64,000 nucleotides of DNA. Source: a virus. How positions within the stretch are numbered: the first letter of the stretch is position 1; every line of letters begins with the position of its first letter. Below are positions 1 to 64,000 of the stretch, one piece after another. The notes below the pieces were generated by a model. It saw only the letters and a list, made by a program, of their open reading frames with translations. It had not been told where the DNA came from and did not search any database. The translations under genes were made by a program, and so were the position numbers. Location of the stretch: the IMG/VR virus record IMGVR_UViG_3300023174_006137, positions 95,492 through 159,491 of that record; one strand, 5' to 3'.

Positions 1-324
1 TTTGCTACACCTTCAAATATATCTATTACTGGAACAGCAACAACATATGGTTCTGCTTATAATGTAACTTTTACATGGACAACTTCAACTGGTTCTTCAA
101 GATATTATGTGAATTTTACAAGAAATAATACCACAATTTACAATACATTAGATGCGGGTGGCGATCAATTTAATCCATATCAAAATTCTCCGACTAAAGT
201 TTATATAAATACTAATTCAGCAACATTAGTAAATTGCCCACCTGGGTATACTTATTCGGCAAGTATTTATGCTGCTAATGGTGTAGGTGTTAGTTCAACT
301 ACTAGTTCTTCTGTTAGATTATAA
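1..324 (+). CDS. 3' end of a T/S/N-rich virion protein, fibronectin-III-like domain (partial)
   Basis: Frame +1 is open from base 1 (FATPSNISITG..VTFTW..Y.V..PGYTYSASIYAANGVG), an FN3-like pattern. Confidence 0.55.
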   Translation, partial: FATPSNISITGTATTYGSAYNVTFTWTTSTGSSRYYVNFTRNNTTIYNTLDAGGDQFNPYQNSPTKVYINTNSATLVNCPPGYTYSASIYAANGVGVSSTTSSSVRL

Positions 325-331
325 AAAATTT

Positions 332-357
332 AAAAGCCGCTAAATTTAGCGGCTTTT
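332..357. terminator. Bidirectional intrinsic terminator
   Basis: AAAAGCCGCTAAA/TTTAGCGGCTTTT palindrome between convergent genes. Confidence 0.75.
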
Positions 358-909
358 AAATTTTTTATAAGATATAACTTGTTCCTTTTTTATATACCAT
401 AATGTAGCTTGTATTGTATTTTCAAAAGAATTTTTATTTAAAATAATATTATTCCAATCAAAAACTATATTATCATCTTCTATTTCAAATCCTTCTCCAA
501 TCATATTAGCAATATCATCTTCATTAAATTCGTCTAAAGCAAAAATCGTTTTATTATTTTTCAAATCTTCTATACTATGATTTAAAACTAAATGCCATTT
601 GTCAAAACAAGATAAAAGCACTTTATCATCATCTATTTCAAACTTAATTAAATAACCAATTTCTCCTTTAGTGATTTGTCCTCTTAATGTTGGCTTAGAT
701 TTATTATTATATCTATACCAAGCCCATATCGGATGTTTACAAGGAATATCTGATTTAGGAAGTAATTCATGCATTTTAGATTCTATCCATGTATAACTAT
801 CTATAAAATTATTATTTGAAAAACAAATTATATCTTCATGTGCTTTAAGAATACCAGTATCTTGCAACTCTTGCCATTTAAATTCAGATTGAATAGTATA
901 TAAAATCAT
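346..909 (-). CDS. DUF3841-like protein
   Basis: LYTIQ..W..L...G, PIWAWY, VLLS.FD.WH.VLN and IQATLW motifs. Confidence 0.65.
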   Translation of the reverse strand: MILYTIQSEFKWQELQDTGILKAHEDIICFSNNNFIDSYTWIESKMHELLPKSDIPCKHPIWAWYRYNNKSKPTLRGQITKGEIGYLIKFEIDDDKVLLSCFDKWHLVLNHSIEDLKNNKTIFALDEFNEDDIANMIGEGFEIEDDNIVFDWNNIILNKNSFENTIQATLWYIKKEQVISYKKFKSR

Positions 910-946
910 TTTGCAAATTTATGAAAAATATTTATTAAAACGAAAA

Positions 947-1783
947 TTAAAAATTTAAATATAAAGATTCTGAAACAATACTATTATTTGAATTTCCAAC
1001 AACTCGTCTAAAACTTGAATTACCACTTATTAGATATTCATGTCTTTTAAAACTTGGTGGTATATGATCAACTTCACTATCATTTACTTTACCATCATAA
1101 CTCAATAACCATTTACAATTTAGATTATTTAACCAATTAATGAATTTGTTATTATCAAAATTATTAAAATACATTCCTTTTGTTTGTTGATATGGCGGAT
1201 CGCAATATATAATATCATCATGTTCAAAATAACTATTTAAATTACCAATACTAATAAACTCATAACTTACGTTATAAAACGTAATTTTTTTACCTGACAT
1301 TAACTCTGAATAATATAGAACAACTTTTTCTACTTCATCTGGATGCATACCAGGTCTTGAAAAATGACAAGAATTATTGAACTCTCCTAATTTATTATAA
1401 CGAGGCATACCATTTGTGGTTGTTCTCATTATCCAATAAAAATCTTCTGGTTTTTTATTCAAATTGAAATCAGTTCTTACTTTTTGAAAATAATCTTTTC
1501 TTTGTTGTATATCACCTTTATTAAAATTATTATAATGTTGTTTGTATGTCCATATAAGAAAATATGGATTATTTTGAATCATTTGCCATACATCAATTAA
1601 TTCTTTATTAACATCAGATAAAACAAAAGTGTCAACTTCTATATCTGATTCTAATAATTCTAAAAAAATTGAACCACCACCTAAAAAAGGTTCAAAATAA
1701 TAATTTATTTTTTTGGGCAAAAAAGAAATTATTTGTTTTGCCTGGCTATTTTTTGAGCCGCTCCATTTCAACAAATTACTCAT
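947..1783 (-). CDS. dam: Dam-family (D12) DNA adenine methyltransferase
   Basis: LKWSGSK, EPFLGGGS SAM-binding motif, catalytic DPPY. Confidence 0.9.
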   Translation of the reverse strand: MSNLLKWSGSKNSQAKQIISFLPKKINYYFEPFLGGGSIFLELLESDIEVDTFVLSDVNKELIDVWQMIQNNPYFLIWTYKQHYNNFNKGDIQQRKDYFQKVRTDFNLNKKPEDFYWIMRTTTNGMPRYNKLGEFNNSCHFSRPGMHPDEVEKVVLYYSELMSGKKITFYNVSYEFISIGNLNSYFEHDDIIYCDPPYQQTKGMYFNNFDNNKFINWLNNLNCKWLLSYDGKVNDSEVDHIPPSFKRHEYLISGNSSFRRVVGNSNNSIVSESLYLNF

Positions 1784-2054
1784 CTTCTAATATTTCATCA
1801 ATTCTATTTTTCCTAATAGTTGCGGCATGCACTAAAATACGATTGTATATTAATGTATTGATGATATGTTCCACCATATCATCATTTTTTCTTAATTTTG
1901 AATCTCCAAAAAGAACATCTAAATATTCTTTAATTAATTTCCTACTTACAGCAAAATGATATGTTCCATTATATCCTTCGTCTGAATCACTTTTTGTAGA
2001 TGACAGTTCGTTAACTCTATCAAAGTCAATTATAAAATCGCTTATTTTCATCAT
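1776..2054 (-). CDS. Hypothetical protein with C-terminal RxxRIxxIL tag
   Basis: Overlapping operon ORF; ends RKNRIDEILEDE. Confidence 0.6.
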   Translation of the reverse strand: MMKISDFIIDFDRVNELSSTKSDSDEGYNGTYHFAVSRKLIKEYLDVLFGDSKLRKNDDMVEHIINTLIYNRILVHAATIRKNRIDEILEDE

Positions 2055-2287
2055 TCTAAAATTTGGTTTATTCTCGATTCTCTAAAATCTGCTATTGATT
2101 GAAAATATTTTCCAAATTCTAAATCACTTACAGGTTCTATACTAAAGTAGAAATTATCTACTTGCACTAAAGTATGTTTTTTATAAATTTCTATATCCCT
2201 AACAATATAATATCTATCTTTTAAGAATATCAATTTATCTTCATTATAAAAATTATTAATACAAATTATTTTATCTCCTATTTTCAT
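2051..2287 (-). CDS. Hypothetical SH3-like phage protein with C-terminal RxxRIxxIL tag
   Basis: MKIGDKIIC start; ends RESRINQILE. Confidence 0.6.
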   Translation of the reverse strand: MKIGDKIICINNFYNEDKLIFLKDRYYIVRDIEIYKKHTLVQVDNFYFSIEPVSDLEFGKYFQSIADFRESRINQILE

Positions 2288-2304
2288 AAAATAATATATT
2301 AAAT

Positions 2305-3411
2305 CTAAATTATTTCCTTCATGAATTTTACAAATAAATCATGATTTACTGATACACATATTCTACTATAGGACGACCAATTATCTTTATTATAATATAC
2401 AAACTTATCTAAGCCAACTGCTCCAATACGATGTTGAAATAAGTAATCTTCTGATTTATTTATTATAGCAAATATACCCATAGGATTATTACCATTATAG
2501 ATTTCATCTACTAATAAATTATTATCTCTTAACCATTGAATATTTAATTCAATATGTTTTTTAGTTTCTTTTTGAAACTCTATTATTGATTGTTTTCCCT
2601 CATCAGTAGATAAAATAGTATTTACCAAAATTTGAGATGGAGAAGATATACCATTAAATTCATATAATAAACGAATATTTAATTCTTCGTTAAATTCTCT
2701 ATTTAATGAGCATATGAAACCAAGTCTTGCTCCTGGTAAGCCAATCCATTTTGAAAATGATTCGGCTATTATAACATTTGGATGTAATAATTTTTCAAAG
2801 AAAGTATCATCATAAAATAATTTACGATATGGAGAATCAAATACCACAATTGCACCAGTATCAGCAATTTCCATTATTTTAGAGTATAAATAATTATCAT
2901 CTAATTTTACTCCTGTTGGATTATTTGGATCGCAAATAAATATACATGAAGTTTCGTTTAGGTGTGAAATATCAAAATAATCTAATGAATCATAAAAAGA
3001 AAATGGTTTATTTCTAATAGTTGCCATTTTAGAATATGAGCCCCAATAAAATTTAGGAAAATAAATATTTTCAATATTTAATGTTTGAATAATAATATCA
3101 AGTGCTGGCATACCACCAGGTGTTATAGATATATTTGATTCCATTTCTGGAATATGTTGATATTTTGGAAAATATTCTTTAATAATTGATTTTCGTAAAG
3201 AATCTATACCTAAATTAGGAGCATATAATTGAAATTCTTTAGAATTAAAATCAATTAATTTTTGGATTTTTTCTAAATTTATTTGAACTACTGAATTTAC
3301 ACCACGGTTAAGTTCTAAATATTCGTTACCAGTTTCTTTTGCCGCTTTTTTAACTTTTTGACCGATGCCAACGATTGAAGAAAATGTTGCTTTGCTTAAA
3401 TTTATTCTCAT
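2305..3411 (-). CDS. PLP-dependent class I/II aminotransferase
   Basis: PNNPTG, D..Y, SFSK (PLP lysine), G.RLG motifs. Confidence 0.85.
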   Translation of the reverse strand: MRINLSKATFSSIVGIGQKVKKAAKETGNEYLELNRGVNSVVQINLEKIQKLIDFNSKEFQLYAPNLGIDSLRKSIIKEYFPKYQHIPEMESNISITPGGMPALDIIIQTLNIENIYFPKFYWGSYSKMATIRNKPFSFYDSLDYFDISHLNETSCIFICDPNNPTGVKLDDNYLYSKIMEIADTGAIVVFDSPYRKLFYDDTFFEKLLHPNVIIAESFSKWIGLPGARLGFICSLNREFNEELNIRLLYEFNGISSPSQILVNTILSTDEGKQSIIEFQKETKKHIELNIQWLRDNNLLVDEIYNGNNPMGIFAIINKSEDYLFQHRIGAVGLDKFVYYNKDNWSSYSRICVSVNHDLFVKFMKEII

Positions 3412-3509
3412 AAGTGTTTTAGTATCAAAATTAAAAATGTTTTAACAAATTAATATATACATAATAATTAAACACATAATTTTAATATATAATAAAAAAG
3501 AAAAATTAG

Positions 3510-5309
3510 ATGAAACAATTTAAATTTTTGCTTAAATATAACCAAGTTTTCGAAGCAACACAAAAAGAAAAAGATGAAAAAAAAGCTTATATAAATGCAA
3601 TCTATGATGAACTTTTGGAAAGCCCAGCTATGAATGATATTGTAGCATTAAAAACTGATTTTTCGGAAATGACAGGTGGAGTTCCATTCAATGAAAAAAA
3701 TTCAAGAATACATCCGACCAGATCTTATTATGTACTTGTAGATGAAGGAAAATTTAAAATAAATTTCAAAAGAAATTTCACATCAAATACAGCAACAATA
3801 ATTGTTAAATTTGAAGATGGACGTCCTGTAGAATATATATTCGAAACTCATGAAAGGACAGCCTCTTTTGCCGGCAGTGATGAAGAACAAAGAGAAGCTG
3901 CTGAAAGTTTTTTCAGAAAAATGAACATCGAAGAGTCAAAAAATAAATATCCTTCATTAAGAATTCCAACTGATTCGACTACAGGTCAACAAATAGAAAA
4001 ATTAAACGATTTAATTAAACTTGCTGAAAAATGGAATCAAATATATAATGCAAATATTGATACTAAAGTAGGCGATCCAATTGAATTGAAAAAAAGGTTA
4101 TATGATTTTATGGAAAAATATAACGAAGACATGGAAAAAGTGAGAGCTGAAAAATTTGCAGAGGGTGAGAAAAAAATGGTATCATATGGAAAAGATTTTC
4201 CAGTCAAAATGATATTTGATGATTTAGAAAAATGTTTAAGATGGGTTTGGGCTTATTTTGTTGCGAGAAAAACACCTAGAACATTAGATCCAGCCAAAAC
4301 TTTTGATTATTTAATGAAAAATGAATATCTATGGAAACAAAAATTACCTTTAGGTTATCGTTATGGCTCTAAGATTGATATAGAAGATTTCTTAAATGGT
4401 GAATTAAATAAAAAAGAAATTATTGAAGAATTAAAATTTCGTGGTGGTGGTATAAAAAGTCTTGTTGCTTCGGAATTAAAAGATATAAAAAGAACAACAC
4501 AATTTTTAAAACAAGTATTTAAAGTATTGGGTTTGGAATTTATAAGTGAAACTGAAGGTTCTTTTTCTAGCAAAGTTGTTTCTAGAGGAGCTGCGCCATT
4601 GTCTGAGATACCAAAAAGAGAACTAACAAGCGGCACAACTAAAGAAGAAATAGGATCTAATTGGATAATAGGGTTTGAAATATCTAAAGTTTTATCTTCA
4701 AAAAATACAATTTTAGGATTAGCAGCTAAAAATATGACAAAAAACCAAATTAATTTTACAAATCGTGATTTAGTTTTTCAATTATCACAAAGACCAGAAT
4801 TTACTAAAGTTGGTAAAGAAAAAATACATACAGAAATAAGTGGTGATAAAGTAATTATATTTTTTGAAGCAAGAACAGAACAAGAAGCATTATTACAATT
4901 ATTGACAGGTTATTCATTTAAAACACAAAGTGGTGAAAAAATTACATACGGACCATGGTTATTAAAAGCATTTACGGAAACAAATAATGTAACTATAAAT
5001 GGAGAAGAAGTTGAGGCGGATACATTTTTAGATATAATAAGAAATTTCATAACGCTTTTAGGTAAAAATTTAACTAATTTTATTCCAAATAGTAAAAATA
5101 ATCCATATTTTTTACTTACAAATATACCAACTGATATATCAGAAACAGATCCAAGAATTTTAAAACTTATATCACAAGTTATAAATAATAATTTAACTTT
5201 AAAGAAAAAATTACAACAAAAAAATAACGAACTTTATAACTTATTAACACAAAACGGATTAACACCAGTAGATATATCCACAAAAGTAAAAGGGAAAAGA
5301 GCAATATAA
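3510..5309 (+). CDS. Hypothetical late protein, possibly capsid-internal
   Basis: 599 aa ORF; TAATATATA upstream; N-terminus resembles a capsid-targeting sequence. Confidence 0.6.
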   Translation: MKQFKFLLKYNQVFEATQKEKDEKKAYINAIYDELLESPAMNDIVALKTDFSEMTGGVPFNEKNSRIHPTRSYYVLVDEGKFKINFKRNFTSNTATIIVKFEDGRPVEYIFETHERTASFAGSDEEQREAAESFFRKMNIEESKNKYPSLRIPTDSTTGQQIEKLNDLIKLAEKWNQIYNANIDTKVGDPIELKKRLYDFMEKYNEDMEKVRAEKFAEGEKKMVSYGKDFPVKMIFDDLEKCLRWVWAYFVARKTPRTLDPAKTFDYLMKNEYLWKQKLPLGYRYGSKIDIEDFLNGELNKKEIIEELKFRGGGIKSLVASELKDIKRTTQFLKQVFKVLGLEFISETEGSFSSKVVSRGAAPLSEIPKRELTSGTTKEEIGSNWIIGFEISKVLSSKNTILGLAAKNMTKNQINFTNRDLVFQLSQRPEFTKVGKEKIHTEISGDKVIIFFEARTEQEALLQLLTGYSFKTQSGEKITYGPWLLKAFTETNNVTINGEEVEADTFLDIIRNFITLLGKNLTNFIPNSKNNPYFLLTNIPTDISETDPRILKLISQVINNNLTLKKKLQQKNNELYNLLTQNGLTPVDISTKVKGKRAI

Positions 5310-5313
5310 AAAT

Positions 5314-5342
5314 AAAAAAAGTGAGTTAAACTCACTTTTTTT
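5314..5342. terminator. Bidirectional intrinsic terminator
   Basis: A7-GTGAGT/ACTCAC-T7 hairpin between convergent genes. Confidence 0.75.
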
Positions 5343-5345
5343 ATT

Positions 5346-7991
5346 TTAATAATCCCATTCATCTAATTTCTGATTTAAATAAACTTTAAACTTCTCTGGC
5401 AAAATACTTTTACCATTTTTAGTTGTTTGTTCTAAAAACCCATCAACAAAATCATCTTCGTTTTCATCTAATCTTCTTTTTGATATATCAATAATCATTT
5501 TAAAATAATTAAAATTATTTGTTTTAACACTCCAAAGTAATCCTTTTAAAAATATATCATATGCACTAACATTAAATTCAGTTTTAGCAGATTTAGAAGG
5601 TATTTTTTCCAAAATTTCTTTACTAATCTTAACAAAATCATCTGAAACTATATTATTAGGAAATAAAAATTTAGAAATTTTATCAAAATAGAGATTGTTA
5701 ATTTTACAACCATTTTTTATCAAATATAAAATTTGCTCTATGTTTTCAGTAAATCCAATTAATTTACCTTCTGGATCGTAATAATCATAATTATTTTTAA
5801 TCTTATTTAAAACATATTCTAATTCTAAATTTTTATTATGTTTTAAATAAAATTGAAGTCGCATTACAGGATTGTTCCCCAAATCTGTCAATACTCCATT
5901 TATATTTTCTTTCCTTATTTTTAATAATTCATCTACAATTAAATTTCTTTCATTATTTTTATGTTTAAAATATTCTTGAACCGCTACATTAAGTATATTT
6001 GATGGTTCATTAAAATTAGCATTTTTTTGTGCTAATAATTTAACCTTTTTTAAACTTCCTTCACCTGTAACAGGGTCTATAACCGAATTTAGTAAAATTC
6101 TACCACCAGCAAGATTTGGATCAGCATATTCTAAACATTCTTCAAATTCTTCAAATGTCATGCCACCTTCAAGTAATTTTTTCTCAGCTTGCTTTTTCTT
6201 AATTCTTAAAGCACGTTCTTCACTAGTTAATCCTTGAAATACTTGTTCATAATCAATACCCCAATCATCTAATAGATTTACAACTTCAGTACTTATACCA
6301 GTATCATCTTTTCTATGAGCAGAAGTTATATCACCATTTTCATCAATAATTAAGCCAAAAGGAAAATAATTATCAGTGACATCTAATCCAAAATTATATA
6401 CATAATATAATTTATATGATTTATCTTTAATATATGATTTCCATCTATTATCATCAATAGGCCAAGCGATACAATGTTGTGTCGGTGTTAATTTACCTGA
6501 ATCCCATTCAGTTTTTAATTTTCCTGTTTCCGGATCTTTTACTTGTATCATTGCTCTCTTTTTATTATTATGTAAATACCAATTAGCAGACGGACTTTTA
6601 ACTTGGAAAATAATCACAGGTTTAGATGAAGATTTATCATTTACAAAAATAACTTCTGCTCCATTTTCTTTTCCAAATTTTTCATTAACTTCATCAATCA
6701 TTTCGTATAATTTTTCAACACCAACATTTCCTAAACCTTGTATTCTACTCTGAACTCTTTGTATAAATCCATCTAAACTTTTATCTTCTTGTGGATCATC
6801 TCTAGTTCCTTTACGCATTTTAAAAATTTTTTCAACTTCGGGAAAAAGTTTAACCATAACTGGTTTTCCACTTTTATCTAAAATTTCTTTACCATTTATA
6901 TCTTTTAAAGTTTCTTTTTTTGCTTCAAATTTAATACCATTATCCATTAAAATTTGAACTAATTTTTTTAATTCATTTTTAACTTTTATCTTCAAAGGAT
7001 CATCATTTTTTAGTTCACGATATTCTGATAATAAATCTGGAGCAATTTGATTTCCTTCTTTATCTTTTATACCAATAGGAAGTCTTTCTAACAATGCATC
7101 AGTATAATAATCAATTCGCATATCTCTAATGTCATTTGACAACATATCCACACCAGGAACACGCAAATCTTTTGATTTTTTCAATTCCTCATCTTGCATT
7201 TTTTTATACTTATCAAAATTATCTAATACTTTATTTTGCAATTTATCCTCTAACTCTTCAAAATGATTTAAAACAGAACCAAATAAACCATAATTATTAT
7301 CTGTATTCCATATTATTTCATCATCAGTTGGTAAATAAGTAAAAGGTCCTAATAAATCTCTAACTTCATCATAATTATTACCATCATGTGCTGAATCCAA
7401 ATCAATTTTAAACTTATTAAAATCTCTATAAAATAATCTAATAAAATAATCAATTAAATAAGTATATTCCGAATTTTCTAATAATTCTTTTAATCTCAAA
7501 TAAAAAGGATCTTCTAAAGCTTTTTTTTCAACTTCTTCTAATTCTTCCTGTGTTAATTTTCCTTCTGAATTAATTATATCATTTATATTATTTACATTTA
7601 AATAAATAGAATCTTTAAATATTTTTTCTAATTTATCTTTTTTCTCATTTTGCAATTCGCTAATTTCAGAATTATACTTCTCTATTGTTTTATCAGAAAA
7701 ATTACTATCAACTTTTAATTTAGTTAAATAATCTTTTTTTTGCTTTTCAATTATTTGAATAGACATATCTATCTGACTTTTGATATCAGATATTTCTTTA
7801 GTAATATCTTTCCATTGCTGTTCAGTAATGTTTTGTTTTTTTAATTCTCTATTAGCAACTGACATTTTTTTCTTAGCAACTTCTTTATTTTTATAAATTC
7901 CAATAAGAAATTGTTTAGCCGCTGTTTCGGATTGTTCGGCAGATAATGCTTCTTTAATATATTCTAAAAAACTGAAATAATTTGTAATCAT
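5346..7991 (-). CDS. Large hypothetical late protein (N-terminal coiled coil, possible ankyrin-like C-terminus)
   Basis: 881 aa ORF; TAATATATA upstream. Confidence 0.6.
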   Translation of the reverse strand: MITNYFSFLEYIKEALSAEQSETAAKQFLIGIYKNKEVAKKKMSVANRELKKQNITEQQWKDITKEISDIKSQIDMSIQIIEKQKKDYLTKLKVDSNFSDKTIEKYNSEISELQNEKKDKLEKIFKDSIYLNVNNINDIINSEGKLTQEELEEVEKKALEDPFYLRLKELLENSEYTYLIDYFIRLFYRDFNKFKIDLDSAHDGNNYDEVRDLLGPFTYLPTDDEIIWNTDNNYGLFGSVLNHFEELEDKLQNKVLDNFDKYKKMQDEELKKSKDLRVPGVDMLSNDIRDMRIDYYTDALLERLPIGIKDKEGNQIAPDLLSEYRELKNDDPLKIKVKNELKKLVQILMDNGIKFEAKKETLKDINGKEILDKSGKPVMVKLFPEVEKIFKMRKGTRDDPQEDKSLDGFIQRVQSRIQGLGNVGVEKLYEMIDEVNEKFGKENGAEVIFVNDKSSSKPVIIFQVKSPSANWYLHNNKKRAMIQVKDPETGKLKTEWDSGKLTPTQHCIAWPIDDNRWKSYIKDKSYKLYYVYNFGLDVTDNYFPFGLIIDENGDITSAHRKDDTGISTEVVNLLDDWGIDYEQVFQGLTSEERALRIKKKQAEKKLLEGGMTFEEFEECLEYADPNLAGGRILLNSVIDPVTGEGSLKKVKLLAQKNANFNEPSNILNVAVQEYFKHKNNERNLIVDELLKIRKENINGVLTDLGNNPVMRLQFYLKHNKNLELEYVLNKIKNNYDYYDPEGKLIGFTENIEQILYLIKNGCKINNLYFDKISKFLFPNNIVSDDFVKISKEILEKIPSKSAKTEFNVSAYDIFLKGLLWSVKTNNFNYFKMIIDISKRRLDENEDDFVDGFLEQTTKNGKSILPEKFKVYLNQKLDEWDY

Positions 7992-8017
7992 AAACTATAT
8001 ATTAATTATCTAATTCA

Positions 8018-8281
8018 TTAATCATCTCGCAATATATCATTTATCCGATTATTGCGCTCTTTTATTTTTTCATAATCATCAGCCGGTAATACATCATTTT
8101 CTGTTATTATTTCATAATGTAATTTATTATGTTCATCATAATAATAAACAATAAATTCATCCGAATACTTTGGGTGAATTTTTTCTACAACCGCTAATCT
8201 AAAATTCTTTTTTAAAAGAACTCTCATACCAACTCTTAACTTACTCGAATCTAATCCTGGTATGTTTCTTTTTTTAGCCAT
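8018..8281 (-). CDS. Hypothetical KOW/SH3-like protein with C-terminal RxxRIxxIL tag
   Basis: LRVGMRVLL; ends RNNRINDILRDD; start moved to MAKKRN. Confidence 0.6.
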   Translation of the reverse strand: MAKKRNIPGLDSSKLRVGMRVLLKKNFRLAVVEKIHPKYSDEFIVYYYDEHNKLHYEIITENDVLPADDYEKIKERNNRINDILRDD

Positions 8282-8313
8282 ATAATATATATTACAAATA
8301 TAATATATAATTA

Positions 8314-9072
8314 ATGAAGTACATAACAATATCTATAAAAGAATTTTACAAGCTAAATGAATCTCTTATAAATATACAGAATGATATTGATAAAATTTAT
8401 GATAATTATTTCCGAGATGGTATTGAATATATTCAAAATTCAGACAAAATAGATTTATCTAAATTTAAAGTTGGCGAAATTAGTTCAGCGGATTTAACCG
8501 ACGAATTATGTAAAAAAGCACATAAAATAAATCCAATAACAATTTACATAAACAACGATAAAAATTTATATAATAATCATTACAATCCACTTAAAAAATT
8601 AATAAATTTAAGACCAAATAGAAATGCTATAGATTATAGTTTAGGTTTTAATACTATTTCTGAAGCTACTGAATCATTAGATTATGAACAGAAAGAAACT
8701 TTTATAAGGGAATTTAAAGAATCAACAATAAAAGGATCTATACATCACGAATTAGTTCATTGGATTGATGATAGTTTAAATAATAAGCATATAGAAAAAA
8801 TAATAAAAAAACAGTTAGATAACAAAAAATATATTAAAGATGCAAATTATAGAAACTTTGAAATACAATCACAAATTCACAATATAATTCAATTAAAAAA
8901 ACAAAATCAAGATATTTGGAATTATTTAAGTTTTGCAGAAATGATAAAATTATCACCTTCTTTAAGTACCGTTTTTAAAAATATGACTAATATTGATGGT
9001 AGAAATAAATGGCTTCGACAACTGAAAAGTAGATTATATAGAGAAGGATTACTAGGTAAAAATATGATATAA
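8314..9072 (+). CDS. Putative zincin (HExxH) metallopeptidase-like late protein
   Basis: HHELVH plus downstream FEIQS glutamate. Confidence 0.5.
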   Translation: MKYITISIKEFYKLNESLINIQNDIDKIYDNYFRDGIEYIQNSDKIDLSKFKVGEISSADLTDELCKKAHKINPITIYINNDKNLYNNHYNPLKKLINLRPNRNAIDYSLGFNTISEATESLDYEQKETFIREFKESTIKGSIHHELVHWIDDSLNNKHIEKIIKKQLDNKKYIKDANYRNFEIQSQIHNIIQLKKQNQDIWNYLSFAEMIKLSPSLSTVFKNMTNIDGRNKWLRQLKSRLYREGLLGKNMI

Positions 9073-9103
9073 TTTTTTAACCAATAATATTAATATATAA
9101 TTA

Positions 9104-9544
9104 ATGAAATATCTTAAACCATTTAACGAAAATTTTGCAAAACAACCTAATAGAGAAAAAGTAATAATAGGTGGCTATCCAGTATGGGTAGATTTAGAAA
9201 GAAGCATTATATTCGATAGTGAATATGCAACATATGGTAATCCAATTGATATTTTTTATTTTGATAGTGAATATCCTAAAGTTTCAACTGGTTCCAAACT
9301 TACACAAGAAGAAAAAAATGATTTAATAAATTATATTAAATCTAAAACAAAACTAGGATATAATTACCAAGTTGTAAATAGTTTAGATCCACTTGATATA
9401 CCTTTAGATTCTTCTAGAAGAGAATCTTTCACAGGATTTCCAACAAAAGAAGAGGCATATATGAAAGGGTTAAGTGCTAAAATAGAAAATAGACTATCAG
9501 ACATATATGTTATAAAAACGGAACCTAAAAGATATTATATTTAA
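9104..9544 (+). CDS. Hypothetical late protein with capsid-targeting-like N-terminus
   Basis: MKYLKPFNE; TAATATATA upstream. Confidence 0.6.
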   Translation: MKYLKPFNENFAKQPNREKVIIGGYPVWVDLERSIIFDSEYATYGNPIDIFYFDSEYPKVSTGSKLTQEEKNDLINYIKSKTKLGYNYQVVNSLDPLDIPLDSSRRESFTGFPTKEEAYMKGLSAKIENRLSDIYVIKTEPKRYYI

Positions 9545-9879
9545 AAATCAAAATTAGCTAATAATCTTTTTATAATATATTCCTTTACATTATCTGCTAA
9601 ATATATTGCTTGATCCATACCTTTAATTTCTTTCATATAATAACCAGTTCCTTTACAAGTTTCACATTCATAATCAGGATATTCGGAATCATTAGTATCA
9701 CAATACCAACACATTGATTTCTCTGTTTTTGTCTCAACATAACTACCACCACTTGAATTTGAATAATCGAAATATATATAATCAATATATTCTTTATTTT
9801 CTATCATTCTTATTTTAGTTATAATAACTAAACAGCCTGTATATAATTTATACACATTTCCAATTCTAAATTTGCTCAT
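9541..9879 (-). CDS. Hypothetical protein with DnaJ-type Zn finger
   Basis: CWYC...CETCKGTG. Confidence 0.55.
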   Translation of the reverse strand: MSKFRIGNVYKLYTGCLVIITKIRMIENKEYIDYIYFDYSNSSGGSYVETKTEKSMCWYCDTNDSEYPDYECETCKGTGYYMKEIKGMDQAIYLADNVKEYIIKRLLANFDF

Positions 9880-9887
9880 AATTTTTT

Positions 9888-11471
9888 TTAATTTTTATAA
9901 CTATCTTTTAAAGAAACTGTTTTTATAAAACTTCCATCTAAATCTTTGGTATAATAACCATTTCTTACAAATTGTGCAGCTTTACCAACTTCACAATTAT
10001 CAATATTTAATTCACTATAAATTATAGTTTCATGTATTACATCATTCTTTATTTCACAATTATTATCTAAAAATAAATCTTCATACTCCTTAACCATAAT
10101 TTCTTTATTATATAACGCAGAAACCCAGTGAATTGTTCCTTTTACTTTTCTATCTGACTTGCCAGATTTTGTATCTACATCAATAGTACATCTTATTTCA
10201 ATTATATTACCAATGCTATCTTTGATGATTTCATTTGCTTTTATAATATAAGCACCTTTTAATCTAACTTCGCCACCTAATTTTAAACGATAATATTTCT
10301 TATCGGCTTCTTCTCTAAAATCTTCATTTTCAATATAGATTTCTTTTGTAAAAATAACTTCTCTTTTACCATCATTTGGATTTTCAGGATTATTTTCAAT
10401 TTCACAAATTTCAGAACCTTCATAATTCGTTAAAACAACCTTAATAGGATTGAAAATGCACATATATCGATATGCTATTTTATTTAAATGATTCCTTAAA
10501 CATTCTTCTAATAATTTATAATCAATTACAGATTCTCTTTTAGTATAACCAATGATTTCACAGAAATTTTTAATAGATTCTGGAGTATAGCCTCTTCTTT
10601 TTAACCCAGATAATGTTAATAATCTTGGATCGTTTAATGTATACCCTTCTTCAATCAAAGACTTAAACTTCCTTTTACTCATTAAATGATTAACAACATT
10701 CAATCTAGCAAATTCGGTTTCTTCTGGTAAATTATTTTCTAAATCTAAATTATTTAATATCCAATTATAAAGAGGACGATGTAATTCAAATTCCAAAGTG
10801 CATAAAGAATCTGTTATTCCTTCTATGTAATCTGAAATAGGATGAGCAAAATCATACATAGGATAAATACACCATTTATTACCAGTATTATGATGTTCTT
10901 CTTTAATTATTCTATATATGATAGGATCTCTCATGCACATTATCGGACTTGACATATCAATTTTCAATCTCAAAGTGCAATGACTTTCTCCATAGATACC
11001 ATTTTTCATATTTTCAAATCTATATAAATTATCCTCAATACTTCTATTTCTATAGATAGAATCTATACCTGGTTTCACTAAATCTCCTTTATTATTGGCT
11101 ATTTCTTCGGAAGTTGAATCATCAACATAAGCTAACCCTTTATTTATTAATTTAACAGTACAATTATAAATATAATCAAAATAATTGGATGTATATTCTA
11201 TTTTGGAAGGGTTAAAGCCTAACCATTTAATATCTGCTAAAATTGCATCAATATATTCGGATTTTTCTGCACAAGGATTTGTGTCATCAAATCTTAAATT
11301 ACATGAGCCATTATATTTTTCCGCTAAACCAAAATTTAAACACATCGATTTTGCATGACCGAGATGTAAAATAAAATTGGGTTCCGGTGGAAAACGCAAT
11401 ACTGGATTGATTCCATTATTTACTTTTTCTAATATTTTTTCTTCTATAAAATTCATAATTTTTAATACCAT
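9888..11471 (-). CDS. glnS: Glutaminyl-tRNA synthetase
   Basis: RFPPEPN, HLGH, LRFDDTNP, YPMYDFAHP, SLCTLEF, MSKRK, KVKGTIHWVS; lies directly downstream of three tRNA-Gln. Confidence 0.95.
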   Translation of the reverse strand: MVLKIMNFIEEKILEKVNNGINPVLRFPPEPNFILHLGHAKSMCLNFGLAEKYNGSCNLRFDDTNPCAEKSEYIDAILADIKWLGFNPSKIEYTSNYFDYIYNCTVKLINKGLAYVDDSTSEEIANNKGDLVKPGIDSIYRNRSIEDNLYRFENMKNGIYGESHCTLRLKIDMSSPIMCMRDPIIYRIIKEEHHNTGNKWCIYPMYDFAHPISDYIEGITDSLCTLEFELHRPLYNWILNNLDLENNLPEETEFARLNVVNHLMSKRKFKSLIEEGYTLNDPRLLTLSGLKRRGYTPESIKNFCEIIGYTKRESVIDYKLLEECLRNHLNKIAYRYMCIFNPIKVVLTNYEGSEICEIENNPENPNDGKREVIFTKEIYIENEDFREEADKKYYRLKLGGEVRLKGAYIIKANEIIKDSIGNIIEIRCTIDVDTKSGKSDRKVKGTIHWVSALYNKEIMVKEYEDLFLDNNCEIKNDVIHETIIYSELNIDNCEVGKAAQFVRNGYYTKDLDGSFIKTVSLKDSYKN

Positions 11472-11475
11472 TTTG

Positions 11476-11546
11476 TAATCCCATACTGGAACGATCAGTA
11501 TTCTTCAGGGTCAAAACCTGACGCATCACCTTAATGCTTTGGGATT
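11476..11546 (-). tRNA. tRNA-Gln(UUG)
   Basis: Cloverleaf; TCAGG-TT TTG AC-CCTGA; variant T-loop ATCGTTC. Confidence 0.75.
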
Positions 11547-11553
11547 ATATTTG

Positions 11554-11625
11554 TAGTCGGACTAGGAGTCAAACCCAGTCTACGAAGGCCAAATCTTCGT
11601 GTGCGCATCGGTACACTATCCAACT
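11554..11625 (-). tRNA. tRNA-Gln(UUG)
   Basis: CGAAG-AT TTG GC-CTTCG; T-arm CTGGG TTTGACT CCTAG. Confidence 0.75.
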
Positions 11626-11631
11626 ATGTAG

Positions 11632-11714
11632 TTGCCAAGACAGGACTCGAACCTGTATTTACTTCTCGTCCTCCGCTTTCAAAGAGCGGGATGCTACCAT
11701 TACACCACTTGGCA
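11632..11714 (-). tRNA. tRNA-Gln(UUG), long variable region
   Basis: CCGCT-CT TTG AA-AGCGG; canonical GGTTCGAGTCC. Confidence 0.85.
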
Positions 11715-11716
11715 AT

Positions 11717-11752
11717 AAAAAAACCGTTCAATCAAATCAGATTGAACGGTTT
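11717..11752 (-). terminator. Attenuator terminator upstream of tRNA-Gln x3/glnS
   Basis: AAACCGTTCAATC-TGATTT-GATTGAACGG-T7. Confidence 0.85.
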
Positions 11753-11773
11753 AGACAATAAAATCTCACACCA

Positions 11774-11821
11774 TCAATCTGGTTTAAATAATTGTTGTTG
11801 TTGAGAAGTTAAAGTTTTCAT
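11774..11821 (-). promoter_or_regulatory. Leader peptide MKTLTSQQQQLFKPD (Gln-sensing attenuator)
   Basis: Four tandem CAA codons; 3' CAGATTGA is complementary to terminator arm TCAATCTG. Confidence 0.85.
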
Positions 11822-12700
11822 TTTTTTATAATAATTTATAAATTTTTCTATTTCAGTTTTTATATATTCTTTTCCTGCTTCGTTATTTATTGATTGCCAT
11901 TTTATTCTATAAATATTAAAATGTTTTAATAAATTTTTATCTCTTTCATTATCATGTTCAACTCTATATTCATGTTGTTTACCATCTATTTCTAAATCAA
12001 TATTTCCTTCTTTAATATAGAAATCTAAAAAATAATTTCCATTTCCTTCTATATTATATTCTTTTTTTATTATAGTTTTATTAGGCTCATATTTTATGCC
12101 ATTGTTTTCTAATACCATTTTGAAAAACTTTTCTGGATAACTTTCAATATTTCTTGATTGCCAACCTTTATGTGTTCCATTTTTTATTCTTTCTTTAACT
12201 GAATCTCTTAATTTATTTTTATATTCCTCGCTTGTAAATTGACACTTTTTACTACAATATTTTCGATTAATATTTTTTCCAGTATATGTTTTTTTACAAT
12301 TGGGACATTCTTTTATGTATTCCTCTTCATTATATTTTTTATTCCACGGAATATTATTTTTTAATGTATTAGATATTTTTTTACATCTTTCCTCATATTT
12401 TTCTTTATCAAAATTAGTATTATTTTTACCATGTTGATAATAAGAATTTGAACATGACGATGAACATGTTTTCTTACCATTTTCTGTTGTTTCAAATTCG
12501 TTAAAACAAATAGGACAAATAAGTTTAATTTTTTGGTATTTTCTATTTTTGTTTTTATTTTCAAAAATAGATTTATTAAATCCATTTTGTTCTAAAACTT
12601 CTGCTGCCTTTTTATTGCTTCGTCCATTAGAATAACCATATAATTTTATGGCTAAGTCATTAATGGAAAAACTTTCATTTATAATTTTAATGATATCCAT
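11774..12700 (-). CDS. Putative homing endonuclease (Zn fingers plus DUF559/Vsr-like PD-(D/E)xK domain), in frame with the Gln leader peptide
   Basis: CPIC..CS..C repeats, SYPE, Y.LDF, EIDGKQH, D..RD..L; true start MDIIKII after a TATATA motif. Confidence 0.7.
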   Translation of the reverse strand: MDIIKIINESFSINDLAIKLYGYSNGRSNKKAAEVLEQNGFNKSIFENKNKNRKYQKIKLICPICFNEFETTENGKKTCSSSCSNSYYQHGKNNTNFDKEKYEERCKKISNTLKNNIPWNKKYNEEEYIKECPNCKKTYTGKNINRKYCSKKCQFTSEEYKNKLRDSVKERIKNGTHKGWQSRNIESYPEKFFKMVLENNGIKYEPNKTIIKKEYNIEGNGNYFLDFYIKEGNIDLEIDGKQHEYRVEHDNERDKNLLKHFNIYRIKWQSINNEAGKEYIKTEIEKFINYYKKMKTLTSQQQQLFKPD

Positions 12701-12741
12701 AAGATATATATTAAAATTGTCGGAGAAAGTTTTTCCGAACC

Positions 12742-12820
12742 TGGTCGAGAAGGTGAGATTCGAACTCACGAGTTGTCTTGGTCCCAAACCAAGCCGGGTA
12801 CCTGACTCCCGAACTTCTCG
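12742..12820 (-). tRNA. tRNA-Pro(UGG), CCA encoded
   Basis: C1-G72; CTTGG-TT TGG GA-CCAAG. Confidence 0.85.
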
Positions 12821-12826
12821 TTTTTG

Positions 12827-12900
12827 CGGTCTGTACCGGGTACGATCCGGCAACCTTCCCCGTGACAGGGGGATATTGTATCCATTTCTACTAACAGACC
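12827..12900 (-). tRNA. tRNA-Asp(GUC)
   Basis: TCCCC-CT GTC AC-GGGGA; G73; T-loop ATCGTAC. Confidence 0.85.
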
Positions 12901-12908
12901 ATTTTTTG

Positions 12909-12986
12909 CAGTGACGACGGGACTCGAACCCGCAAACCTCCCGATAGACAGTCGGGCATTCTGACCTAAAATTGAACTACGCCACT
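12909..12986 (-). tRNA. tRNA-Asp(GUC)
   Basis: CCCGA-CT GTC TA-TCGGG; G73. Confidence 0.9.
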
Positions 12987-12992
12987 ATTTCG

Positions 12993-13077
12993 TCTGGGTG
13001 ACAGGGCTCGAACCTGCATAAGATGTTAATCATTCTCCTGTCCAAGAGGAGTCGGCTTCCATTGCCTTCACACCCAG
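12993..13077 (-). tRNA. tRNA-Pro(UGG), long variable region
   Basis: C1-G72, A73; CTCCT-CT TGG AC-AGGAG. Confidence 0.8.
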
Positions 13078-13082
13078 AAATT

Positions 13083-13116
13083 AAAAAAACCTATTAGCTT
13101 TTGACTAACAGGTTTT
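13083..13116 (-). terminator. Attenuator terminator of the Pro/Asp/Gln tRNA operon
   Basis: AAAACCTGTTAG-TCAAAAG-CTAATAGG-T7. Confidence 0.85.
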
Positions 13117-13140
13117 AAATAATACAATTTAAAAAATCGT

Positions 13141-13230
13141 TTATATAAACACATAGTTAGTCCACTCCTTATCAGGATCCTGATCCGGTTGTTGTTGTGG
13201 AACTACTTGTATGTTTATATTGTTTTTCAT
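13141..13230 (-). promoter_or_regulatory. Leader peptide MKNNINIQVVPQQQPDQDPDKEWTNYVFI (Pro/Gln/Asp attenuator)
   Basis: 10 consecutive P/Q/D codons; GACTAAC is complementary to terminator GTTAGTC. Confidence 0.88.
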
Positions 13231-13291
13231 TTTATTATAGTATATATTGTTTTTAAAAAATGCTTTTTTGCTATTGTTTAATTTTGTAGTG

Positions 13292-13322
13292 CAAAGATAC
13301 ATAAAAGTTTGAAATCAGCAAA
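13292..13322 (-). promoter_or_regulatory. Bacteroidota sigma70-type promoter of tRNA operon 1
   Basis: -33 TTTG ... -7 TATCTTTG. Confidence 0.75.
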
Positions 13323-13376
13323 AATTTTTTTTTTAATTTTTACATATTAATTTGCATAATATAATATATAGTAAAT

Positions 13377-15260
13377 ATGGATAAAGTAATTCTTGATACT
13401 ACGAATAATGAAACAATTATTAAACCAGTTTATATCTATAAAGTTTTCAAAATAAAAGATATTGAAATACTTGGTAGAGGTGATACTGATAATTTAGATA
13501 TTTATTATCGTTTTTCACAAGATTATGGTAGAACAATTTCGGATTTTATTCTTTTCACAAAAGAAAATATTATTTCAGAAAGAATTAATCCAATTCGTTT
13601 TTTCCAAATTGAGTATTATTTAAGATATACCGGAACTTCTACCGCTACTATCTTTGATATAAATTTAGTTGGCGATTTCCAAAATGTATCATTAGACGGA
13701 CAAAAAAGTAATGTATATGGCATAAGAGAAAACTGCAATTGCCTTATTGCTGGTTTAATTTGTGACCCTTCAACTTTACCAGAAGGTATGCCACCAGGTG
13801 GAATATCAAGTATGTTAATGTCTAACTATAATACTGAATCGACTAATTTGCCTGCTTTAAATAGCGAACAAATTGCTAATTTATATAATCCATATCAACA
13901 AGCACAAGCACTTACTTTATTTAATAAAATGAGTAATGATGTTTCTAATTTATTTGGGCATGATGTTATTTATGTATTAACGGATCCAGATCAAAATGGA
14001 ACTGATTATACATTCCATGAATATACTATACAAAATTATATTTGTGATGCTAAATTAAAAGTAAATGTTGATAATAACCAATTTCCAGATAATACCGGTG
14101 CTTTAAATAATTTTGATTTATCTTTATTTGATAGTTTTGAAATTAATATAACAAAAGATGCTTTTAAAGCGGCTTTTGGTATTGAAAAAAGACCAGGTTT
14201 AAATGATGTTATATGGTTTTGTAATATAAATAAATTATATACTATTGAACATGCACAGGCAATAAGAAATTTTAATAATTATTCAATCTACTATAAAGTG
14301 ATACTTAAAAAATTCAATCAAAAAGCAAACATTATTGGAGCAACACAAGAAATACAAGATGTGCTGGATAATTTAACAAAAAATACCACATTAGAAGAAT
14401 TAATGGGGCTAGAGAATATGCAAGATAAAAAGGCAACCGCAAATAACGAACAATTAAGACCGGCAAATAAAGCACAAGAAACTTTAAGAGTTGATATTTA
14501 TTCAAATATAGAACAAGAAATTATACAAAATGCTTCAGTGACAGTTGCTAAAACTTGTTATGAAATGTCAACGGTTCAATTTAACGAACCAGGTGTTGTA
14601 TATAGAAACTTTAAATTTTTCTATCAAAAATCAGACAATATAGGTTTTAGTTGTTGGTTTAATATAAATAATTTAACTATGAACGATACTTACCATTTCT
14701 TTAATTATATGGATGTTTCAAATAATGGTTTTAAGTTTTATATGTTAGGAAATAGTATCTTTGTTAATCTTAACGGTGTAGCAAACGAATTTAGTTTAAT
14801 AGATGAAAATTGTAATAATGCTAATTTAGCAAGTAATGTTTTATCAGAAAATGTATGGTATGCTTTGGTAGTTAATATAAATCAAAGATTAAATGGTTTA
14901 GAGGTTTATTTATATAAGAGAAATGTTGATTACGAAGAAGATGCTGAATCATTATCGTCATCTAAATTAAAATTAGTAAACAAAGTAATTAAGGGTGTTG
15001 AACCAAGTATTTTAGATATATCACCAGATACTAATGCCAATATATTAGGTTCTGATATGAAAATCACTAATTTAAGATTGTTTAATGATGTTATACCAGA
15101 AGCACAACATAATAAAATGTTAAACTTATTCTTAATAGGTGCTGATTATAAATATGCCATATTTACAGATAATGCAAACCAAGATGCAAATATGCCATCT
15201 AATATAGATAGCAGAATAAATTATAATAAAATTAGAAGAGGAACTGGATTAGATAACTAA
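13377..15260 (+). CDS. Virion protein, T4 gp14 neck-protein-like central domain plus LamG-like C-terminus
   Basis: FD..L.D..EI.I...F...RP..NDVIWF...KLY.I pattern resembles gp14; late promoter motif upstream. Confidence 0.5.
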   Translation: MDKVILDTTNNETIIKPVYIYKVFKIKDIEILGRGDTDNLDIYYRFSQDYGRTISDFILFTKENIISERINPIRFFQIEYYLRYTGTSTATIFDINLVGDFQNVSLDGQKSNVYGIRENCNCLIAGLICDPSTLPEGMPPGGISSMLMSNYNTESTNLPALNSEQIANLYNPYQQAQALTLFNKMSNDVSNLFGHDVIYVLTDPDQNGTDYTFHEYTIQNYICDAKLKVNVDNNQFPDNTGALNNFDLSLFDSFEINITKDAFKAAFGIEKRPGLNDVIWFCNINKLYTIEHAQAIRNFNNYSIYYKVILKKFNQKANIIGATQEIQDVLDNLTKNTTLEELMGLENMQDKKATANNEQLRPANKAQETLRVDIYSNIEQEIIQNASVTVAKTCYEMSTVQFNEPGVVYRNFKFFYQKSDNIGFSCWFNINNLTMNDTYHFFNYMDVSNNGFKFYMLGNSIFVNLNGVANEFSLIDENCNNANLASNVLSENVWYALVVNINQRLNGLEVYLYKRNVDYEEDAESLSSSKLKLVNKVIKGVEPSILDISPDTNANILGSDMKITNLRLFNDVIPEAQHNKMLNLFLIGADYKYAIFTDNANQDANMPSNIDSRINYNKIRRGTGLDN

Positions 15261-15559
15261 ATTTTATCAGTAATTTTAGAAATACTTTTATCAATATCTG
15301 CAAAAGATGGAATAGAATTTCCTATATAAATAAATGCAATATTCTTATTCTTAACTATTGATTTCCTAACAGATTCTTTCATTAATCTTTTGATGTAATT
15401 TCTATCAACCGCTCTTTTGAACTTTTTAGAAGAAACCGCAAAAAGAAATGAACTATTAGATTCAGATTCTAAAATTTTAACCATTATTACATCACTTGAA
15501 ATGGTTTTACCATTTTTAAACAATTCGTCAATTATTATCTTATTTTTTAAAGTTTTCAT
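15257..15559 (-). CDS. rnpA: Ribonuclease P protein component
   Basis: L..K..I..LF..GK; AVSSKKFKRAVDRNYIKRLMKE (RNR motif region). Confidence 0.85.
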   Translation of the reverse strand: MKTLKNKIIIDELFKNGKTISSDVIMVKILESESNSSFLFAVSSKKFKRAVDRNYIKRLMKESVRKSIVKNKNIAFIYIGNSIPSFADIDKSISKITDKI

Positions 15560-15563
15560 AAAA

Positions 15564-15935
15564 TTAATTTAATAAATCATTAATTCGGTTATATCGTCTC
15601 CATGCTATTCGTGCTGATTCATATTTTTCAGTTCCTTTTACTGATTGTCCAGTATAAGTTCCAATATATGCTATGTTTCCAGTCATTATTTTTTTATCTA
15701 AACATTCATCACATATAGCTATGATGAATTCATCCGTATCAAATTTACTACCATATCCGGCACTAATTAGGTCTACTACACCATCTTTCCACATTTGTGA
15801 GCCAGCATCTAATATAATTTCTTCTTCTGGTTCACCATGAAATCCTATCTTTTCTTTATTGAAAACAACATCTTCTTCATTTTTACCTTCTATAAGATAT
15901 AATGAAATCTTTTTATCGCAACAAATACACATCAT
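15564..15935 (-). CDS. Hypothetical Zn-binding protein with C-terminal RxxRIxxL tag
   Basis: CICC..ICDECL; ends RYNRINDLLN. Confidence 0.55.
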   Translation of the reverse strand: MMCICCDKKISLYLIEGKNEEDVVFNKEKIGFHGEPEEEIILDAGSQMWKDGVVDLISAGYGSKFDTDEFIIAICDECLDKKIMTGNIAYIGTYTGQSVKGTEKYESARIAWRRYNRINDLLN

Positions 15936-15999
15936 AAATGCAAATATACAAAGAAAAAACTAATTAAACAAAAAATATTTAAAGTAATATATAAATTAA

Positions 16000-16608
16000 A
16001 TGAAAAAAAGGCAACATATAGTAAAGACATTTGAAGGGTTTACAAAAGATAATTTAGATTATTTAGTGACATATAAAAAAACATATGTTAGACAACAATT
16101 TAGAGACAGGGGAATTGATTTGAATAAAATACAAAAAATAGTTAAAGAATATGATATAAGCAACTTTCGTCTTGACGATAAAGGTTATGGCATTTTTATC
16201 TATCCAGACACAAACTTTATTGAATTATTAAAACAATTAGACCCAAGAGTCGATGATAATATGAGATTTTATTTAACCTTAACAGGTGATATGAACCAAA
16301 TAGATTTTAGCGATGGATTACCACCTTATTTAAGAGGTCTTGGCGTAGCGTACAAATTATATAAAATGACTATAGAAAAAAATAAGTATATAACTTCTGA
16401 TAGATTCTCATCATTGCATGCTTGGAACTTATGGTATAATTTATTACAAGATAACGATTTATATTGTTTTACTTCTAATATAAGGAGTGGTTTAATAAGC
16501 AAAAAAGTAAATGAAGAGGAATTAAAAGAAATAATTAATAAATTAAGTGTAGGAGTTGAAAATATAGAATACGATGACGACTTAAAAGAAAAATTAGGTA
16601 TCTGTTAA
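16000..16608 (+). CDS. Hypothetical late protein, possible GNAT-like segment
   Basis: LRGLGVAYKLY..S..A..LW resembles an acetyl-CoA-binding motif. Confidence 0.45.
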   Translation: MKKRQHIVKTFEGFTKDNLDYLVTYKKTYVRQQFRDRGIDLNKIQKIVKEYDISNFRLDDKGYGIFIYPDTNFIELLKQLDPRVDDNMRFYLTLTGDMNQIDFSDGLPPYLRGLGVAYKLYKMTIEKNKYITSDRFSSLHAWNLWYNLLQDNDLYCFTSNIRSGLISKKVNEEELKEIINKLSVGVENIEYDDDLKEKLGIC

Positions 16609-16731
16609 AATTATATCATAATTATATAATGACATTTTTGTAAATTATTTTTTATGTAGGTTTAACTACTAACTATTATATGTATTTTTTATCAAAAATT
16701 TGGTTAGGCAACTATTTTAATATATAGGTTT

Positions 16732-17673
16732 ATGTGTTTCAATAGTAAAAAACATTTTATTAAAAACTTTAAGCAGTTTGAGAATAATTTACTAGATATA
16801 AAAGAAGAATTAGTTAATTTTCCTTTAAAAAAATTAATTTATATAATAAAGCAAAAAATTGAAGGAACTATTAAAGAAGGTGAAAATAAATATAATTTTG
16901 ATTTCTCACAAGAAAAATTTTTACCTATAAAGTTTAACCTTATTATTAATTATATAATCGAAGAAGATATTGATTATGGTGGCTATATCGATTACAACGA
17001 AATAAAAAGAGTTAAGTTTAATAATTTAAATTTACATATTGATATACAAGATAAAGAAATAGACTATACTTCTGTTTATTCAACAATAGGGCATGGATTA
17101 AAACATGTGTTTGATATATACCACAACGACCCTTACCAAGAAGTAAATAAAATGAAAATTATTTGGAAACTTCATGGTGATAATCAAAATAAGTATTTAA
17201 GAGAAATACTTTATTTGACATATTTAGCATTAGGTTATGAGTTAGAGGCAAGAAATAATGAACTATATAATAAGTTAAGATGGCTAAAAAGTTTTGATAG
17301 TTCTATGATTATGGACGAGTTTAAAAAAACATATGTATATAAATCTTTAATGGAATTAAAAAATTTTAATATTGATGAAATATTAAATAATGTAGATAAT
17401 AATGAATTAACTGAATTTCTAACAGAATACGCTAATAAAATCTATGATAGAGATATAGATACCCCTAAAAACTTTTTAGAAAGAATAAAAGGTTTCTTTA
17501 ATGCCGTTGGCGATGCTTATTTAAGCAAAGCAAAAGACATTTTAGATGAATTAATAATAGACAATAGACCTTATATGGAAACTAAAAAACACACATTTTT
17601 TTATGAATATCTTTATTTACTTAATTTAGAAAAAGAAATGGAAGAAATTATTGAAAAAATTAATTTAAATTAA
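16732..17673 (+). CDS. Zincin-like late protein (HGLKH variant), paralog of 23085..24023
   Basis: HGLKHVFD...YL....ELEAR aligns with HELFHLYE...YL....EINAR. Confidence 0.5.
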   Translation: MCFNSKKHFIKNFKQFENNLLDIKEELVNFPLKKLIYIIKQKIEGTIKEGENKYNFDFSQEKFLPIKFNLIINYIIEEDIDYGGYIDYNEIKRVKFNNLNLHIDIQDKEIDYTSVYSTIGHGLKHVFDIYHNDPYQEVNKMKIIWKLHGDNQNKYLREILYLTYLALGYELEARNNELYNKLRWLKSFDSSMIMDEFKKTYVYKSLMELKNFNIDEILNNVDNNELTEFLTEYANKIYDRDIDTPKNFLERIKGFFNAVGDAYLSKAKDILDELIIDNRPYMETKKHTFFYEYLYLLNLEKEMEEIIEKINLN

Positions 17674-17692
17674 ATTAATAAAAGGATAAAAT

Positions 17693-17722
17693 AAAAAACA
17701 AAGCAAAAATGCTTTGTTTTTT
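17693..17722. terminator. Bidirectional intrinsic terminator
   Basis: AAAAAACAAAGCA/TGCTTTGTTTTTT. Confidence 0.7.
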
Positions 17723-17725
17723 ATT

Positions 17726-17971
17726 TTAAATTGTTGGATATACAATCAAATCACCAGACTTAATCGCTTTGTTAACATACCTCAACAAGGTTATTGCCTT
17801 ATATTCTGCTTCAAATTTTGTTGTACCAACATCATCCGTGTCTGATAAATCTACAGGAAATAAATATGTTTTACTATTGGTAATAACTTTATACCATAAA
17901 CATTGACAACATGCATAAGCAAATTTTGCTTTAGTGTCTTTAACGACATCTAATACTTTAATCTTTTCCAT
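17726..17971 (-). CDS. Hypothetical phage protein
   Basis: 81 aa ORF, FPVD..D.G...F.A..KAI.L.RY..KA pattern. Confidence 0.55.
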   Translation of the reverse strand: MEKIKVLDVVKDTKAKFAYACCQCLWYKVITNSKTYLFPVDLSDTDDVGTTKFEAEYKAITLLRYVNKAIKSGDLIVYPTI

Positions 17972-18026
17972 TTTAAATAATTTATTTTTGTGATCATACT
18001 AAAGATATTTCACTCTAATATGTCTG

Positions 18027-18099
18027 TAGTTCCAACGAGATTCGAACTCGTATCATAATTTTAGGAGAATTATACCTTATCCTGTTAGGCTATGGAACC
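18027..18099 (-). tRNA. tRNA-Arg(CCU)
   Basis: TAATT-CT CCT AA-AATTA. Confidence 0.85.
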
Positions 18100-18105
18100 A
18101 TTTTG

Positions 18106-18191
18106 TACCGCTAGCAGGACTCGAACCTGCACTATCTTTACAGAAAACGGATTATGAGTCCGTCACAATTACCACATCTGCTCATAGCGGC
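18106..18191 (-). tRNA. tRNA-Met/Ile2(CAU), long variable region
   Basis: ACGGA-CT CAT AA-TCCGT; cognate leader has internal ATG codons, favouring Met. Confidence 0.75.
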
Positions 18192-18197
18192 ATATTT

Positions 18198-18476
18198 TTA
18201 TACTCTTTTACTTCTCCATTTAATAAACTTTTTCACATCAGGATGTTCTAAAAGTTTTTCCTTTGTATTATATGTTAAGCCCATTTCTTTTTCAGTTATG
18301 AACCGATGTATTTGCCCATGACAATAAAATTTACATATCCAAATACCATGATTTTTCAAATAATCTTTATCATAATTCTTTTTGAAGAACTTATTTGAAT
18401 GCAAAGTCCTTGGAATTAAATGATGAAAATTTAAATAATCATTTGTTGAGCCACACAATTCACATTTATCTATCAT
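18198..18476 (-). CDS. Small HNH-type nuclease-like protein
   Basis: CELCG..L.FHHLIP...C..CH.QIH. Confidence 0.7.
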   Translation of the reverse strand: MIDKCELCGSTNDYLNFHHLIPRTLHSNKFFKKNYDKDYLKNHGIWICKFYCHGQIHRFITEKEMGLTYNTKEKLLEHPDVKKFIKWRSKRV

Positions 18477-18660
18477 AATATATCATAATAATACCAAGTA
18501 TTATCATATTTTTCATTAACAATTTTTGTTATTTCATCTTTTTCCAATTCTTCATTAATAAAAAATGATTCATTTTTCAAATATTCTAAATCAAAATAAA
18601 CTACTATTTCAATCATAATTTTTTTTTTATTTTAATCAATATCTATACCTTTTTGAATTA

Positions 18661-18694
18661 CTAACTCCTGCGTATACCAATTCCGCCATATGAT
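18661..18694 (-). pseudogene. tRNA 5'-half remnant (Leu-like D-arm)
   Basis: TGGCGGAATTGGTATACGC with no 3' half. Confidence 0.45.
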
Positions 18695-18699
18695 AATCG

Positions 18700-18772
18700 T
18701 AGCTCTGATGGGAGTCGAACCCACACATTTCCGAGTTTGAATCGGTTGCCTCGCCAGTTGGGCTACAGAGCC
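18700..18772 (-). tRNA. tRNA-Leu(CAA), short variable loop
   Basis: CCGA-TT CAA AC-TCGG; A73; no extra arm. Confidence 0.75.
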
Positions 18773-18778
18773 ATTTTG

Positions 18779-18860
18779 TGCAGAAGAAGGGAGTCGAACC
18801 CTCACACCTTTCGGCACAGCAACCTCAATGCTGCGTGTTTACCAATTACACCACTTCTGC
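18779..18860 (-). tRNA. tRNA-Leu(GAG)
   Basis: CAGCA-TT GAG GT-TGCTG; class II arm GCC GAAA GGT. Confidence 0.9.
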
Positions 18861-18866
18861 AATTTG

Positions 18867-18942
18867 TAGCACTCCTGGGATTTGAACCCAGAACTCTCAG
18901 GTTCTAAAGCTGAGTCCTCTGCTCTTGTTGGGATAGAGTGCC
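18867..18942 (-). tRNA. tRNA-Leu(UAG), short variable loop
   Basis: TCAGC-TT TAG AA-CCTGA with C31xC39 mismatch; A73. Confidence 0.65.
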
Positions 18943-18947
18943 ATAAT

Positions 18948-18977
18948 AAAAAAATCCCGTCAAATTGACGGGATTTT
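18948..18977 (-). terminator. Attenuator terminator of the Leu/Met/Arg tRNA operon
   Basis: AAAATCCCGTCAA-T-TTGACGGGA-T7. Confidence 0.88.
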
Positions 18978-18999
18978 AAATAATCTTAAAAATAAGAAT

Positions 19000-19068
19000 T
19001 TACATAAGAATCCCGTCCAATGTTTCCATTAGATTAAGCAAATTCATATTTAGATTCCTATTTCTCAT
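19000..19068 (-). promoter_or_regulatory. Leader peptide MRNRNLNMNLLNLMETLDGILM (Leu/Met/Arg attenuator)
   Basis: Codons AGG, CTA, ATG, TTG, CTT, CTA, ATG; GACGGGATT is complementary to terminator AATCCCGTC. Confidence 0.88.
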
Positions 19069-19100
19069 ATTATTATATATTAATTTTTTATTTCTTTTTA

Positions 19101-19131
19101 CAAAAGTAAGAAAAAATTTTTATTTTACAAA
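19101..19131 (-). promoter_or_regulatory. Bacteroidota sigma70-type promoter of tRNA operon 2
   Basis: TTTG ... TACTTTTG. Confidence 0.7.
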
Positions 19132-19160
19132 TTTTTTTTAAAATTTTTTTCTTGTGGTAA

Positions 19161-19421
19161 TTAACTAAATGTTATTTGATCATAATCATACCAATCATTT
19201 TTAGTATAGTCCCAATGTCTAAAATCATAAAAACTGATATGAAAATATACTAATTTTAATAACTCTATGCGAAATTCAACACCAGCATGATCACATTTAG
19301 AACGTGACTGCAATGAAATTACAAACCAATTGGCTAGGTCATTTAAGGTTAATTGTATTTCTATACCTTTATGTAAAGTTATTTGTTTAAAAAATAAAAA
19401 GGTTTTACTAAATTTTTTCAT
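19161..19421 (-). CDS. Hypothetical phage protein
   Basis: 86 aa; DHAG..F.....L....I.FYD.RHWD pattern. Confidence 0.6.
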   Translation of the reverse strand: MKKFSKTFLFFKQITLHKGIEIQLTLNDLANWFVISLQSRSKCDHAGVEFRIELLKLVYFHISFYDFRHWDYTKNDWYDYDQITFS

Positions 19422-19456
19422 GTAGAATTATTTTTTCTTATATATAAATTTTTTTG

Positions 19457-19545
19457 AGTGCAAAACAGGATTCGAACCTGTGATGTTGGAATTTACCAAG
19501 ACACTTTTGCAGAGTGCCGCTTTCGACCACTTAGACTACTTGCAC
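19457..19545 (-). tRNA. tRNA-Cys(GCA), long variable arm
   Basis: GCACT-CT GCA AA-AGTGT; U73. Confidence 0.8.
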
Positions 19546-19552
19546 AAATTAG

Positions 19553-19625
19553 AGGTGCTGATAAGAATTGAACTTATGTATTAGATTTTGCAGATCTACG
19601 CCTCAAACCGCTCGGCCACAGCACC
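19553..19625 (-). tRNA. tRNA-Cys(GCA)
   Basis: TAGAT-CT GCA AA-ATCTA; U73. Confidence 0.88.
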
Positions 19626-19636
19626 ATTAAATTAAG

Positions 19637-19709
19637 AGCTAAAGAACGGATTCGAACCGATATCATCTTTCATACCAAGAAAGTACCTAAACCATTCAGT
19701 CACTTCAGC
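19637..19709 (-). tRNA. tRNA-Thr(GGU)
   Basis: CTTTC-TT GGT AT-GAAAG. Confidence 0.85.
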
Positions 19710-19715
19710 ATTAAG

Positions 19716-19789
19716 AGCTAAGGAAGGGATTCAAACCCTCATATTCTTCATTACAAGTGAAGCGCCTAATTCAGTTCAGCCACCTTAGC
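19716..19789 (-). tRNA. tRNA-Thr(UGU)
   Basis: CTTCA-CT TGT AA-TGAAG. Confidence 0.85.
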
Positions 19790-19796
19790 ATTTTTG

Positions 19797-19869
19797 TTGT
19801 CCTGGTGGGTAACGATCCCACTGCCTCGATCTTATCAGGATCGCCATCTAACCATTGATATACAGGACA
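19797..19869 (-). tRNA. tRNA-Ile(GAU)
   Basis: CGATC-CT GAT AA-GATCG; T-loop ATCGTTA. Confidence 0.82.
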
Positions 19870-19879
19870 ATTTTACTTG

Positions 19880-19952
19880 TTGGATTGATCGGTTACGATC
19901 CGACTCTCTACACGATATCAGCGTGTTGCTTTCCCGATTAAGCTACAATCCA
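19880..19952 (-). tRNA. tRNA-Ile(GAU)
   Basis: ACACG-CT GAT AT-CGTGT; T-loop ATCGTAA. Confidence 0.82.
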
Positions 19953-19957
19953 AATTG

Positions 19958-20031
19958 CGGGAGTAGTAGGACTCGAACCTACCACCATTCGATTAACAGT
20001 CGAATGCTCTAACCAACTGAGCTATACTCCC
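19958..20031 (-). tRNA. tRNA-Asn(GUU)
   Basis: TTCGA-CT GTT AA-TCGAA; G73. Confidence 0.92.
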
Positions 20032-20037
20032 AATTTG

Positions 20038-20110
20038 TATTCTTGATCGGTTACGATCCGATTACCTCCACCATGTCACAGTGGCGCTCTCCCAATTGAG
20101 CTACAAGAAC
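20038..20110 (-). tRNA. tRNA-Val(GAC)
   Basis: CCACT-GT GAC AT-GGTGG; T-loop ATCGTAA. Confidence 0.82.
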
Positions 20111-20115
20111 ATTTG

Positions 20116-20187
20116 CTGATGAGGAGAATTACGATATCTCGACTCTCGCCTTAACAGGGCGACACTCTGCCTCTGAGTTACTCACCA
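20116..20187 (-). tRNA. tRNA-Asn(GUU)
   Basis: TCGCC-CT GTT AA-GGCGA; G73; T-loop ATCGTAA. Confidence 0.8.
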
Positions 20188-20194
20188 ATTTTTG

Positions 20195-20281
20195 TGATCC
20201 TAACAGGATTCGAACCTGTGTTAACATTTACTGCCTCAGGCTTGTAAAACCTGCGCTCTAAACCAACTGAGCTATAGGATC
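20195..20281 (-). tRNA. tRNA-Val(UAC), long variable region
   Basis: CAGGT-TT TAC AA-GCCTG. Confidence 0.82.
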
Positions 20282-20287
20282 AGTTTG

Positions 20288-20361
20288 TAGTTCCAGCGGG
20301 ATTCAAACCCAGCATGAAGGCTTTAGAAGAGCCTCGTCCTATTCAGTTAAACGATGGAACC
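20288..20361 (-). tRNA. tRNA-Arg(UCU)
   Basis: AGGCT-CT TCT AA-AGCCT. Confidence 0.85.
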
Positions 20362-20366
20362 ATTTG

Positions 20367-20439
20367 TCGGAGCGCCGGGAGTCGAACCCGATTTAAGTGT
20401 GTATAAGACACCTGTGCTATACCGTTCTACTACACTCCG
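20367..20439 (-). tRNA. tRNA-Ile(UAU)
   Basis: GGTGT-CT TAT AC-ACACT; C1-G72 acceptor. Confidence 0.78.
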
Positions 20440-20445
20440 TTATTG

Positions 20446-20532
20446 TGGCTCAGGTCGGGGTCGAACCGACACGGGCGTTGCGGCCCACGGGATTTTAAGT
20501 CCCGCATGTATTACCAGTTTCATCACTGAGCC
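20446..20532 (-). tRNA. tRNA-Leu(UAA)
   Basis: CGGGA-CT TAA AA-TCCCG; class II arm. Confidence 0.9.
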
Positions 20533-20545
20533 ATTTTATTTACTT

Positions 20546-20580
20546 AAAAAAAAAATCTCAAACTTTTGAGTTTGAGATTA
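20546..20580 (-). terminator. Attenuator terminator of the 13-tRNA operon
   Basis: AATCTCAAACT-CAAA-AGTTTGAGA followed by a long T run. Confidence 0.88.
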
Positions 20581-20602
20581 AATCCAAATATAAAATATTT
20601 TA

Positions 20603-20704
20603 TTACACCTGTCGATTTAATCCCATACCAACTCTAATCACACATAACGTATTGTTATTTATGATTAAATTATTATTAATGGTATTTCTACAAATGTTTT
20701 TCAT
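20603..20704 (-). promoter_or_regulatory. Leader peptide MKNICRNTINNNLIINNNTLCVIRVGMGLNRQV (N/I/C/R/T/L/V attenuator)
   Basis: 23 consecutive codons drawn only from the operon's amino acids; GAGTT..TGGGATTA is complementary to terminator TAATCTCA-AACTC. Confidence 0.88.
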
Positions 20705-20791
20705 ATAGCTTATATATTTAAATTTAATTTTGTTTTTTTGTCTTATGGACTTTTTATTGTTTTATTTGCTTGTTTGTTTTTAATTATAATG

Positions 20792-20822
20792 CAAAGATAC
20801 GCAAAAGTTTTAAAATAGCAAA
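20792..20822 (-). promoter_or_regulatory. Bacteroidota sigma70-type promoter of tRNA operon 3
   Basis: TTTG ... TATCTTTG. Confidence 0.75.
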
Positions 20823-20860
20823 TTTTTTTTCAATTTTTTTATATTTTTCTTTTAATAATA

Positions 20861-21193
20861 TCAATCATTTATTATATCATTTATTTTTTGCTCACGATGT
20901 ATAGCTAATGGTATAAAATTATCAGAAATAATACCACCAAACCAACATTCTGGCATATCAATTATATCTCCAATTTTATATTCTCGTATCTCTTTTATAC
21001 ATATAAAAGGTATAATTGAATATAATGATGATATTGGAACATTAAATTTAGTTTGCGTATTTAATTTAAATACCAAAGCTCGTTTTTTTCCATCAAAAGA
21101 AATTAAGGAACACTCACCATTATTCCATGACTGCGATGCAGAATCACTATACAAATAGTAAGTGTTTCCTATAATTAATTTTTTTGCTTCCAT
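20861..21193 (-). CDS. Hypothetical protein with C-terminal RxxKIxxI tag
   Basis: Ends REQKINDIIND. Confidence 0.55.
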   Translation of the reverse strand: MEAKKLIIGNTYYLYSDSASQSWNNGECSLISFDGKKRALVFKLNTQTKFNVPISSLYSIIPFICIKEIREYKIGDIIDMPECWFGGIISDNFIPLAIHREQKINDIIND

Positions 21194-21465
21194 GAAGATT
21201 TTTTAGTTATATGATTAGCAACTTCTTCAGGTGTGTTAAACATATTATCCTCATTTCTAATAACACTATAAAATTGAGGCATACCACCAACTTCTGTTTC
21301 AGTTGCTTTCCTATCAACTAAACAATTATAAGTTGTTATAACACCAGTTGCTATAACTTTAATATCAATAGAAGAAATAATTGCTTCAACTATTTTTGCT
21401 TTTTCGTCCGAACCAACAACTATAAAAATAGATTGTCCATGTTCATATGTAGTTTTAATTGTCAT
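21175..21465 (-). CDS. Hypothetical phage protein
   Basis: 96 aa ORF in operon. Confidence 0.55.
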   Translation of the reverse strand: MTIKTTYEHGQSIFIVVGSDEKAKIVEAIISSIDIKVIATGVITTYNCLVDRKATETEVGGMPQFYSVIRNEDNMFNTPEEVANHITKKSSWKQKN

Positions 21466-21469
21466 ATTA

Positions 21470-22210
21470 TTAATTTAATTCTCTAAATTCATTTATATTT
21501 AATAAATAATGATTACAATAACCATTCATAGTTATTTCCGATGCATGGTAATGTCCATAAACATGATATTTAATCCAATTTCCATTTGATTGTAAAATGT
21601 TAAACATTTCAGTCATATCATCTCTTTCTTTTTTTAAATCAGCATACAATTCTTTATCGGAATAGGCAAAATCATCAACAAATTCACCAAATCCTTTCCG
21701 ATTATCTGGATAACACCATTCAGGTGCGGTATGTGATACAACTACATCAACACCAGTTATATCTTTTAACTTTTCTCTATCTAAAACAAATACTTCATTT
21801 TCCCACCATGATTTTTGACTTGAACCATTATGTGAATTTAATATATCTCTATTAATCCTATATCGTCTATCAATAGATACGGCACCACCAACAAATAAAT
21901 GCTTTTTACCATCTATTTCCATAGTAGTATAATCAGGAACTAATTTTAGATTAGAATAAATATGATTTCCTAAAAAATAATATGGCGAATCATGGTTCCC
22001 TCTGCAAGCTATTAGAATCAAGTTTTTTGTGGCACAAAATTTATTTAAATCTTCTAAAGTTTGTAAATCATATTTATTATTAAATCCAATTCCAAAATCT
22101 CCAACTTGGATAATATAAGTAACTTCTTCGTTGTCACCTAATTTATATCTATCAATCAGAGATTTAATTGTTTTCCATGCGCCGTGTATGTCTCCTAAGT
22201 AAATAGTCAT
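21470..22210 (-). CDS. Calcineurin-like metallophosphoesterase
   Basis: GDIHG, QVGDFG, RGNHD, SHTAP, GHYH; start moved to MTIYLGD. Confidence 0.88.
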   Translation of the reverse strand: MTIYLGDIHGAWKTIKSLIDRYKLGDNEEVTYIIQVGDFGIGFNNKYDLQTLEDLNKFCATKNLILIACRGNHDSPYYFLGNHIYSNLKLVPDYTTMEIDGKKHLFVGGAVSIDRRYRINRDILNSHNGSSQKSWWENEVFVLDREKLKDITGVDVVVSHTAPEWCYPDNRKGFGEFVDDFAYSDKELYADLKKERDDMTEMFNILQSNGNWIKYHVYGHYHASEITMNGYCNHYLLNINEFRELN

Positions 22211-22284
22211 TATAATTATTTTTACAAAAATACGAAAAATAATTGAAGGGACAAAACTATTTTTTATATATATTAGAGTAATAT

Positions 22285-23088
22285 ATGACAAACATAGATA
22301 TAATAGATAAAATAAAAAAGGAATACCCAAAAAATGGACTACAAAAAACTGCCAATATAATTGGTATTAGTTTATATACTTTAAAGAAAATAATTAAAAA
22401 AAATAATATTATTTTAGGAGAGAAGGAAAGAAGAGTGGAATTTTCCAATTTTGAAAAAATAAATAAAAAAGAAGTTGCTTATTTTTTAGGTTTCTTTTGG
22501 TCTGATGGCGCAATAAGCAGAGATGAAATTTGTATAGAGATAAAATATGATGATAGTAATTCTATTTTAGATATATTAAATAAATTCGGTAATTGGAGAG
22601 TTAACAATAGAGTTAGAAAACTCAAAGGCAAAGAATATAAACAATCTTGCATAAGAATTAATGATAAGAAAATTAAAAATTTTCTATTAGAAAATGATTA
22701 TGGCAATAAATCAACAACAACTCCAACAAAAATATTATCTCTTATGCCAAATGATTTACAGCCTTATTTTTTCAGGGGGCTTATAGATGGAGATGGTTGT
22801 TTTTGTTCTAAAAACAGAAGTTATTTTTCTATTACAGGAACAATTAATCAAGATTGGCATGAAATAGAAAATTTATTTAATTATTTAAATATTAATTATA
22901 AATTAACATTAAAAGAACGGAAAACAGGTAATTCAAGTTATGTAGTTATATCTAATAAAAAAGATATAACTACATTGGGAAATTATATTTATGGAGAAAA
23001 TTATGACAATATTGGACTTTATAGAAAATATAAAATATATATGGAGATAAAAAACAAACCAATATCAAAATATTCAAAATATAAATGA
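22285..23088 (+). CDS. Free-standing LAGLIDADG homing endonuclease
   Basis: YFLGFFWSDG and FFRGLIDGDG motifs. Confidence 0.85.
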   Translation: MTNIDIIDKIKKEYPKNGLQKTANIIGISLYTLKKIIKKNNIILGEKERRVEFSNFEKINKKEVAYFLGFFWSDGAISRDEICIEIKYDDSNSILDILNKFGNWRVNNRVRKLKGKEYKQSCIRINDKKIKNFLLENDYGNKSTTTPTKILSLMPNDLQPYFFRGLIDGDGCFCSKNRSYFSITGTINQDWHEIENLFNYLNINYKLTLKERKTGNSSYVVISNKKDITTLGNYIYGENYDNIGLYRKYKIYMEIKNKPISKYSKYK

Positions 23089-24023
23089 TTTTAGAAAAAA
23101 GAAGCATTCCTAATATAGTAAAGGAAATAATAGATGAAAATCTAATAGAAATTGAAAATATTATTAAAAAAAATATAAATAAAAGTTTAATATTAAATAT
23201 CGACAAAAACACAATTGTGAACAATAAAAATGTTTATTTGAAATGTAATTTAACTATTAATTTTGAATTTAATGATATTAATAAATATACTGGAGATATA
23301 AATTATCAATCAATAATAGATAATGATTTTAAAAATTGCATAATAAATATATTTTTACCATTAGACTCTAAAATAAACTTATCTATATCGGCATTATCAC
23401 ATGAGTTATTTCATCTTTATGAATTGTTTCAAATTAAAAAAATATTTAAAAAAACAAAATGGCAACACACTACTGACCTAATTGATTTAGAAAAAATGGA
23501 TTTATATAAATACAATTCAATAAAATATTTTAAAAATTTAATATATTTGTCTTTGCCACATGAAATTAACGCAAGAATAGCATCTATGCATTTTTATCTT
23601 TTAGGATTTAAATCCAATGATAAAGAATTTTTGCTCAATAAATTAAAAACTACTAAGGAATATAATTATTTTAATATGCTAAATAATTTTGATGATAATT
23701 ATTATTTAGACTTTTTAATAAAAGAAATAGGATTAGACAGCGCAATAAATATATTTAATTTTTTAAATATAATATTAAAAATTAAATATACGATATCAAA
23801 TATAAATGATTTGAAAAAATATTTTGAAAAAATCAAAAAATATTTTATGGATTTGATGAAATATTATAATAAAAAAATAACAAGAATACTATATGATATA
23901 TCCAATGATGCCTTTGAATACATACATCAGGATAGATATATTTTATCATTTGAAGAAATGATAAAGGAACAAAAAAACACTAAAAAAGATAAAGATATAG
24001 ATTATAAATTATATTTTAATTGA
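23085..24023 (+). CDS. Putative zincin (HExxH) protein
   Basis: HELFH ... HEINAR. Confidence 0.5.
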   Translation: MILEKRSIPNIVKEIIDENLIEIENIIKKNINKSLILNIDKNTIVNNKNVYLKCNLTINFEFNDINKYTGDINYQSIIDNDFKNCIINIFLPLDSKINLSISALSHELFHLYELFQIKKIFKKTKWQHTTDLIDLEKMDLYKYNSIKYFKNLIYLSLPHEINARIASMHFYLLGFKSNDKEFLLNKLKTTKEYNYFNMLNNFDDNYYLDFLIKEIGLDSAINIFNFLNIILKIKYTISNINDLKKYFEKIKKYFMDLMKYYNKKITRILYDISNDAFEYIHQDRYILSFEEMIKEQKNTKKDKDIDYKLYFN

Positions 24024-24050
24024 AAAGTCCAACTAATTAGTTGGACTTTC
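24024..24050. terminator. Bidirectional terminator
   Basis: AAAGTCCAACTAA/TTAGTTGGACTTT palindrome. Confidence 0.65.
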
Positions 24051-24953
24051 TAATAATGGTAAAATGGTTTCACACCATTTTTTAAATTCATCAAAATCAT
24101 TCTTTTTATATAAATCTATCATTCCTAATAGAGGATTACCATAGTGAGATATAGTATTTGGTTCTGCACCAAAAAGTATTACATCTTCTCTATTTTTTAT
24201 AGTCATTAATGGTGGTAAATCAAGCCTATCAAGTGTCCATCTTTCAATAACCAAATTAGGATTTTGTCTAGCTTGATGTTTTGCTGGAAGTTTTGCCAAT
24301 TCTTCAGTAGTAAATGGTTTTAAAACTCTTTTTCTCTGAATATATGTGCCTCTTTTGAAGAAAGCAGGATAATCATTCCAATTTACACCTTTTTGAAAAA
24401 GCATTTCTTGTTTATCTGAACCCGATTTTCCGTGTAATTCGTTATGAGAATAATAATGTTGTGCTGCCATGCTAATAGAATTTTTAGTAGCATCTATTTC
24501 ACGCCACAAAAAGGTATTAGCAGCTTCTTGAATTGTTGGAACATTAAATACTCTACAATCTAATCTTGGCATCAAATGTGTTTTTTCAGGTAGATATTTA
24601 GGCAATTCTCTATTAAAAAATACTGAAGCCATACCAGCTAAATCAGATATCATTTTAAATAATCTACCATCAAAATATATTTTTGATTCATATGAATCTG
24701 AATACCAAACTAAAGTTATTTCATCACTTTGAGTATAACCACAATTTGCATTAGTTTCTTTAACTAAATACTTAGTTGTTTCAACCATTAAATTTGATAA
24801 CCTCTCATCATAGGGCCTTTTTAGTCCTTTTGTAAATTTAGAAAATCCTTTACCATCTAATCTGGCTATTACAGGAATTCTTGGAAGCATACGAATGCCA
24901 CAAGTAGCATCTTCATACATTTTTATTCTATCCCCTAAAGTATCTTTTATCAT
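24033..24953 (-). CDS. thg1: Thg1-like tRNA(His) guanylyltransferase / 3'-5' polymerase
   Basis: ARLDGKGFSKFT, YTQSDEITL, DCRVF, WRE.DATKNSI, KQEML, WND.P..FKRG. Confidence 0.92.
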   Translation of the reverse strand: MIKDTLGDRIKMYEDATCGIRMLPRIPVIARLDGKGFSKFTKGLKRPYDERLSNLMVETTKYLVKETNANCGYTQSDEITLVWYSDSYESKIYFDGRLFKMISDLAGMASVFFNRELPKYLPEKTHLMPRLDCRVFNVPTIQEAANTFLWREIDATKNSISMAAQHYYSHNELHGKSGSDKQEMLFQKGVNWNDYPAFFKRGTYIQRKRVLKPFTTEELAKLPAKHQARQNPNLVIERWTLDRLDLPPLMTIKNREDVILFGAEPNTISHYGNPLLGMIDLYKKNDFDEFKKWCETILPLLESPTN

Positions 24954-25069
24954 GTTATGAATTTTTACAAAAATACGAAAAAAGAATTGAAAAAGCAAAA
25001 ATTTTTCTGACTTTTTCCAATATAGGTATTGGTAAAATTAATATATATTTTATTAAAAACAATACAAAT

Positions 25070-25780
25070 ATGGGTAAAAAATGGACTAATCAAACAAAAA
25101 TATTACACGGAAAGAAAAAAGAATTAGGTATAAAAAAATTAACTATTGCAAATTGCAAAAAATATCCAAATAATCCTTACCAACTTATTTTTGATGGCGT
25201 ACATGTTGCTTTTTTTCCTGATTGGAACAAAGCTTTTTCAGCGATAGACGAAGTTGTAAAAAATGGTATTGATTTTGTGCGTGAGATAAATAAAAGGGTA
25301 ATTAAAAATCTTGAAATAAATGATGGTCAAATGAGGTGTTATAGATGTAATATGTTTAAACACATAGATTCATTTAAATATGGTCATAAATATTGTTATG
25401 ATTGTGTTTTGCAAGAAAAAAAAGAATATTATTATTTGAATAAATATAAAATCTCAAAAAATAGGTATTCTAGTTTTGAAAGCTATTTAAACAGCTTAAT
25501 AGGTAAACGAGATAGAAAAGAATTTTTCTCACTCGAAGATTTGATGGATATTCTTAAAAGACAAGACTATAAATGTGCTATAACTAGACAAGAATTTGAG
25601 TTGAAAAAAAATAGTCCAAAATTACCTTCGATTGATAGAATCAATCCTAAATCGAATGGCGGTGACTATAGTTTAGATAATATTCAACTCGTTTGGCATG
25701 GTGTTAATTCATTTAAAAGTAATTGGTCAATGGACTTTCTGATTGAATGCTCTAAACATATAGTTAATAATAATGTTTAA
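25070..25780 (+). CDS. HNH-type (endonuclease VII-like) homing endonuclease
   Basis: Q..KCAIT, SIDRI....GGDY..DNIQLV...VN..K. Confidence 0.75.
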   Translation: MGKKWTNQTKILHGKKKELGIKKLTIANCKKYPNNPYQLIFDGVHVAFFPDWNKAFSAIDEVVKNGIDFVREINKRVIKNLEINDGQMRCYRCNMFKHIDSFKYGHKYCYDCVLQEKKEYYYLNKYKISKNRYSSFESYLNSLIGKRDRKEFFSLEDLMDILKRQDYKCAITRQEFELKKNSPKLPSIDRINPKSNGGDYSLDNIQLVWHGVNSFKSNWSMDFLIECSKHIVNNNV

Positions 25781-25962
25781 GACTCATATTTACCACCTTT
25801 TCTTTTTCTTTTACAAAACTGACGCTGACTAAATCCGGATGGATTAGAACAATTAATAGATTTTTTATATTTAACACTCCAACGAGATTTCATACCATTT
25901 CTTGGTTTATTATAAGATTCTGATATAAATTCTTCAAAAGTAAAAATTGTTTCCATAAACAT
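25777..25962 (-). CDS. Small basic T4-like phage protein
   Basis: WS.KYKKSINC.NP.GFSQ...C pattern; capsid-targeting-like N-terminus. Confidence 0.6.
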   Translation of the reverse strand: MFMETIFTFEEFISESYNKPRNGMKSRWSVKYKKSINCSNPSGFSQRQFCKRKRKGGKYES

Positions 25963-25993
25963 ATATATTTTTTATAAAAAATATATATGTTAT

Positions 25994-26815
25994 ATGAAAA
26001 AGTTATTTACATTAATTTTTATTTTATTTTCCTTAACAGCAATAGCACAAACAGATTCTATATTATTATCTTTATCTGGTGGTGGCGAATTTAATTCTGG
26101 AAATGTTAATTCTTCTAAATTAAATTTTATATTAGAGTTATCAGGTTATAAAAATAACCATACTTGGTCTATCACACCTTCCTACAAATATATAGAAAAT
26201 CAAATATCACCATCAAATAAATCTACATCAACACAAAACGAATTTTATTCAGTTCAAAATTATACATTCCAGAATCAAAAACCATTTAAATTAATGTTGT
26301 TTTCAGAATTAGAACATTCCGAAGTAAAGAAAATTGATTTAAGAGCTAATATTGGTTTTGGTGTTGGACATAAATTATATAATAAAAATGGGGTTGATAT
26401 ATCAATTTCAGAAGTTATTTTACCTAACTATTATCAAAATATGGTATTCACAACACCAACTTCTAAAATTGGTATAAAAAATCGCAATAATACCAGCATA
26501 TATGCTTCAACAAGATTAAAATGTGTTTATAAAACAGGTATATTTACTTTTACCAGTATTAATATGATACAACCATCTTTATATACAAAGGATTATGACG
26601 GAACATTAATTAAAACTAATGATAATATTAATTTTAGGAGCAATAATACATTAGATTTTTTAATCAAACATGGTTTTTCATTTGGCGTTGCATATAATTA
26701 TGATTACCAATCTTATTTAAATTATATAAATCGTATTAATAACCTATCTTTATCTAATTCAGATGCACAATTTATATTTTATCTTAAAAAAGGTTTTATA
26801 AAAAAGAAAAATTAA
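25994..26815 (+). CDS. Signal-peptide-bearing outer-membrane beta-barrel (DUF481-like)
   Basis: MKKLF..TAIAQ signal peptide; GNVN, E....KKIDLR...G.G.G, alternating beta strands. Confidence 0.6.
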   Translation: MKKLFTLIFILFSLTAIAQTDSILLSLSGGGEFNSGNVNSSKLNFILELSGYKNNHTWSITPSYKYIENQISPSNKSTSTQNEFYSVQNYTFQNQKPFKLMLFSELEHSEVKKIDLRANIGFGVGHKLYNKNGVDISISEVILPNYYQNMVFTTPTSKIGIKNRNNTSIYASTRLKCVYKTGIFTFTSINMIQPSLYTKDYDGTLIKTNDNINFRSNNTLDFLIKHGFSFGVAYNYDYQSYLNYINRINNLSLSNSDAQFIFYLKKGFIKKKN

Positions 26816-27285
26816 TTAACACCATTATATACCCTTCTTAATAAAGCTAAAATATAAAAATTAGGTTTTATTATTGGATTTTCATTTAAAAAATCAAAAT
26901 ATTTTTCTTCTCCATAAACATCATTTATGAATGTTCCAACAGCGCCAGAACGGGACACACCGGCCAAACAATGCACATAAAACTCTTTTACATGACTATT
27001 TCTTTCAACAAATTCAATAATAGTTTCCGCCTGTTCCCTCGTAAAAAGTTGCATTTCTTGTTGTCCTCGCTTTACTCTTCGTTCATTTTCTTCTTCAGTT
27101 GCGTCATCAAATACCAATCTAAGCACATTAGAATAATTTTGTGGAAAATACGAATGTGGTAAATCTGAATTCATAATGGAAATAAATGCTTTATCTGTAT
27201 CCTCCTGAATTGTTTTATCGGTAGGAATACGCATTCTTTGCATTTTATCATCAAATCTATCTTTAGATAATACTCGAACTATCAT
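26812..27285 (-). CDS. Protein-tyrosine/dual-specificity phosphatase
   Basis: VHCLAGVSRS (CX5R) motif, FDD. Confidence 0.85.
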   Translation of the reverse strand: MIVRVLSKDRFDDKMQRMRIPTDKTIQEDTDKAFISIMNSDLPHSYFPQNYSNVLRLVFDDATEEENERRVKRGQQEMQLFTREQAETIIEFVERNSHVKEFYVHCLAGVSRSGAVGTFINDVYGEEKYFDFLNENPIIKPNFYILALLRRVYNGVN

Positions 27286-27584
27286 TAGTTATATTTTTTA
27301 GCAATTTTTTCAATTATTTCTTCTTCTTCTTTTGTTATTCGTAAATAACTTTTCGCCAAATCAGATAAATTTTTATGAAAATCCATTTCAATCGAACTTT
27401 TCTTTTCTGTTACATAATCCAAAATAAAAGCTTTTTTATCAGGATGATTATTTTTTTTCAAAAGTTCTTTTATATCTTTTTCAGATAATTCATTTATTAA
27501 TTCAAGAAATAATTGTTCCTTTTCCCTTGAACTCATAGACCACATGATGTCATCAATATCGACATCGACGCTTATATAACCCAT
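27285..27584 (-). CDS. Hypothetical protein
   Basis: 99 aa ORF. Confidence 0.55.
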   Translation of the reverse strand: MGYISVDVDIDDIMWSMSSREKEQLFLELINELSEKDIKELLKKNNHPDKKAFILDYVTEKKSSIEMDFHKNLSDLAKSYLRITKEEEEIIEKIAKKYN

Positions 27585-27593
27585 ATTTTGTTT

Positions 27594-27710
27594 TTATTTT
27601 TTTCTTCTACATCTCAAAGCTGCTGCCGCAACTGATTTAATTTTTTTAGAAGTTGATGTTTTTAATAATTTTGATGCTTTTGAAGCAATTTTTTTAGATG
27701 TTCTTGCCAT
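27594..27710 (-). CDS. 38-aa very basic small protein (below ORF-track cut-off)
   Basis: MARTSKKIASKASKLLKTSTSKKIKSVAAAALRCRRKK fills the intergenic gap exactly. Confidence 0.65.
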   Translation of the reverse strand: MARTSKKIASKASKLLKTSTSKKIKSVAAAALRCRRKK

Positions 27711-27712
27711 AA

Positions 27713-28477
27713 TTAATCAATCCAATTTTCAATTTTTTCTTCAATAATTTTAAATAATAACTTTTTTGCCTTTTTATGTTTCATATCAGAAATAGTATGA
27801 GCTAAATGAAATTTATCATTTGAACCAGTTTTTAACTTAGCTTTTTCATAAGAAAGTTTATTTTTAGAAAAATAATCATCAAAATTTTCAAAAATAGTTT
27901 TTGTTTTAAGATTATATGCTTTATCTGATTCTAAATCAAAAATATCTAATTCAATTCCCGATTCTAAATCAATTTCTTCATAATCAGTATCATTTAAAAT
28001 AGATTCAATTTTTTTATCACGATTTATTGCTTTAGCTAAATCTTTATATTTTTCCAAATCTTCAACACAAGGTTGCCAAACATATTCATTTTTATAATAC
28101 AATGTCCATTCTTCAGAATATACATCACCATTTATATCATTCGTCCAAATTTTATCTATTAAACGACAACATAAACGCATCCATTTTATTTGTTCCGGCA
28201 AATCAACAGGATAATATTTACCAACTTTGCATTTTCTTTCAAATTCATTAGCAGTTTTTTCTAATTTAAAACGCCAAATTTTTATTATATCATCATAACC
28301 AAAATCAGTATCTTTCCAAACAATTTTGGCCCATTTAAATATATTTGAAATGCCTTTTTTAAAATTATAATAAGGAATTTCAAATCTATATGTTTTAGTA
28401 TAAGACCACCAACTCTCTAATCTTTCAATTAGAGTATCTTTTTGTCTTTTCTTTTTATAAATATCTGTTAAATTCAT
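27713..28477 (-). CDS. Hypothetical phage protein
   Basis: GI.NI.KW...VWKD.DF pattern; internal RDKKIESILND. Confidence 0.6.
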   Translation of the reverse strand: MNLTDIYKKKRQKDTLIERLESWWSYTKTYRFEIPYYNFKKGISNIFKWAKIVWKDTDFGYDDIIKIWRFKLEKTANEFERKCKVGKYYPVDLPEQIKWMRLCCRLIDKIWTNDINGDVYSEEWTLYYKNEYVWQPCVEDLEKYKDLAKAINRDKKIESILNDTDYEEIDLESGIELDIFDLESDKAYNLKTKTIFENFDDYFSKNKLSYEKAKLKTGSNDKFHLAHTISDMKHKKAKKLLFKIIEEKIENWID

Positions 28478-29544
28478 ATTATTTTGGCAAAATTACGCTT
28501 TCCAACTTTTATTATATCACCAGTTTTTATTTCAAATTCTTCAGTAACTTTTTCGCCATTTACTTTCACAGCATTAGATTTCAATAATCTTCTAGCATCT
28601 GATTTAGAACCCTTAATTATTTTACTTACTATTTCAACAAGATTTCCAACTGATAATTCAATCATATCTTCAGGAATTTGCTTACTTTGTATTACTGATT
28701 CAAAATGAATTTTAGCCATTTCTGCTAATTCTTCATTCCATATTTCAGTTGTTATTTGAAAAGCCAATTCTTTCTTTTGCTCCATTGGATGCTTAATTTC
28801 AATTTTATCAAAGAAAATTGGCAACCATTCATTCATAGTTTCATCAGAAATAGACATACATTTTCCAAAAACATCTTCTGGAGAATCATTTAAATTAATA
28901 GTATTGTTAAATGATTTTGACATTTTTCTACCATCTAATCCATTAATTACAGGTGTCATTATACAAACTTGTGGTTCAATACCATTAATAGTTTGCAACT
29001 CACGTCCTTTAATCATATTAAGTAATTGATCTTGACCACCGATTTCAAAATTAGATTTCAATACTACACTATCTATACCTTGTAATAAGGGATATACTAA
29101 TTCTTGCATTGATATTCCTGAACCATTTTGTATTCGATTTTGAAAAGAATCACGATTTAATAAATCTTGAACCGTAAATTTTGATAAAATAGACATTATA
29201 TCAACTAAAGTCATTTTATCAAACCATTCATTATTAAAATGAATAGTTATATCATCGCCTAGTATTCTTTTTATTTGTGGTAAAATGCAACTTGTATTTT
29301 CTAATACAACTTCTTTTTCCAACATAGGCCTAGTAGAATCTCTACCTGTAGCATCACCAATTGTAGAAGTAAATGTACCTAATACAATATGTATATCACA
29401 ACCATCATTCTTCAACAATTTAACAATTCTTAAAGGCAATAAATGACCTAAATGCAGCGAAGTCCCAGAAGGATCAATACCAAATTTAACTATACCTTTC
29501 TTTTGAAAAAGATTTGTATTTTCGGGAAATGTAGAAAATTTCAT
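28474..29544 (-). CDS. tyrS: Tyrosyl-tRNA synthetase
   Basis: GIDPSG.SLHLGH, YPLLQG.D, GGQDQ..N, KMSKS, C-terminal S4 domain. Confidence 0.93.
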   Translation of the reverse strand: MKFSTFPENTNLFQKKGIVKFGIDPSGTSLHLGHLLPLRIVKLLKNDGCDIHIVLGTFTSTIGDATGRDSTRPMLEKEVVLENTSCILPQIKRILGDDITIHFNNEWFDKMTLVDIMSILSKFTVQDLLNRDSFQNRIQNGSGISMQELVYPLLQGIDSVVLKSNFEIGGQDQLLNMIKGRELQTINGIEPQVCIMTPVINGLDGRKMSKSFNNTINLNDSPEDVFGKCMSISDETMNEWLPIFFDKIEIKHPMEQKKELAFQITTEIWNEELAEMAKIHFESVIQSKQIPEDMIELSVGNLVEIVSKIIKGSKSDARRLLKSNAVKVNGEKVTEEFEIKTGDIIKVGKRNFAKII

Positions 29545-29590
29545 AATAAGCAAAGATAAGAAAAAAAATTTAAGAAAACAAATAAAATTT

Positions 29591-30154
29591 TTAACTTATT
29601 TTACTTTTAAGAAAATCATCAAATTTACTAACCAATGATATTGATTTAGCTAAAATATCCTTTTTTTCTTCGTCGAATTTATATTTACCAAAATAACTAT
29701 TTTGAAAATGTAATCTTAATAAATTAACATCATCTAAAATTGAATTATTTGGATATTTTTTATCATATGAATTTTTAATAAAATGATACATCATATTACT
29801 TGGCTCAGTAAAAATACCTTCAATATCACAATTTTTTAATCTATCATATGCTTTTCCATATTCAGTTTTTTTACCAAAAATAGAATTAACTATTGTTTTA
29901 AAACTTTCATTATATGATTTAATTGTAAAATATTTTTTAAAAGTATTTACACCACAAGTTTGACTATATTCGTCATCATGATATATTTTATAATAATTTT
30001 TACCTTTTGTATCAGTTTTTAATTGATATTTATATTCTTCACCACTATTAAATCCTTCTAAGCCTGAAACGCCAAGTGGTTCATCTTTACAAACACAAAT
30101 ACCTTCTTCTTTTATTTCATTAGCTTCGTTAAAAGCAATCCAATTTTTAATCAT
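29591..30154 (-). CDS. Hypothetical late protein
   Basis: MIKNWIAFNE N-terminus. Confidence 0.55.
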   Translation of the reverse strand: MIKNWIAFNEANEIKEEGICVCKDEPLGVSGLEGFNSGEEYKYQLKTDTKGKNYYKIYHDDEYSQTCGVNTFKKYFTIKSYNESFKTIVNSIFGKKTEYGKAYDRLKNCDIEGIFTEPSNMMYHFIKNSYDKKYPNNSILDDVNLLRLHFQNSYFGKYKFDEEKKDILAKSISLVSKFDDFLKSKIS

Positions 30155-30858
30155 AAATTATTTTTAATTATTTTTATGTATGATGGATGTATATTATCAT
30201 AAGTAAAATAACCGCCATAAAAATTAGGATCAGTGTGTAACATTAAATTATCCTCTCGACAATCTATTTCTAATAAAGCGTATAAATCATTATCTATTCT
30301 TTTTAAAAGAGTCAATAAATTATTATAATTATTTTCATCAACAAAAACATAAATTCTTTCAGGATGATCTGATTTTTTATTTTTTGATTTAGGATACAAT
30401 CCTTTCTTAAGGATATTAGGCAAAAACTTACTTTTTGTAAGATGATATACATAGTCAGGACAAATTACATTATTAGTATATATACCATCTTCGTATTTTG
30501 ATTCAAATTTAATAAAAATAGTATCTGATAATTTAATTTTATCTAAATTTTTTTTATCTTCTATTTCATGCCATTTAAAATTTTCCTCATTATTGTCTCT
30601 AAATTTTAATTTAAAATTAGAAGGATAATAACCATAGAGATTTGAATAATTCATTATTAACGATTTTAATAAATCAATATCTAAATTAGAATTTTTAATA
30701 ATTATTATTATTTCAAATTTAGATTTAGCACCGACTTGATTTTTTATTCTCCATTTTGATAAGTCAAAAGAAATTAATTCTGCTGATTTTTTAGAATCAT
30801 GCGAAACAATGAGTCCTTCTTTAATTTCAATTATAAATTTTTCATAACTTTTAATCAT
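30151..30858 (-). CDS. Putative ADP-ribosyltransferase-fold (KptA/Tpt1-like) protein
   Basis: VYHLT.....NILKKGL.P, RIYVF, LLEID, Y.T.DNI.P.YI. Confidence 0.55.
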   Translation of the reverse strand: MIKSYEKFIIEIKEGLIVSHDSKKSAELISFDLSKWRIKNQVGAKSKFEIIIIIKNSNLDIDLLKSLIMNYSNLYGYYPSNFKLKFRDNNEENFKWHEIEDKKNLDKIKLSDTIFIKFESKYEDGIYTNNVICPDYVYHLTKSKFLPNILKKGLYPKSKNKKSDHPERIYVFVDENNYNNLLTLLKRIDNDLYALLEIDCREDNLMLHTDPNFYGGYFTYDNIHPSYIKIIKNNL

Positions 30859-30859
30859 A

Positions 30860-31022
30860 TATCTTATAATAATCTTTACCTTTGTATCAGTTTTGAATTG
30901 ATATTTATACTAATTGCCACAATTAAATCTCTCTAAACCAGAATAACATACGATTCATCTTTACAAATATCTTCTTCTTTTATTTGATTAGCTTCATTAA
31001 AAGCAATCCAATTTTTAATCAT
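30860..31022 (-). pseudogene. Degenerate partial duplicate of the 5' end of 29591..30154
   Basis: MIKNWIAFNEANQIKEE..CKDE, then frameshift and stop, then YKYQFKTDTK. Confidence 0.75.
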
Positions 31023-31036
31023 ACTTTATATATTTA

Positions 31037-31222
31037 TTATAAATAATAAGTATCTGTTGGAAGTGACTTTATTTTTTGTTCTTCCAATTGCTTATCCATT
31101 ATATTAATAGCAGCTATATGATTTGGTTTATCTAATATAATTACTTTATCTTCTTCTCTAAGTTTATCCATAATTATATGAGTTTTGCTTATTTTATTTG
31201 GTTTATATTCTTTTTCTTCCAT
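31037..31222 (-). CDS. Hypothetical protein
   Basis: 61 aa ORF. Confidence 0.45.
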   Translation of the reverse strand: MEEKEYKPNKISKTHIIMDKLREEDKVIILDKPNHIAAINIMDKQLEEQKIKSLPTDTYYL

Positions 31223-31225
31223 ATA

Positions 31226-31378
31226 TTATATATTCTCTTTGATTTCTTCTTCTTTCCATCCTTCTTCTTCATAATATGAGTATTGTTCACGCAATTTCAT
31301 ACCTTCAGTTGGTTCCAAAATGACTAATGCTTCAGGATTTAATTTCTGAAGCATTTCAATAAGTTCTTTTACTTTCAT
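31226..31378 (-). CDS. Small hypothetical phage protein
   Basis: MKVKELIEMLQKLNPEALVIL..., 50 aa. Confidence 0.55.
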   Translation of the reverse strand: MKVKELIEMLQKLNPEALVILEPTEGMKLREQYSYYEEEGWKEEEIKENI

Positions 31379-31379
31379 A

Positions 31380-31485
31380 GAGTCAAAGCAGGAATCGAAC
31401 CTGCGATTGCTTTACCATACAGAGTGCCATTAGCCGTTAATCTCAACCTTTGGAGGTGCTTATGTTGCCACTACACTATTTGACT
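31380..31485 (-). ncRNA. Aberrant tRNA-like RNA (expanded centre, no clear anticodon stem)
   Basis: 7-bp acceptor AGTCAAA/TTTGACT, D-arm GTGT/ACAT, T-arm GCAGG TTCGATT CCTGC. Confidence 0.55.
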
Positions 31486-31505
31486 ATTTTTTATATTTTT
31501 GATTT

Positions 31506-32032
31506 TTATGAAAGTTTATATCTTTTTTCTTTCATTTTATTAATACGGTTTTTAAAATCAAGTAAAAAAGATTCAGGTATTCTAATTCCCCTTTCTTCAA
31601 ATTCTTTTAAAATTTCTTCTTCTGTAAAACACCAATCAGCAATACCTTCTGCCCACATATTTAAATATAATCCCCAAGATTTTTTACCAATTATAACTGA
31701 TTTCAATATATTTGGATGTCTGCAAATTATTTTTCTTGTTTTAAAGTATCCATCATCAAATAATCTAAATCCTTCTCTGCTACATGTAGAATTTATATCA
31801 AATTCTACTTCTATGTTTTCGCCACAGAATGTTAATAGTCCAGAACGATATACTTTTAAAAAGAAATTAAATTTTTCATTAAAACTATCAGAAAATTTTC
31901 GTAATTTACGACTATGACGAGTGCCATATTTAGATTGAGTAATTTGTTTTTTTTGTTTAAAGTCGTAAGAGGATTGAGTTCCCGTTACGACTAAATTGCG
32001 ACCAGCGTGGTGCCTCCGAAATTTTGATTCAT
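31506..32032 (-). CDS. Hypothetical protein (~175 aa) requiring a -1 frameshift at codons 4-5
   Basis: ATG AAT CAA AAT TTC contains A_AAT_TTC; the -1 frame is open to 31506 with no ATG/GTG/TTG start before the TTG at 31706. Confidence 0.55.
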
Positions 32033-32053
32033 AGTTTTATTTTTTATTTTTAG

Positions 32054-32126
32054 TGGAGAATGACGGTTACGATCCGACTACTTAGGTTTGCAAAACCCAT
32101 GTTTTACCAATTACAACTAATTCCCC
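32054..32126 (-). tRNA. tRNA-Ala(UGC)
   Basis: G3:U70; TGGGT-TT TGC AA-ACCTA; T-loop ATCGTAA. Confidence 0.85.
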
Positions 32127-32197
32127 TCTTAATGAAATGTCAACTGTTCCGGTTGGTGTTTTAAATCTTTCAATCCGTGGTTGACACTTCATTTTTG

Positions 32198-32271
32198 AGT
32201 CGATAACCGGGTTCGAACCGGCTCTATTCCAGCATGGCAAGCTGGTGCACCACCAATTATGCGTTATCGAC
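32198..32271 (-). tRNA. tRNA-Gly(GCC)
   Basis: CCAGC-TT GCC AT-GCTGG; U73. Confidence 0.85.
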
Positions 32272-32913
32272 TTTTTTAATAATTCTACCTTTTATCCATC
32301 CCATACTCAAATATTGATTTAAATCCATTTTTTTAATTTTTTTATTTCCAAATTCAAAATGATATATCCAACAAGTTCCATACTGTGAGTTTTTTTCTCC
32401 TTTTTGATTTTCTGAATTTTTTTCTCCTATTTTGATTTTTGTCTCTTCTTTATGCTTTTTGCCAGTCCAATTAGGAGGATTCTTCAATACACCTAATTCT
32501 CTGAGTTTTTTATTCTGTATAATCATTCTTTCTTTATTTCTTTTTATAAATTCAGGATTATTCCAGTTAATTTTATTCATAGAGATAGCCGCCTTTTTAT
32601 TTTTTTCTTTTCTTAAAATAATATTATTATTTATAGATTCAAAACAATCGCCACCTATAATTATGTTATAAACATCAGTTCTTTTTATAAACTCCTCATT
32701 AACTATTTCTCTTTCTTTCAAATATGCTTCATTTTCATCAGTAAATATGAATAATATTTCTTTTCTAAAATTTTCTATTCCATATTTTTGTATTGCTCTT
32801 TTTATATATTTTCCACTACCCATATATTCGTCATCTAAATTATTTGTAGAGTGTTTTCCTATATAAAATTTTCCATTTAATATATTTTCTATTTTGTAAA
32901 TTGTATGTAACAT
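32257..32913 (-). CDS. GIY-YIG (Seg-like) homing endonuclease with NUMOD3
   Basis: IYKIEN..NGKFYIGKH, Y.GSG, KYG.ENF..E, G.KH..ETK.KI; stop codon lies inside tRNA-Gly. Confidence 0.88.
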   Translation of the reverse strand: MLHTIYKIENILNGKFYIGKHSTNNLDDEYMGSGKYIKRAIQKYGIENFRKEILFIFTDENEAYLKEREIVNEEFIKRTDVYNIIIGGDCFESINNNIILRKEKNKKAAISMNKINWNNPEFIKRNKERMIIQNKKLRELGVLKNPPNWTGKKHKEETKIKIGEKNSENQKGEKNSQYGTCWIYHFEFGNKKIKKMDLNQYLSMGWIKGRIIKKVDNA

Positions 32914-32965
32914 AATTTTAAACTATTTTATTTATATATAAAATAGTTCGAGTCCTGTTACTCAG

Positions 32966-33036
32966 AGCAGAATGTGGGAATCAAACCCCGTCTCCACGTT
33001 GGAAGCGTGGCACTTTATCATTAAGCTACATTCTGC
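32966..33036 (-). tRNA. tRNA-Gly(UCC)
   Basis: CCACG-CT TCC AA-CGTGG; U73; shortened T-stem. Confidence 0.78.
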
Positions 33037-33042
33037 ATTTCG

Positions 33043-33114
33043 AACTACCGAGCGGTTACGATCCGCCTACTCCGGGGTGAAAACCCAGTATTTTCCCGAT
33101 TAAACTACGGTAGC
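33043..33114 (-). tRNA. tRNA-Glu(UUC)
   Basis: CTGGG-TT TTC AC-CCCGG; T-loop ATCGTAA. Confidence 0.78.
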
Positions 33115-33122
33115 ATTTTTTG

Positions 33123-33193
33123 TAGCACCGAGGGGTTACGATCCCCCGACTGATCCTTGAAAGGGACCCGATTTACCATTAATCTACGGTGCC
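33123..33193 (-). tRNA. tRNA-Glu(UUC)
   Basis: GGTCC-CT TTC AA-GGATC; T-loop ATCGTAA. Confidence 0.82.
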
Positions 33194-33345
33194 ATATCTT
33201 GTATTTTATGTAAGATATAAGTTATTTGCGTTTCATTTATTTGAATTGTACCTCTTAATTTAATCCAAAAAATAGCATTAACAATCACTACAATAAAAGT
33301 TTTTCAATTTCAATCTCAATTTTTCATACATTTTTTTATTTTTAG

Positions 33346-33427
33346 TGGGTTAGGTAGGACTCGAACCTACGAACTCAAACGAGGGCGGATTTACAGTCCG
33401 CTGCAATTGCCACTATGCGACTAACCC
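33346..33427 (-). tRNA. tRNA-Tyr(GUA)
   Basis: GCGGA-CT GTA AA-TCCGC; class II arm. Confidence 0.92.
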
Positions 33428-33435
33428 AATTTTTG

Positions 33436-33528
33436 TGCCTCAGGTAGGACTCGAACCTACTTACTGCGTGCCAATACGACTATTTGTTAAAGCAGACTTG
33501 TTTTACAGACAAGTGCCGTTACTAAGGC
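33436..33528 (-). tRNA. D-armless tRNA-Tyr(GUA)-like RNA with oversized variable arm
   Basis: Acceptor GCCTTAG/CTGAGGC, 8-nt linker, CTTGT-CT GTA AA-ACAAG, ~36-nt extra arm, canonical T-arm. Confidence 0.65.
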
Positions 33529-33536
33529 TTATACAC

Positions 33537-33570
33537 AAAAAAAGCGTCCAACTTTTGGTTGGACGCTTTT
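33537..33570 (-). terminator. Attenuator terminator of the Tyr/Glu/Gly/Ala operon
   Basis: AAAAGCGTCCAAC-CAAAA-GTTGGACGC-T7. Confidence 0.9.
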
Positions 33571-33593
33571 ATATAGTATTTTTGTTATTTAAC

Positions 33594-33689
33594 TTAACTA
33601 CATAACTTACCAACCTCTGAGTGTTTACCCTCATAGCCATACGCTCCTTCATAAGCGGCTGTTGTTAATATGTTATTTAAGTTAGTCAT
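33594..33689 (-). promoter_or_regulatory. Leader peptide MTNLNNILTTAAYEGAYGYEGKHSEVGKLCS (A/Y/E/G attenuator)
   Basis: 11 consecutive A/Y/E/G codons; GGTTGG is complementary to terminator CCAACC. Confidence 0.88.
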
Positions 33690-33726
33690 AAAACTTGTTT
33701 TTTAATTGTTTATTTCTTTTGTAGTG

Positions 33727-33756
33727 CAAAGATACATAAAAGTTTTGAACTACAAA
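33727..33756 (-). promoter_or_regulatory. Bacteroidota sigma70-type promoter of tRNA operon 4
   Basis: TTTG ... TATCTTTG. Confidence 0.75.
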
Positions 33757-33794
33757 AATTTTTTTAGAAAATTTTTTATTTTCTTATTTATATA

Positions 33795-34238
33795 TTATTT
33801 TTCTAATGTCTCTTTTTGCTCTTTTTTCAATTCACGAATTCTTTCTTGAATTAATTGTTTTGTTTTAGGATTTTCAACCTTCTTATAAATAAGATTCAAT
33901 TCCTCAATTAATTCCTTTAAATGATCGTCATCATCATCAACTTCTTCTAAAATTTCTTCCATTGTTTCACTTATTTCATCAATATCTTCTTGTATTGTTT
34001 CAATATTCTCATTGTTTAAATTAATTGACATCTGAATAAAAATTGAAAGATATATAGCCTCTAAACTTACTATATTAGTAACTATATTCAACATTCTATC
34101 AAATGCAATTAAACCTGTATATGGTAATATAAACGAACCGGCAAATAATATTGTATGCAATATTACCGAAGTAGGCGAACCTATCCATTGTGTAATCGAA
34201 GAAGCTGATTTTCTCATTATTTCTTTTCCTTGTTTCAT
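33795..34238 (-). CDS. DUF1003-like membrane protein
   Basis: WIGS..S...H, VSLEAIYLSIFIQMS.N; two TM segments. Confidence 0.7.
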   Translation of the reverse strand: MKQGKEIMRKSASSITQWIGSPTSVILHTILFAGSFILPYTGLIAFDRMLNIVTNIVSLEAIYLSIFIQMSINLNNENIETIQEDIDEISETMEEILEEVDDDDDHLKELIEELNLIYKKVENPKTKQLIQERIRELKKEQKETLEK

Positions 34239-34288
34239 TTCGTTTATGTGGTTCCATGATATTTATTAATTAAGTTATATATAAAAAA

Positions 34289-34879
34289 TTAAATTAAATC
34301 TTTTACAATTTCTCTTAAAGTTTTATCCTTTAACCTTGCATCAATACCAAAATCATTAGCCGCTTTTACATCAGATATAGGATTATCACCTATCATTAAA
34401 AAATCTTGTTTTTGTAATCCAGAATAATCAATTACTTTTTGAAAAAATGATGCATTTGGTTTTTTATCATTACATTCACAGGAAAAAAATGACTTTTCAA
34501 TCCAATTATCTAAACTATATTTATAGTAAGGATACTTATAAGCGGTTGATAAATTAGACAAAACAAATAAACGATATTTACTTTTTAATTCTTGTAAAAC
34601 CCGATAACTTCCACTTATTATAGTGGTTGATTCTAATTCCGAATCTAAATGTTTTAAAAAAATATTTGTATCAAAAGCGCCATCCAATAAACCACCATCT
34701 AACATATTTTTAATTGTGGTAAGTGCAGTTTCATCGTTAGTCATTATATAATTAACGATATCTTTAGAAGTTATTTCTGAATTAGGAATTAAATGTTCTA
34801 ATAAATAAAGATATGGTTTCTTTTTAATTTCTATCTTTAATAATGTATCGTAAAGATCAAATATAATCGCTTTCTTCAT
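34289..34879 (-). CDS. HAD-superfamily hydrolase
   Basis: FDLYDTL, LSN, KP, IGDN..SD...A...G. Confidence 0.85.
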   Translation of the reverse strand: MKKAIIFDLYDTLLKIEIKKKPYLYLLEHLIPNSEITSKDIVNYIMTNDETALTTIKNMLDGGLLDGAFDTNIFLKHLDSELESTTIISGSYRVLQELKSKYRLFVLSNLSTAYKYPYYKYSLDNWIEKSFFSCECNDKKPNASFFQKVIDYSGLQKQDFLMIGDNPISDVKAANDFGIDARLKDKTLREIVKDLI

Positions 34880-35156
34880 CAACTTCATTTTCTAATTCAG
34901 ATATTAAAGAATTAAATTCAGTTTCGCCTACTTTTTCTAACAATTCTATTTCTAATTCTTTTAAACTTTCTTCAAATAATTTAATTTTATTCCTATGTTG
35001 TTTAATTTGAATTTTATACCAAGCAGTATTACGACTTAACATTTCATCTAAAAACATATCACCTTCTGCTTTCGAAAGCCACTCAGTAAAGCATTCAAAG
35101 GAACAATAGTCTTTCTCGGTTTTGATTTCTTTTTTACAATTTTTACAATTTTTCAT
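34857..35156 (-). CDS. Hypothetical Zn-finger/coiled-coil protein
   Basis: CKNC..YCSFEC. Confidence 0.5.
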   Translation of the reverse strand: MKNCKNCKKEIKTEKDYCSFECFTEWLSKAEGDMFLDEMLSRNTAWYKIQIKQHRNKIKLFEESLKELEIELLEKVGETEFNSLISELENEVDEESDYI

Positions 35157-35740
35157 ATTATGTATTTTTTAACTTCGATTGTTTTAAAACATGTCAACAA
35201 ACCATATCCAGTATTGACTTCATATGATATAGTTGCTTGTCCAATTTTATTTCCAAAAATTTTTCCAGAATTTCTATCTATTAATATAGCATCTGAATTA
35301 GATTCCCATGCACCACATTTATATTTATGTGATAAATAAACTGATTCATTTAACATTATAGAATCTTCACCTATAATTCCATATAATTCTTTTTCATCTT
35401 CATCTGTGGTAGTTTCAATCTCATCTTCTGAAAAGAAATCTTCTAATAATTTTGCACGAATTTTAGCATGTACTTGTTCAGTAATATATCCAACTTTATC
35501 GACTTCCCAAGGTTTTACCTGATAATCTATATTTAGAAAACTAACATACGCAATCCCATCTTTTGGGATTGCGTATGGTAAAATTAAAAAACCAAATAAT
35601 TCAATATATTCATATATATCTTCATATGGTATTTTATAGGTAGAACCAGTACGAATTGAATAAACATCTTCAATTTCTTCTGGCATTGTATATGTTATTA
35701 AATCATTATTACTATTTAAAGTTGTTTTATAAACTCTCAT
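35153..35740 (-). CDS. Hypothetical protein with C-terminal Ig-like (Big_2) domain
   Basis: WESNS.AI.ID..SG.I.G...G.ATI. Confidence 0.5.
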   Translation of the reverse strand: MRVYKTTLNSNNDLITYTMPEEIEDVYSIRTGSTYKIPYEDIYEYIELFGFLILPYAIPKDGIAYVSFLNIDYQVKPWEVDKVGYITEQVHAKIRAKLLEDFFSEDEIETTTDEDEKELYGIIGEDSIMLNESVYLSHKYKCGAWESNSDAILIDRNSGKIFGNKIGQATISYEVNTGYGLLTCFKTIEVKKYII

Positions 35741-35801
35741 AAAGCAAAAATAGTAAAATAATTTTTAAAAAACAAATTATTTTTTAAATTATTAAAATTA
35801 A

Positions 35802-36272
35802 TTACATACCAGAACTCAAAGCAGAACCAATATCACCTATAGTATTTACTATATCTGGCGTAATATCAGAATTAGTTTCTTTTGGCGAAGATGGCATACT
35901 ATAATCACTAAATCTTTTAACATCTTGAGTTGCAGTATTAGATAAAACTTTTGTTTTGCCTAGATATTTAGAGTATTTATCAATTAAAGCCAATAATTCT
36001 TTTTTTGGTTCTTCATCATTTTCTTTTAAAGAATAAAAAACAATTTCACCTAATTTATCTAATAATTCAGCCTTTTCTAAATTATAATCAGGCATTTCTT
36101 TATTCATTATCTCATCTTCCGATGCTTTTTTCAAATTTTGATGCTGTCTTATAAGTTCTTGTTGATTTCTTTTAGCTTCTTCCTCACGAAGTCTTCTTTC
36201 TTCTTCCTTTCTTTTTTCCTCTGCTTGTAGTTCATCTAATATTGTTCCTTCGTTAAACTTTCTTAGTTTCAT
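35802..36272 (-). CDS. Hypothetical late coiled-coil protein
   Basis: MKLRKFNE N-terminus. Confidence 0.55.
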   Translation of the reverse strand: MKLRKFNEGTILDELQAEEKRKEEERRLREEEAKRNQQELIRQHQNLKKASEDEIMNKEMPDYNLEKAELLDKLGEIVFYSLKENDEEPKKELLALIDKYSKYLGKTKVLSNTATQDVKRFSDYSMPSSPKETNSDITPDIVNTIGDIGSALSSGM

Positions 36273-36319
36273 TGTAATAAAATTATTTTTAATATATATA
36301 TTAAATTGTAATAATTAAA

Positions 36320-36709
36320 ATGCAAAAACCAGAAGTTAGAGTAATAGAATATCAACAAGATTCTAAACCACAAGAAATAAACGTATCATCATCGGAAGCT
36401 TATGCATTAATGGCTAAATATGGTTTATCTAAACCAAATATACCCGAACCTCAACCTATTCATAATGATCCAAATAGAGATTTAACTTTTTATGAATTAG
36501 TTGCACTTGAAGAAGCTAAAATTAAAGCTGAAAGACAACAAAAAGAAATGGAAAGATTAAGAGAATTGAATAAACCAACTCCACATTCTTTCGATAGAAA
36601 TAAAGTTCAATACTATGATAATAATTACCGAAGCATTGAAGATTCTGGATTTGGTTTAGAAGTCAAAATTGTATCAGATATGCCAATAAATAATCAATAT
36701 TATAAATAA
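36320..36709 (+). CDS. Hypothetical protein
   Basis: 129 aa ORF after TAATATATA. Confidence 0.55.
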   Translation: MQKPEVRVIEYQQDSKPQEINVSSSEAYALMAKYGLSKPNIPEPQPIHNDPNRDLTFYELVALEEAKIKAERQQKEMERLRELNKPTPHSFDRNKVQYYDNNYRSIEDSGFGLEVKIVSDMPINNQYYK

Positions 36710-36710
36710 T

Positions 36711-37439
36711 ATGTCTACATATAAATTTAATAAAACTATTAAACATTTAGAAAGCAAAGAAAAAATACTTTTTCTTTTAACCTCAAATAGATGGGAAGGT
36801 CATGACGAATTGCCAAAATCTTCAGCATTAGCTTATATGATGCAAGAAAAATTAGGTAAAGATAAAGTCAATATAATAGATGTTTCTAAACTTAACATAT
36901 ATGAATGTGAAGGAAATGTAAGCTCTAAAAATGGCAATAATTGTGGTGTTAAAGAATCTCAATTAAAAGGAAATAAAGATAAAACCGGAGAATTAAGATG
37001 TTGGGCATCTTTTAATAATAAAGATGATGAATTATATAAAATAGTTAATGAGTTATTAACTGCTGATTCTGTAATATTTTTTGGTTCTATAAGATGGGGT
37101 AAAATGAATGCTGTATATGCTAAATTAGTTGAAAGATTAACTTGGCTTGAAAATCGTTGGGCTACATTAGGAGAAAAAAATATAATTGAAGATATAGAAG
37201 TTGGTGTTATATCAGTAGGACATAATTGGAATGGAGAAGAAGCAATTAAATTAGAAAAAAAAGTTTTAACTTTTTTTGGTTTCCAAATAGTAGAAGAATT
37301 ATTTTGGTCTTATCAATGGACAAATGATGCAAAAGATGAAAGTAAATCAGGATATAAACAAGATCCAAAAGATTTTGATAAAGAATTTGGTAAATTAATT
37401 CAAGAATCAGTTTTAAGATTTGCTGATTTTATTAAATAA
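36711..37439 (+). CDS. Flavodoxin-like / NADPH-dependent FMN reductase family protein
   Basis: TS.R, IIDV.KLNI..C.G, DD.L..I...L..AD..IF.....WG. Confidence 0.7.
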   Translation: MSTYKFNKTIKHLESKEKILFLLTSNRWEGHDELPKSSALAYMMQEKLGKDKVNIIDVSKLNIYECEGNVSSKNGNNCGVKESQLKGNKDKTGELRCWASFNNKDDELYKIVNELLTADSVIFFGSIRWGKMNAVYAKLVERLTWLENRWATLGEKNIIEDIEVGVISVGHNWNGEEAIKLEKKVLTFFGFQIVEELFWSYQWTNDAKDESKSGYKQDPKDFDKEFGKLIQESVLRFADFIK

Positions 37440-37466
37440 AAACACCGTTATATAACGGTGTTTTTT
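37438..37466. terminator. Bidirectional intrinsic terminator
   Basis: AAAAACACCGTTA/TAACGGTGTTTTT. Confidence 0.75.
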
Positions 37467-37467
37467 A

Positions 37468-38679
37468 TTAAAAAACTAATGGCAACTGTCCCCAATCAGT
37501 AGTATATTTCTGCGATAAGAAATCTGCTCTTGTTTTCCATTCATGGTTTTGGACTCCAGGAATATCTATATTATCAAATTCTTCTTTAAAGACTGTTTTT
37601 GGAACACAATTTTTAGGTTTTAAATCAGAAAAATTTATTCCTGACTTATACCATAACCGAACTGGTAACTGCTCTAAAAATGGAGCCACCTGATTCCATA
37701 TCGATTGTATATCATCTGTATATTCAAATAATTTTATTGATAAATTCCAATAAACATAATCATCTTCAAAGCGATTAGTGCAAGCAAAAGGAATAACTTT
37801 ACCAACAACTAATTCTTCTTTAACTAATTTCTTATGACAAGTTTCTAAAAAAGTCCATACAGAATCTAATAATTGCTCTCGTCTCCAAATAGAATTACCA
37901 AAACTTCTAGAACAACTTATAGTTTTAGGTTTTTTAAATGATATAGATAAAGGATGACACATTATTTCTTGTAATTCTAACCAAGTTTTATACCCATTAA
38001 CATTCATTAATAATTTTACTTGCGTTGGAAGTAATTTTATAAAATCTCTTACATTATACACATTTAGACCTTTCAACTTTTTATTCCATTGACGCCCTAT
38101 CCCCCAAACATCTTCAATTTCTAGATTATACAAAATATTTTTATCAATATGCCAATAAGAGCAAACACCTTCATATTGAGATATAGATTTAGAAATTTTA
38201 TTACATAATTTAGCCAGTGTTTTATTTGGAGCAACACCTATGGAAACAGGAATACCTATTGATTCCTCAATAGTTAATTTTATTTTTTTAATTTCTTCTA
38301 CTATTTTATCGTCTGATATGTGACTTAAATCTAAAAAAGATTCATCGATAGAATAAACTTCTACTCTTGGAACTAACCTTTTAAGTAAAGTAGCAATTCT
38401 ATCAGAAATATCGCCATATAAATTATAATTAGAAGAGAATTTTGTAATAGTTTGCTTTTGTGCTTCTTCTAATTGAAAAACAGGTTGACCCATCTTTATA
38501 CCCATATCTTTTACTTCCTTACTTCTAGCAATGATACAACCATCATTGTTAGATAAGACAACGGTTGGTCGTTCTGTAAGATATGGTTTGAAAAGTCGCT
38601 CACAGGAAACATAAAAGTTGTTTGCATCCAAAATTGCTATTTTCGCTTTTGACTTAATACCCAGGTAATCGTTCCCCAT
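37468..38679 (-). CDS. umuC: Y-family DNA polymerase V subunit
   Basis: DANNFYVSCE, VVLSNNDGC.IARS, YSIDE, LS..YTT.W..LP C-terminus. Confidence 0.92.
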   Translation of the reverse strand: MGNDYLGIKSKAKIAILDANNFYVSCERLFKPYLTERPTVVLSNNDGCIIARSKEVKDMGIKMGQPVFQLEEAQKQTITKFSSNYNLYGDISDRIATLLKRLVPRVEVYSIDESFLDLSHISDDKIVEEIKKIKLTIEESIGIPVSIGVAPNKTLAKLCNKISKSISQYEGVCSYWHIDKNILYNLEIEDVWGIGRQWNKKLKGLNVYNVRDFIKLLPTQVKLLMNVNGYKTWLELQEIMCHPLSISFKKPKTISCSRSFGNSIWRREQLLDSVWTFLETCHKKLVKEELVVGKVIPFACTNRFEDDYVYWNLSIKLFEYTDDIQSIWNQVAPFLEQLPVRLWYKSGINFSDLKPKNCVPKTVFKEEFDNIDIPGVQNHEWKTRADFLSQKYTTDWGQLPLVF

Positions 38680-38939
38680 ATATTATCTCCTTTTTTATAT
38701 TTGGATAAGATAATTTTATCTGTTTTAATTAAAACTAAATCATCTATTTTTGGTTTCATCGATTTATCTACAACTAATATGTCACCTGTATTTATACCTA
38801 ATTTTTCATCACCACCATATTTAAAATAAAAAGTTGTAATTATATCAACTGGTATTAAATCATTTAAATCTAACCTCTTATCAACATAAGTTTCCGCTGG
38901 AGATCCAAATCCTGTTGTTTTTGCATTTATTATTAACAT
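38637..38939 (-). CDS. umuD: UmuD-like protein (degenerate S24 domain)
   Basis: GF.SPA..Y....LDLN, TFYF, GI..GDILVVD, WG.ITW; no catalytic Ser motif. Confidence 0.75.
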   Translation of the reverse strand: MLIINAKTTGFGSPAETYVDKRLDLNDLIPVDIITTFYFKYGGDEKLGINTGDILVVDKSMKPKIDDLVLIKTDKIILSKYKKGDNIWGTITWVLSQKRK

Positions 38940-38958
38940 ATCGTTATATATTAGAAAA

Positions 38959-39210
38959 TTATTTACCTACCAAACAATTTTTTATTAACTCCTCATTAAA
39001 ATCTTCTCTTCTTTGAAAGTGTTTATTTACCACTTTATACATTTTATCACAAAATCTGCCATTAGCATGTTTAATAACAATACCTTCTCTTATACCAGTT
39101 CTATAACTAGATTCTTTTTCAGATAATTCAATAATTTCTTGTATATTATTAAAAATTGTTTTATATGGCTTAAGAAATAAATCTATTTTGTTTTGAATAA
39201 TTTTCTTCTT
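38959..39210 (-). pseudogene. C-terminal fragment of an ATP-dependent RNA ligase
   Basis: ...SSYRTGIREGIVIK (motif IV)...YKVVN..F (motif V); no start codon upstream of motif IV and no KxDG motif I. Confidence 0.55.
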
Positions 39211-39231
39211 TTATTACTGATATCTCCAACT

Positions 39232-39447
39232 TTAATCATTTAATATATCATTTATATTATTATCTCTATTTTTGACTGCATTTAATACTGCATAATAATC
39301 TTCCATAGATTTAAATCCTAATTTTTCTAATAAAACTCTTTCATGTTCATAGAAACCATTACGAGAAACGTGTTCAACATTTAATGTTTTACAAAAATAT
39401 TTATAATCATCATAATCATCATATAATTTACTAAGAATACTACCCAT
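39232..39447 (-). CDS. Hypothetical protein with C-terminal RxxxIxxIL tag
   Basis: Ends RDNNINDILND. Confidence 0.55.
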   Translation of the reverse strand: MGSILSKLYDDYDDYKYFCKTLNVEHVSRNGFYEHERVLLEKLGFKSMEDYYAVLNAVKNRDNNINDILND

Positions 39448-39694
39448 TTAATATATCATTTATTTTATTATCACGATGTTTAGCAATAGTTATGAAATAA
39501 TTTTCCATTATTTCATTTCCAATTGTAAAAACTAAATTATCTTCTTCATCATAAACTAATGTAGTTTTCTTCCCCGATAGTGTTATTTCTTCTTCTAAAA
39601 AATATAATTGATCTTTTTTGAAATAACTAATTTTATTTAAAATTAAATCTTTAATACTAATAACAGGAAGTCTATTTTTCTCCATATTTATCAA
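39440..39694 (-). CDS. Hypothetical protein with C-terminal RxxKIxxIL tag
   Basis: Ends RDNKINDILNG. Confidence 0.55.
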   Translation of the reverse strand: MINMEKNRLPVISIKDLILNKISYFKKDQLYFLEEEITLSGKKTTLVYDEEDNLVFTIGNEIMENYFITIAKHRDNKINDILNG

Positions 39695-39896
39695 TTTGAT
39701 CTTTAATATAATTTTTTAAATTATTTCTTTCTGACCTTTTTGCAGCTCTTTGCTCAGACTTTAAATCTTTTTTAATTTTTTTAACAAGTCCAGGTTCTTG
39801 AATATCTCGTAATTTTCTTTTTTTCTTACGGATTTCTTCAACCTTTTCGTCATATTCGGATCTTTCTATATCAAATTCTTTCTTTTTCTTACTCAT
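39672..39896 (-). CDS. Small basic hypothetical protein
   Basis: 74 aa, K/R/E-rich. Confidence 0.5.
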   Translation of the reverse strand: MSKKKKEFDIERSEYDEKVEEIRKKKRKLRDIQEPGLVKKIKKDLKSEQRAAKRSERNNLKNYIKDQIDKYGEK

Positions 39897-40237
39897 ATAT
39901 CCTTGAAATCATTTTTAATTGGTCTAACCGCTATTGTCCTATCACACGAAGGACAATATACTTCTAAATTACCATCTTTTGGAATATATTCTCGCTGACA
40001 TTTACGAATGCAAAACTTAAGACCTTCTTTCTTAGTTCTAATGGAATTATTATTTAATTCAGTTTTTAACTCTGTAAGAACATTTTTTAATTCTTCTTTT
40101 GTTTTACCTTTAAGAGTATTTAACCATTCTAATTCATCAGAATCAGATGATTCCATTACTCTATCTAAACCTATATCTAAAACTTTACGAGTTAATTTTA
40201 TTTTATTAATTATAATATAAGAATCTACTTTATTCAT
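39893..40237 (-). CDS. Hypothetical protein with C-terminal Zn ribbon
   Basis: CIRKC...CPSCDR. Confidence 0.5.
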   Translation of the reverse strand: MNKVDSYIIINKIKLTRKVLDIGLDRVMESSDSDELEWLNTLKGKTKEELKNVLTELKTELNNNSIRTKKEGLKFCIRKCQREYIPKDGNLEVYCPSCDRTIAVRPIKNDFKDI

Positions 40238-40285
40238 AACTGCAAATGTAATAAATTAAATTGACTTTAACACATTTTTATTTCT

Positions 40286-40630
40286 TTAAAGTCTTTCAGA
40301 TTTTTTATAGGCTAATTCATAACTGGAATTAATCTTTTTATAAAGATTTTCTGCTGTAAATTCCTTTAAATAATCTCCTTTATTCTCAATTATATATTTT
40401 TCTGTATACCCACAATTAAATTGCTCGGCTTTAAAATGACAACCATCATAACAATCACATAGTGTTATGCCATTTTCCTTACAATATCCACCATTTGGCA
40501 TTAACTTTCTATTTGTAATATGATGTGCATCTAGCTTTGCATCCGTTCTGCCACACATAACACATTTAAAATTATCTCTTTCAAATACATCTTTACGAAA
40601 TTTTTCTCTAATTTGTTGTTTTATCTTCAT
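40286..40630 (-). CDS. HNH endonuclease
   Basis: VFERDNFKCVMCG, LDAHHI, NGITLC...CH. Confidence 0.82.
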   Translation of the reverse strand: MKIKQQIREKFRKDVFERDNFKCVMCGRTDAKLDAHHITNRKLMPNGGYCKENGITLCDCYDGCHFKAEQFNCGYTEKYIIENKGDYLKEFTAENLYKKINSSYELAYKKSERL

Positions 40631-40632
40631 AG

Positions 40633-40719
40633 AGGAAAACAGGATAGTCGAAATCCGCCCAACTTAATGGGTTCTCGTTTTCCAAACGAGCGGGGACACC
40701 TTTCCCACCTATACTTTCC
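40633..40719 (-). tRNA. tRNA-Ser(GGA) with non-canonical 8/4 fold
   Basis: Acceptor GGAAAGTA/TGTTTTCC (8 bp), T-stem GGAT/ATCC (4 bp), CTCGT-TT GGA AA-ACGAG, long V-arm. Confidence 0.7.
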
Positions 40720-40724
40720 ATTAG

Positions 40725-40811
40725 TGACTCCAGAAGGATTCGAACCCTCATAAAACATATACTGTCTCCCCGTTCGTAGCGGGGCGTTTTAATCCATTAA
40801 ACTATGGAGCC
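40725..40811 (-). tRNA. tRNA-Arg(ACG), long variable region
   Basis: CCCCG-CT ACG AA-CGGGG. Confidence 0.82.
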
Positions 40812-40818
40812 ATTTTAG

Positions 40819-41053
40819 TATTCAGAACGGGATTCGAACCCGCAAAGATTTCATAAATTATAACTTGGAAACCTGCTTCCTGAGTGTTTCCCAGTGCAAT
40901 CTGTTAACCTTGTGTTATAAACCCTCCACCCATTGGTCTTACAGCGGTTATTCACAACCATTCTTTGAATGCCTTTGGTAGTTAGTTAAAATCCCTCATT
41001 TTATGAGTATCCTTAGTGTTTTGGGACTGTTTTTCCTATTAAACTATCTGAAT
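40819..41053 (-). ncRNA. 235-nt tRNA-framed structured RNA
   Basis: Perfect acceptor ATTCAGA/TCTGAAT-A, D-arm GTTT/AAAC, T-arm GCGGG TTCGAAT CCCGT enclosing ~180 nt of multi-stem sequence. Confidence 0.65.
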
Positions 41054-41058
41054 ATTAG

Positions 41059-41143
41059 CGGTAGATACAGGATTCGAACCTGTGGAGCCCGAAGGCTCGG
41101 CAGTTTAGCAAACTGCTGGTATAGACCACTCACCCAATCTACC
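41059..41143 (-). tRNA. tRNA-Ser(GCU)
   Basis: GCAGT-TT GCT AA-ACTGC; V-arm GAGCC TTCG GGCTC; G73. Confidence 0.92.
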
Positions 41144-41148
41144 AAAAT

Positions 41149-41180
41149 AAAAAAGCCTCAGAAATAAATCCGAGGCTTTT
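41149..41180 (-). terminator. Attenuator terminator of the Ser/Arg operon
   Basis: AAAAGCCTCGGA-TTTATT-TCTGAGGC-T6. Confidence 0.88.
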
Positions 41181-41198
41181 AGTATAGACAATACACTA

Positions 41199-41255
41199 TC
41201 ATCTTCGGATTTCGAAGTTAAAACTACTGCGACTAGAAGAAAATATTGTGTTCAT
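41199..41255 (-). promoter_or_regulatory. Leader peptide MNTIFSSSRSSFNFEIRR (Ser/Arg attenuator)
   Basis: TCT TCT AGT CGC AGT AGT; AAATCCGA is complementary to terminator TCGGATTT. Confidence 0.88.
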
Positions 41256-41299
41256 ATACTATATATTAGTTTTTTATTTTTTGTTTTTATTTATTTTTA

Positions 41300-41329
41300 C
41301 AAAAGTAATATTTTTTTTGATTTTGCAAA
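41300..41329 (-). promoter_or_regulatory. Bacteroidota sigma70-type promoter of tRNA operon 5
   Basis: TTTG ... TACTTTTG. Confidence 0.7.
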
Positions 41330-41330
41330 A

Positions 41331-41861
41331 TTATCCAAACCTACTTAAAATAAAATCATCATCGTCATCATCGTCATCATCATTATCACTTTCGTCGATA
41401 ATATAATTTTCAATTTCCTTTTTTAATATATTACATTTTTCATAATTCTCGTTATATAATGCTTTAGCATATTCAGAATACAAAATTAAAAGATCGTCAT
41501 CATATTTACACAATTTGGAAATCTCATCATATAATTCATAATCCTTCATTTGTTCTGTATTATCATGTTCCAATTCATAATTATAAGTCATATTTTCTAT
41601 TTCTTCGTCAGTTTTATTTTCAAAATCTTTATCACGAAACCCTAATGCATATGCAAATTCTTTTATAGTTGGTATATTCTCAATATTTTCTTTTTTTAAT
41701 CTTTCCAAATATCCATCATACATTTGTTTCAAAGTAAATAAATCACCAGTTTTAAGATTTGATTGTTCTAGTTCATATCTTTTAAGAGATAAGTCAACTA
41801 TTTTTTGATTAAAAATAGACTCTTTTAATAAAAATAATTTATAATTGTTAATATATTTCAT
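41331..41861 (-). CDS. Acidic late protein with UVR-like motif and poly-Asp tail
   Basis: MKYINNYKLFLLKE; ALYNENYEKC..LK.EI; poly-D run. Confidence 0.55.
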   Translation of the reverse strand: MKYINNYKLFLLKESIFNQKIVDLSLKRYELEQSNLKTGDLFTLKQMYDGYLERLKKENIENIPTIKEFAYALGFRDKDFENKTDEEIENMTYNYELEHDNTEQMKDYELYDEISKLCKYDDDLLILYSEYAKALYNENYEKCNILKKEIENYIIDESDNDDDDDDDDDFILSRFG

Positions 41862-41952
41862 ATAAGTATATATTTATTTAAAAATATCATAAATATGCAA
41901 GCGTTCTATCCAATCCTTTAAATTATAATATAGATTATTTGTGAGTTCGTTG

Positions 41953-42025
41953 TCCGCCTGCCGGGAATCGAACCCGGCCCCATAGTTTAAAAGACTATTG
42001 CCTACAACCAGTTTGCTACAAGCGG
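41953..42025 (-). tRNA. tRNA-Lys(UUU)
   Basis: ATAGT-CT TTT AA-ACTAT. Confidence 0.85.
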
Positions 42026-42034
42026 TTAAACTTG

Positions 42035-42109
42035 TGTCCCCAGTAGGATTCGAACCTACAACCCGTTGGTTAAAAGCCAACTACTCTAAGCCAATTGAGC
42101 TATGAGGAC
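42035..42109 (-). tRNA. tRNA-Lys(UUU)
   Basis: GTTGG-CT TTT AA-CCAAC. Confidence 0.92.
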
Positions 42110-42196
42110 TAATTTTGTTAAGCACTCACTACTAATTGGTGCTTAACTAACCTGTTTCTGTTTTCGTTTTATTTGTTTCATACAATAATTTTTTTG

Positions 42197-42284
42197 CGGC
42201 AGATTAGAGAGTTCAACTCTAACAACGGATGATTACGTTCTAGCAATTTTCAAGATTGTGTACCTCAGTCAACTGGGATCTGCC
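42197..42284 (-). tRNA. tRNA-Ser(UGA), atypical D/T arms
   Basis: CAAT-CT TGA AA-ATTG; long V-arm; G73. Confidence 0.62.
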
Positions 42285-42291
42285 ATTTCTG

Positions 42292-42375
42292 CGGAAGTTG
42301 ACGGACTCGAACCCTCACAGCTTTTACACCTTCACCGTTTTCAAAACGGCTAACTACTCCTAATTAGGAACTTCC
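42292..42375 (-). tRNA. tRNA-Ser(UGA), atypical D-arm
   Basis: GCCGT-TT TGA AA-ACGGT; long V-arm; G73. Confidence 0.72.
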
Positions 42376-42380
42376 AATTG

Positions 42381-42457
42381 CACGGGTTGTAGGATTTTCA
42401 CCATTTAAACATTAACTTCCTTGCCGGAAGGTGTCTTAAATTTTAGACGAAACCCGT
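42381..42457 (-). pseudogene. Degenerate tRNA-like element overlapping the HNH stop codon
   Basis: Acceptor ACGGGTT/AACCCGT and D-stem GTCT/AGAC present, but 5-nt anticodon loop and broken T-arm. Confidence 0.5.
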
Positions 42458-43315
42458 ATTTTTATATTGTTTTAACCATTTTCTTATTACAGCCTCACTT
42501 ACTCCAAATAATTTACCTGTTCCTGTATTTCCGTTTTCTTTAACAAGTTTCATTAATTCTTCATAAGAAGGTCTATTTTTCACTTTTCTTTGTTTTATAG
42601 AACTACATATTTTGCATAATTTGCTATCTTTTGATATAATTTTACCACAAAAACATTTTTTATGTGTTTTTTCATTTTTATATTCATCTAATTCTTTATC
42701 ATACAATCTTTTAGTTTTATTGCTCCCACAATTAGTTTCCAAGGTAGAATTGCAATTAGGACAAACTATTCTTAAATTTTCAAGACGATTATCATAAGCA
42801 TCACCATTTATATGATCAAGTATATGAACTATTTTAGAATCATTAAACCAATTTTCATCTTGTCCGCATATTTCACAAATTTTATTTTTTATACCTTCTT
42901 TATATAATTTATTTTTTATTACTTTTCTCGAAACAAAAGAATCTTTATTCAGTATATCATCCAAATTTAAAGAATTTTTTGGCTTATTGCCTAACTTAAA
43001 ACCAGATTCAAAATGCTCAATATCTATATTATATAATTTTATATATTTTTTAATTGTTTGAAAATTACCAGAACATCGTGGTGATAAACCTAATTTTATT
43101 ATACATTCTGTATAACTTTTACACTCTTCAACTAATTTTTCAAATTCTTCTTTATTTTCATAAATATATGTTCTTTTTAATTTCAATTTTTTTGCCATTT
43201 CTTGACATGCTCTTTTTGTTCTACCAATCATATTGGCACAATAATCAGCACCCATTTTTGGAAAAAAATCACATAATAACTCTTTTTCTTTTTCTAACCA
43301 TTCATTCGAACTCAT
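42443..43315 (-). CDS. HNH homing endonuclease
   Basis: CEICG..W, LDHINGD..DNRLENLRIVCPNC, C-terminal HTH (GVSE..IRKW). Confidence 0.88.
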   Translation of the reverse strand: MSSNEWLEKEKELLCDFFPKMGADYCANMIGRTKRACQEMAKKLKLKRTYIYENKEEFEKLVEECKSYTECIIKLGLSPRCSGNFQTIKKYIKLYNIDIEHFESGFKLGNKPKNSLNLDDILNKDSFVSRKVIKNKLYKEGIKNKICEICGQDENWFNDSKIVHILDHINGDAYDNRLENLRIVCPNCNSTLETNCGSNKTKRLYDKELDEYKNEKTHKKCFCGKIISKDSKLCKICSSIKQRKVKNRPSYEELMKLVKENGNTGTGKLFGVSEAVIRKWLKQYKNTGFV

Positions 43316-43363
43316 ATTTTTACATTTGTTTAACTTATATATAAAAATATGAGTTCGCCCCTT

Positions 43364-43438
43364 TGGTGGTATCTACAGGTAACGATCCTGACTCTAATGT
43401 GCTTCAAACATTCGCTAATCCATCTCAGCTAAGATACC
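43364..43438 (-). tRNA. tRNA-Phe(GAA), CCA encoded
   Basis: AATGT-TT GAA GC-ACATT; T-loop ATCGTTA. Confidence 0.82.
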
Positions 43439-43444
43439 ATATTG

Positions 43445-43515
43445 CACGAGTTACAGAAATCGAATCCGTTCGACAAGGGTTTTGGAGACCCTCCGGCTAC
43501 CTTAGCCTAACTCGT
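43445..43515 (-). tRNA. tRNA-Trp(CCA)
   Basis: AGGGT-CT CCA AA-ACCCT; G73; compact D-arm. Confidence 0.8.
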
Positions 43516-43521
43516 ATTTAG

Positions 43522-43612
43522 GGCGATATGTGGGATTCAAACCCACGGTGTTTGATACAATCTCATTCAGGGTCACAGCCTGATTCCTTCGTTCACTCGG
43601 ACCAATACCGCC
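43522..43612 (-). tRNA. tRNA-His(GUG), long variable region, G-1 encoded
   Basis: TCAGG-CT GTG AC-CCTGA; G-1:C73. Confidence 0.78.
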
Positions 43613-43676
43613 ATTTTTACACTCTTCACCAGATTAACGGACTGGCTGCCATATAGGAAGTGAGTGTAAAACTCCG

Positions 43677-43750
43677 GGAGTAAGACGGGGATCGAACCCG
43701 CTGCCTCAGGTGCCACAAACCTGCGCTCTACCAAATGAGCTACCTACTCC
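43677..43750 (-). tRNA. tRNA-His(GUG), G-1 encoded
   Basis: CAGGT-TT GTG GC-ACCTG; G-1:C73. Confidence 0.88.
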
Positions 43751-43756
43751 ATATAC

Positions 43757-43788
43757 AAAAAAAGCCGAACTATATAGTTCGGCTTTTT
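43757..43788 (-). terminator. Attenuator terminator of the His/Trp/Phe/Ser/Lys operon
   Basis: AAAAAGCCGAACT-ATAT-AGTTCGGC-T7. Confidence 0.9.
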
Positions 43789-43810
43789 ATTTCTTAAAAC
43801 AATAACTCTT

Positions 43811-43903
43811 TTATGAAGTCTTGTTATTGAAACATAACTCTACCGAACTCTGATTTCTAAACCAGAATTTAAACGAATGTTTATGTGAGCTAAAATGTTT
43901 CAT
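43811..43903 (-). promoter_or_regulatory. Leader peptide MKHFSSHKHSFKFWFRNQSSVELCFNNKTS (K/H/F/S/W attenuator)
   Basis: 14 consecutive K/H/F/S/W codons; AGTTCGGT is complementary to terminator GCCGAACT. Confidence 0.9.
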
Positions 43904-43952
43904 AAAATACTTTTTTAAAATTATTATTGTTTTTGTTTTTATTTTTATTTAG

Positions 43953-44024
43953 TAGCGGGGAGTGGACTTGAACCACTGATCTCTGGGTTATGAGCCCAGC
44001 AAGATGCCGCTTCTCTACCCCGCA
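43953..44024 (-). tRNA. Initiator tRNA-fMet(CAU)
   Basis: CTGGG-CT CAT AA-CCCAG (three G-C pairs); 1:72 mismatch. Confidence 0.88.
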
Positions 44025-44057
44025 GTATGTCTTTTTTATTTGTTTTTTATTATAAAG

Positions 44058-44088
44058 CAAAAGTAAGAAAAAGTTTTTGATTTACAAA
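44058..44088 (-). promoter_or_regulatory. Bacteroidota sigma70-type promoter of tRNA operon 6 (second copy at 44142-44172)
   Basis: TTTG ... TACTTTTG. Confidence 0.7.
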
Positions 44089-44233
44089 ATTTATTTTAAT
44101 TTTCTTTTCTTTTTTATCTTTACTTTCTTTGTTATTTTATACAAAAATACAAAGAAGTTTTGAAATAACAAAATTATTTTTATATTTTTATTTAATGTAT
44201 ATATTATATTTAAAATATGGTTTTTTGCACTTT

Positions 44234-44437
44234 TTAATCTAAAATCTGATTAATTTTTTCTTCTCTTATTATTGCCTTACATTTAAGGCAATATTGTGCT
44301 TCTATAGTTATCTCACCTCTAATGGCTTTTATTTCTATTTCCGAAAATTCATTACCAGTTTTAATAATAGTATTACATTGAGAACATAAAAGTGCACCCC
44401 TTCCACCATTAAATTTAAATTTTGCTTTATTCTTCAT
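44234..44437 (-). CDS. Small Zn-binding phage protein with C-terminal RxxKIxxIL tag
   Basis: KFNGG.GALLCS.C..IIK.G, YC..C; ends REEKINQILD. Confidence 0.6.
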   Translation of the reverse strand: MKNKAKFKFNGGRGALLCSQCNTIIKTGNEFSEIEIKAIRGEITIEAQYCLKCKAIIREEKINQILD

Positions 44438-44666
44438 TAAAAATTTGCTTAATTTTTCTTTCTCGCTCCAAAGAAATCCACCAATCACGATAATTGAGAT
44501 ATTCTTGCAGTAAAAATTCTATTTCAATTTCACAATACTTAACTAATATATAATCACTAGTTAATTCAATATGTTCTAATGTTATACCTTCTATTTCTTT
44601 TTTAGTATAACCCTGAAGTTCAATAATTTCTTGTAGGAAATTAATATGTATATCCTCTTTTGTCAT
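44427..44666 (-). CDS. Hypothetical protein with C-terminal RxxKIxxI tag
   Basis: Ends RERKIKQIFNEE. Confidence 0.55.
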   Translation of the reverse strand: MTKEDIHINFLQEIIELQGYTKKEIEGITLEHIELTSDYILVKYCEIEIEFLLQEYLNYRDWWISLERERKIKQIFNEE

Positions 44667-44713
44667 AGATTTTGTAAAAGATCGGCAACATCATGATATA
44701 TAATAATACTATA

Positions 44714-44884
44714 TTATTTTAATAACTTTAATCTTAATTTTGCCTTATCATATTTTTCTTTTGTTTTCTCATATTCTTCCTTAGATACATTTGCTTTATA
44801 ATTAGCAGAATCTAATCTCTTTTTAAGGAAAACAATATAATCTTCGGTTTCTTTAATTATATCTTTAGTTTTTTTATTTTTCAT
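44714..44884 (-). CDS. 56-aa coiled-coil protein (below ORF-track cut-off)
   Basis: MKNKKTKDIIKETEDYIVFLKKRLDSANYKANVSKEEYEKTKEKYDKAKLRLKLLK. Confidence 0.55.
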   Translation of the reverse strand: MKNKKTKDIIKETEDYIVFLKKRLDSANYKANVSKEEYEKTKEKYDKAKLRLKLLK

Positions 44885-44898
44885 TCTGAATTTTTTTT

Positions 44899-46197
44899 TT
44901 AAATCTCTGATAATTTATTCCAATTATAAATTGTATAAGGATTTTGATAAACATTACCGGAATTAAATAATTTATATTTAACTTTATGTTTGGATAACAA
45001 ATAAGGAAAGGATATTTGATCTTGTATAGAATAAATTGTATTATGAAAAAACCAATCTTTCATTATATTATAATCTTTGTTTTTAACAAGATTCTTAGAG
45101 TAAATAAAAAATCCCATATTAAAAAGATTATTATCAGTAAAATTACTGTCATTAAAATATAATTCAACTTGTTGTCTGATTGGCTCATTTTCATATCTAG
45201 AAATGATATAAGTATTATTTTTTATATTCATCTCATGTTCCATAAAATTTAACTCATCAAATATGCTACCTCTCTCTACATGTTTAAATAAACAAATATC
45301 ACAATCTTCTAACTCATCGACTATTTTATAAAAATCATTTGTTATTATTTCAAGTGGATAGTCAATCCAAACATAATAATCAGCTTCAACATTCATCCAT
45401 TCTAACATTTTAGGAATTTTACCTTTTAATCGTGGATGCAGAGACTTATCTCTTAGTGGAAAGTTACTATTAACATAGCATGCAGTTGTTATTTCATATT
45501 TATTGCTTTTTAGTTGTTCCGGTAGTTTAATTTCGGTATTTATTGCGTTTTTTCCAAAAAAACATGAAGAAATATGAATTCTCTTTTTTTTCTCACATAA
45601 GAAAAACATACACTCCGTCTGTAATTCAGCGTGATAGCCAGCAATAACATTGAATGTATCAGATAAGTAACTATATAGTTCATTAAAGTTCCATTCTCTA
45701 ACATGTGCTAAATTTATAGGTGGTCCATTCTCACAATCTTCATATCCACTAAAATGTTTTAAAACATCTCTATCGGGTGTTGATATAACTAAATATTTAA
45801 AATCCAATTTTGAGATATATTCTAAAAGATTATCAGGATCTATTATATGTTCAATAACATCGCTACAAATTACTAGATCACTTGATATTTTTTCTTCAGG
45901 AAAAAATTTACTAGTTTCTCCACTCAGTAACCATTTTCGATTAGGATACTTCGCATTTAGAAAACTAAAACAAGGCTCTGTTTCAATTCCAACTGTTTCG
46001 TTATCAGAGAAATATTTCATCAATTTGAATGCTGAACCACAACCTATATCAAGAACAGAATTAAAACTATTTTTTTCAACTAAAGTTTTGCAAAAGCTAT
46101 AAACCTCATTTTGTGATCCATCCGTGTAATATATATCATTATGATGTAATGGGTTATTATTAAATAAATAATCTTGTTTTATCTTATATCTTTTCAT
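44899..46197 (-). CDS. Class I SAM methyltransferase fused to a DUF616-like glycosyltransferase
   Basis: VLDIGCGS, DVIEH, ISTP, HVREW; second half YVWID, F.H..R..I..E, DQISFPY. Confidence 0.75.
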   Translation of the reverse strand: MKRYKIKQDYLFNNNPLHHNDIYYTDGSQNEVYSFCKTLVEKNSFNSVLDIGCGSAFKLMKYFSDNETVGIETEPCFSFLNAKYPNRKWLLSGETSKFFPEEKISSDLVICSDVIEHIIDPDNLLEYISKLDFKYLVISTPDRDVLKHFSGYEDCENGPPINLAHVREWNFNELYSYLSDTFNVIAGYHAELQTECMFFLCEKKKRIHISSCFFGKNAINTEIKLPEQLKSNKYEITTACYVNSNFPLRDKSLHPRLKGKIPKMLEWMNVEADYYVWIDYPLEIITNDFYKIVDELEDCDICLFKHVERGSIFDELNFMEHEMNIKNNTYIISRYENEPIRQQVELYFNDSNFTDNNLFNMGFFIYSKNLVKNKDYNIMKDWFFHNTIYSIQDQISFPYLLSKHKVKYKLFNSGNVYQNPYTIYNWNKLSEI

Positions 46198-46229
46198 TTT
46201 AATTTTAATTTATATTGCCTTATTTAGTC

Positions 46230-46877
46230 TTAATCTTCAAAATCATTAGACCAAGGAAGTTCATATTTTAAAGAATTTTTTACATCATTATCTATTATAG
46301 ATTTGAACTCTGGATTTTCTGAACTAGAACTCATTACCGTTCTAATAAATGGTCCTTTCATTCTGAAAACTCTTCCTTCATAATATTTTATTAACCAATC
46401 ATCTCCAAACCAAATTTTTAAATCATCTGGTATTGGATTGTAATTTTGTTTAGTGAGAAATAACATTGTTCCAAATCCTCTATTTCTTACCAAAATTTTT
46501 TCAATATTATATATATCAGATTGTTTAAAACAAGTTTTAGATGCACCAATTATTCCTATTTCATTATTATCCAATAAAAATAAAGCATAATAAAAAGCCA
46601 ATTCATCAACTATAACATCATCATTTAATAAACAAATTTTATTAAATTTTGCATGCTTAACACCAAAATTCCAAGCAGGATTTACAAAAATATTTTCACT
46701 AAATTGATATTCAATAATTTTATTACTTTTATAAGTACAAACATTTTTAGAAGGTTTATTATTTATTATAATAATTTCACCAATAGCATCACACTTATCC
46801 AATTTAGAAATAGATTCAAATATTAAATCTGAAGACCATATTGTAGGAATGACAACGCTAATTTTATAATTATCCAT
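46230..46877 (-). CDS. GT2-family glycosyltransferase
   Basis: ISVVIPT, EIIIINN, AWN.G, LLNDD (DxD-like). Confidence 0.8.
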   Translation of the reverse strand: MDNYKISVVIPTIWSSDLIFESISKLDKCDAIGEIIIINNKPSKNVCTYKSNKIIEYQFSENIFVNPAWNFGVKHAKFNKICLLNDDVIVDELAFYYALFLLDNNEIGIIGASKTCFKQSDIYNIEKILVRNRGFGTMLFLTKQNYNPIPDDLKIWFGDDWLIKYYEGRVFRMKGPFIRTVMSSSSENPEFKSIIDNDVKNSLKYELPWSNDFED

Positions 46878-46910
46878 TTAGTAAATATTTTAATTTTATT
46901 TTCTTAAAAT

Positions 46911-48191
46911 TTAAATTAACTTATTTCTCAATCCCGGCATATAAATCTCCAACAAAGAAATCAATTCCTCTTTAATTTCAGGTTTAATATTTTTTGTTCT
47001 TTCTTTATTAACCAAAGTCATAAACTCAGAAACAACTTTATTAAACTTAAACGATTCAGTATAATTGAAAACGGTTGTTTTAAACCTTTCAATATCAATT
47101 TCATCATCTCCTTCACGACTCATCCATTCTTTAAATCTATTAACAAAACGAGTTATGCCTTTCATATTCTTATCACTCCAAGAACCACCATCAAAATAAT
47201 GACCAATAAACATCAAATAAAATCTCAATTCATCTTGATCATATTCATCAGGGTTAATTGTATTTCCTTTTGATTTAGACATTTTTTCACCACCATTCAA
47301 TATCATACCCTGATGAATTACCTTCTTAAAAGGTTCTTCTTCTGATACAACATCAATATCATACAAAAACATATTAATAAATCTAGCATAAATCAAATGC
47401 ATACAAGAATGTTCATTACCACCTACATACAAATCAACCTGTTTGTATTTATCTTTAGCACACAATTCATTTTCGTTATATGGATCACAATAACGAACAA
47501 AATAAAAACTAGAATCAAAAAAAGTATCAATTGTATCTGTTTCACCTTCAATCGGAATAGGACAACCCCATTTTCGTTGGCGACTAATACACCAATCATG
47601 CTGATTTTCCAACCAATTTCTTTGTGCGTTTATGGTGCTTTCTGGTAAACCACTAATAGGCAAATTATTAATCAATCTATCTTTATAGTCAGTGATTTTA
47701 ACATACCATTGTTCCATTTCTCTTTGCTCTACATCAGTAGAACATCTATCACATTTACCATTTTTAACTTGCTCTCTGGCCAATACAGTTTCACAGCTAT
47801 TACACCAATTTACGATTCCATTTGCTTTGTATATCAAACCACGCTTATACATTTCCAAAAATAACCATTGAGTCCATTTTTGATAAGATGGGTCAGAAGT
47901 AATTAAATATTCAATAAATCCTGTATTCATATTTTTCATTTGAACACGGAATTTATCTATATTTTCGTATGTAATTTCTTTTGGATCTCTACCTACTTTT
48001 TTAGCATAGTTTTCAGCAGGCAACCCAAAGGAATCGAACCCAAAAGGTTGGAATACACTTATACCATTATATCGTTTATAACGACAAAATGAATCCATTA
48101 TTGCATAGTTATACACATGACCGATATGCAACCCATCACCAGATGGGTAAGGAAACATAACAGTTATATACATTTCTTCGTTGTTATACAT
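46911..48191 (-). CDS. leuS: Minimal leucyl-tRNA synthetase (no CP1 editing domain)
   Basis: MFPYPSG..LHIGH, FDSFGLPAEN.A, DWCISRQR.WG.PIP, TF.DSS.YF.RY, YVGG.EH...HL.YARF, KMSKS; only 426 aa. Confidence 0.9.
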   Translation of the reverse strand: MYNNEEMYITVMFPYPSGDGLHIGHVYNYAIMDSFCRYKRYNGISVFQPFGFDSFGLPAENYAKKVGRDPKEITYENIDKFRVQMKNMNTGFIEYLITSDPSYQKWTQWLFLEMYKRGLIYKANGIVNWCNSCETVLAREQVKNGKCDRCSTDVEQREMEQWYVKITDYKDRLINNLPISGLPESTINAQRNWLENQHDWCISRQRKWGCPIPIEGETDTIDTFFDSSFYFVRYCDPYNENELCAKDKYKQVDLYVGGNEHSCMHLIYARFINMFLYDIDVVSEEEPFKKVIHQGMILNGGEKMSKSKGNTINPDEYDQDELRFYLMFIGHYFDGGSWSDKNMKGITRFVNRFKEWMSREGDDEIDIERFKTTVFNYTESFKFNKVVSEFMTLVNKERTKNIKPEIKEELISLLEIYMPGLRNKLI

Positions 48192-48441
48192 AATAAGTAT
48201 ATTTATTAAATGAGTAAATATTACCAGATTTTTCTACTTCACCATCTGAAAAATAATTTTTAAACAAATATTCTTCGGCAAGTTTATAGGTTTCAAAAGA
48301 AGGAGTATATTCTTTTACATCTTCTTTATTTATTATTGTTTTCCAAAAAAACAGATATTTTCGTTGTATATAAAAAGTCTCTACTGCTAATTCATTATTA
48401 TATCTTATAGATTGTTCAGATATTATTCTATATTTTCCCAT
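48184..48441 (-). CDS. Hypothetical phage protein
   Basis: KYRI..FYIQRK.LFFW pattern. Confidence 0.55.
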   Translation of the reverse strand: MGKYRIISEQSIRYNNELAVETFYIQRKYLFFWKTIINKEDVKEYTPSFETYKLAEEYLFKNYFSDGEVEKSGNIYSFNKYTYYV

Positions 48442-48442
48442 T

Positions 48443-48631
48443 TTAATTATTCTTCTTTTTTAATTTAGCATTATCGTACAAACCATGTAATGTATTACAA
48501 TTACCACAAGTTATATAAACTACTTCTATATTTTCATTTGTGTCATCATCAATATCTTTTGATATGTGATATTCAAACATATTATTACAACCACAGTTGC
48601 CACATATAATGTGTAATTTTGCGTGTGCCAT
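48443..48631 (-). CDS. Small Zn-ribbon protein
   Basis: ICGNCG...CGNCNTLH. Confidence 0.6.
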   Translation of the reverse strand: MAHAKLHIICGNCGCNNMFEYHISKDIDDDTNENIEVVYITCGNCNTLHGLYDNAKLKKKNN

Positions 48632-48705
48632 AATTAAATAAAAAATTTTTTGTTTTTGCAAAAATACAAAAAATAATTGTAAAAACAAAAAAAATTAGCA
48701 ATTTG

Positions 48706-49149
48706 CTAATTTTTTTTGTTTAATTCTCTTTCGGTTTGTCGTTTAATATCTTTTTCTTTTAAAGATTCTTTTTTATCATAGGTTTTTTTACCCTTGGCAA
48801 CAGCAATTTTCAATTTAAACTTACCATTAACCAAATATAAACTAATAGGAACAATAGTTATACCATTTACTTTTAAATCTTTTTTAATATCCCTGATTTG
48901 TTTCTTTGTTAAAAGTAATTTTCTATCACGACTTTCTTCGTGATTCATCCACGAAGATTCTTTATGTTTCGCAATATAAATACCTTTAACGAAAATTTCA
49001 TTATTATTATCAACATATACATAAGTATCGTTGATAGAAGCATTACCATCTCTCAATGATTTAACTTCGGATCCTAATAATTTTATACCAGCAACATATT
49101 CTTCTAATATGTTATATTCATAATATGCTTTTTTGTTATTGAAACTCAT
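48706..49149 (-). CDS. smpB: SsrA-binding protein
   Basis: NKKAYYEY, AGI.L.GSEVKSLR, RDRKLLL.K, G.TIVP, AKGKK.YDK...K. Confidence 0.95.
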   Translation of the reverse strand: MSFNNKKAYYEYNILEEYVAGIKLLGSEVKSLRDGNASINDTYVYVDNNNEIFVKGIYIAKHKESSWMNHEESRDRKLLLTKKQIRDIKKDLKVNGITIVPISLYLVNGKFKLKIAVAKGKKTYDKKESLKEKDIKRQTERELNKKN

Positions 49150-49192
49150 AATGCAAAGATAGAGAAAAAAAATCAATTTTCAAATTTTTTGA

Positions 49193-49513
49193 TTAAGAAT
49201 TTCTTTCGATTAAATCAACAAGTTTAGGTTTTTGCAACATACCAATTGCTTTATCAACAATTTCACCGTTTTTATATACCAAAATTGTAGGAATAGAACT
49301 TACACCAAGTTCAACAGCTTTATCTCTATTTTGATCAACATCCATTTTGGCCATTTTAACAGGTGAATTTTGTACCATTAAATCTTTAGATACATCTTCG
49401 TAAATAGGAGTAAGAGCTTTGCAGGGTCCACACCACATCGCTTCCAGTTTTACCAATACCAAACCATCTTTGGTAATTTCATCAAAATTTGTATTGTTTA
49501 ATTCGTGAATCAT
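49193..49513 (-). CDS. trxA: Thioredoxin
   Basis: WCGPC, SIPT. Confidence 0.92.
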   Translation of the reverse strand: MIHELNNTNFDEITKDGLVLVKLEAMWCGPCKALTPIYEDVSKDLMVQNSPVKMAKMDVDQNRDKAVELGVSSIPTILVYKNGEIVDKAIGMLQKPKLVDLIERNS

Positions 49514-49602
49514 AATGTTTATTTGTTTTTTAATTATATATATTTTTTCAAAAAAGTTTATTTTTTGCTACAAGGAACACACCATAATTTAATATATAAA
49601 AT

Positions 49603-50325
49603 ATGGAATACACAAAATTATACACACCGATTGTTTATATTTATGCTTTAATTAATAAAAATGAGCCAGATTTAATTAGATACGTTGGAAAATCTAATAA
49701 ACCAAAAAGAAGATTAAAAGAGCATATGAAAGAAAATTATGGTTATAAAGGAAATTGGATCAAATCATTTGATGCAAAAAATTTATTAGGAATAAAAATA
49801 CTTGCTATTTGTCCAGAAGAAGATTTTCCTTTTTATGAAGCAAAATTTATAAAAGAATATAAATCTGATAAACTAACTAATTCTGATGAAACAGGACATG
49901 GAAACCAAAACAGAAAAAGAGAAATAATAGAATCCGCAGCTAAAAAAATAAGCAAACCAGTTTATCAATTTGATTTGAATGGAAATTTTCTAAATGAATA
50001 CAAATCAGCAAGAGAAGCTGGTAGAAAGTTAAATATATATCATTCTCATATTGTCCGTGCTTGTAATGGTGAATATAAACATTCACAAGGTTTTATTTTT
50101 AGTTATGATAAATTGAAAAAAATTGAAAAAGTCGAAATACCAAATGCAGTAAAAAAACAGGTTGTTGAAATTGACTCAAATGGAAACATAATTAAAATTT
50201 GGAAATCTTTAATGGATTGTAGTAGAGAAACAAAAATTGATAATGGTAATTTAAGTCGTGTATGTACTGGTAAATTAAAAAGTATAAAAGGTAGATTTTT
50301 TAAATTTTTCAAAAGTAATATATAA
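49603..50325 (+). CDS. GIY-YIG homing endonuclease with NUMOD1 repeats
   Basis: YIYAL..IRYVGKS..P.RR..EH; two KPVYQF.L.G....Y.S..EA repeats. Confidence 0.82.
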   Translation: MEYTKLYTPIVYIYALINKNEPDLIRYVGKSNKPKRRLKEHMKENYGYKGNWIKSFDAKNLLGIKILAICPEEDFPFYEAKFIKEYKSDKLTNSDETGHGNQNRKREIIESAAKKISKPVYQFDLNGNFLNEYKSAREAGRKLNIYHSHIVRACNGEYKHSQGFIFSYDKLKKIEKVEIPNAVKKQVVEIDSNGNIIKIWKSLMDCSRETKIDNGNLSRVCTGKLKSIKGRFFKFFKSNI

Positions 50326-50350
50326 TCTTAAGAAAAATTAAAAAACAATT

Positions 50351-50890
50351 ATGTCATTACAAACAATAAAAAAATTTGAAAATTTGGAAAACAGTAAAAT
50401 TGTAACGCCTGTAAAATTAAATACAGGAGAAGTTGAATTGTTAACCGAAAGAATTAAAGATGAATATACTGCGCACTATTATTATACAGCAGCTGCTAAT
50501 TGGTGTCAAAATAAAAATTACAAAAAAGCAGCTAGTTTTTTTAACGAGGAAGCTAAATCTGAACTAGAACATGCTAAAAAATTACAAGATTTTATAACTG
50601 GCTGGAATGTTATGCCACAAGTTCCGCAAACAGAAACAAAACATAATTTCACATCTTTAGTTGATATAATCAATGGTGCATATAAAATGGAATATGGTTT
50701 ATTACAAGAATATAATAAAATCTCAACTACTTTTTTATCATCTAATTTAACCATCTTTGATTTTTTATGTTATTTTAGACAAGTTCAAACTGATTCCACT
50801 ATTGAATATAGTGATTTATTAAATGCTTTAACTTTAATTAATCCAAATAATAATTTTGAATTATTATATTTTGAACAAACATATTTATAA
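50351..50890 (+). CDS. Ferritin
   Basis: E..A.Y.Y, FF..EA..E.EHA.K, E..EY ferroxidase pattern. Confidence 0.82.
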   Translation: MSLQTIKKFENLENSKIVTPVKLNTGEVELLTERIKDEYTAHYYYTAAANWCQNKNYKKAASFFNEEAKSELEHAKKLQDFITGWNVMPQVPQTETKHNFTSLVDIINGAYKMEYGLLQEYNKISTTFLSSNLTIFDFLCYFRQVQTDSTIEYSDLLNALTLINPNNNFELLYFEQTYL

Positions 50891-50891
50891 T

Positions 50892-50919
50892 AAAAAAGCA
50901 CTCTTAAGAGTGCTTTTTT
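50892..50919. terminator. Bidirectional intrinsic terminator
   Basis: A6-GCACTC TTAA GAGTGC-T6. Confidence 0.8.
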
Positions 50920-50920
50920 A

Positions 50921-51535
50921 TTATTTAAAGTATTCATATGTGTCCATATTTTCTTCTAATCTTTTAAATTCTTTTTCTGTATTTTTAACTAAAATTGCTC
51001 TACCATTTTTAATTTGACTTTTAACTGTGCTTAAATTTCTACCTAATGTTTCTGCAATATCTTTATATTGCATTTTTTTAATTTCTCTCATTTCAATAAC
51101 CGTTCTTGTTGGCTCTTTTAATTTTTGAATTTCTTGTAACATTATTTCCGCTTTCTTATTATTTAAACGATGTAAAAATTCATCATTATCTTCTTCCTCT
51201 TGTATAAAATCTTTCATTGTTGTTCCTTCCTCATCAAGTTCATTATCAATTGACATAGTGCGTCTAACTTGTTTTAATTCCTGAAGTGCTAAGTGTCTTG
51301 CTATTGTAAATAACCAAGTTGAAAATTGTGCTTTTCCTTTTTCGTATTGTTCGATTTTTTCAAATGCTTTAATAAAAGCTTCTGTTGCTACATCTTCTGC
51401 AAGATATTCGTCTTGCGTAATTCCGTTAATGTTGTAAACTAATCTTGGATAAAATTTTTCGTAAAAAAATGCGAATGATTCGCCAGTGCGTTCTTTAAAT
51501 AGTAATTCCTGTTGTGAAGTTGATTGTAATGCCAT
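50921..51535 (-). CDS. ECF-type RNA polymerase sigma factor
   Basis: AEDV..EAFIKAF, FSTWLFTIAR, Y.DIAE.LG..L.TVKS.I..GR. Confidence 0.9.
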   Translation of the reverse strand: MALQSTSQQELLFKERTGESFAFFYEKFYPRLVYNINGITQDEYLAEDVATEAFIKAFEKIEQYEKGKAQFSTWLFTIARHLALQELKQVRRTMSIDNELDEEGTTMKDFIQEEEDNDEFLHRLNNKKAEIMLQEIQKLKEPTRTVIEMREIKKMQYKDIAETLGRNLSTVKSQIKNGRAILVKNTEKEFKRLEENMDTYEYFK

Positions 51536-51756
51536 AATTTGCCGTTAATTTTTATTAATTTGCTTTTAATTTTGCTTAAATTGCTCAATTATATATTATA
51601 TAATTAAAGTGTATAAAAGTTTAATTTATTTTAACAAATTTTTAAAAATTTTTATATTTATTTTTTATATAACAAATATAAGAAAAATTTTTTATAAAAA
51701 AAATTTTTTATAAAAAAAATCCCAAAAAGGAAGGACAAAAATTTAATATATATTAT

Positions 51757-51903
51757 ATGAAAAAATGTAATTATAGAAATTGCTTTAATGAAATTTCGGG
51801 CAGGCCTAACAAAAAGTTTTGTTGTATTAGATGTAAAAGAAATGAATTAAAATACAAACAGAGATTAAAAAAGAAAATTAATAAAAATGGGAGTGATATA
51901 TAA
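51757..51903 (+). CDS. Small Zn-finger protein upstream of the GIY-YIG gene
   Basis: MKKCNYRNC..GRPNKKFCC..CK. Confidence 0.5.
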   Translation: MKKCNYRNCFNEISGRPNKKFCCIRCKRNELKYKQRLKKKINKNGSDI

Positions 51904-52594
51904 AACAACAAATTTAATAAATGGCAAAATTTATATTGGAAAAAGAATTTTTAATAAAGATAAATTTATGAGAACTAATTATTATGGAAGTGGTAAATTG
52001 CTCAAACAATCCATAAGTAAATATGGATTGGAAAATTTCGCAAGAGAAATCATTGAGGAAATAGATAATAATTTATTAGGTGAAAGAGAAATTTTTTGGA
52101 TAAAATATCACAATTCAAATAATTTGGAAATTGGTTACAACTTATCTATTGGTGGAAATAGCACCTATGGTAAGAAAGGAAATAAAAAATCAGAAATTAC
52201 TAAACAAAAATTAAGTGTAGCAGTAAAAAATCATTTAAAAAATAATGGACATCCATTTAAAGGAAAAAAGCATAGTAAGGAAAGTATAGAAAAAATGAGT
52301 ATTATAAAGATAGGCAAAAAACTCACTAACGAACAAAAGAAAAATATAGGAAACGGACACAGGGGATTAAAATATAATAAAAAGCCTAAACCACTAAAGG
52401 AAAAAATTGACCAAAGAAAACAAGTAATCCAGAAATCATTAGATGGTCAATTTATAAGAATATGGGAGTCAATAGCAGAAGCAGCAAATTATTATAAATT
52501 TGATAGGTCTTGTATTTCAAGAGCATGTAATAAATCATATAGTAAATATGGTAAAAGCTATGGCTTTATTTGGGAATTTTTAGAAAAGGTATAA
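51887..52594 (+). CDS. GIY-YIG (Seg-like) homing endonuclease, NUMOD3/NUMOD1
   Basis: IYKTTNLINGKIYIG, Y.GSG, GYNL..GG, GKKHS.ES. Confidence 0.88.
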   Translation: MGVIYKTTNLINGKIYIGKRIFNKDKFMRTNYYGSGKLLKQSISKYGLENFAREIIEEIDNNLLGEREIFWIKYHNSNNLEIGYNLSIGGNSTYGKKGNKKSEITKQKLSVAVKNHLKNNGHPFKGKKHSKESIEKMSIIKIGKKLTNEQKKNIGNGHRGLKYNKKPKPLKEKIDQRKQVIQKSLDGQFIRIWESIAEAANYYKFDRSCISRACNKSYSKYGKSYGFIWEFLEKV

Positions 52595-54451
52595 TTATAC
52601 CTTTTCTAAAAATTTTTCCAATTCTTCTATATCAAATAATATTACACCTAATTGTTCTGCCTTAACTAATTTAGACGAACCAGAGTTTTTATCCTTACAG
52701 ACAAGATATGTTAAGTTTTTGGAAACGCCAGAAGCTACTTTGCCGCCATTTTCTTCTATAATAGTTTCCAAATCTTGTCGTCTTACTCCCGTAAAACAAA
52801 AAGATTTACCTTTCAAAGAATCTGAGGATTTAACGATTTCTTTATTATTTATGGTTAAAGGTAAATCTTTTATGAAAATTTTAAATTTATCAAAGGCTTC
52901 CAAATATGAATTAGCAGATATATTTGAAAATCCTTGAATTTTTAAAATATCTTCTATATTTGGCTTATCCTCATAACCAAATTGTTCTAAGAGCGCAAGC
53001 TTTTTGGATCCCAAACCTTTATACAAATTACTTGCGTGTTGAAGTTTAGAAAGTTGAACTCCTTTAATTTTAGATTGTATTGCATTATAAACAATTTCTG
53101 CTTTACGCTTACCGAAACCTTCAAGTTTTTCCATATCAGAAGGTTTTAAATCAAGAATTGCTTTAACAGATTGATAACCTGCTTCCCATAATTGTGCAAA
53201 AACACCTTCACCAGCATTTTCAACTTCTAATATCTCAAAGAAAGATACTAATTGTTTGAACCTTTGCTCGTCAGTTTCTTCTAAAGTTATTAATTCAACC
53301 TCATTTTCATTCCAACCAATGTTTTGTATATCTGGCATCTGAAACTCAACTGATTCAATAACTTCTTTAACTAATGGAATAACCATACCACTGCGAACAA
53401 CTCTAATTTTAGCACCTATACCAAGACCCATATCTTTAACAAAGCGAGCATTATTACCTGTTACATTTGATACAGTCACGCCATCTAAACGAACTGGATC
53501 AATATGTAAAATAGGTTTTAAATAACCTTGTTTAGATATATTCCAAGTTATACCAAGAATAGTTGTAATTGCTGATTGTTCAAATTCTGGTGATTTAAAT
53601 GCTCTTGCCCAACATGGGTTTCCTGATCTTTCACGACCCAATTGTTCTTGTAATTTTAAACTATCAACTTCAAGAATTATACCATCTAATTCATATTCAA
53701 TAGACCATTCTTTAAATGTTTTAACAAGAAAATCTTCTGTTAAATCACCAATCGTTGTCTCAATCCACGGAACTTGTATTTCTTGGCATTGATTTAAAGC
53801 ATTTAAAATTTCATGTTTTAAAACAAACTTATCTTTATATTCTGGTTTTAATACAGCGCCATATTTAATATAACTTGTATCTTTAAGTGGCTCGGTTGCT
53901 TGTTTATTATTTATCAAACCAGCAACAAGATTTCTTGGATTGGCAAAATTAACAGCATATTTTTTCTGAAAACTATCTTTTGACATCATAACTTCACCAT
54001 AAGTAAATTGAAAAAATGGTGAAAATACCATGTCGTTTTTCAAATGATTGCTAATTAATTTATAATGTTCATCAGAAGATTGTCCAACCTTACCATCTCC
54101 TCTTGTTGTTGCTCTCGCTTTTGTTTCATCAACACATAAAGATAAACCATCAAATTTAGGCGTTAAAATAACATTAGTCGTTAAAGGAATACCTTTTAAT
54201 CTTGCCCAATCATGTAATTCTTCAATTGATTTTACTTTATTCATTGAAGCCATAATAATTGGAAGTTTTCTTTCTCTTTCTTTATCAGAAATTTCAATAC
54301 CAATAGTATCAAGAAATGGATTATTAGGGTCCAATTCCTCTAATTGTTCTATCAACAAATCATATTCTGTATCAGAAATAAGAGATTCGCCTGAACGATA
54401 AGCTGCATTATAAGTTTTAAGTTGCTCAACAAGTGTTTCAACGATTGTCAT
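52595..54451 (-). CDS. ligA: NAD-dependent DNA ligase
   Basis: Y..G..LISD.EYD, KFDG adenylation motif, TRGDG..G, NPRN..AG, DGI, C-terminal BRCT. Confidence 0.93.
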   Translation of the reverse strand: MTIVETLVEQLKTYNAAYRSGESLISDTEYDLLIEQLEELDPNNPFLDTIGIEISDKERERKLPIIMASMNKVKSIEELHDWARLKGIPLTTNVILTPKFDGLSLCVDETKARATTRGDGKVGQSSDEHYKLISNHLKNDMVFSPFFQFTYGEVMMSKDSFQKKYAVNFANPRNLVAGLINNKQATEPLKDTSYIKYGAVLKPEYKDKFVLKHEILNALNQCQEIQVPWIETTIGDLTEDFLVKTFKEWSIEYELDGIILEVDSLKLQEQLGRERSGNPCWARAFKSPEFEQSAITTILGITWNISKQGYLKPILHIDPVRLDGVTVSNVTGNNARFVKDMGLGIGAKIRVVRSGMVIPLVKEVIESVEFQMPDIQNIGWNENEVELITLEETDEQRFKQLVSFFEILEVENAGEGVFAQLWEAGYQSVKAILDLKPSDMEKLEGFGKRKAEIVYNAIQSKIKGVQLSKLQHASNLYKGLGSKKLALLEQFGYEDKPNIEDILKIQGFSNISANSYLEAFDKFKIFIKDLPLTINNKEIVKSSDSLKGKSFCFTGVRRQDLETIIEENGGKVASGVSKNLTYLVCKDKNSGSSKLVKAEQLGVILFDIEELEKFLEKV

Positions 54452-54550
54452 TATAAAAATTTTTACAAAATTAAGAAAAAAAATTAACTTAACAAAATTA
54501 TTTTTAGAAAACTTAAAGATTTAATATATAATAAAACAAAATCTTTTAAG

Positions 54551-57500
54551 ATGCCAAATACTTATAATTCATACCATACAGTTGCCGAGCAAATCATAAA
54601 TTATAATGATAATGTTGTTCAAATTTTACAACAAATTAATTCTTTAATGACAACCGCTCAATCTACATTGAGTTTGTCTATAACCGATTCTGCTGGTAAT
54701 CTGACTTCTGTTAATGTTCCGTCTTTTAATTCATTACAATCACAAATTAAAACTTTATCAAACAACATTAATACTATATATGGGTTGAATAACAATGGTG
54801 CTACAATTCAAACTGGTCCAAATAGTTTTCAAAGAATTATTACAGTTGATTTAAATTTAGAACCAGATGATATAACACAAATGACACTTCCAAAAACTTT
54901 TGTATCTCAAAGAAATTATATCTTTGATACATTAATGGACCCTGAATTATTTTTAAAAATTGATTTAACAGGTAAAATTGATACAGATACAAGAGAAATT
55001 TTATACAGAAGATATGTTGTTAATTTTGAAACCGATTCAACTGGAGCTTATACTAATCTTGGCAATTCGGCATTAAATTCATTTAATTCAGTTTTTACTG
55101 GACAATCAAACATTGTATTAAAAGATTTTTTAACTTGGCAAGCAACAACACCTGGTGTTTTACAACCAGGAGATGCAGAGTTTTCACAAGATACGGTAGC
55201 TTTAAATCCAAATCAATTACAATATGATGGACTTTTCACTGTTCTATATTCTGAAATAGATGCAAATAATATTTTATGGTATTATGTAAATAGTATCAAT
55301 TATACCGAAATTTTAACAGGCAATATATATCAATTGGCTATTGGCGATTCTTTAATTATAAATACTAAAAATTCATCTACAATTTATCAGATTATAAATA
55401 TTTCAAATTCATCTTCAAATCCAAAATTACAATTACAAGCTGTTACAGGTAATCAACCTATTCCAGTTGGTATAACTAATGGTTTGAAATATTATTCTAC
55501 TATTTTAATTAACCAAACAGTAAATATACCTATAGGATTTAATGAATATTGTGTCATTTTTACTAAAGCTTTAAATACTACTAATAATATTACCAGCAAA
55601 AACTGGAGTTATGGACTTGGTTTATGGACAAATAATTTAAATTTAGATTCATTTGATAGTTATAATGGAGTATCTATGACTCAATATTATAATAGAGTAG
55701 TAAGTGATTATGGAGCTGCTTTAAAGGAATTAGTTCATAAAACTGTTCCAGTTGAACAAGGTATAACACCCAATGCTCCAACTTTAAATACTAATAATTT
55801 CCAAGTTGTTCAAACTAATTTACATTTAACCAATACGAAAAGTATTAATAGTTTGAAACAACAAGCTGCGCAAGTAGCACAATTAGATGCTGAATTAAAT
55901 TCAATATCAAATGCAATTGTAGCAAAAAATAAACAAATTCAAATATCAAGATATTTAAGTGATGCCGATAAACAAAAAGCAAAAAATGATTTAACCACAC
56001 TACAAACACAATATACATCTGTAAGTAATCAAAAAATAAGTATTAACAATCAAATTTTAGCAAGTTCTAATACTAATGATATCATACCACAATATGCGGT
56101 AAGAGGCTTTTGGACTATTCCAGTGCCAGCGGTTCCAACCTATTCTTATATTGGACAAGCAAATGTCGGAAAACCTCAACAAATAGTTAAATTTGATGTT
56201 CAATACAAAAGATTGAGTAAAGATGGAACCGAAACTCCTATTGTGTCTTATAGTTTATATGATATTTCTATTAGTTCCACAAAAAAGAATACTAATACGG
56301 CGGCATTTGCAAATTGGGAAAACTATACCACCATTGCTTTAGAGAGAGTTTATGATACAGCTACTAAAACTTTTAATTGGGTTTTACCAGATCAAAATGA
56401 TGTTAATCAGATAAACATAAACCAGTTAAATATACCTATACATCCAAATGAAACTATACAAATTAGAATGAGATCAATTTCTGAGGTAGGTTTCCCAGAT
56501 TCGCCTTTATATTCTGATTGGTCTAATAGTATTAATATAACATTCCCAGATAGTTTAATTAATTCAACAAATAATACCACAAATATTATTGAAGAGGCTA
56601 GAATGCAATCAGCAAAAGATGCAGTTTTAGATACATTAAATACACAAGGATTGAATGGACTTTTATCACAACAAACAACCGTTAATAACACAACCTACTT
56701 TTTAAGTAGCGAAAGTATATTATCTGGTTTTAAAGATACAAATGGACAAGCTATTGATTTATATGATTATTTACGAACTTTAACAGATACAATAGCTGCT
56801 TTACAAGCTTCTATTGATAAATCGCAAGGTAAATTACTTGTTAAAATATTTAAAAATAATACCAGTTATGTGGTTAATCGTAATGCAATTATTAATTTTA
56901 CAGTTAATTGTGAAGATTATTGCACTAAATATGTAGATTCTGGTGTGCCATCAGGTAGAGTATACGCTAATAATATCTATACGGTTAAAGATTATTTTAT
57001 CGAAATATCAAATTCACAAGCAAATAGTTCATTAAGTTTAACCTCAAATATAACATATACTTCTGGTTCAACAACTGCTATATTTAATAATTCCGCACCA
57101 CAAGTTTTTTGGGTAGATGATAAGGATGAACTAATAACATCAGATACTTCTGGAACATCCAAAACACAATTGGATAATCAATTTTTATGGAGTGTAAATT
57201 ATGATTCTATAAATCAAACTACCGTTACACCATTATCAAGTAATATAGGTAATGCATTTACATCTAATAATTCTATCACAAATGTTTTATCAAACAGTGA
57301 ATATAATTTAGGTTATTCAGAAAATTCTATATTATCATTTATTGGTAATAATAAATCATTAATGGATACAACTAAATGGGTTGATACAACACCATCGGTT
57401 TCGTCACAGAATAAATTATTATCCACTATTCATCCTTCTGTGATACAATTAACAGATTTGGTAGAAGCAAATACACAGCAAATACACTATTTAACTACTT

Positions 57501-57712
57501 TAAATCCAATAAATATACCAATAAATATTTATTTCAAATTAAATGCGTTAGATAATACACAAGTTGGTGCAAATTATCAATATGTAAACTTAAATGGTGT
57601 TACTCAAAATGTAAGACATGTTAAGGAATTAAAATTTTATTTAGCATTGCAAGGAGAAAGTTCACCATTCCAGTTTACTGTTAAATTCACATTAAATAGA
57701 ATTACATCATAA
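54551..57712 (+). CDS. Large virion structural protein (tail/baseplate region), 1053 aa
   Basis: N/T/S-rich, internal coiled coil, FN3-like SDWSN; late promoter motif upstream. Confidence 0.55.
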   Translation: MPNTYNSYHTVAEQIINYNDNVVQILQQINSLMTTAQSTLSLSITDSAGNLTSVNVPSFNSLQSQIKTLSNNINTIYGLNNNGATIQTGPNSFQRIITVDLNLEPDDITQMTLPKTFVSQRNYIFDTLMDPELFLKIDLTGKIDTDTREILYRRYVVNFETDSTGAYTNLGNSALNSFNSVFTGQSNIVLKDFLTWQATTPGVLQPGDAEFSQDTVALNPNQLQYDGLFTVLYSEIDANNILWYYVNSINYTEILTGNIYQLAIGDSLIINTKNSSTIYQIINISNSSSNPKLQLQAVTGNQPIPVGITNGLKYYSTILINQTVNIPIGFNEYCVIFTKALNTTNNITSKNWSYGLGLWTNNLNLDSFDSYNGVSMTQYYNRVVSDYGAALKELVHKTVPVEQGITPNAPTLNTNNFQVVQTNLHLTNTKSINSLKQQAAQVAQLDAELNSISNAIVAKNKQIQISRYLSDADKQKAKNDLTTLQTQYTSVSNQKISINNQILASSNTNDIIPQYAVRGFWTIPVPAVPTYSYIGQANVGKPQQIVKFDVQYKRLSKDGTETPIVSYSLYDISISSTKKNTNTAAFANWENYTTIALERVYDTATKTFNWVLPDQNDVNQININQLNIPIHPNETIQIRMRSISEVGFPDSPLYSDWSNSINITFPDSLINSTNNTTNIIEEARMQSAKDAVLDTLNTQGLNGLLSQQTTVNNTTYFLSSESILSGFKDTNGQAIDLYDYLRTLTDTIAALQASIDKSQGKLLVKIFKNNTSYVVNRNAIINFTVNCEDYCTKYVDSGVPSGRVYANNIYTVKDYFIEISNSQANSSLSLTSNITYTSGSTTAIFNNSAPQVFWVDDKDELITSDTSGTSKTQLDNQFLWSVNYDSINQTTVTPLSSNIGNAFTSNNSITNVLSNSEYNLGYSENSILSFIGNNKSLMDTTKWVDTTPSVSSQNKLLSTIHPSVIQLTDLVEANTQQIHYLTTLNPINIPINIYFKLNALDNTQVGANYQYVNLNGVTQNVRHVKELKFYLALQGESSPFQFTVKFTLNRITS

Positions 57713-57733
57713 TTTCAAAATTAAATAACTAAA

Positions 57734-60700
57734 ATGCGCTCATTTTCATTAATAAAAACTAATGTTGGTTTAACCTCAAATGTAAAAATAACTATTGATT
57801 CTAATGATAATTTATATTTAGATAGTATAAATAGCAATAGCATTCTTACAAATGATAGATATAAAAAATTTCCTTTTAATAAAGATTCCTATTATGATTC
57901 TTTATTGGAAAAATTTTATAATGGATTAAGCCAAGAAAATGTTTTTTTTATTAAAAATGATAATGATAATACAATTATGTATAATTCATTCGATAAACAA
58001 TTGGATGATATTTATATTTCAGGTGCCGAGAATATACAAGAAAATAAATTTTATAATGAAGATTTTGAATATTTTGCGCCTTTATATGTTTCAAAAACAG
58101 GACTTCCAAAATATTTTATTATTTTTAGAATAGACGGACAAGGTATAACCAATTTAAATAAAGATAATTTTAAAGAAGAATTTTTAACTAAAATGAAAGT
58201 AGTTGAAGTTAAAGATTTAACATTAAACTCACAATTAGGACAATGGTTAAACTTAAATATAACAACTAATACTATCTTTCCTAATAGTGGATTTGAAATG
58301 GATTTTAGAAATTTACAATTTTCATATTGGAATGGAATTGATTATATAAAAGGTATTTGGAAAAAACAACCTTACTATTTTGATGATGTTTTAGAATATG
58401 AAAATACCTTTCATGATCTTGAAAAATTTATTTATGATGGATTTAAAAATAATAATATTATTTATTCAAATATATTAAATCTAAATTTTTTATTTAATGA
58501 TACACCAGCTACTCCTACTTCTTTAAGAAATTGGAGCATAAATAGATATGCAGGATTTTATTTAGACGATATGATTTATTATAATTCCGTAACCACATAT
58601 CTTTCTTCTGTTGTTGTTCCCGATTGCCAAATACTTACAGGAAATATATTAACTTCTACTTTTAATAAACCATTTAATGATGCTACATTAAAACAATCAA
58701 AAATATTTATTGAAATTGAAGGACAAATATACCAAGTTATAAATAAATCAGTTACTATTGCTGGCTTTGAAACTAATCAATGGGTAATTTTAAGTGATAA
58801 AGATTTAACAGGAAAACAAGCACTTATTAATAAAAATATTATATCCATAGATTCAAATAATAAAATAACTTATTTAGATGGAAGTTCATTTATAATAGAT
58901 GATTGGAATACAGCAGATGTTTGGATTATAAAAATTGGTAATAAATACCACACTTTACAATATACTAATGGTGATTATTATATTTATACAGATTATGCAT
59001 TTACAATTAATTCAAGCACATTAAATTATTATATAAATTCTCCAGATGAATCATATAATACAACACTGGATATGTTAAGTGGAAATTCTTGGACTGCTAG
59101 TAATGTAATAATAAATAATCAAGATACAACACCAATACTTTTCCCAATTTATAAATTACAATTTAGTGATGTAAAAAGTTTTGATGAAGCTTTAATAGAA
59201 ACCAAATTTGCTCATCATCAATATGAATTAGAAAATGAAGTTACACAAACAGACGAACCAAAAATGCATATGACGGATTTGATGGTAGATTCAATACCAA
59301 AACCAAAAGTAGATTTTTTAGTTGAAAGTTTAGTAACAAATATACCAACAACGTCTCATTATACAGCTAATAATGAATTATTTAGAATTATACCAAATTA
59401 TCAAGATAATTCTTATGATTTGAATGGTCTTTGGTCAAAAAATGCAACACATGTTAAATGGGGTTTCAAAAATTCATTATCAACAAATGAATGGTCTTAT
59501 TATCTAAATAATGCTTTTATCGCCGAAACACATAATAAAACGGCTAATAATTTTGCAATGGATGTAAATAAAAAAGATAGAACTTTAGATTGGTTTTATA
59601 CAATCAATTCTTCAACCGCTAGTTGGTTATATCATAGCCTACACGTCGAGGATATACAAAATAATACAATAAACCAAAATTATTCTTTTGATATTTATAG
59701 TTATTTAAGCCAAAGTTATGATTATTTCCAATTATTTTTTGATAGAAAAGTTTATAGGAATAATTCAAGTATAGTTGAAAACATAAGCAAATTTTCTTCA
59801 TTTAATACAGGCGATAACACCATACCAAATATAACTCTTTTTAATGGATTAAAAATTAATGTATATGATGTATCAAGTATAAAATTATCTAACGGTTTAA
59901 TTAGTAATATTAATACAACTAATAACAATACTTATGATGACTATAAATTTTCTATATTAGTATCAAAAAATGATTGGACAATCGAAACAGATACAGTTAA
60001 TTTAAATCAAATATCAATTACATCATCTAATAATACATTACAATGGTCAATTATAGAAAATTGGAAATTGCAGAAAGAATATGATTTAGGTTCAATTGTA
60101 AATTATGAAGAAATATTTTATATTTCAGTAACTAATTCTTTTATTACAGATCCAAATTATAACCCCTCAAATAGTAGCAACTGGACTTATTCAAATGTAA
60201 ATACTTTATTCTTTTCGCCTACTGCAACTTATTCTACATTTTCTGGCTTAACATTAAGCAATATTGTTTATAATTATGGTGAATATTATTATAATAATGG
60301 TTCAAGTGTAACAGGCTCATTTTATATACCAAATACTACTTATGCAACTGGTAGTGTTGTTATATATCAAAATTCAGTATGGGAATCAACAATTTATCCA
60401 AATAATACTTCACCAAAATCACTAAAATATTGGCAAGATAGTTCTAATAATTATACATCATACTGGAGAAAAATTGATTTTACTTATAGTTATGGTTCGC
60501 AAACTACTAAATGGAGTATTGTTCCTTTATGGAACGCATCTTTAATCTATACAACAGGACAACTTGTAGTTTATAATGGTGTTTTATATTATGCAAATAG
60601 TGTGACTACAATTGGTGTAACACCTGAATCGAGCACAAGTTGGAATAAATTATATTCAATGATTCCGAATAGTTCTACTATTTATAATTCAAGTAAAGAA

Positions 60701-61666
60701 AAAAATAATCTTATTTATTATAATAATCGTTATTATTTGTGCACTTCTAATTCAAGTAATTCAAGTTTAGATAATGGCATTTATGTTTTTGTAAATAAAG
60801 TTTTTAAAAATATATTAGTTAATATCTATATTAATGATAATACTTTAACTAATTTATCTAATACAGATAGAGATTATTTGTATAGCGATTTATATACTAA
60901 TTTAACGGCTAATAATTTTATAGATGCTATTAATGATGTTCAAAATACTTATGGTTTTATAAATAATATAAAGTATATTGTGTATGACACAACAGGAACC
61001 ACAATATATGATTTTGCAAAAGTTAATTCCTACAAAAATATACCAGTTATATTAAAAATTGATAAACCAGATTTAATTAATAGTCGTTTAGATTCGTTAA
61101 TTAGAACCGCAGTTACATTAAAACCAAATCAAATTAAAGCAACTTTAACATTAGATAATGGTGTAATTCCTTCTTTAAGTAAGAAAGATTACTTTAATAA
61201 TATAAGTTTAGCAGCTACATTAGAAAGAAATCCAAATGATCCAGAAATAATTGCCAATGTTTCAGGTTTAACAAATAAGATTTATAATTCTATTTATAGA
61301 CATAGTGGCGTATATGATCCAATATTTACAACTATTGATTTGTTTCAAAAAGGTGTAACATTTTCAAGCAACACTATTTTTGACACAAGTTTAACTAATT
61401 TTGGTATTTTAAAAGAATCTATTTTATCTAAAGTAAATAGAAATGGTAGTCAATTAAAATTAAGAAATTCTCCAAGTTTAAAATCAATTTACCCTATGTT
61501 AGATGAATTTGGTTATACAACAAAAGATATGTTTATATTTAAATCTAATTGGGACATTGAATATTACACAGAATGTCAACAAGTTGTTACAACAATTAAA
61601 GCCAATATGGTAGACACACCAGTTTATTTAACACAAACAACTATACCACCAAAATATTTATCATAA
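57734..61666 (+). CDS. Large virion protein with CBM5/12-like repeats, 1310 aa
   Basis: Repeated W...Y..G..V.Y.G..Y units. Confidence 0.55.
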   Translation: MRSFSLIKTNVGLTSNVKITIDSNDNLYLDSINSNSILTNDRYKKFPFNKDSYYDSLLEKFYNGLSQENVFFIKNDNDNTIMYNSFDKQLDDIYISGAENIQENKFYNEDFEYFAPLYVSKTGLPKYFIIFRIDGQGITNLNKDNFKEEFLTKMKVVEVKDLTLNSQLGQWLNLNITTNTIFPNSGFEMDFRNLQFSYWNGIDYIKGIWKKQPYYFDDVLEYENTFHDLEKFIYDGFKNNNIIYSNILNLNFLFNDTPATPTSLRNWSINRYAGFYLDDMIYYNSVTTYLSSVVVPDCQILTGNILTSTFNKPFNDATLKQSKIFIEIEGQIYQVINKSVTIAGFETNQWVILSDKDLTGKQALINKNIISIDSNNKITYLDGSSFIIDDWNTADVWIIKIGNKYHTLQYTNGDYYIYTDYAFTINSSTLNYYINSPDESYNTTLDMLSGNSWTASNVIINNQDTTPILFPIYKLQFSDVKSFDEALIETKFAHHQYELENEVTQTDEPKMHMTDLMVDSIPKPKVDFLVESLVTNIPTTSHYTANNELFRIIPNYQDNSYDLNGLWSKNATHVKWGFKNSLSTNEWSYYLNNAFIAETHNKTANNFAMDVNKKDRTLDWFYTINSSTASWLYHSLHVEDIQNNTINQNYSFDIYSYLSQSYDYFQLFFDRKVYRNNSSIVENISKFSSFNTGDNTIPNITLFNGLKINVYDVSSIKLSNGLISNINTTNNNTYDDYKFSILVSKNDWTIETDTVNLNQISITSSNNTLQWSIIENWKLQKEYDLGSIVNYEEIFYISVTNSFITDPNYNPSNSSNWTYSNVNTLFFSPTATYSTFSGLTLSNIVYNYGEYYYNNGSSVTGSFYIPNTTYATGSVVIYQNSVWESTIYPNNTSPKSLKYWQDSSNNYTSYWRKIDFTYSYGSQTTKWSIVPLWNASLIYTTGQLVVYNGVLYYANSVTTIGVTPESSTSWNKLYSMIPNSSTIYNSSKEKNNLIYYNNRYYLCTSNSSNSSLDNGIYVFVNKVFKNILVNIYINDNTLTNLSNTDRDYLYSDLYTNLTANNFIDAINDVQNTYGFINNIKYIVYDTTGTTIYDFAKVNSYKNIPVILKIDKPDLINSRLDSLIRTAVTLKPNQIKATLTLDNGVIPSLSKKDYFNNISLAATLERNPNDPEIIANVSGLTNKIYNSIYRHSGVYDPIFTTIDLFQKGVTFSSNTIFDTSLTNFGILKESILSKVNRNGSQLKLRNSPSLKSIYPMLDEFGYTTKDMFIFKSNWDIEYYTECQQVVTTIKANMVDTPVYLTQTTIPPKYLS

Positions 61667-61667
61667 C

Positions 61668-62363
61668 ATGAGATTAACACATATATCACCTGAATTTATT
61701 TATAAAAAAGTTTATGGCACATATGCTATGAAAGAAAAAAAATCTTTTTTTTCATCAAAATTAATAAAATTTGATTCTAATATTTCAATACTTAATGAAA
61801 ATTTAGTTTATTATGAATCTGCAAACCATGAACAAACCAATTTAAATGCTGAAGTTTTATTAGGGCCCGTAATTTATGATACAACCAATGATAAATATAT
61901 TAATTCTTCTTTAGAATTAAATAAGTCACAAACTGATACACAATTAAATACCAATACTTCTTGGATGTTAACTATTAATTATGGAACAATTTTACAAAAT
62001 TATTTATTTGCTACTTTAAAAAAATGGAGAACATTTGAAGGCGTAGCTAATAATACAACATTAAATAATGATATAGATTATGCTATAAATGAATATATTA
62101 AAGATAATTTATTAGCATTATATGATTTAAGTAAAATTGAATTATTTATATCATATAATAATATACTTACTAATAATCCACCCTTATTAGTTAGAAATAA
62201 CACATTTGATGTAAATGTGGCTAATAATTCTAATCAATTAACAAAATTTAATTCAAATATAAATAAAGATACATTGGCTGATGTAATCACTTTTTCGCAA
62301 GAAAAAACAAGCAAAGAATATAATTTTAATTATTATTATAATTTATATTTTACAAAGATTTAA
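61668..62363 (+). CDS. Hypothetical structural-cluster protein
   Basis: 231 aa, translationally coupled. Confidence 0.55.
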   Translation: MRLTHISPEFIYKKVYGTYAMKEKKSFFSSKLIKFDSNISILNENLVYYESANHEQTNLNAEVLLGPVIYDTTNDKYINSSLELNKSQTDTQLNTNTSWMLTINYGTILQNYLFATLKKWRTFEGVANNTTLNNDIDYAINEYIKDNLLALYDLSKIELFISYNNILTNNPPLLVRNNTFDVNVANNSNQLTKFNSNINKDTLADVITFSQEKTSKEYNFNYYYNLYFTKI

Positions 62364-62393
62364 ACTTTTAATGTTATAAAACTATACTATCGT

Positions 62394-62771
62394 ATGTCAG
62401 AAGATAAGATTTATAGGAACCTTGTGAGATTATTAAAAATCTTTCAAAATCGTCCAAATCATTTAGCCAAATATTTAATTGATAATATGGCTTTTAACGA
62501 TTTATTTATTAAATTATTAATAGAATCAGAAAAATTATCTGATTTAGAAGATAATCCAATGCCTCATTTTAAAGATATAGATGAAATGAATGACTATTAT
62601 AATGTATTTGATAAATCTTATAAATCTAAAAAGAAAAATCCTGAAAAAATGTTTGAGGATTTAACCAAAAAACTTGAAGAATGTCTTAAATTAGAAAAAT
62701 ACGAAGATGCTATCCGTATTCGTGATTATATGATTAAGATGGGATTTAAGAATCAAAACGATTTAGAATAA
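62394..62771 (+). CDS. Protein with C-terminal UVR (UvrB/C) motif
   Basis: L...L..EKYEDAIRIRD. Confidence 0.6.
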   Translation: MSEDKIYRNLVRLLKIFQNRPNHLAKYLIDNMAFNDLFIKLLIESEKLSDLEDNPMPHFKDIDEMNDYYNVFDKSYKSKKKNPEKMFEDLTKKLEECLKLEKYEDAIRIRDYMIKMGFKNQNDLE

Positions 62772-62868
62772 AAAATATATAAACTTTTTTTTCTCATTTC
62801 AAAACTTTTGACTAATTTTAACTTATCATTAACAAATGCAATTTTGCAATCATTTAAACTAAATTAAA

Positions 62869-63984
62869 ATGGCTAACAAAACCATTATTTACACAAACAA
62901 AAGAAAAAAGTATTACGCAGGCGAAAACGCCAACATTGATTTCGATTTTGACACACAAATCAAATCAGACAGAGAATTAGAAATCCAAAAAACTTTATTA
63001 GATTCATTACATGGCACCACAACTCTTAATGTGCCGATTGGAGGAGAAGTTTACACTCTAACTTATGTAGGACAAAACAAAGAATCACTTATGTTTGACG
63101 GTGGATTCAAAGACTATGTTCGTGTTGAAAATAAGACAGCCGAACTTAAGTATTTCAAAACACTCAACATTGGTGACGAAGTAGATTTATTAGTTTCAAA
63201 AGTTAATAATTCTAATTATTTCATTGAAGGGACAATTGCGGGACTTTATGAATCAAAAGCACACGATACTATTAAATCTTTAAAAGAAGAAGAAAGTATT
63301 ATCGCTTTTATTAAAGAAATGACACCAGCAGGTTATAATGTAGAATTACAATATGACACAATTGTTTTGCCTGGATTTATGCCAAACACATTAGCAGGTA
63401 TAAATAAACTTTTTGATCCAGAAAGTATTGTTGGAAAATCTCTACCAGTTATGATTGAATCTTATTCAAGAGAAGAAGGAACATATATTGTTTCAAGAAG
63501 AAAGTATTTACAAACTTTAATACCAGATGCTATTAAAGAATTAAAATTAGGACATGTTTATACAGGTAATGTTACGGGAACAACTGAATTTGGTGTGTTC
63601 GTAGAATTTAACGAATGTCTTACTGGTATGATTCACAAAACAAATATTGACCCTGATTGGCAAGATAGAATTAAACAAATTCAACCTGGTTACGAAATTC
63701 AATTTTATGTAAAAGAAATCATTAAAGATTCTAAAATTATTTTAACACAAATTTTAAAAGAAACTTTATGGGACACTATTAAAATTGGACAAGTATTAAG
63801 TGCAAAAGTTAAAGAAAACAAAGCGTTTGGAACCTTAGTATGGTTGGACGAAGAAACTATCGGACTTATTCATACTTCGGAATTAGAAAAAGCAGGTAAA
63901 AACTTTAATGACGGACAACAAGCTAAAGTTAAAGTTATTGCGGTTGAAAGAACAAATCGTAAAATCTATTTAGCAGTCGCCTAA
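62869..63984 (+). CDS. rpsA: Ribosomal protein S1-like protein (about 4 S1 domains)
   Basis: GF.P, IVSRRKYL, G.V.G...FGVFV...L.G.IH repeats. Confidence 0.85.
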   Translation: MANKTIIYTNKRKKYYAGENANIDFDFDTQIKSDRELEIQKTLLDSLHGTTTLNVPIGGEVYTLTYVGQNKESLMFDGGFKDYVRVENKTAELKYFKTLNIGDEVDLLVSKVNNSNYFIEGTIAGLYESKAHDTIKSLKEEESIIAFIKEMTPAGYNVELQYDTIVLPGFMPNTLAGINKLFDPESIVGKSLPVMIESYSREEGTYIVSRRKYLQTLIPDAIKELKLGHVYTGNVTGTTEFGVFVEFNECLTGMIHKTNIDPDWQDRIKQIQPGYEIQFYVKEIIKDSKIILTQILKETLWDTIKIGQVLSAKVKENKAFGTLVWLDEETIGLIHTSELEKAGKNFNDGQQAKVKVIAVERTNRKIYLAVA

Positions 63985-64000
63985 AAACTTAATTCTTTTT

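Follow-up and report, generated by a model that had tools for sequence, protein, structure and literature searches.

Two nested leader-peptide gates probably control Pro/Asp tRNA genes and a tRNA-Gln/glnS module in a Lak-like megaphage

Organization of the locus

The stretch of DNA analysed here, 64,000 nucleotides long and referred to as the window, represents part of the genome of a Lak-like megaphage of Bacteroidota, a huge gut phage. Read along the minus strand, the locus consists of a host-type promoter, leader 1, terminator T1, tRNA genes for Pro, Asp, Asp and Pro, leader 2, terminator T2, three tRNA-Gln(UUG) genes and glnS (Table 1). All the features that an earlier sequence-only reading had listed were found on this strand and where it had placed them. 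As it had described, leader 1 contains Pro, Asp and Gln codons (3, 3 and 5, respectively, or 11 of 28), with a regulatory run Pro-Gln-Gln-Gln-Pro-Asp-Gln-Asp-Pro-Asp at positions 13171-13200. The claim that only Pro and Asp tRNA genes follow directly also holds, but ARAGORN and Rfam place four of them there instead of two. The second leader, with its four CAA codons (Gln codons being 4 of 14) and its own terminator, is present as well, although its fusion to a 308-aa ORF had gone unmentioned, and the three tRNA-Gln(UUG) genes lie after this terminator as had been proposed. T1 ends about 6 nt and T2 2 nt before the tRNA gene that follows. The hairpin search places the two stems with their T-runs at 13086-13116 and 11721-11752. 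The second tRNA-Pro and the second tRNA-Gln are too divergent for detection by Rfam.

Table 1. Features of the locus, in the order in which they are met on the minus strand
Feature	Position	Strand	Basis
Bacteroidota-type promoter of the operon (TTTG, 19 nt, TATCTTTG)	13292..13322	-	motif search
Leader 1, 29 codons and stop	13141..13230	-	ORF and codon counts
Gate 1 antiterminator 5' strand, inside leader 1	13146..13163	-	folding
Intrinsic terminator T1, 13-bp stem and 7 T	13083..13116	-	hairpin search, -14.0 kcal/mol
tRNA-Pro(UGG) no. 1	12992-13077	-	
tRNA-Asp(GUC) no. 1	12909-12986	-	Rfam only, 52.2 bits
tRNA-Asp(GUC) no. 2	12826-12900	-	
tRNA-Pro(UGG) no. 2	12742-12820	-	ARAGORN only; no Rfam match at E <= 1
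DUF559 endonuclease-like ORF, 308 aa	11774..12700	-	PF04480 match
Leader 2, 15 codons and TGA stop	11774..11821	-	ORF; four CAA codons at 11792-11803
Gate 2 antiterminator 5' strand, last two codons and stop codon of leader 2	11770..11781	-	folding
Intrinsic terminator T2, 13-bp stem, 6-nt loop and 7 T	11717..11752	-	hairpin search, -18.4 kcal/mol
Three tRNA-Gln(UUG) genes	11475..11714	-	ARAGORN
tRNA-Gln(UUG) no. 1	11631-11714	-	Rfam, 59.3 bits
tRNA-Gln(UUG) no. 2	11553-11625	-	ARAGORN only; no Rfam match at E <= 1
tRNA-Gln(UUG) no. 3	11475-11546	-	Rfam, 42.8 bits
glnS (glutamine--tRNA ligase), 522 aa from the start conserved in relatives	9888..11456	-	Pfam, TIGR00440

The glnS product scores 584.9 bits against the equivalog-level model TIGR00440 (cut-off 425.8) and matches tRNA-synt_1c (PF00749; 3e-94), PF03950 and PF20974, so that the class I E/Q catalytic domain and both anticodon-binding domains are represented, which identifies it as a GlnRS. 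The gene had been said to start a few nucleotides after the last tRNA. This is true of the first in-frame ATG, 3 nt downstream, but the start conserved among the relatives lies at 11456, 18 nt after the tRNA, and from this conservation it is most likely the actual one. Neither a promoter motif nor a terminator was found between the last tRNA-Gln and the glnS start codon.

The endonuclease-like ORF matches PF04480 in its C-terminal part only (26.8 bits with a cut-off of 20.6, E 4.9e-6). Lacking a stop codon of its own, the ORF continues in frame through leader 2, which forms its last 15 codons. A homolog in LR756501 stops at the point at which the window's leader 2 starts. At this site the ORF is present in the window and, with the same fusion, in the related locus L004; it is absent from L002, L003, L008, L011 and L035, and DNA-level relatives of it occur at other positions in Lak phage genomes. 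The ORF is read here as a probable mobile insertion and a putative DUF559/Vsr-like homing endonuclease. Because of the fusion, ribosomes that complete the endonuclease-like protein in the window and in L004 would also read the Gln sensor.

Conservation in related phages

Leader 2 is kept in ten relatives, that is, in eleven genomes including the window. Leader, terminator, tRNA-Gln and glnS occur together in the window, L002, L003, L004, L005, L008, L010, L011, L027 and L035, and L041 shows the same leader, terminator and tRNA-Gln in a locus that ends before any glnS. GlnRS identity among these relatives is 56-69%. In L002, L003, L005, L008, L010, L011, L027, L035 and L041, leader 2 is a free-standing ORF of 16-19 codons with 4-7 Gln codons; L004, with its endonuclease fusion, is the sole one of the ten relatives in which it is not. 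A further locus, L009, counts against the proposed control: tRNA-Gln and glnS are present, and no Gln leader was found in the 4.5 kb examined. The core sequence GATTGA of leader 2 is kept in L005 although it is read there in another frame, which shows that it is the RNA and not the peptide that is constrained.

Homologues of leader 1 were found at 8 loci retrieved through glnS and at 13 loci retrieved by a DNA pattern; since this pattern demanded parts of the leader-1 motif, the latter loci are not independent evidence for the leader-1 pairing. Wherever the Gln genes belong to the same transcription unit as leader 1, this leader has retained 3-5 Gln codons. In sister phages, the same Pro/Gln/Asp leader precedes mixed Gln/Pro/Asp tRNA clusters with no second gate, and this arrangement accounts for the presence of Gln codons in leader 1.

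Promoters and transcription entry

Host-type promoters were sought as full matches to TTTG-N17-23-TAnnTTTG, a pattern that covers promoters of the canonical type. It occurs 21 times in the window, with 8.1 +/- 2.9 matches expected, and 18 of the 21 are on the minus strand. One full match lies upstream of leader 1 (Table 1), and from there as far as glnS no further one was found, so that in terms of full consensus matches the leader has a promoter before it and the controlled genes have none. The motif is also missing from the 160 nt before leader 2 in the six relatives in which this leader comes directly after the Pro/Asp tRNAs (L002, L003, L008, L010, L011 and L035). The Gln module of L005 has a promoter of its own.

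We consider it fairly probable that the locus is a single transcription unit, read by the host RNA polymerase from 13292-13322, with two ribosome-mediated attenuators in series. The nested logic of two gates that had been proposed from the sequence is supported in silico, both by the comparison of relatives and by the folding described below. Inside the tRNA-Gln genes there is a sigma-70-like TTGACT-17-TATAAT, an observation that counts against a nested arrangement, although this consensus is not known to be used by Bacteroidota polymerases.

It is unlikely, though worth weighing, that in this genome the attenuators work in parallel and not in series, with tRNA-Gln and glnS fed mainly from the start signal of the endonuclease-like gene and then gated by the Gln leader alone. 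This gene begins with the motif TAATATATA-N4-ATG at 12698-12713. TAATATATA stands before many gene starts and before leaders 1, C, E and I with a fixed spacing of 4-6 nt, and it is shared by all promoter-proximal leaders. Only about 12-22% of the long ORFs carry it, a share more in keeping with a signal for operon starts than with one for ribosome binding in general. Moreover, insertion-free relatives lack it before their nested leader 2, and L005, whose leader 2 is independently promoted, has it there. The motif could thereby provide an independent transcription entry behind gate 1: should it act as a promoter, transcription in this genome can reach gate 2 without passing gate 1. However, a promoter role of TAATATATA is hypothetical, and its fixed distance from the ATG fits a translation signal equally well. 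Since there is no terminator between tRNA-Pro and the endonuclease-like gene, read-through from gate 1 would still enter that gene, and in at least six insertion-free relatives neither kind of start signal precedes the Gln module.

It is improbable that Gln control is exerted by gate 2 alone, with leader 1 retaining its Gln codons as a leftover, now without function, from an ancestral mixed Gln/Pro/Asp cluster. Such a cluster does exist behind the homologous leader of the sister phages, and block 1 of L027 still retains a tRNA-Gln. Nevertheless, 3-5 Gln codons persist in every promoterless-nested lineage, with GlnRS identity down to 56%, and they drop to a single one in L005, where the Gln module is independent, this being the one contrasting genome for the relation between leader-1 Gln codons and the absence of a promoter. 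With no promoter for gate 2, no transcripts would arrive there unless Gln shortage also opened gate 1.

Alternative pairings and departure from chance

Both leaders are short ORFs with cognate codons that are conserved in relatives, and at both gates an intrinsic terminator lies between the leader and the genes. In leader 1, 18% of the codons encode Gln, and in leader 2 the proportion is 29%; with 3.1% in the long ORFs of the window, this is a 6- to 9-fold enrichment. Between positions 9000 and 21500 there are 11 terminator-like sites (3.5 +/- 2.0 expected), and four of the five strong ones on the minus strand are directly 5' of a tRNA block.

In folding, the 3' end of each leader pairs with the 5' arm of its terminator, and this pairing is blocked by a ribosome at the stop codon, not by one stalled upstream. 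At gate 1, the core GACTAAC, present in 8/8 of the loci retrieved through glnS, pairs with GTTAGTC of the T1 5' arm. At gate 2, AGATTGA pairs with TCAATCT in the 5' arm and loop of T2; the duplex has -15.6 kcal/mol versus -6.3 +/- 2.3 for shuffled sequences, and its 7-bp core is paired in 10/10 relatives. When transcripts were cut before the terminator 3' arm and a ribosome was placed at set codons, the T2 5' arm was sequestered in 11/11 leader-2 modules with the ribosome on an early Gln codon and in 10/11 with the ribosome on the last one, while a ribosome at the leader-2 stop codon left the terminator 5' arm free in all modules but L010. The leader-2 antiterminator duplex surpassed its shuffles (<= 2 of 300) in 9 of the 11 modules. 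Leader 1 follows this design too, and the constrained folds, shuffles and pair tables support, in silico, a ribosome-dependent antiterminator. One antiterminator pair appears as C-G, T-A and G-C across the relatives; as the cores are short (7-8 bp) and mostly invariant, the support from covariation is modest.

In the folds of the full-length untranslated RNA (z -5.4 and -7.0), the sensor-codon region holds the antiterminator strand, an equivalent of the 1:2 pairing of the trp attenuator; at gate 1 the strand is held by the Val/Pro codon region (z -6.96). In truncated folds without a ribosome, the antiterminator also forms in most relatives. For the full-length RNA, the conformation of lowest free energy is in every case the one with the terminator, and therefore the switch must be kinetic, as in classical attenuators.

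That the mini-ORFs arose by chance, and that the hairpins are constitutive terminators, insulators or processing/stability elements without any sensing, is very improbable. Short ORFs are plentiful in AT-rich DNA and equilibrium folding always settles on the terminators, but a constitutive terminator placed 2-6 nt before a tRNA block with no later promoter would shut off the tRNAs. Conservation in up to 17 modules extends, moreover, to the ORFs, their sensor codons and the position of the stop codon relative to the hairpin, and over the eight leader/tRNA-block modules of the window none of the other 40,320 permutations matches leaders to tRNA sets as well as the observed pairing does. T-boxes are common regulators of synthetase genes, but the probability that a T-box-like element senses uncharged tRNA directly here, without a translated leader, is very small: Rfam gives no T-box or other riboswitch match at the gathering threshold, nor at E <= 1 within 11400-13350, the leaders could not accommodate a Stem I in their short length, and several cognate codons in a row, inside an ORF that has both a start and a stop codon, are the hallmark of ribosome-mediated attenuation.

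Proposed mechanism

Expression of the Pro/Asp tRNAs and then of the Gln tRNAs and glnS, which lie behind the two nested leader-peptide gates, probably depends on slow codon reading, as suggested by the codon content of the leaders and their pairing potential. In the serial arrangement that we favour, gate 1 would be multivalent: a ribosome delayed on Pro, Asp or Gln codons within leader 1 would free the GACTAAC segment, which would pair with the T1 5' arm, and the polymerase would continue into the tRNA genes for Pro, Asp, Asp and Pro. A ribosome reaching the leader-1 stop would cover this segment, T1 would form and transcription would stop. Transcripts that pass gate 1 would encounter gate 2, at which only slow reading of CAA would keep the AGATTGA stop-codon segment, plus a few bases, free for the T2 5' arm and let the polymerase reach the three tRNA-Gln(UUG) genes and a co-transcribed glnS. 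The outcome would be a negative feedback on decoding capacity, with shortage as the presumed physiological signal: a shortage of Pro or Asp would raise the Pro/Asp tRNAs alone, whereas a shortage of Gln would open both gates and raise tRNA-Gln and its synthetase together. In the window genome and in L004, an endonuclease-like gene would have been inserted just upstream of leader 2.

More tentatively, megaphages may possess a hierarchical, codon-by-codon decoding homeostat, in which the multivalent gate admits the tRNA operon, the internal monovalent gate decides on the costlier tRNA-Gln and GlnRS, and a mobile endonuclease has captured the internal leader as its C-terminus, translation of the full-length protein serving as the sensor. 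If this is true, the phage could detect and repair the loss of specific host tRNAs, whether by codon-usage mismatch or by host tRNA-cleaving defences.

Comparison with known systems

We found no publication on trp-operon-style control of tRNA genes or on Gln-leader/glnS modules in phages. Gate 1 resembles the ilvGMEDA leader (Ile/Val/Leu) and thrL (Thr/Ile), where a short translated leader samples several amino acids, an intrinsic terminator competes with an antiterminator that overlaps the 3' part of the leader, and the sensor region holds the antiterminator strand in untranslated RNA. In contrast to these systems, the genes behind gate 1 are phage-encoded tRNA genes and not biosynthetic enzymes, the terminator abuts the tRNA 5' end, and the product itself would restore the sensed quantity, with feedback directly on tRNA supply. 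Like the pheM leader and pheST attenuator of E. coli, gate 2 would control a synthetase gene through a leader, about 15 codons long, in which the cognate codons form a monovalent run. It differs in that cognate tRNA genes lie between attenuator and synthetase gene and would be co-induced with it, that it has no promoter of its own and stands behind another attenuator, and that, in this genome, its leader makes up the C-terminal end of a 308-aa protein.

The four-region logic of trpL and hisL (sensor codons, antiterminator strand, 5' and 3' arms of the terminator) is shared by both gates, as is the tendency to terminate once the ribosome has reached the stop codon. Compared with trpL and hisL, the core of the antiterminator is far shorter here (7-12 bp), and in contrast to them the antiterminator also forms in the ribosome-free truncated folds of most relatives. 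Tandem T-boxes and riboswitches likewise place two serial termination decisions on one transcript, for a sharper or AND-like response; the two gates described here, however, differ in specificity and have expressed genes between them, which makes the arrangement hierarchical and not a simple tandem repeat.

Organisation of the proposed two-gate operon

We consider it rather probable that the two gates of the operon at 9888-13322 work in series, so that a shortage of Pro or Asp would open only the first one, while a shortage of Gln would open both and induce the synthetase together with its tRNAs. The evidence for this nested logic, put forward in the sequence-only reading, comes from conservation, codon statistics and folding. 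The arrangement of the elements was confirmed: leader 1 holds Pro, Asp and Gln codons and is followed by a terminator, with only tRNA-Pro and tRNA-Asp genes directly after it, and leader 2, with its four CAA codons and its own terminator, lies ahead of three tRNA-Gln(UUG) genes and the gene of GlnRS. The order of the last tRNA and glnS had also been given correctly, but the start of glnS, read there as lying a few nucleotides behind the tRNA, is at 11456 if the one conserved in relatives is taken. With regard to an independent promoter of glnS, no full promoter motif was found in the window between 13292 and this gene.

Elements of the proposed two-gate operon, listed from the promoter onwards
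Element	Position	Strand	Description
Promoter	13292-13322	minus	Bacteroidota-type, motif match
Leader 1	13141-13230	minus	29-codon ORF, central run of Pro/Gln/Asp codons
Terminator T1	13083-13116	minus	13-bp hairpin and T-run
tRNA block 1	between T1 and leader 2	minus	Pro, Asp, Asp, Pro
Leader 2	11774-11821	minus	15-codon ORF, four CAA codons
Terminator T2	11717-11752	minus	13-bp hairpin and seven T
tRNA-Gln genes and glnS	3' of T2	minus	three tRNA-Gln(UUG) genes, then glnS

The window makes up the final 64 kb of an IMG/VR virus fragment that is 159 kb long and an estimated 22% complete. Its G+C content is 26%, and its closest DNA relatives are uncultured huge phages (635-735 kb) and Prevotella Lak megaphages. 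Genetic code 11 fits the contig, with long ORFs then covering 88%; recoding of TAG or TGA was rejected, as reading a stop as sense adds little to this coverage, and no suppressor tRNA was found on the 159-kb contig. The Bacteroidota consensus TTTG-N17-23-TAnnTTTG occurs 21 times in the window versus 8.1 +/- 2.9 expected, 18 of the 21 on the minus strand, and because of this excess the host polymerase is the likely reader of the promoters. A near-perfect sigma-70 consensus (TTGACT, 17 nt, TATAAT; 11/12) at 11544-11572 (-), spanning the junction of the second and third tRNA-Gln genes, probably arose by chance, and a Bacteroidota polymerase would probably not use it.

All tRNA genes, 39 called by ARAGORN and a few more found with Rfam, lie in blocks on the minus strand. 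Rfam did not recognize one of the three tRNA-Gln and one of the two tRNA-Pro genes of the operon, nor did it match a T-box or other known RNA family there. Several tRNA genes of the window (11631-11714, 12992-13077, 31380-31485, 40818-41053 and 43521-43611) reach 84-106 nt or more and carry inserts that are intron-like or lie in the variable region, and some copies are too divergent for Rfam.

Codon content of the leaders

A short ORF and a T-run hairpin stand ahead of almost all tRNA blocks of the window. When the eight leaders were scored against the anticodons of each block under simple wobble rules, none of the other assignments among the 40,320 permutations scored as well as the true one. 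The share of Gln codons is 18% in leader 1 and 29% in leader 2, compared to 3.1% in the long ORFs of the window. In the four relatives that also carry tRNA-Gln(CUG) (L003, L004, L010 and L041), 6/22 Gln codons of leader 2 are CAG versus 4/39 in the others, a weak hint that leader 2 might match its tRNA-Gln at the level of isoacceptors.

Gate 2 in relatives

The proposal that leader 2 is a Gln gate is supported in that the element is conserved in relatives; in the window itself, however, a 308-aa ORF matching DUF559 (hereafter, endonuclease-like ORF) runs in frame into it and ends with it. Loci of relatives were gathered by a GlnRS search and from two annotated records. In ten of them (L002, L003, L004, L005, L008, L010, L011, L027, L035 and L041) an ORF of 16-19 codons, 4-7 of them for Gln, was followed in every case by a T-run hairpin and then directly by tRNA-Gln, with glnS behind it in nine; the L041 locus stops before any glnS. 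Since the homologous Gln ORF is free-standing in all of these relatives but L004, leader 2 of the window is, on this comparative evidence, a real conserved element and more than the tail of an endonuclease-like protein. The DUF559 homologue in LR756501 ends exactly where leader 2 of the window starts, and the inserted ORF evidently lost, or never possessed, a stop codon of its own. L009 is an exception: the ORF inserted before its tRNA-Gln and glnS is a different one, and the 4.5 kb fetched contain no Gln leader.

Different inserted ORFs were seen in the same tRNA operon of relatives (L009, 3100-4030; L010, 3410-4337; L005, 1803-2636; and L041, after tRNA-Asp), where their sites differ with respect to the Gln block (ahead of it, inside it or behind it). 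These are probably mobile endonuclease genes, and tRNA operons seem to be hot spots of their insertion. One has a GIY-YIG-like N-terminus as judged by eye, and a Pfam search with the 277-aa ORF of L005 gave nothing significant.

Folding of the leader RNAs

Equilibrium folds of the full-length leader RNAs, including those under ribosome masks, always contained the terminator, a stable full-length state that the gates of the window have in common with classical attenuators. Because such folding cannot discriminate ribosome positions, transcripts cut before the 3' arm of the terminator were folded. With a ribosome on an early Gln codon, the end of leader 2 and its stop codon (core AGATTGA and a few more bases) paired with the 5' arm and loop of the T2-type terminator in 11/11 modules; moving the ribosome to the last Gln codon abolished this antiterminator pairing in L002 only. 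A ribosome at the stop codon blocked it, and the 5' arm of the terminator was then free in ten of the 11 modules, L010 being the exception. Duplex energies ranged from -9.6 to -15.6 kcal/mol (-8.0 in L010) and beat those of shuffled sequences (<= 2 of 300) in nine of the 11 modules.

The 7-bp core of the leader-2 antiterminator was paired in 10/10 sequences, and the pair flanking it is C-G, T-A or G-C across relatives, with three mismatches. These pairs were tabulated by script from anchored sequences, and not by RNAalifold, since the MAFFT alignments of leader 2 (A1 and A2) were out of register across spacer and hairpin. L005 keeps the antiterminator bases but reads them in another frame, therefore it is the RNA and not the peptide frame that is conserved. 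For leader 1, the corresponding pairing is between GACTAAC (or a wobble variant of it) and GTTAGTC of the T1 5' arm, and all eight loci retrieved through glnS have it. In folds of untranslated full-length RNAs (z -5.4 and -7.0), the antiterminator strand of both leaders was sequestered by the sensor-codon region, a counterpart of the 1:2 pairing known from the trp leader.

Proposed nesting and history of the gates

In five relatives (L002, L003, L008, L011 and L035), leader 2 begins about 40 nt past the last tRNA of block 1, and in L010 it comes after a block of Arg and other tRNAs; no promoter motif was found before leader 2 in any of them. Relatives with a promoterless leader 2 have 3-5 Gln codons in leader 1. 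L005 is the single contrasting genome: a full promoter precedes its Gln module, which lies 1.8 kb away, and its leader 1 contains just one Gln codon. A DNA pattern of leader 1, which required Asp-Gln-Asp codons, retrieved phages with a Pro/Gln/Asp leader before mixed Gln/Pro/Asp tRNA clusters and with no second gate. A second pattern, based on the T1 hairpin and aimed at a sample unbiased for Gln codons, added only one new locus, L052, which has a mixed Gln/Asp/Pro cluster and a leader with four Gln codons. On the five mixed-cluster contigs searched, all of them fragments, there was no glnS. In the simplest history, a Pro/Gln/Asp attenuator would originally have controlled a block of Pro, Gln and Asp tRNAs; in a lineage bearing glnS, the Gln tRNAs would have moved beside this gene behind an added Gln-only gate, and leader 1 would have retained its Gln codons because a Gln shortage must still open gate 1.

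A different entry of transcription might be provided by TAATATATA, found 4-6 nt ahead of many start codons (12698-12713, 13228-13248, 19080, 20717 and 41266 (-); 8303, 9093, 13364 and 15987 (+)). It precedes all promoter-proximal leader ORFs, among them leader 1 (there 11 nt upstream) and the leaders of three other blocks, as well as the ATG of the endonuclease-like gene. The motif may act in translation, or it may be a promoter of another type, phage-specific and giving near-leaderless mRNAs. Protein genes with TAATATATA rarely also have a host-type promoter, and only 12-22% of the long ORFs have it (ATATATA in 19/158 upstream regions). Insertion-free relatives lack TAATATATA ahead of their nested leader 2, and L005 has it ahead of its independent one. 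If it served as promoter of the endonuclease-like gene, transcription could enter behind gate 1 in this genome; the Gln module would then still be gated by its Gln leader, but no longer in a strictly two-stage manner.

Comparison with known systems

Leader-peptide attenuation is well established for amino-acid biosynthesis and for a few synthetase genes; a full-text literature search found no description of it for tRNA genes. The E. coli tRNA-Phe genes pheV and pheU, considered as a precedent with Phe-rich leaders, were rejected, as the K-12 sequence has no leader ORF there and only about 45 nt separate promoter-like boxes from the tRNA. In the serial arrangement that we favour, gate 1 would work like the multivalent ilv and thr leaders and gate 2 like the pheM-pheST attenuator. 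The novelty lies in the target, tRNA genes and a phage synthetase, and in the hierarchical two-gate arrangement, the mechanism itself being known.

If the system works as proposed, phage tRNA genes would be demand-regulated organs and not constitutive codon-usage patches: the phage would gauge the speed at which ribosomes read particular codons and replenish exactly those tRNAs and, for glutamine, the charging enzyme too. This would be relevant to the presence of tRNA arrays and synthetases in large phages, and to possible ways in which such phages withstand tRNA-depleting host defences. The two-gate layout would be a natural hierarchical logic made only from ribosomes and RNA folding.

Other tRNA operons of the window

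Within the His/Trp/Phe/Ser operon, the leader of which contains Lys codons as well, a 12-codon ORF with four AAA codons at 42143-42181 (-) precedes two tRNA-Lys genes (41952-42109). This ORF may be a second nested gate, although the hairpin that follows lacks a T-run. Another operon is split by a 92-aa ORF at 18198-18476 (-), between tRNA-Leu(CAA) (18699-18772) and tRNA-Met (18105-18191), for which a Pfam search gave nothing significant. This Leu-Met/Arg operon is without a second gate, and the leader before its Leu block (19000-19068) also has AGG and ATG codons, matching the tRNA-Arg(CCU) and tRNA-Met behind the 92-aa ORF.

Follow-up and report, generated by a model that had tools for sequence, protein, structure and literature searches.

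Putative leader-peptide attenuators in front of the tRNA operons of a phage genome

Leader-peptide attenuators are known from the amino-acid operons of enterobacteria, such as those with the leaders trpL, hisL, pheL and leuL, and in E. coli the pheST attenuator (pheM leader) controls phenylalanyl-tRNA synthetase. The T-box riboswitch of Gram-positive bacteria acts by direct, translation-independent binding of uncharged tRNA and controls synthetase, transport and biosynthesis genes. Some enterobacterial leaders are multivalent: thrL contains Thr and Ile codons, and the leader of ilvGMEDA contains Ile, Val and Leu codons (PMC1183508; PMC3082878). We analyzed a stretch of 64,000 nt (hereafter, the window) from the virus record IMGVR_UViG_3300023174_006137, record positions 95,492–159,491, in which the modules preceding the tRNA genes are very probably ribosome-mediated (leader-peptide) transcription attenuators with the tRNAs as structural genes under negative feedback.

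As in the enterobacterial leaders, a promoter-proximal short ORF with regulatory codons is followed by an intrinsic terminator, a mutually exclusive antiterminator lies just 3' of the codon run, and any of several codon types would open the gate. In contrast, the genes controlled here would be the tRNAs decoding the control codons instead of biosynthetic enzymes, so that the sensor would measure its own product. The phage modules also differ in their Bacteroidota-type promoters, in the lack of a clear 1:2 pause hairpin in most of them, in isoacceptor-specific codon choice, in the partitioning of all 20 amino acids among the gates, and in the size of the runs, a single leader having as many as 23 control codons in a row and covering as many as seven amino acids (11 amino acids in the relative G004). 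The pheST system is paralleled by a Gln leader and glnS, since in both cases leader-peptide attenuation concerns a translation gene cognate to the control codons; unlike in pheST, three tRNA-Gln genes lie between terminator and synthetase, and six more modules gate tRNAs only. Antitermination that follows charged-tRNA supply and balances translation capacity would be shared with the T-box, although neither a T-box nor any other leader family was found at the Rfam threshold in the window. Clustered tRNA genes among homing endonuclease genes resemble the T4 tRNA region (with its seg homing endonucleases) and the tRNA arrays of huge phages, which also carry aminoacyl-tRNA synthetases (PMC7162821), but no attenuators have been described for those clusters. 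The words “attenuat,” “leader” and “terminator” do not occur in the huge-phage paper (PMC7162821), two genomes of which carry the modules, and our literature search found no published account of leader-peptide attenuation controlling tRNA genes.

The record has a size of 159 kb, and all of its tRNA genes (39–40 according to ARAGORN) are located within the window on the minus strand, as are all features described below. Rfam added to the ARAGORN set an Asp (12909–12986), an Ala(TGC) (32054–32126), an intron-bearing Trp (31380–31485) and an odd Tyr-like tRNA (33436–33528); the repertoire covers all 20 amino acids. The original prediction of six promoter-driven tRNA operons comprising seven modules (M1–M7), each with a short ORF of 15–33 aa, a strong intrinsic terminator and then tRNAs, was confirmed; all seven leaders were located with the residue runs described, and the matched residues together make up all 20 amino acids. 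The promoter pattern (TTTG, 17–22 nt, TAnnTTTG; Bacteroidota-type) stands before six modules and has 21 matches in the window vs. 6.7 expected. The leaders are predicted to be translated; a Shine-Dalgarno sequence is absent from them, which is normal for Bacteroidota but leaves the initiation of translation without direct support. Behind each leader stands a hairpin with a T-run (−11 to −18.5 kcal/mol). Strong terminator-like hairpins number ~43 genome-wide, and a tRNA comes after exactly seven of them, these being the seven with leaders. The distance from the leader stop codon to the terminator is 18–24 nt and that from the terminator to the first tRNA is 6–21 nt, too little for a separate promoter to fit in.

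Each leader contains a run of codons decoded by the tRNAs downstream of it. In the permutation test proposed with the original prediction, none of the other 5040 permutations scored as well as the true leader-to-operon pairing of the seven modules, be it at the amino-acid or at the codon level (rank 1 of 5040), and the cognate-codon runs of six modules were unique or nearly so when the entire 159-kb genome was read in six frames. The match extends to the isoacceptor level. TTA accounts for 68% of the Leu codons in phage genes, whereas leader M3 has no TTA, and its two CTA, two TTG and two CTT codons fit the Leu tRNAs TAG, CAA and GAG behind it; Leu codons in the other leaders are TTA only. The rare codons CGC and AGG are present where ACG and CCT tRNAs come behind. 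The in-run codons not decoded by the detected tRNAs of the operon are AGA in M3 and AGC in M7, and, under strict wobble rules, GCC, GCT and CCT are also not decoded by the tRNAs of their own operons.

This isoacceptor-specific codon choice favours the sensing of tRNA species over that of amino acids. For a stalled ribosome, an absent tRNA and an uncharged one are indistinguishable, and a glutaminyl-tRNA synthetase (GlnRS) behind the Gln gate would aid charging, so the same architecture could have been selected for sensing amino-acid starvation instead of tRNA abundance. We consider this unlikely: extra tRNA gives no relief of an amino-acid shortage, which would moreover stall ribosomes at all synonymous codons, whereas the leaders, also in relatives, choose the rare synonymous codons of their own isoacceptors and shun common codons read by the tRNAs of other operons.

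As had been predicted, a segment 3' of the run is complementary to the 5' arm of the terminator, beginning 7–10 nt past the final control codon in 6 of 7 modules. Compared with 2000 genomic segments per module, the complementarity had p ≤ 0.03 in all seven (Fisher combined ~2e-9); limited to the 5' arm alone, it was not significant for M2, M5 and M6. Folding with a ribosome footprint, a check suggested together with the prediction, kept the 5' arm sequestered for as long as control codons occupied the A site and freed it one to three codons further on; in M2 the modelled switch was weak (5' arm pairing from ~0.7 to ~0.5). At equilibrium the terminator is more stable than the antiterminator in six of seven modules, and the switch must therefore be kinetic, as in trp. 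In ribosome-free model folds the 5' arm is partly sequestered (0.27–0.83), so that an untranslated leader may read through, unlike in trp superattenuation; a clear 1:2 anti-antiterminator was found in M7 only.

The closeness of leader and terminator could also suit a reversed logic, in which efficient translation of the leader leads to readthrough, for instance because the ribosome blocks the terminator, a feed-forward response to plentiful tRNAs. Ribosome-dependent antitermination of this kind is conceivable, but we regard it as very improbable, since in all seven modules the stop codon lies 18–24 nt upstream of the 5' arm. The footprint of a terminating ribosome thus falls short of the terminator and covers the antiterminator strand instead.

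The Pro/Asp/Gln operon contains M2 and the nested M1. Its promoter (13292..13322; TTTG-N17-22-TAnnTTTG) precedes leader M2 (13141..13230; 29 aa), in which codons 11–20 form the Pro, Gln and Asp control run; the run of eight cognate codons occurs twice in the genome. The core GACTAAC of the antiterminator strand (13146..13163; 61/2000 null segments as good) is complementary to GTTAGTC in the 5' arm and is kept in four genomes, one with a G-U-compatible change. The terminator (13086..13116; −13.5 kcal/mol), with two compensatory pairs among four genomes, ends 8 nt ahead of the tRNAs Pro(TGG), Asp(GTC), Asp(GTC) and Pro(TGG) (12742..13077; ARAGORN and Rfam). Behind them lies a 308-aa DUF559/zinc-ribbon endonuclease-like ORF (11774..12700), which likely encodes a homing endonuclease. 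Its final 15 codons make up leader M1 (11774..11821; 15 aa, four CAA codons). M1 is the nested module and has no promoter of its own; this leader, which is free-standing in relatives, is here in frame with the 3' end of the endonuclease-like ORF. The M1 antiterminator strand (11769..11782; 2/2000) contains AGATTGA, which includes the stop codon and is complementary to TCAATCT in the 5' arm and loop. The four aligned genomes all keep this motif and the 11 nt between it and the Gln run; L118 and L130, where it belonged to the search pattern, have the motif too. The M1 terminator (11721..11752; −17.9 kcal/mol) lies 6 nt ahead of three tRNA-Gln(TTG) genes (11475..11714). The glnS gene (9888..11471), with Pfam tRNA-synt_1c and its C-terminal domains and a match to the NCBIfam glnS equivalog TIGR00440 (585 bits vs. 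a cut-off of 426), starts 3 nt past the last tRNA-Gln and thus sits behind the Gln attenuator; this synteny also occurs in G001, LR745206 and LR756502. Codons for the amino acid of the inner, nested gate also occur in the outer leaders, with Gln in 4/4 Pro/Asp leaders; this agrees with attenuation, as does the place of GlnRS behind the Gln gate.

In M4, promoter (20792..20822), leader (20603..20704; 33 aa), antiterminator strand (20618..20629; 35/2000) and terminator (20554..20579) precede 13 tRNAs (19456..20532): Leu(TAA), Ile(TAT), Arg(TCT), Val(TAC), Asn, Val(GAC), Asn, two Ile, two Thr and two Cys. All of codons 3–25 of the leader are decoded by these tRNAs, and this run of 23 cognate codons is unique in the genome (~4e-5 expected). 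The 22-aa leader of M3 (19000..19068; promoter 19101..19131) has Arg, Leu and Met codons interspersed with Asn codons. Its antiterminator strand GGACGGGATTC (19008..19018; −15.5 kcal/mol) was matched by 0/2000 null segments, and its terminator (18951..18977) is followed by Leu(TAG), Leu(GAG), Leu(CAA), two small ORFs, Met(CAT) and Arg(CCT) (18026..18942), a stretch with no promoter motif or terminator inside.

Leader M5 (33594..33689; 31 aa; promoter 33727..33756) has its Ala, Tyr, Glu and Gly run at codons 11–21. The antiterminator strand (33603..33616; 36/2000) and the terminator (33540..33570) precede the Tyr-like tRNA, Tyr, two Glu, Gly(TCC), a GIY-YIG endonuclease ORF (32257–32913), Gly(GCC) and Ala(TGC) (32054..33528). 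Leader M6 (41199..41255; 18 aa; promoter 41300..41329), with the run TCT TCT AGT CGC AGT AGT, its antiterminator strand (41204..41213; 41/2000) and terminator (41151..41180) are followed by Ser(GCT), an interrupted tRNA-like gene, Arg(ACG) and Ser(GGA) (40632..41143).

Between the two tandem promoters of M7 (44058..44172) and its leader (43811..43903; 30 aa; codons 2–15 Lys, His, Phe, Ser and Trp) lies an initiator-type tRNA-Met (43952..44024), as judged from a 1:72 mismatch and three G-C pairs by the anticodon loop; it is hence upstream of the attenuator and outside the gate. An initiator tRNA cannot be sensed by elongation stalling, and this placement, also found in G001 and LR745206, agrees with attenuation. 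The antiterminator strand GAGTTCGGTA (43841..43850; 6/2000) carries the motif GTTCGG, invariant in three genomes though in another reading frame here. Behind the terminator (43760..43787) are two His, Trp, Phe, an HNH endonuclease ORF (42443–43315), two odd tRNA-like sequences and two Lys (41952..43749). The tRNA sets ascribed to the leaders held overall, except that the Ser(TGA) of M7 had been read by eye, possibly from one of the odd sequences, and was detected by none of the tRNA-finding tools.

The leader/tRNA covariation search had been proposed for related jumbo-phage genomes; with a genome of 159 kb, this phage is not a jumbo phage. Its modules are also present in four relatives, G001 (385 kb), G004 (294 kb) and the published huge phages LR745206.1 (634 kb) and LR756502.1 (642 kb), in which leader content shifts with tRNA content and the amino-acid partitions differ. 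The Tyr/Glu/Gly/Ala leader, for instance, corresponds elsewhere to a Tyr/Glu leader and an Ile(ATA)/Gly/Ala/Trp leader, and Met, Leu and Arg(AGG) codons move together with their tRNAs. The permutation ranks in relatives were 4/5040, 1/6 and 1/5040 (pooled odds ratio 18, p = 3e-28), the antiterminator complementarity of 19 relative modules gave a Fisher value of 1e-10, and nearly all indels before the stop region of aligned Pro/Asp/Gln leaders were multiples of three. A reading of the hairpins as constitutive leaky terminators, insulators or RNA-processing/stability elements, with the ORFs incidental or untranslated, would accord with the thermodynamic dominance of the terminators at equilibrium; it is nevertheless hardly credible, because it leaves unexplained the unique cognate-codon runs, the 1/5040 pairing, the covariation in four other genomes and the conserved, correctly spaced antiterminator complementarity.

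Every computational prediction came out in favor of the trp/his/thr-type logic that had been proposed. Under such attenuation, host RNA polymerase would begin at the Bacteroidota-type promoter and transcribe the short ORF, which a ribosome would translate as the polymerase nears the terminator; we infer regulated readthrough and ribosome–polymerase coupling, assumed to be tight in the host. If the control run is decoded fast, the ribosome would cover the segment just 3' of it, the terminator hairpin would form and the tRNAs would stay off. If any tRNA species of the operon is scarce or uncharged, the ribosome would stall in the run, and the free segment 7–10 nt downstream would pair with the 5' arm, permitting readthrough into the tRNAs and, in the Gln module, also to glnS. 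The new tRNA would end the stall and shut the gate. Anticodon nucleases and starvation, put forward with the original prediction, are possible triggers. Each tRNA block is thus probably made only when ribosomes slow on its codons, and the seven gates, which share out all 20 amino acids among them, would jointly keep tRNA supply under negative feedback at codon resolution.

According to our analysis, the leader/tRNA correspondence in this virus is real and lies far beyond chance. It is very probably the signature of ribosome-mediated (leader-peptide) transcription attenuation, a reading that is strongly supported in silico, with the sequence-level elements of an attenuator present, namely a leader ORF with control codons that match the tRNAs, an intrinsic terminator, and an antiterminator at the right position. 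The seven leader ORFs named in the original prediction were confirmed by reading the minus strand upstream of the tRNA clusters, and the ORFs were located by script: M1 (the Gln module) at 11821-11774, M2 (Pro/Asp/Gln) at 13230-13141, M3 (Arg/Leu/Met) at 19068-19000, M4 (an array of 13 tRNAs) at 20704-20603, M5 (Ala/Tyr/Glu/Gly) at 33689-33594, M6 (Ser/Arg) at 41255-41199 and M7 (Lys/His/Phe/Ser/Trp) at 43903-43811, all on the minus strand. They encode 15-33 aa with their own start and stop codons and contain the residue runs that had been quoted.

Behind each leader there is a hairpin with a perfectly or almost perfectly paired stem (-11 to -18.5 kcal/mol), followed by a T-run; the hairpin starts 18-24 nt past the leader stop codon and ends 6-21 nt ahead of the first tRNA. 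A Bacteroidota-type promoter (TTTG, 17-22 nt, TAnnTTTG) was found upstream of six of the seven leaders, the pattern having 21 matches in the window against 6.7 expected by chance; the Gln module M1, which is nested in the Pro/Asp operon, has no promoter match of its own. About 43 strong terminator-like hairpins occur genome-wide, and exactly seven have a tRNA within 130 nt downstream, namely the seven with leaders. The module terminators precede the tRNA arrays instead of closing them, and no space is left for a separate promoter, which suggests that the tRNAs are made by readthrough only. The sequence AATATATA recurs 5-10 nt upstream of the start codons of leaders M2, M3, M4 and M6, and in the 385-kb relative G001 as well; the leader 5' UTRs bearing it are A-rich and have no Shine-Dalgarno sequence, and the motif may act as a signal for translation initiation or for the start of the transcript.

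The window is the final 64 kb of the 159,491-bp virus record (G+C 26%). Over the whole record ARAGORN called 39-40 tRNA genes, each of which lies within the window and on its minus strand. Rfam added four further minus-strand tRNAs: a second copy of tRNA-Asp (12909-12986), tRNA-Ala(TGC) (32054-32126), an intron-bearing tRNA-Trp with anticodon CCA, whose anticodon loop holds an insertion of 30 nt (31380-31485), and an odd Tyr-like tRNA of 93 nt with anticodon GTA (33436-33528). Taken together, the two sets cover all 20 amino acids.

Several of the tRNA genes have unusual structures. The Tyr-like tRNA lies directly behind the M5 terminator, with the D-arm nearly absent and a variable region of 36 nt; G001 has a similar tRNA-like stretch, undetected by the tools, at the matching position. 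On the minus strand at 40812-41057 there is a tRNA-like gene with matching acceptor halves, a normal T-arm and an interruption of ~150-170 nt; its ARAGORN identities conflict (Leu or Gly), and its insert matched no Rfam family, group I introns included. Two more tRNA-like sequences, neither called by ARAGORN, lie between an HNH ORF and the Lys tRNAs (42190-42440, minus strand): one is Ser(TGA) by eye with an atypical T-loop, and the other gave a weak tRNA-Sec-like match (24 bits, E = 0.06). The minus-strand tRNAs for Gln (11631-11714), Pro (12992-13077), Met (18105-18191), Cys (19456-19545), Val (20194-20281) and His (43521-43611) are 84-91 nt long. As tRNAs of these six specificities normally have short variable loops, their length suggests extra arms or small insertions. 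Suppressor-type tRNAs were observed in relatives, with anticodon CTA in G001 (locus L021, 633-705) and with anticodon TTA and an intron in the 294-kb contig G004 (locus L033, minus strand 683-794), which may point to recoding of stop codons in these two phages; none was found in the window's own genome.

The match between leaders and tRNAs was scored for each leader against the tRNA set of each operon, once using amino acids and once using codons under wobble rules. In the permutation test the true pairing of leaders and operons was the single best of 5040 at the amino-acid level and at the codon level alike, bearing out the claim that each leader uses the amino acids of the tRNAs right behind it. 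With M3 set aside, the consecutive runs of cognate codons measure 4, 8, 23, 9, 6 and 10 codons; these six runs are unique or occur twice when all six frames of the whole genome are searched, and the expected number of such runs ranges from ~0.2 down to 4e-5. The M3 run, which is interleaved with Asn codons, failed this genome-wide uniqueness test.

The predicted sensing at the level of isoacceptors is the most distinctive feature of the system. In the long ORFs of the phage, TTA makes up 68% of Leu codons, whereas none of the six Leu codons in leader M3 is TTA; they are CTA, TTG and CTT, twice each, the codons read by the three Leu tRNAs downstream (TAG, CAA and GAG). In all leaders except M3, Leu is encoded by TTA only, and TTA falls inside a control run (the leader codons cognate to the tRNAs behind) only in M4, whose operon includes tRNA-Leu(TAA). 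The rare codons CGC (2% of Arg codons) and AGG (7%) stand in runs ahead of tRNA-Arg(ACG) and tRNA-Arg(CCT), respectively, and TCT and AGT stand ahead of tRNA-Ser(GGA) and tRNA-Ser(GCT). Isoacceptor matching is likewise found in relatives, for example three ATA codons ahead of tRNA-Ile(TAT). Under amino-acid starvation, ribosomes would be expected to stall equally on every synonymous codon; the match at the isoacceptor level therefore argues that the monitored quantity is the supply of particular tRNA species.

The antiterminator was assessed by pairing the stretch from the last control codon to the terminator with the 5' arm of the terminator hairpin plus its loop, in comparison to random genomic segments of the same length. 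The claimed complementarity downstream of the run held in all seven modules, each of which outperformed at least 97% of the random segments (0-61 of 2000 did as well; p <= 0.03), with a combined p of about 2e-9. In an earlier version of the test on the 5' arm alone, M2, M5 and M6 were not significant; significance in all seven came after the loop was added and the region was restricted to that behind the run. The pairing strand starts 7-10 nt past the last control codon in six of the seven modules, approximately where the 3' edge of a ribosome would be expected when its A site is on that codon.

In equilibrium folds of the full leaders the terminator won everywhere except in M4, and a switch was seen in M4 only. 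Since terminators also win at equilibrium in classical attenuators, folding was repeated without the 3' arm and with the ribosome footprint held unpaired. The 5' arm was then sequestered (mean pairing 0.5-0.9) at every A-site position within the control run, and its pairing dropped to 0-0.4 one to three codons past the run in M1, M3, M4, M6 and M7. Thus, the predicted switch, in which a ribosome stalled on the control codons leaves the antiterminator free, is clear in these five modules and weak in M2 and M5. With no ribosome, the 5' arm was partly sequestered (0.27-0.83), and a 1:2 (anti-antiterminator) helix was clear in M7 only; untranslated leaders may therefore read through, which would be a difference from trp. 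A stall at any codon of a run would keep the antiterminator available, so that the amino acids of an operon are predicted to act through OR logic.

Further evidence comes from related genomes. Through the protein encoded downstream of the Gln tRNAs we reached G001, an IMG/VR contig (57% identity), and two published huge phages, LR745206.1 (634 kb) and LR756502.1 (642 kb); G004 was reached through another marker protein. Modules of promoter, leader, terminator and tRNAs are present in all four, and their leaders differ in step with the differing partition of tRNAs, as expected from the original prediction. The Tyr/Glu/Gly/Ala leader of the window corresponds to two leaders in G001 and LR745206, a Tyr/Glu leader ahead of Glu and Tyr tRNAs and an Ile(ATA)/Gly/Ala/Trp leader ahead of Ile(TAT), Gly, Trp and Ala tRNAs. 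The Arg/Leu/Met module, separate in the window, is fused in LR745206 into a large Asn/Ile/Thr/Val array, the leader of which contains Met and extra Leu codons. G004 has three modules only, with leaders listing 11, about 5 and 6 amino acids, and the first and third lists match their tRNA sets exactly. In the automated pipeline, which is conservative because it relies on ARAGORN calls only, the permutations as good as the true pairing numbered 4 of 5040 in G001, 1 of 5040 in LR745206 and 1 of 6 in G004. In the pooled table of amino acids occurring at least twice in a leader against tRNAs in its own operon, the odds ratio was 18 (p = 3e-28), and antiterminator complementarity in 19 modules of the relatives gave a Fisher combined p of 1e-10.

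Alignments of individual leaders point the same way. In a gapped alignment, made for the Pro/Asp/Gln leader family, almost every indel ahead of the stop region has a length divisible by three, and two compensatory pairs are kept in the terminator. In the Gln leader, the Gln run, the 11-nt spacer and the motif AGATTGA, which holds the stop codon, are all kept in four aligned genomes; the motif is complementary to the terminator of each genome, including LR756502, where the terminator differs and pairing is kept through G-U. Used as a search pattern, this motif also revealed a leader-terminator-tRNA-Gln module in contigs L118 and L130, and the same scan of IMG/VR returned 13 unrelated coding matches without tRNAs, which serve as negative controls. 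The antiterminator core GTTCGG of the Lys/His/Phe/Trp leader is invariant in three genomes and is read in another frame in the window, which points to a constraint at the RNA level. Strict compensatory substitutions in the Ser/Arg leader antiterminator between the window and its relatives were dropped as evidence, as MAFFT aligns the strands differently.

The modules are not universal in the clade, since the tRNA region of the relative G003 (246 kb, 7 tRNAs) has none. A megablast search of INPHARED with a 24.6-kb query revealed no close phage, and a search for relatives with a neighboring 432-aa protein found nothing. When metagenomes were scanned with GlnRS, most of the loci returned had no tRNA-Gln beside glnS and are probably cellular, given that many are on very large contigs at ~50% identity; L035, the closest match (66% identity), has no tRNAs in the 300 nt upstream.

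The organization of the operons adds further detail. A 527-aa ORF starting 3 nt past the last tRNA-Gln encodes glutaminyl-tRNA synthetase (Pfam; TIGR00440 585 bits, cut-off 426), so that the Gln gate is predicted to control three tRNA-Gln genes together with glnS; the tRNA-Gln/glnS synteny is the same in three relatives. The Pro/Asp leader contains Gln codons in four of four genomes, as would be expected if the Gln module behind it, which has no promoter, needs both gates to be open. The Lys/His/Phe/Trp leaders include Ser codons, and in G001 the Ser/Arg leader begins ~20 nt past the last tRNA of the Lys/His/Phe/Trp operon, a distance too short for a promoter, so that this leader too looks nested there; the gene order in LR745206 is the same. 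An initiator-type tRNA-Met (43952-44024, minus strand) lies between promoter and leader, and in G001 and LR745206 such a gene stands just upstream of the Tyr/Glu leader; an initiator tRNA cannot be tested by an elongating ribosome.

Homing-endonuclease-like ORFs are scattered between the tRNA genes, an arrangement shared with the tRNA region of T4. On the minus strand, Pfam identified a GIY-YIG ORF (32257-32913), an HNH ORF (42443-43315) and a DUF559 ORF with zinc ribbons (11774-12700); there is also an HNH ORF at 40286-40630, and a small ORF with Cys/His motifs at 18198-18476 had no Pfam match and is HNH-like by eye. One endonuclease-like ORF has inserted immediately ahead of the Gln leader and continues in frame into the leader codons, whereas the Gln leader is free-standing in the relatives.

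Among known systems, the multivalent thr and ilv leaders likewise sense several amino acids, and the pheST attenuator resembles the Gln gate in controlling a synthetase. T-boxes also sense tRNA, by a different mechanism; no T-box riboswitch was found, as only tRNA models reached the Rfam gathering threshold in the window. The M6 leader region (41146-41273, minus strand) gave a sub-threshold Rfam match to Phe_leader (22.6 bits, E = 0.77) that is not significant. E. coli pheV was considered as a precedent for a Phe leader at a tRNA-Phe gene and rejected, the K-12 upstream region having no such ORF or attenuator. In our full-text literature search, no account of tRNA genes controlled by leader-peptide attenuation was found, and neither attenuators nor leaders nor terminators are mentioned in the paper describing LR745206 and LR756502 (PMC7162821).

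As to what the gates are for, we tentatively consider a putative on-demand counter-defence, each gate watching a few tRNA isoacceptors via the ribosome. Host cleavage or depletion of given tRNAs would then lead to transcription of the matching replacement tRNAs only. The candidate triggers would be anticodon nucleases (PrrC-, VapC-, PARIS- and retron-associated effectors) or host shut-off induced by the phage itself; host anticodon-nuclease defence is a plausible, putative trigger that we regard as a minority possibility. If the counter-defence view is true, translation in large Bacteroidota phages would repair itself and depend little on the tRNA pool of the host.

The attenuation reading, if true, would place a classic bacterial mechanism in an undescribed use, in which the tRNAs probed by the ribosome are the ones encoded behind the gate, and would make each module part of a direct, codon-resolved homeostat for tRNA supply. 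It suggests that, in the Bacteroidota hosts, transcription and translation are coupled closely enough to permit attenuation. Because such modules sit unannotated in the published 634-kb and 642-kb huge phages, the feature can be annotated widely, and the gates are potential natural sensors for individual tRNA isoacceptors. In addition, one gate per amino-acid group would offer a functional reason for the tRNA blocks of large phages, and would answer, in a form open to testing, the long-standing question of when a phage needs its tRNAs.

Follow-up and report, generated by a model that had tools for sequence, protein, structure and literature searches.

Short leader ORFs in front of phage tRNA operons raise the question of whether their synonymous codons match the particular isoacceptors encoded downstream and, if so, what a ribosome translating them would sense. 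The window analyzed here is a 64,000-nucleotide stretch from a large freshwater phage (159-kb genome, 26% GC). For part of it, a sequence-only reading had proposed that leaders and tRNAs correspond at the level of individual codons for Leu, Arg, and Ser. The source phage is kin to the huge Bacteroidota phages LR745206.1 and LR756502.1 (GlnRS 55-58% identical), a relationship supported by common gene content and by the order of tRNA blocks and leaders. In the source phage, the Leu, Arg, and Ser isoacceptors are divided among separate operons; thus, a codon-level match can be tested inside one genome and against relatives that keep isoacceptors in one operon.

Architecture of the leader-tRNA units

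Six units are built alike, with a promoter, a short leader ORF, a hairpin terminator trailed by a T-run, and then tRNA genes, in that order. A pattern search for the Bacteroidota-type promoter motif TTTG-N-TAnnTTTG returned 19 matches against 5.5 expected, with one 5' of every first-tier leader. These six leaders span 18-33 codons, have start and stop codons, and lie 30-90 nt 3' of the motif. The promoter directly precedes the leader in five of the six units, while leader 6 comes after an initiator tRNA. A nested, 15-codon Gln leader is present in addition. Terminators comprise an 8-10 bp GC-rich stem followed by at least six T residues, immediately 5' of the first tRNA (L1, L1b, and L2-L6); the hairpin after a Lys mini-ORF (L6b, 42143-42181) has no T-run. 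tRNAs were called with ARAGORN and Rfam. Unit 4 and the Pro/Asp/Gln system illustrate the arrangement.

33727-33756, minus strand: unit 4 promoter
33594-33689, minus strand: leader 4 ORF, 31 codons; control codons for Ala, Tyr, Glu, and Gly
33536-33566, minus strand: unit 4 terminator
32054-33528, minus strand: unit 4 tRNAs Tyr (two), Glu (two), and Gly UCC, then a GIY-YIG ORF, then Gly GCC and Ala UGC
11774-13322, minus strand: promoter, leaders, and Pro and Asp tRNAs of the same system, outside the range of the sequence-only reading
13141-13230, minus strand: Pro/Asp/Gln leader
11774-11821, minus strand: nested Gln leader with four CAA codons
11475-11714, minus strand: three Gln UUG tRNAs, then GlnRS

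GlnRS starts a few bases past the last tRNA-Gln, and the Gln leader would gate GlnRS too.

The 3' segment of each leader is complementary to the 5' arm of its own terminator in all 36 leaders examined, drawn from the window and eight related genomes or contigs. Mean duplex energies were -11.7 kcal/mol for cognate arms versus -7.9 kcal/mol for non-cognate arms (Mann-Whitney, 6e-14), and for all seven window leaders with a clear terminator, the cognate terminator was the best partner among those in the window. Homologues differ in the paired sequence, as with gagttcgg (leader) and ccgaact (arm) in the window versus gattcga and tcgaatt in W02. Pairing of the leader 3' end with the terminator 5' arm is predicted to give an antiterminator that is mutually exclusive with the terminator.

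Synonymous codons and downstream isoacceptors

The Leu isoacceptors and two Arg isoacceptors are split between units 2 and 3.

19101-19131, minus strand: unit 2 promoter motif (pattern search)
19000-19068, minus strand: leader 2 ORF, 22 codons, MRNRNLNMNLLNLMETLDGILM
18947-18973, minus strand: unit 2 terminator, 8-bp GC-rich stem and T-run
18026-18942, minus strand: unit 2 tRNAs Leu UAG, Leu GAG, Leu CAA, Met CAU, and Arg CCU, with two small ORFs after Leu CAA (ARAGORN, Rfam)
20792-20822, minus strand: unit 3 promoter motif (pattern search)
20603-20704, minus strand: leader 3 ORF, 33 codons
20547-20577, minus strand: unit 3 terminator
19456-20532, minus strand: 13 unit 3 tRNAs, in the order Leu UAA, Ile UAU, Arg UCU, Val UAC, Asn, Val GAC, Asn, Ile GAU (two), Thr UGU, Thr GGU, and Cys (two) (ARAGORN, Rfam)

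Every leader ORF, codon, and tRNA anticodon named in the sequence-only reading is found on the minus strand. Background codon usage was taken from 150 long ORFs across the whole 159-kb genome, where TTA accounts for 67.6% of Leu codons and AGA, AGG, and CGC for 68.5%, 7.3%, and 2.2% of Arg codons, respectively. The reading had held that leader 2 uses only CTA, TTG, and CTT, never TTA, ahead of Leu UAG, CAA, and GAG. Its Leu codons indeed run CTA TTG CTT CTA TTG CTT, so that TTA makes up none of six Leu codons in leader 2 versus all nine in the other leaders (Fisher, 2e-4). Leader 3, paired with Leu UAA, carries TTA three times, as had been described. The three Leu codons of leader 4 (all TTA) serve as a control because unit 4 lacks a Leu tRNA; across units without a Leu tRNA, leader Leu codons are TTA in six of six cases. 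The proposed Arg pairings of AGG with CCU (leader 2), AGA with UCU (leader 3), and CGC with ACG (leader 5) are all present. The Arg codons of leader 2 are AGA and AGG; this leader also contains four internal or terminal ATG codons, and its codons 17-22 are complementary to the 5' arm of the unit 2 terminator. Leader 3 contains two AGA codons and a CGA at codon 31, additionally samples codons for Asn, Ile, Cys, Thr, and Val, and has its antiterminator segment at codons 24-30.

Ser codons fall in units 5 and 6, which are distinct transcription units since unit 5 has its own promoter.

41300-41329, minus strand: unit 5 promoter motif (pattern search)
41199-41255, minus strand: leader 5 ORF, 18 codons
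41148-41176, minus strand: unit 5 terminator
40632-41143, minus strand: unit 5 tRNAs Ser GCU, Arg ACG, and Ser GGA (ARAGORN, Rfam)
40818-41053, minus strand: interrupted tRNA-like gene between Ser GCU and Arg ACG
44058-44088 and 44142-44172, minus strand: unit 6 promoters
43952-44024, minus strand: initiator-like tRNA-Met, upstream of the attenuator, with the unit 6 promoters on one side and leader 6 on the other
43811-43903, minus strand: leader 6 ORF, 30 codons; control codons for His, Phe, Trp, Lys, and Ser
43756-43783, minus strand: unit 6 terminator
41952-43749, minus strand: unit 6 tRNAs His (two), Trp, Phe, two Ser(UGA)-like, and Lys UUU (two)
42443-43315, minus strand: homing-endonuclease-like ORF
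42291-42375 and 42195-42287, minus strand: Ser(UGA)-like tRNAs
42143-42181, minus strand: Lys mini-ORF

Leader 5 reads TCT TCT AGT CGC AGT AGT at these codons, followed by CGA AGA within the antiterminator segment, and the Ser codons of leader 6 run AGC TCA TCG AGT TCG TCA, with the antiterminator segment at codons 18-21. The Ser pattern thus stands at the codon level, with TCT and AGT ahead of GGA and GCU and with TCA and TCG in leader 6; the Ser UGA genes assigned to the latter are less secure. Both are non-canonical and were missed by ARAGORN at default settings, and one was recovered at a relaxed threshold (Rfam score, 24 bits), yet the two can be aligned to class-II tRNAs and present UGA in the anticodon loop.

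Leaders 2, 3, 5, and 6 contain 28 Leu, Arg, and Ser codons in total, of which 23 are readable by own-unit tRNAs under standard wobble, compared with 12.8 expected (Poisson-binomial P=1.5e-5). Significance was retained upon shuffling synonymous codons among leaders (P=3.7e-4), upon removing the weakly called Ser-UGA tRNAs (19/22, P=2.7e-5), and upstream of the antiterminator segment (18/20, P=8e-6). A lack of significance over background codon usage, named in the sequence-only reading as an outcome that would refute it, was therefore not obtained. Counts of own-unit-readable codons, observed versus expected, were 10 versus 1.0 for leader 2, 27 versus 12.9 for leader 3, 7 versus 0.8 for leader 5, and 17 versus 5.9 for leader 6. 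By manual count, each of 31 anticodon species can read one or more codons in the leader of its unit (31/32 by automated count, with one heuristic miscall); holding the leader 2 peptide fixed, genome codon usage gives a probability of 0.011 that its five tRNA species would all be represented.

Exceptions are more numerous than the two originally listed. Those two are confirmed and fall in the sensing part: leader 2 has AGA as its second codon, and leader 6 has AGC as its fifth. To them must be added CGA in leader 3 (codon 31), AGA in leader 5 (codon 18), and AGT in leader 6 (codon 19). The additions all fall within the antiterminator segment or beyond it, which places most exceptions there. The AGC and AGT of leader 6 could pair with Ser GCU from the next downstream unit. 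With only 28 codons, several exceptions, and a hypothesis framed after the data were seen, the match might be a product of chance and selective reading, one of many patterns that seven short ORFs could offer. Both null models and the calculation without Ser-UGA speak against this. So does the recurrence of the Arg, Ile, Gln, and Ser codon partition in genomes beyond the view of the sequence-only reading, as does a similar sampling of isoacceptors in an unrelated phage, and we regard coincidence as the least probable of the explanations weighed here.

Recurrence and co-variation in related phages

Homologous leaders precede the same blocks in relatives, namely His/Phe/Trp/Lys, Ser/Arg, Tyr/Glu, Ile/Gly/Ala, Asn/Leu and others, Pro/Asp, and Gln. 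G001, LR745206, and LR756502 encode Leu UAA and Leu UAG in one operon, whose single leader carries TTA and CTA/CTG. By alignment, window leader 2 corresponds to the 5' half of this leader, with a homologous TTA replaced by CTA, and leader 3 corresponds to the 3' half, with TTA retained. The rare CGC (0-2% of Arg codons) is kept in the Ser/Arg leaders of all four genomes (the window and three relatives), and the Asn/Leu leaders of the same four use AGA. In relatives, the Ser/Arg leaders precede Ser UGA, and 14 of their 25 Ser codons are TCA or TCG; in the window, Ser UGA is located in unit 6, and leader 5 has neither codon among its five (P=0.03). Similarly, ATA constitutes 9 of 12 Ile codons in leaders before Ile UAU versus 0 of 6 before Ile GAU, and CAG constitutes 9 of 32 Gln codons in Gln leaders with a downstream tRNA-Gln CUG versus 1 of 17 without. 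Because homologous leaders are non-independent samples, these counts partly reflect common ancestry.

The correspondence has limits. Lys mini-leaders use AAA only, even before Lys CUU, and GAG is frequent in Glu leaders irrespective of Glu CUC. In W01, one CAG occurs although tRNA-Gln CUG is absent, and one CTC although no tRNA with anticodon GAG or AAG was called. tRNA calling is incomplete in these phages, and the automated test on relatives was sensitive to the choice of weak tRNA calls, its outcome running from P=2e-5 to a lack of significance. In the cultured, unrelated Caulobacter phage phiCbK, leaders sample the three Leu isoacceptors of their arrays as well as both for Gln and both for Val.

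Conservation also bears on whether the leaders are translated. The short ORFs might instead be untranslated and the hairpins ordinary terminators or processing sites, with the codon resemblance arising from constraints on RNA structure or from ancestral tRNA-flanking sequence. Clear Shine-Dalgarno sites are absent from Bacteroidota mRNAs, and the exceptions cluster where base-pairing constrains sequence, both of which would suit such an origin. However, a terminator that always acted between a promoter and the only genes it serves would silence those genes, and amino-acid enrichment fits the downstream tRNAs in every unit. The ORF, its frame, and the position of its stop relative to the antiterminator are kept where GlnRS is only 55-77% identical, and gene callers independently annotated several leaders as genes in other assemblies. 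We consider untranslated ORFs very unlikely.

Proposed feedback and known attenuators

Taken with the layout and pairing above, the codon match makes it likely that trp/his-type ribosome-mediated transcription attenuators precede these phage tRNA operons, with control codons selected to match own-operon tRNAs by isoacceptor. From sequence, we predict leader translation, coupling of transcription to translation, and a response to tRNA supply; a search for RNA runs containing this phage found none. Transcription would begin at the Bacteroidota-type promoter, and a ribosome would translate the leader. When all control codons are read quickly, the ribosome would cover the leader 3' segment, allowing the terminator to form and leaving the tRNA genes silent. 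A scarce tRNA species would instead slow its codon and stall the ribosome upstream, freeing the segment to pair with the terminator 5' arm and permitting readthrough into the tRNAs. The stall would be relieved by the operon product because the stalling codons are those read by the operon's own tRNAs, giving negative feedback for each isoacceptor set. The probable trigger for each tRNA block is thus a scarcity of precisely those tRNA species that the block encodes. The tRNA-Met upstream of leader 6 has initiator features, read from sequence (a 1:72 mismatch and three G:C pairs at the anticodon stem base). Initiator tRNA is not sensed by elongating ribosomes, and its place outside the attenuator counts in favor of the ribosome-mediated model.

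The attenuators might alternatively sense amino-acid supply, their synonymous codons being chosen for stalling sensitivity rather than to match downstream tRNAs. Classical amino-acid attenuators are strongly biased toward particular synonymous codons; the control codon of the Salmonella leu leader is CUA, and its change to CUG alters sensitivity (PMC1183508). Window leaders likewise favor rare codons (ACC, ACG, GTG, CGC, TCG, GAG, and AGG), and the use of GAG in Glu leaders is independent of Glu CUC. A preference for rare codons nevertheless leaves unexplained why leader 3 and four others encode Leu exclusively by its commonest codon, which leader 2 avoids, and why the common TCT and AGT appear in leader 5. 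Shuffling among leaders preserves leader-wide codon preference, and the match remained significant under it. An amino-acid-sensing loop would also have no stable off state because extra tRNA would not relieve amino-acid starvation. We judge this alternative unlikely, albeit the most credible of the three.

The sequence-only reading had taken the pattern to imply that the signal is a tRNA species and not the amino acid. The match fits tRNA-species sensing, in that each unit would form a closed loop around particular isoacceptors because its product relieves only codons that its tRNAs read. Codon specificity alone is insufficient to exclude the amino acid. Isoacceptors are charged selectively (PMC1183508), and because what the ribosome senses is charged tRNA, sequence does not separate charging from abundance. 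A stronger argument than codon choice is that the regulated genes are the matching tRNAs. By a narrow preference, we favor a broader model in which every phage tRNA operon forms a self-contained feedback circuit, with isoacceptor resolution, that tops up single tRNA species on demand, leaves the initiator tRNA outside, and re-codes its leader synonymously as tRNA genes move. Each leader would then report the decoding rate of exactly its own tRNAs' codons. Demand could come from AT-rich phage codon usage exceeding the host pool or from a host anticodon nuclease destroying one tRNA species.

These units resemble the trpL, hisL, leuL, pheL, thrL, and ilvGMEDA leaders in having a translated short leader between promoter and structural genes, control-codon enrichment, and a terminator competing with an antiterminator that overlaps the leader 3' end. 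Particular synonymous control codons are a feature in common with leuL (CUA, PMC1183508). The sensing of several amino acids is known from the thr and ilv leaders. In contrast to the enterobacterial leaders, the phage leaders regulate tRNAs and one GlnRS rather than biosynthetic enzymes, sample as many as ten anticodon species apiece, and operate in a phage-borne setting with Bacteroidota-type promoters; their synonymous choice tracks downstream isoacceptors and differs between leaders for the same amino acid in one genome. The E. coli leader-peptide attenuator pheM senses one amino acid and controls pheST, an aminoacyl-tRNA synthetase operon. It likewise governs a component of the translation apparatus, as the Gln leader would with GlnRS, but pheM does not govern tRNA genes. 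T-box riboswitches also control termination through codon-anticodon pairing with one tRNA species, but bind uncharged tRNA directly, without translation, through a conserved motif, whereas the phage elements are ORFs with many control codons. T-box identity was rejected: RF00230 gave no match at the Rfam gathering threshold across the window and none at E<=1 over 40500-44100. Rfam found no other known leader family in the window, and a literature search found no paper describing such tRNA-operon attenuators.

Codon choice in the leaders and the tRNA genes of their own units

The window covers the final 64 kb of one contig of 159,491 bp (G+C, 26%) and holds all tRNA genes of the genome, every one on the minus strand. 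ARAGORN counts 39–41 of them, and Rfam adds Asp, Ala(UGC), a second Tyr, and an intron-bearing Trp. Loosening the ARAGORN thresholds and allowing introns brought many implausible calls; those retained were intron-free, lay within tRNA clusters, and agreed with an Rfam hit or a tRNA alignment. Six promoter motifs precede the six first-tier leaders, one upstream of each. Every leader has the same layout, a short ATG-to-stop ORF, then a GC-rich hairpin with a T-run, and finally the first tRNA gene. An N-terminal pattern, M-K/T-N/T-x-x-N-I (AAC ATA), is common to many leaders.

Leaders and nested ORFs in the window
13141-13230, leader 1
19000-19068, leader 2
20603-20704, leader 3
33594-33689, leader 4
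41199-41255, leader 5
43811-43903, leader 6, placed after an initiator-like tRNA-Met
11774-11821, nested Gln leader inside unit 1
42143-42181, Lys mini-ORF inside unit 6

At the amino acid level, all leaders are enriched in residues carried by their own tRNAs. The five tRNA species of unit 2 can read 10 of the 21 codons of leader 2 (1.0 expected); given the leader 2 peptide, the chance that all five would be represented is 0.011. The sequence-only reading had gone further in proposing that leader codons match the tRNAs of their own operon at the isoacceptor level. Its codon lists were correct, and the match proved significant against the codon usage of 150 long ORFs of the genome (Leu: TTA 67.6%, CTT 12.7%, TTG 12.5%, CTA 5.4%; Arg: AGA 68.5%, AGG 7.3%, CGC 2.2%; Ser: TCT 34.5%, TCA 32.3%, AGT 19.2%, TCG 5.6%). 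Under standard wobble, own-unit tRNAs read 23 of the 28 Leu, Arg, and Ser codons in leaders 2, 3, 5, and 6, where 12.8 were expected (P = 1.5e-5). Shuffling synonymous codons among leaders, which preserves any leader-wide preference for rare codons, gave P = 3.7e-4, and removal of the weakly supported Ser(UGA) genes left 19/22 (P = 2.7e-5). TTA accounts for none of six Leu codons in leader 2 and all nine in the other leaders (Fisher 2e-4), with six of these nine sitting in leaders of units that lack a Leu tRNA.

All 31 anticodon species, counted by hand, have at least one readable codon in their own leader; the automated count gave a 32nd entry because its heuristic miscalled the second Ser(UGA)-like gene, whose alignment shows a UGA loop. 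Boxes of four codons with only one UNN tRNA (Pro, Ala) were excluded from the tests, as a tRNA of this kind may decode the whole box. When decoding was restricted to Watson-Crick pairs, the signal was weak (12 versus 8.2 expected, P = 0.06). The match is thus to wobble-readable codon sets and not to the perfectly complementary codon.

Terminator pairing and the placement of exceptions

Leaders were folded without the terminator 3' arm, or their 3' parts were duplexed with terminator 5' arms. In every leader, a segment in the final third (the antiterminator segment) pairs with the 5' arm of its own terminator. Across 36 leaders from this genome and eight related genomes or contigs, duplexes averaged -11.7 kcal/mol for cognate and -7.9 kcal/mol for non-cognate pairs (Mann-Whitney 6e-14). 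Within the window, all seven cognate pairs are stronger than pairs with any other window terminator. The paired sequences differ between homologous attenuators, indicating that pairing is conserved and sequence is not. Because MAFFT alignments of the Gln and Pro/Asp attenuators lose the register of the hairpin arms, no column-wise covariation count was made. The arrangement follows the same 2:3 versus 3:4 logic as trp-type attenuators, in which segment 2 would be covered by a ribosome at the leader end but left free by one that stalls upstream.

Among the departures from the codon match, CGA (leader 3, codon 31), CGA and AGA (leader 5, codons 17-18), and AGT (leader 6, codon 19) lie within or after the antiterminator segment, where base pairing constrains sequence. 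Upstream of that segment, the match is 18/20 (P = 8e-6), and the exceptions left there are AGA (leader 2, codon 2) and AGC (leader 6, codon 5). The AGC and AGT of leader 6 could refer also to Ser GCU of unit 5, although unit 5 has a promoter of its own.

One tRNA gene lies outside the switch. An initiator-like tRNA-Met, with a 1:72 mismatch and GGG/CCC at the base of the anticodon stem, sits between the promoter and leader 6, upstream of the attenuator. Such a position fits attenuation, since an elongating ribosome cannot report on initiator tRNA. In two relatives, an initiator-like tRNA-Met is placed likewise before the Tyr/Glu leader. Separately, the Pro/Asp leader contains a perfect 14-16-nt palindrome (core GAT CAG GAT CCT GAT), retained in most relatives examined, that may form a pause or 1:2-type hairpin.

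Initiator-like tRNA-Met genes and the Pro/Asp palindrome
43952-44024, minus strand, initiator-like tRNA-Met in the window
LR745206.1 364870-364942 and L019:608-704, initiator-like tRNA-Met in relatives
13170-13185, minus strand, palindrome in the window; homologues in the relatives' sequences L002, L102, L103, L108, L111, and L112

Leaders in related genomes and in phiCbK

Megablast found no close relatives in phage GenBank records. GlnRS-anchored scans retrieved one useful relative from IMG/VR, the 385-kb contig G001, and almost only bacterial glnS loci from JGI metagenomes; the exact DNA pattern of the Pro/Asp leader matched G001 alone. ENA and Logan contigs with closer GlnRS relatives (L102-L108) carry Pro/Asp and Gln units only, and the Y-family polymerase as anchor gave one near-identical Logan contig and one contig without tRNAs. 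Homologous leaders and tRNA blocks were found in three more distant genomes: G001, LR745206.1, and LR756502.1.

In all three, Leu UAA, Leu UAG, and Arg UCU lie behind a single leader (Asn/Leu/Met/Thr/Val/Ile/Cys/Arg) that contains both TTA and CTA/CTG. Leader 2 of the window aligns with the 5' half of this Asn/Leu leader, and leader 3 aligns with its 3' half and retains the conserved ACG-TTA-TGT. Within the conserved AAT-Leu-AAT-ATG, the Leu codon is CTA in leader 2 and TTA in all three relatives. Leu synonymous codons follow the tRNAs, whichever arrangement is ancestral.

The automated codon test on relatives is highly sensitive to the tRNA calls, which are incomplete (for example, ARAGORN overlooks Ser GCU, which can be recognized by eye), and its overall P values were set aside; the contrasts retained were Arg, Ile, Gln, and the relocation of Ser. 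Since the leaders are homologous, the counts reflect conservation plus a few co-variation events and not independent trials: CGC occurs in the sensing part (upstream of the antiterminator segment) of the Ser/Arg leader in 4/4 genomes despite making up 0-2% of Arg codons, and the Arg codon of Asn/Leu leaders is AGA; ATA makes up 9/12 Ile codons in leaders preceding Ile UAU and 0/6 in those preceding Ile GAU; CAG makes up 9/32 Gln leader codons with tRNA-Gln CUG (five contigs) and 1/17 without it (three contigs); and TCA/TCG make up 14/25 Ser codons in the relatives' Ser/Arg leader, which Ser UGA follows, versus 0/5 in leader 5 of the window, where Ser UGA belongs to unit 6 (P = 0.03). Two cases fall outside the rule. 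Lys mini-leaders use AAA only, even with Lys CUU downstream, and GAG use is independent of Glu CUC.

The cultured Caulobacter phage phiCbK (JX100813.1, L117), a separate lineage, has annotated terminators immediately before three tRNA blocks and a short ORF before each terminator (28082-28167, 29541-29770, and 31343-31503). The first two ORFs, one of them the annotated gp083, end beside the terminators, and the third ends just before. On inspection, all three use codons of the tRNAs downstream. Rich in Ser, Leu, Pro, and Lys, gp083 has the Leu codons TTG, CTG, CTT, and CTC and is followed by Leu CAG, CAA, and GAG. Another ORF has CAA and CAG, GTG and GTC, ahead of Gln UUG, CUG and Val CAC, GAC. 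phiCbK therefore makes the same design accessible to experiment.

A phage tRNA set and its probable control

Beyond tRNAs, the phage encodes GlnRS, TyrRS, a Thg1-like enzyme, a metallophosphoesterase/RNA-ligase-like protein, and a Y-family polymerase. Together with the complete tRNA set, the first four make up a kit for translation and tRNA repair. The phage GlnRS shares 55-58% identity with the enzymes of LR745206.1 and LR756502.1, uncultured phages of 635 kb and 642 kb. With 19 occurrences where 5.5 were expected, the promoter motif, TTTG-N17-21-TAnnTTTG, points to a Bacteroidota host. DNA runs containing the phage are lake and freshwater metagenomes; no RNA run containing it is listed among public sequencing runs.

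Several tRNA genes are unusual. Many (Gln, Pro, Met, Cys, Val, Arg, His) span 84-91 nt instead of the usual 72-77 nt, which implies extra arms or insertions, and each has a twin or neighbor of normal size. Between Ser GCU and Arg ACG, an insertion of ~165 nt parts the acceptor, D, and T arms of a tRNA-like gene; ARAGORN reads it, doubtfully, as Leu(AAG) with an intron of 143 nt, and Rfam found no intron there at E<=1. Homing-endonuclease-like ORFs, recognized by sequence motifs, lie within the tRNA operons, and relatives of one (42443-43315) have weak HNH_3 Pfam matches. The ORF ending at 11774 continues in frame into the Gln leader (end ...KKMKTLTSQQQQLFKPD), which is free-standing in relatives. 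In G001, one tRNA has the anticodon CUA, of the amber suppressor type (L020:533-605), suggesting that this relative recodes stop codons; the genome of the window yielded no suppressor tRNA. A family of short tRNA-like genes shares a 5' motif, GAGTTACTTCG, with anticodons that vary between relatives (UAA, CAA, UCU).

Translation-related and unusual genes
9888-11471, GlnRS
21470-22330, metallophosphoesterase/RNA-ligase-like protein
24033-24998, Thg1-like tRNA-His guanylyltransferase
28474-29553, TyrRS
11631-11714, 12992-13077, 18105-18191, 19456-19545, 20194-20281, 40724-40811, and 43521-43611, over-long tRNAs
40818-41053, minus strand, interrupted tRNA-like gene
11774-12853, 18198-18476, 32257-32913, and 42443-43315, minus strand, homing-endonuclease-like ORFs
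L113/L111 (LR745206.1 388912-388985), L114 (LR756502.1 402464-402537), L002:1306-1369, and L018:1381-1434, short tRNA-like family

To our knowledge, almost nothing has been described on how phages regulate the tRNA genes they carry. Debate has centered on why tRNAs are carried, whether for codon compensation or for escape from tRNA-cleaving defenses (PMC10264068, PMC11464382). These elements are best read as attenuators whose control codons match the isoacceptors of their own unit, a design that would provide product-specific negative feedback; we infer leader translation, its coupling to transcription, and the actual response. The further proposal that a tRNA species, and not the amino acid, is the signal is plausible, chiefly since what the switch delivers is tRNA. 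By itself, codon specificity is insufficient to establish this proposal, as amino acid attenuators show such specificity too (PMC1183508).

In the window, the Leu, Arg, and Ser isoacceptors of one genome are divided among operons, which renders the codon-level claim statistically testable and the phage an especially clean test case; relatives supply re-coding events matching the split. An isoacceptor-level match predicts that depletion of one tRNA species would turn on one operon and that a synonymous swap would re-address the switch. If confirmed, attenuation could sense tRNA pools instead of amino acids, phage leaders could be readable as a record of the tRNAs that matter in infection, and compact, programmable transcription switches with codon specificity could follow. 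Full-text literature searches found no paper describing attenuators that precede tRNA genes. Compared with known systems, the elements described here display every sequence-level hallmark of leader-peptide attenuators and none of those that define the T-box.
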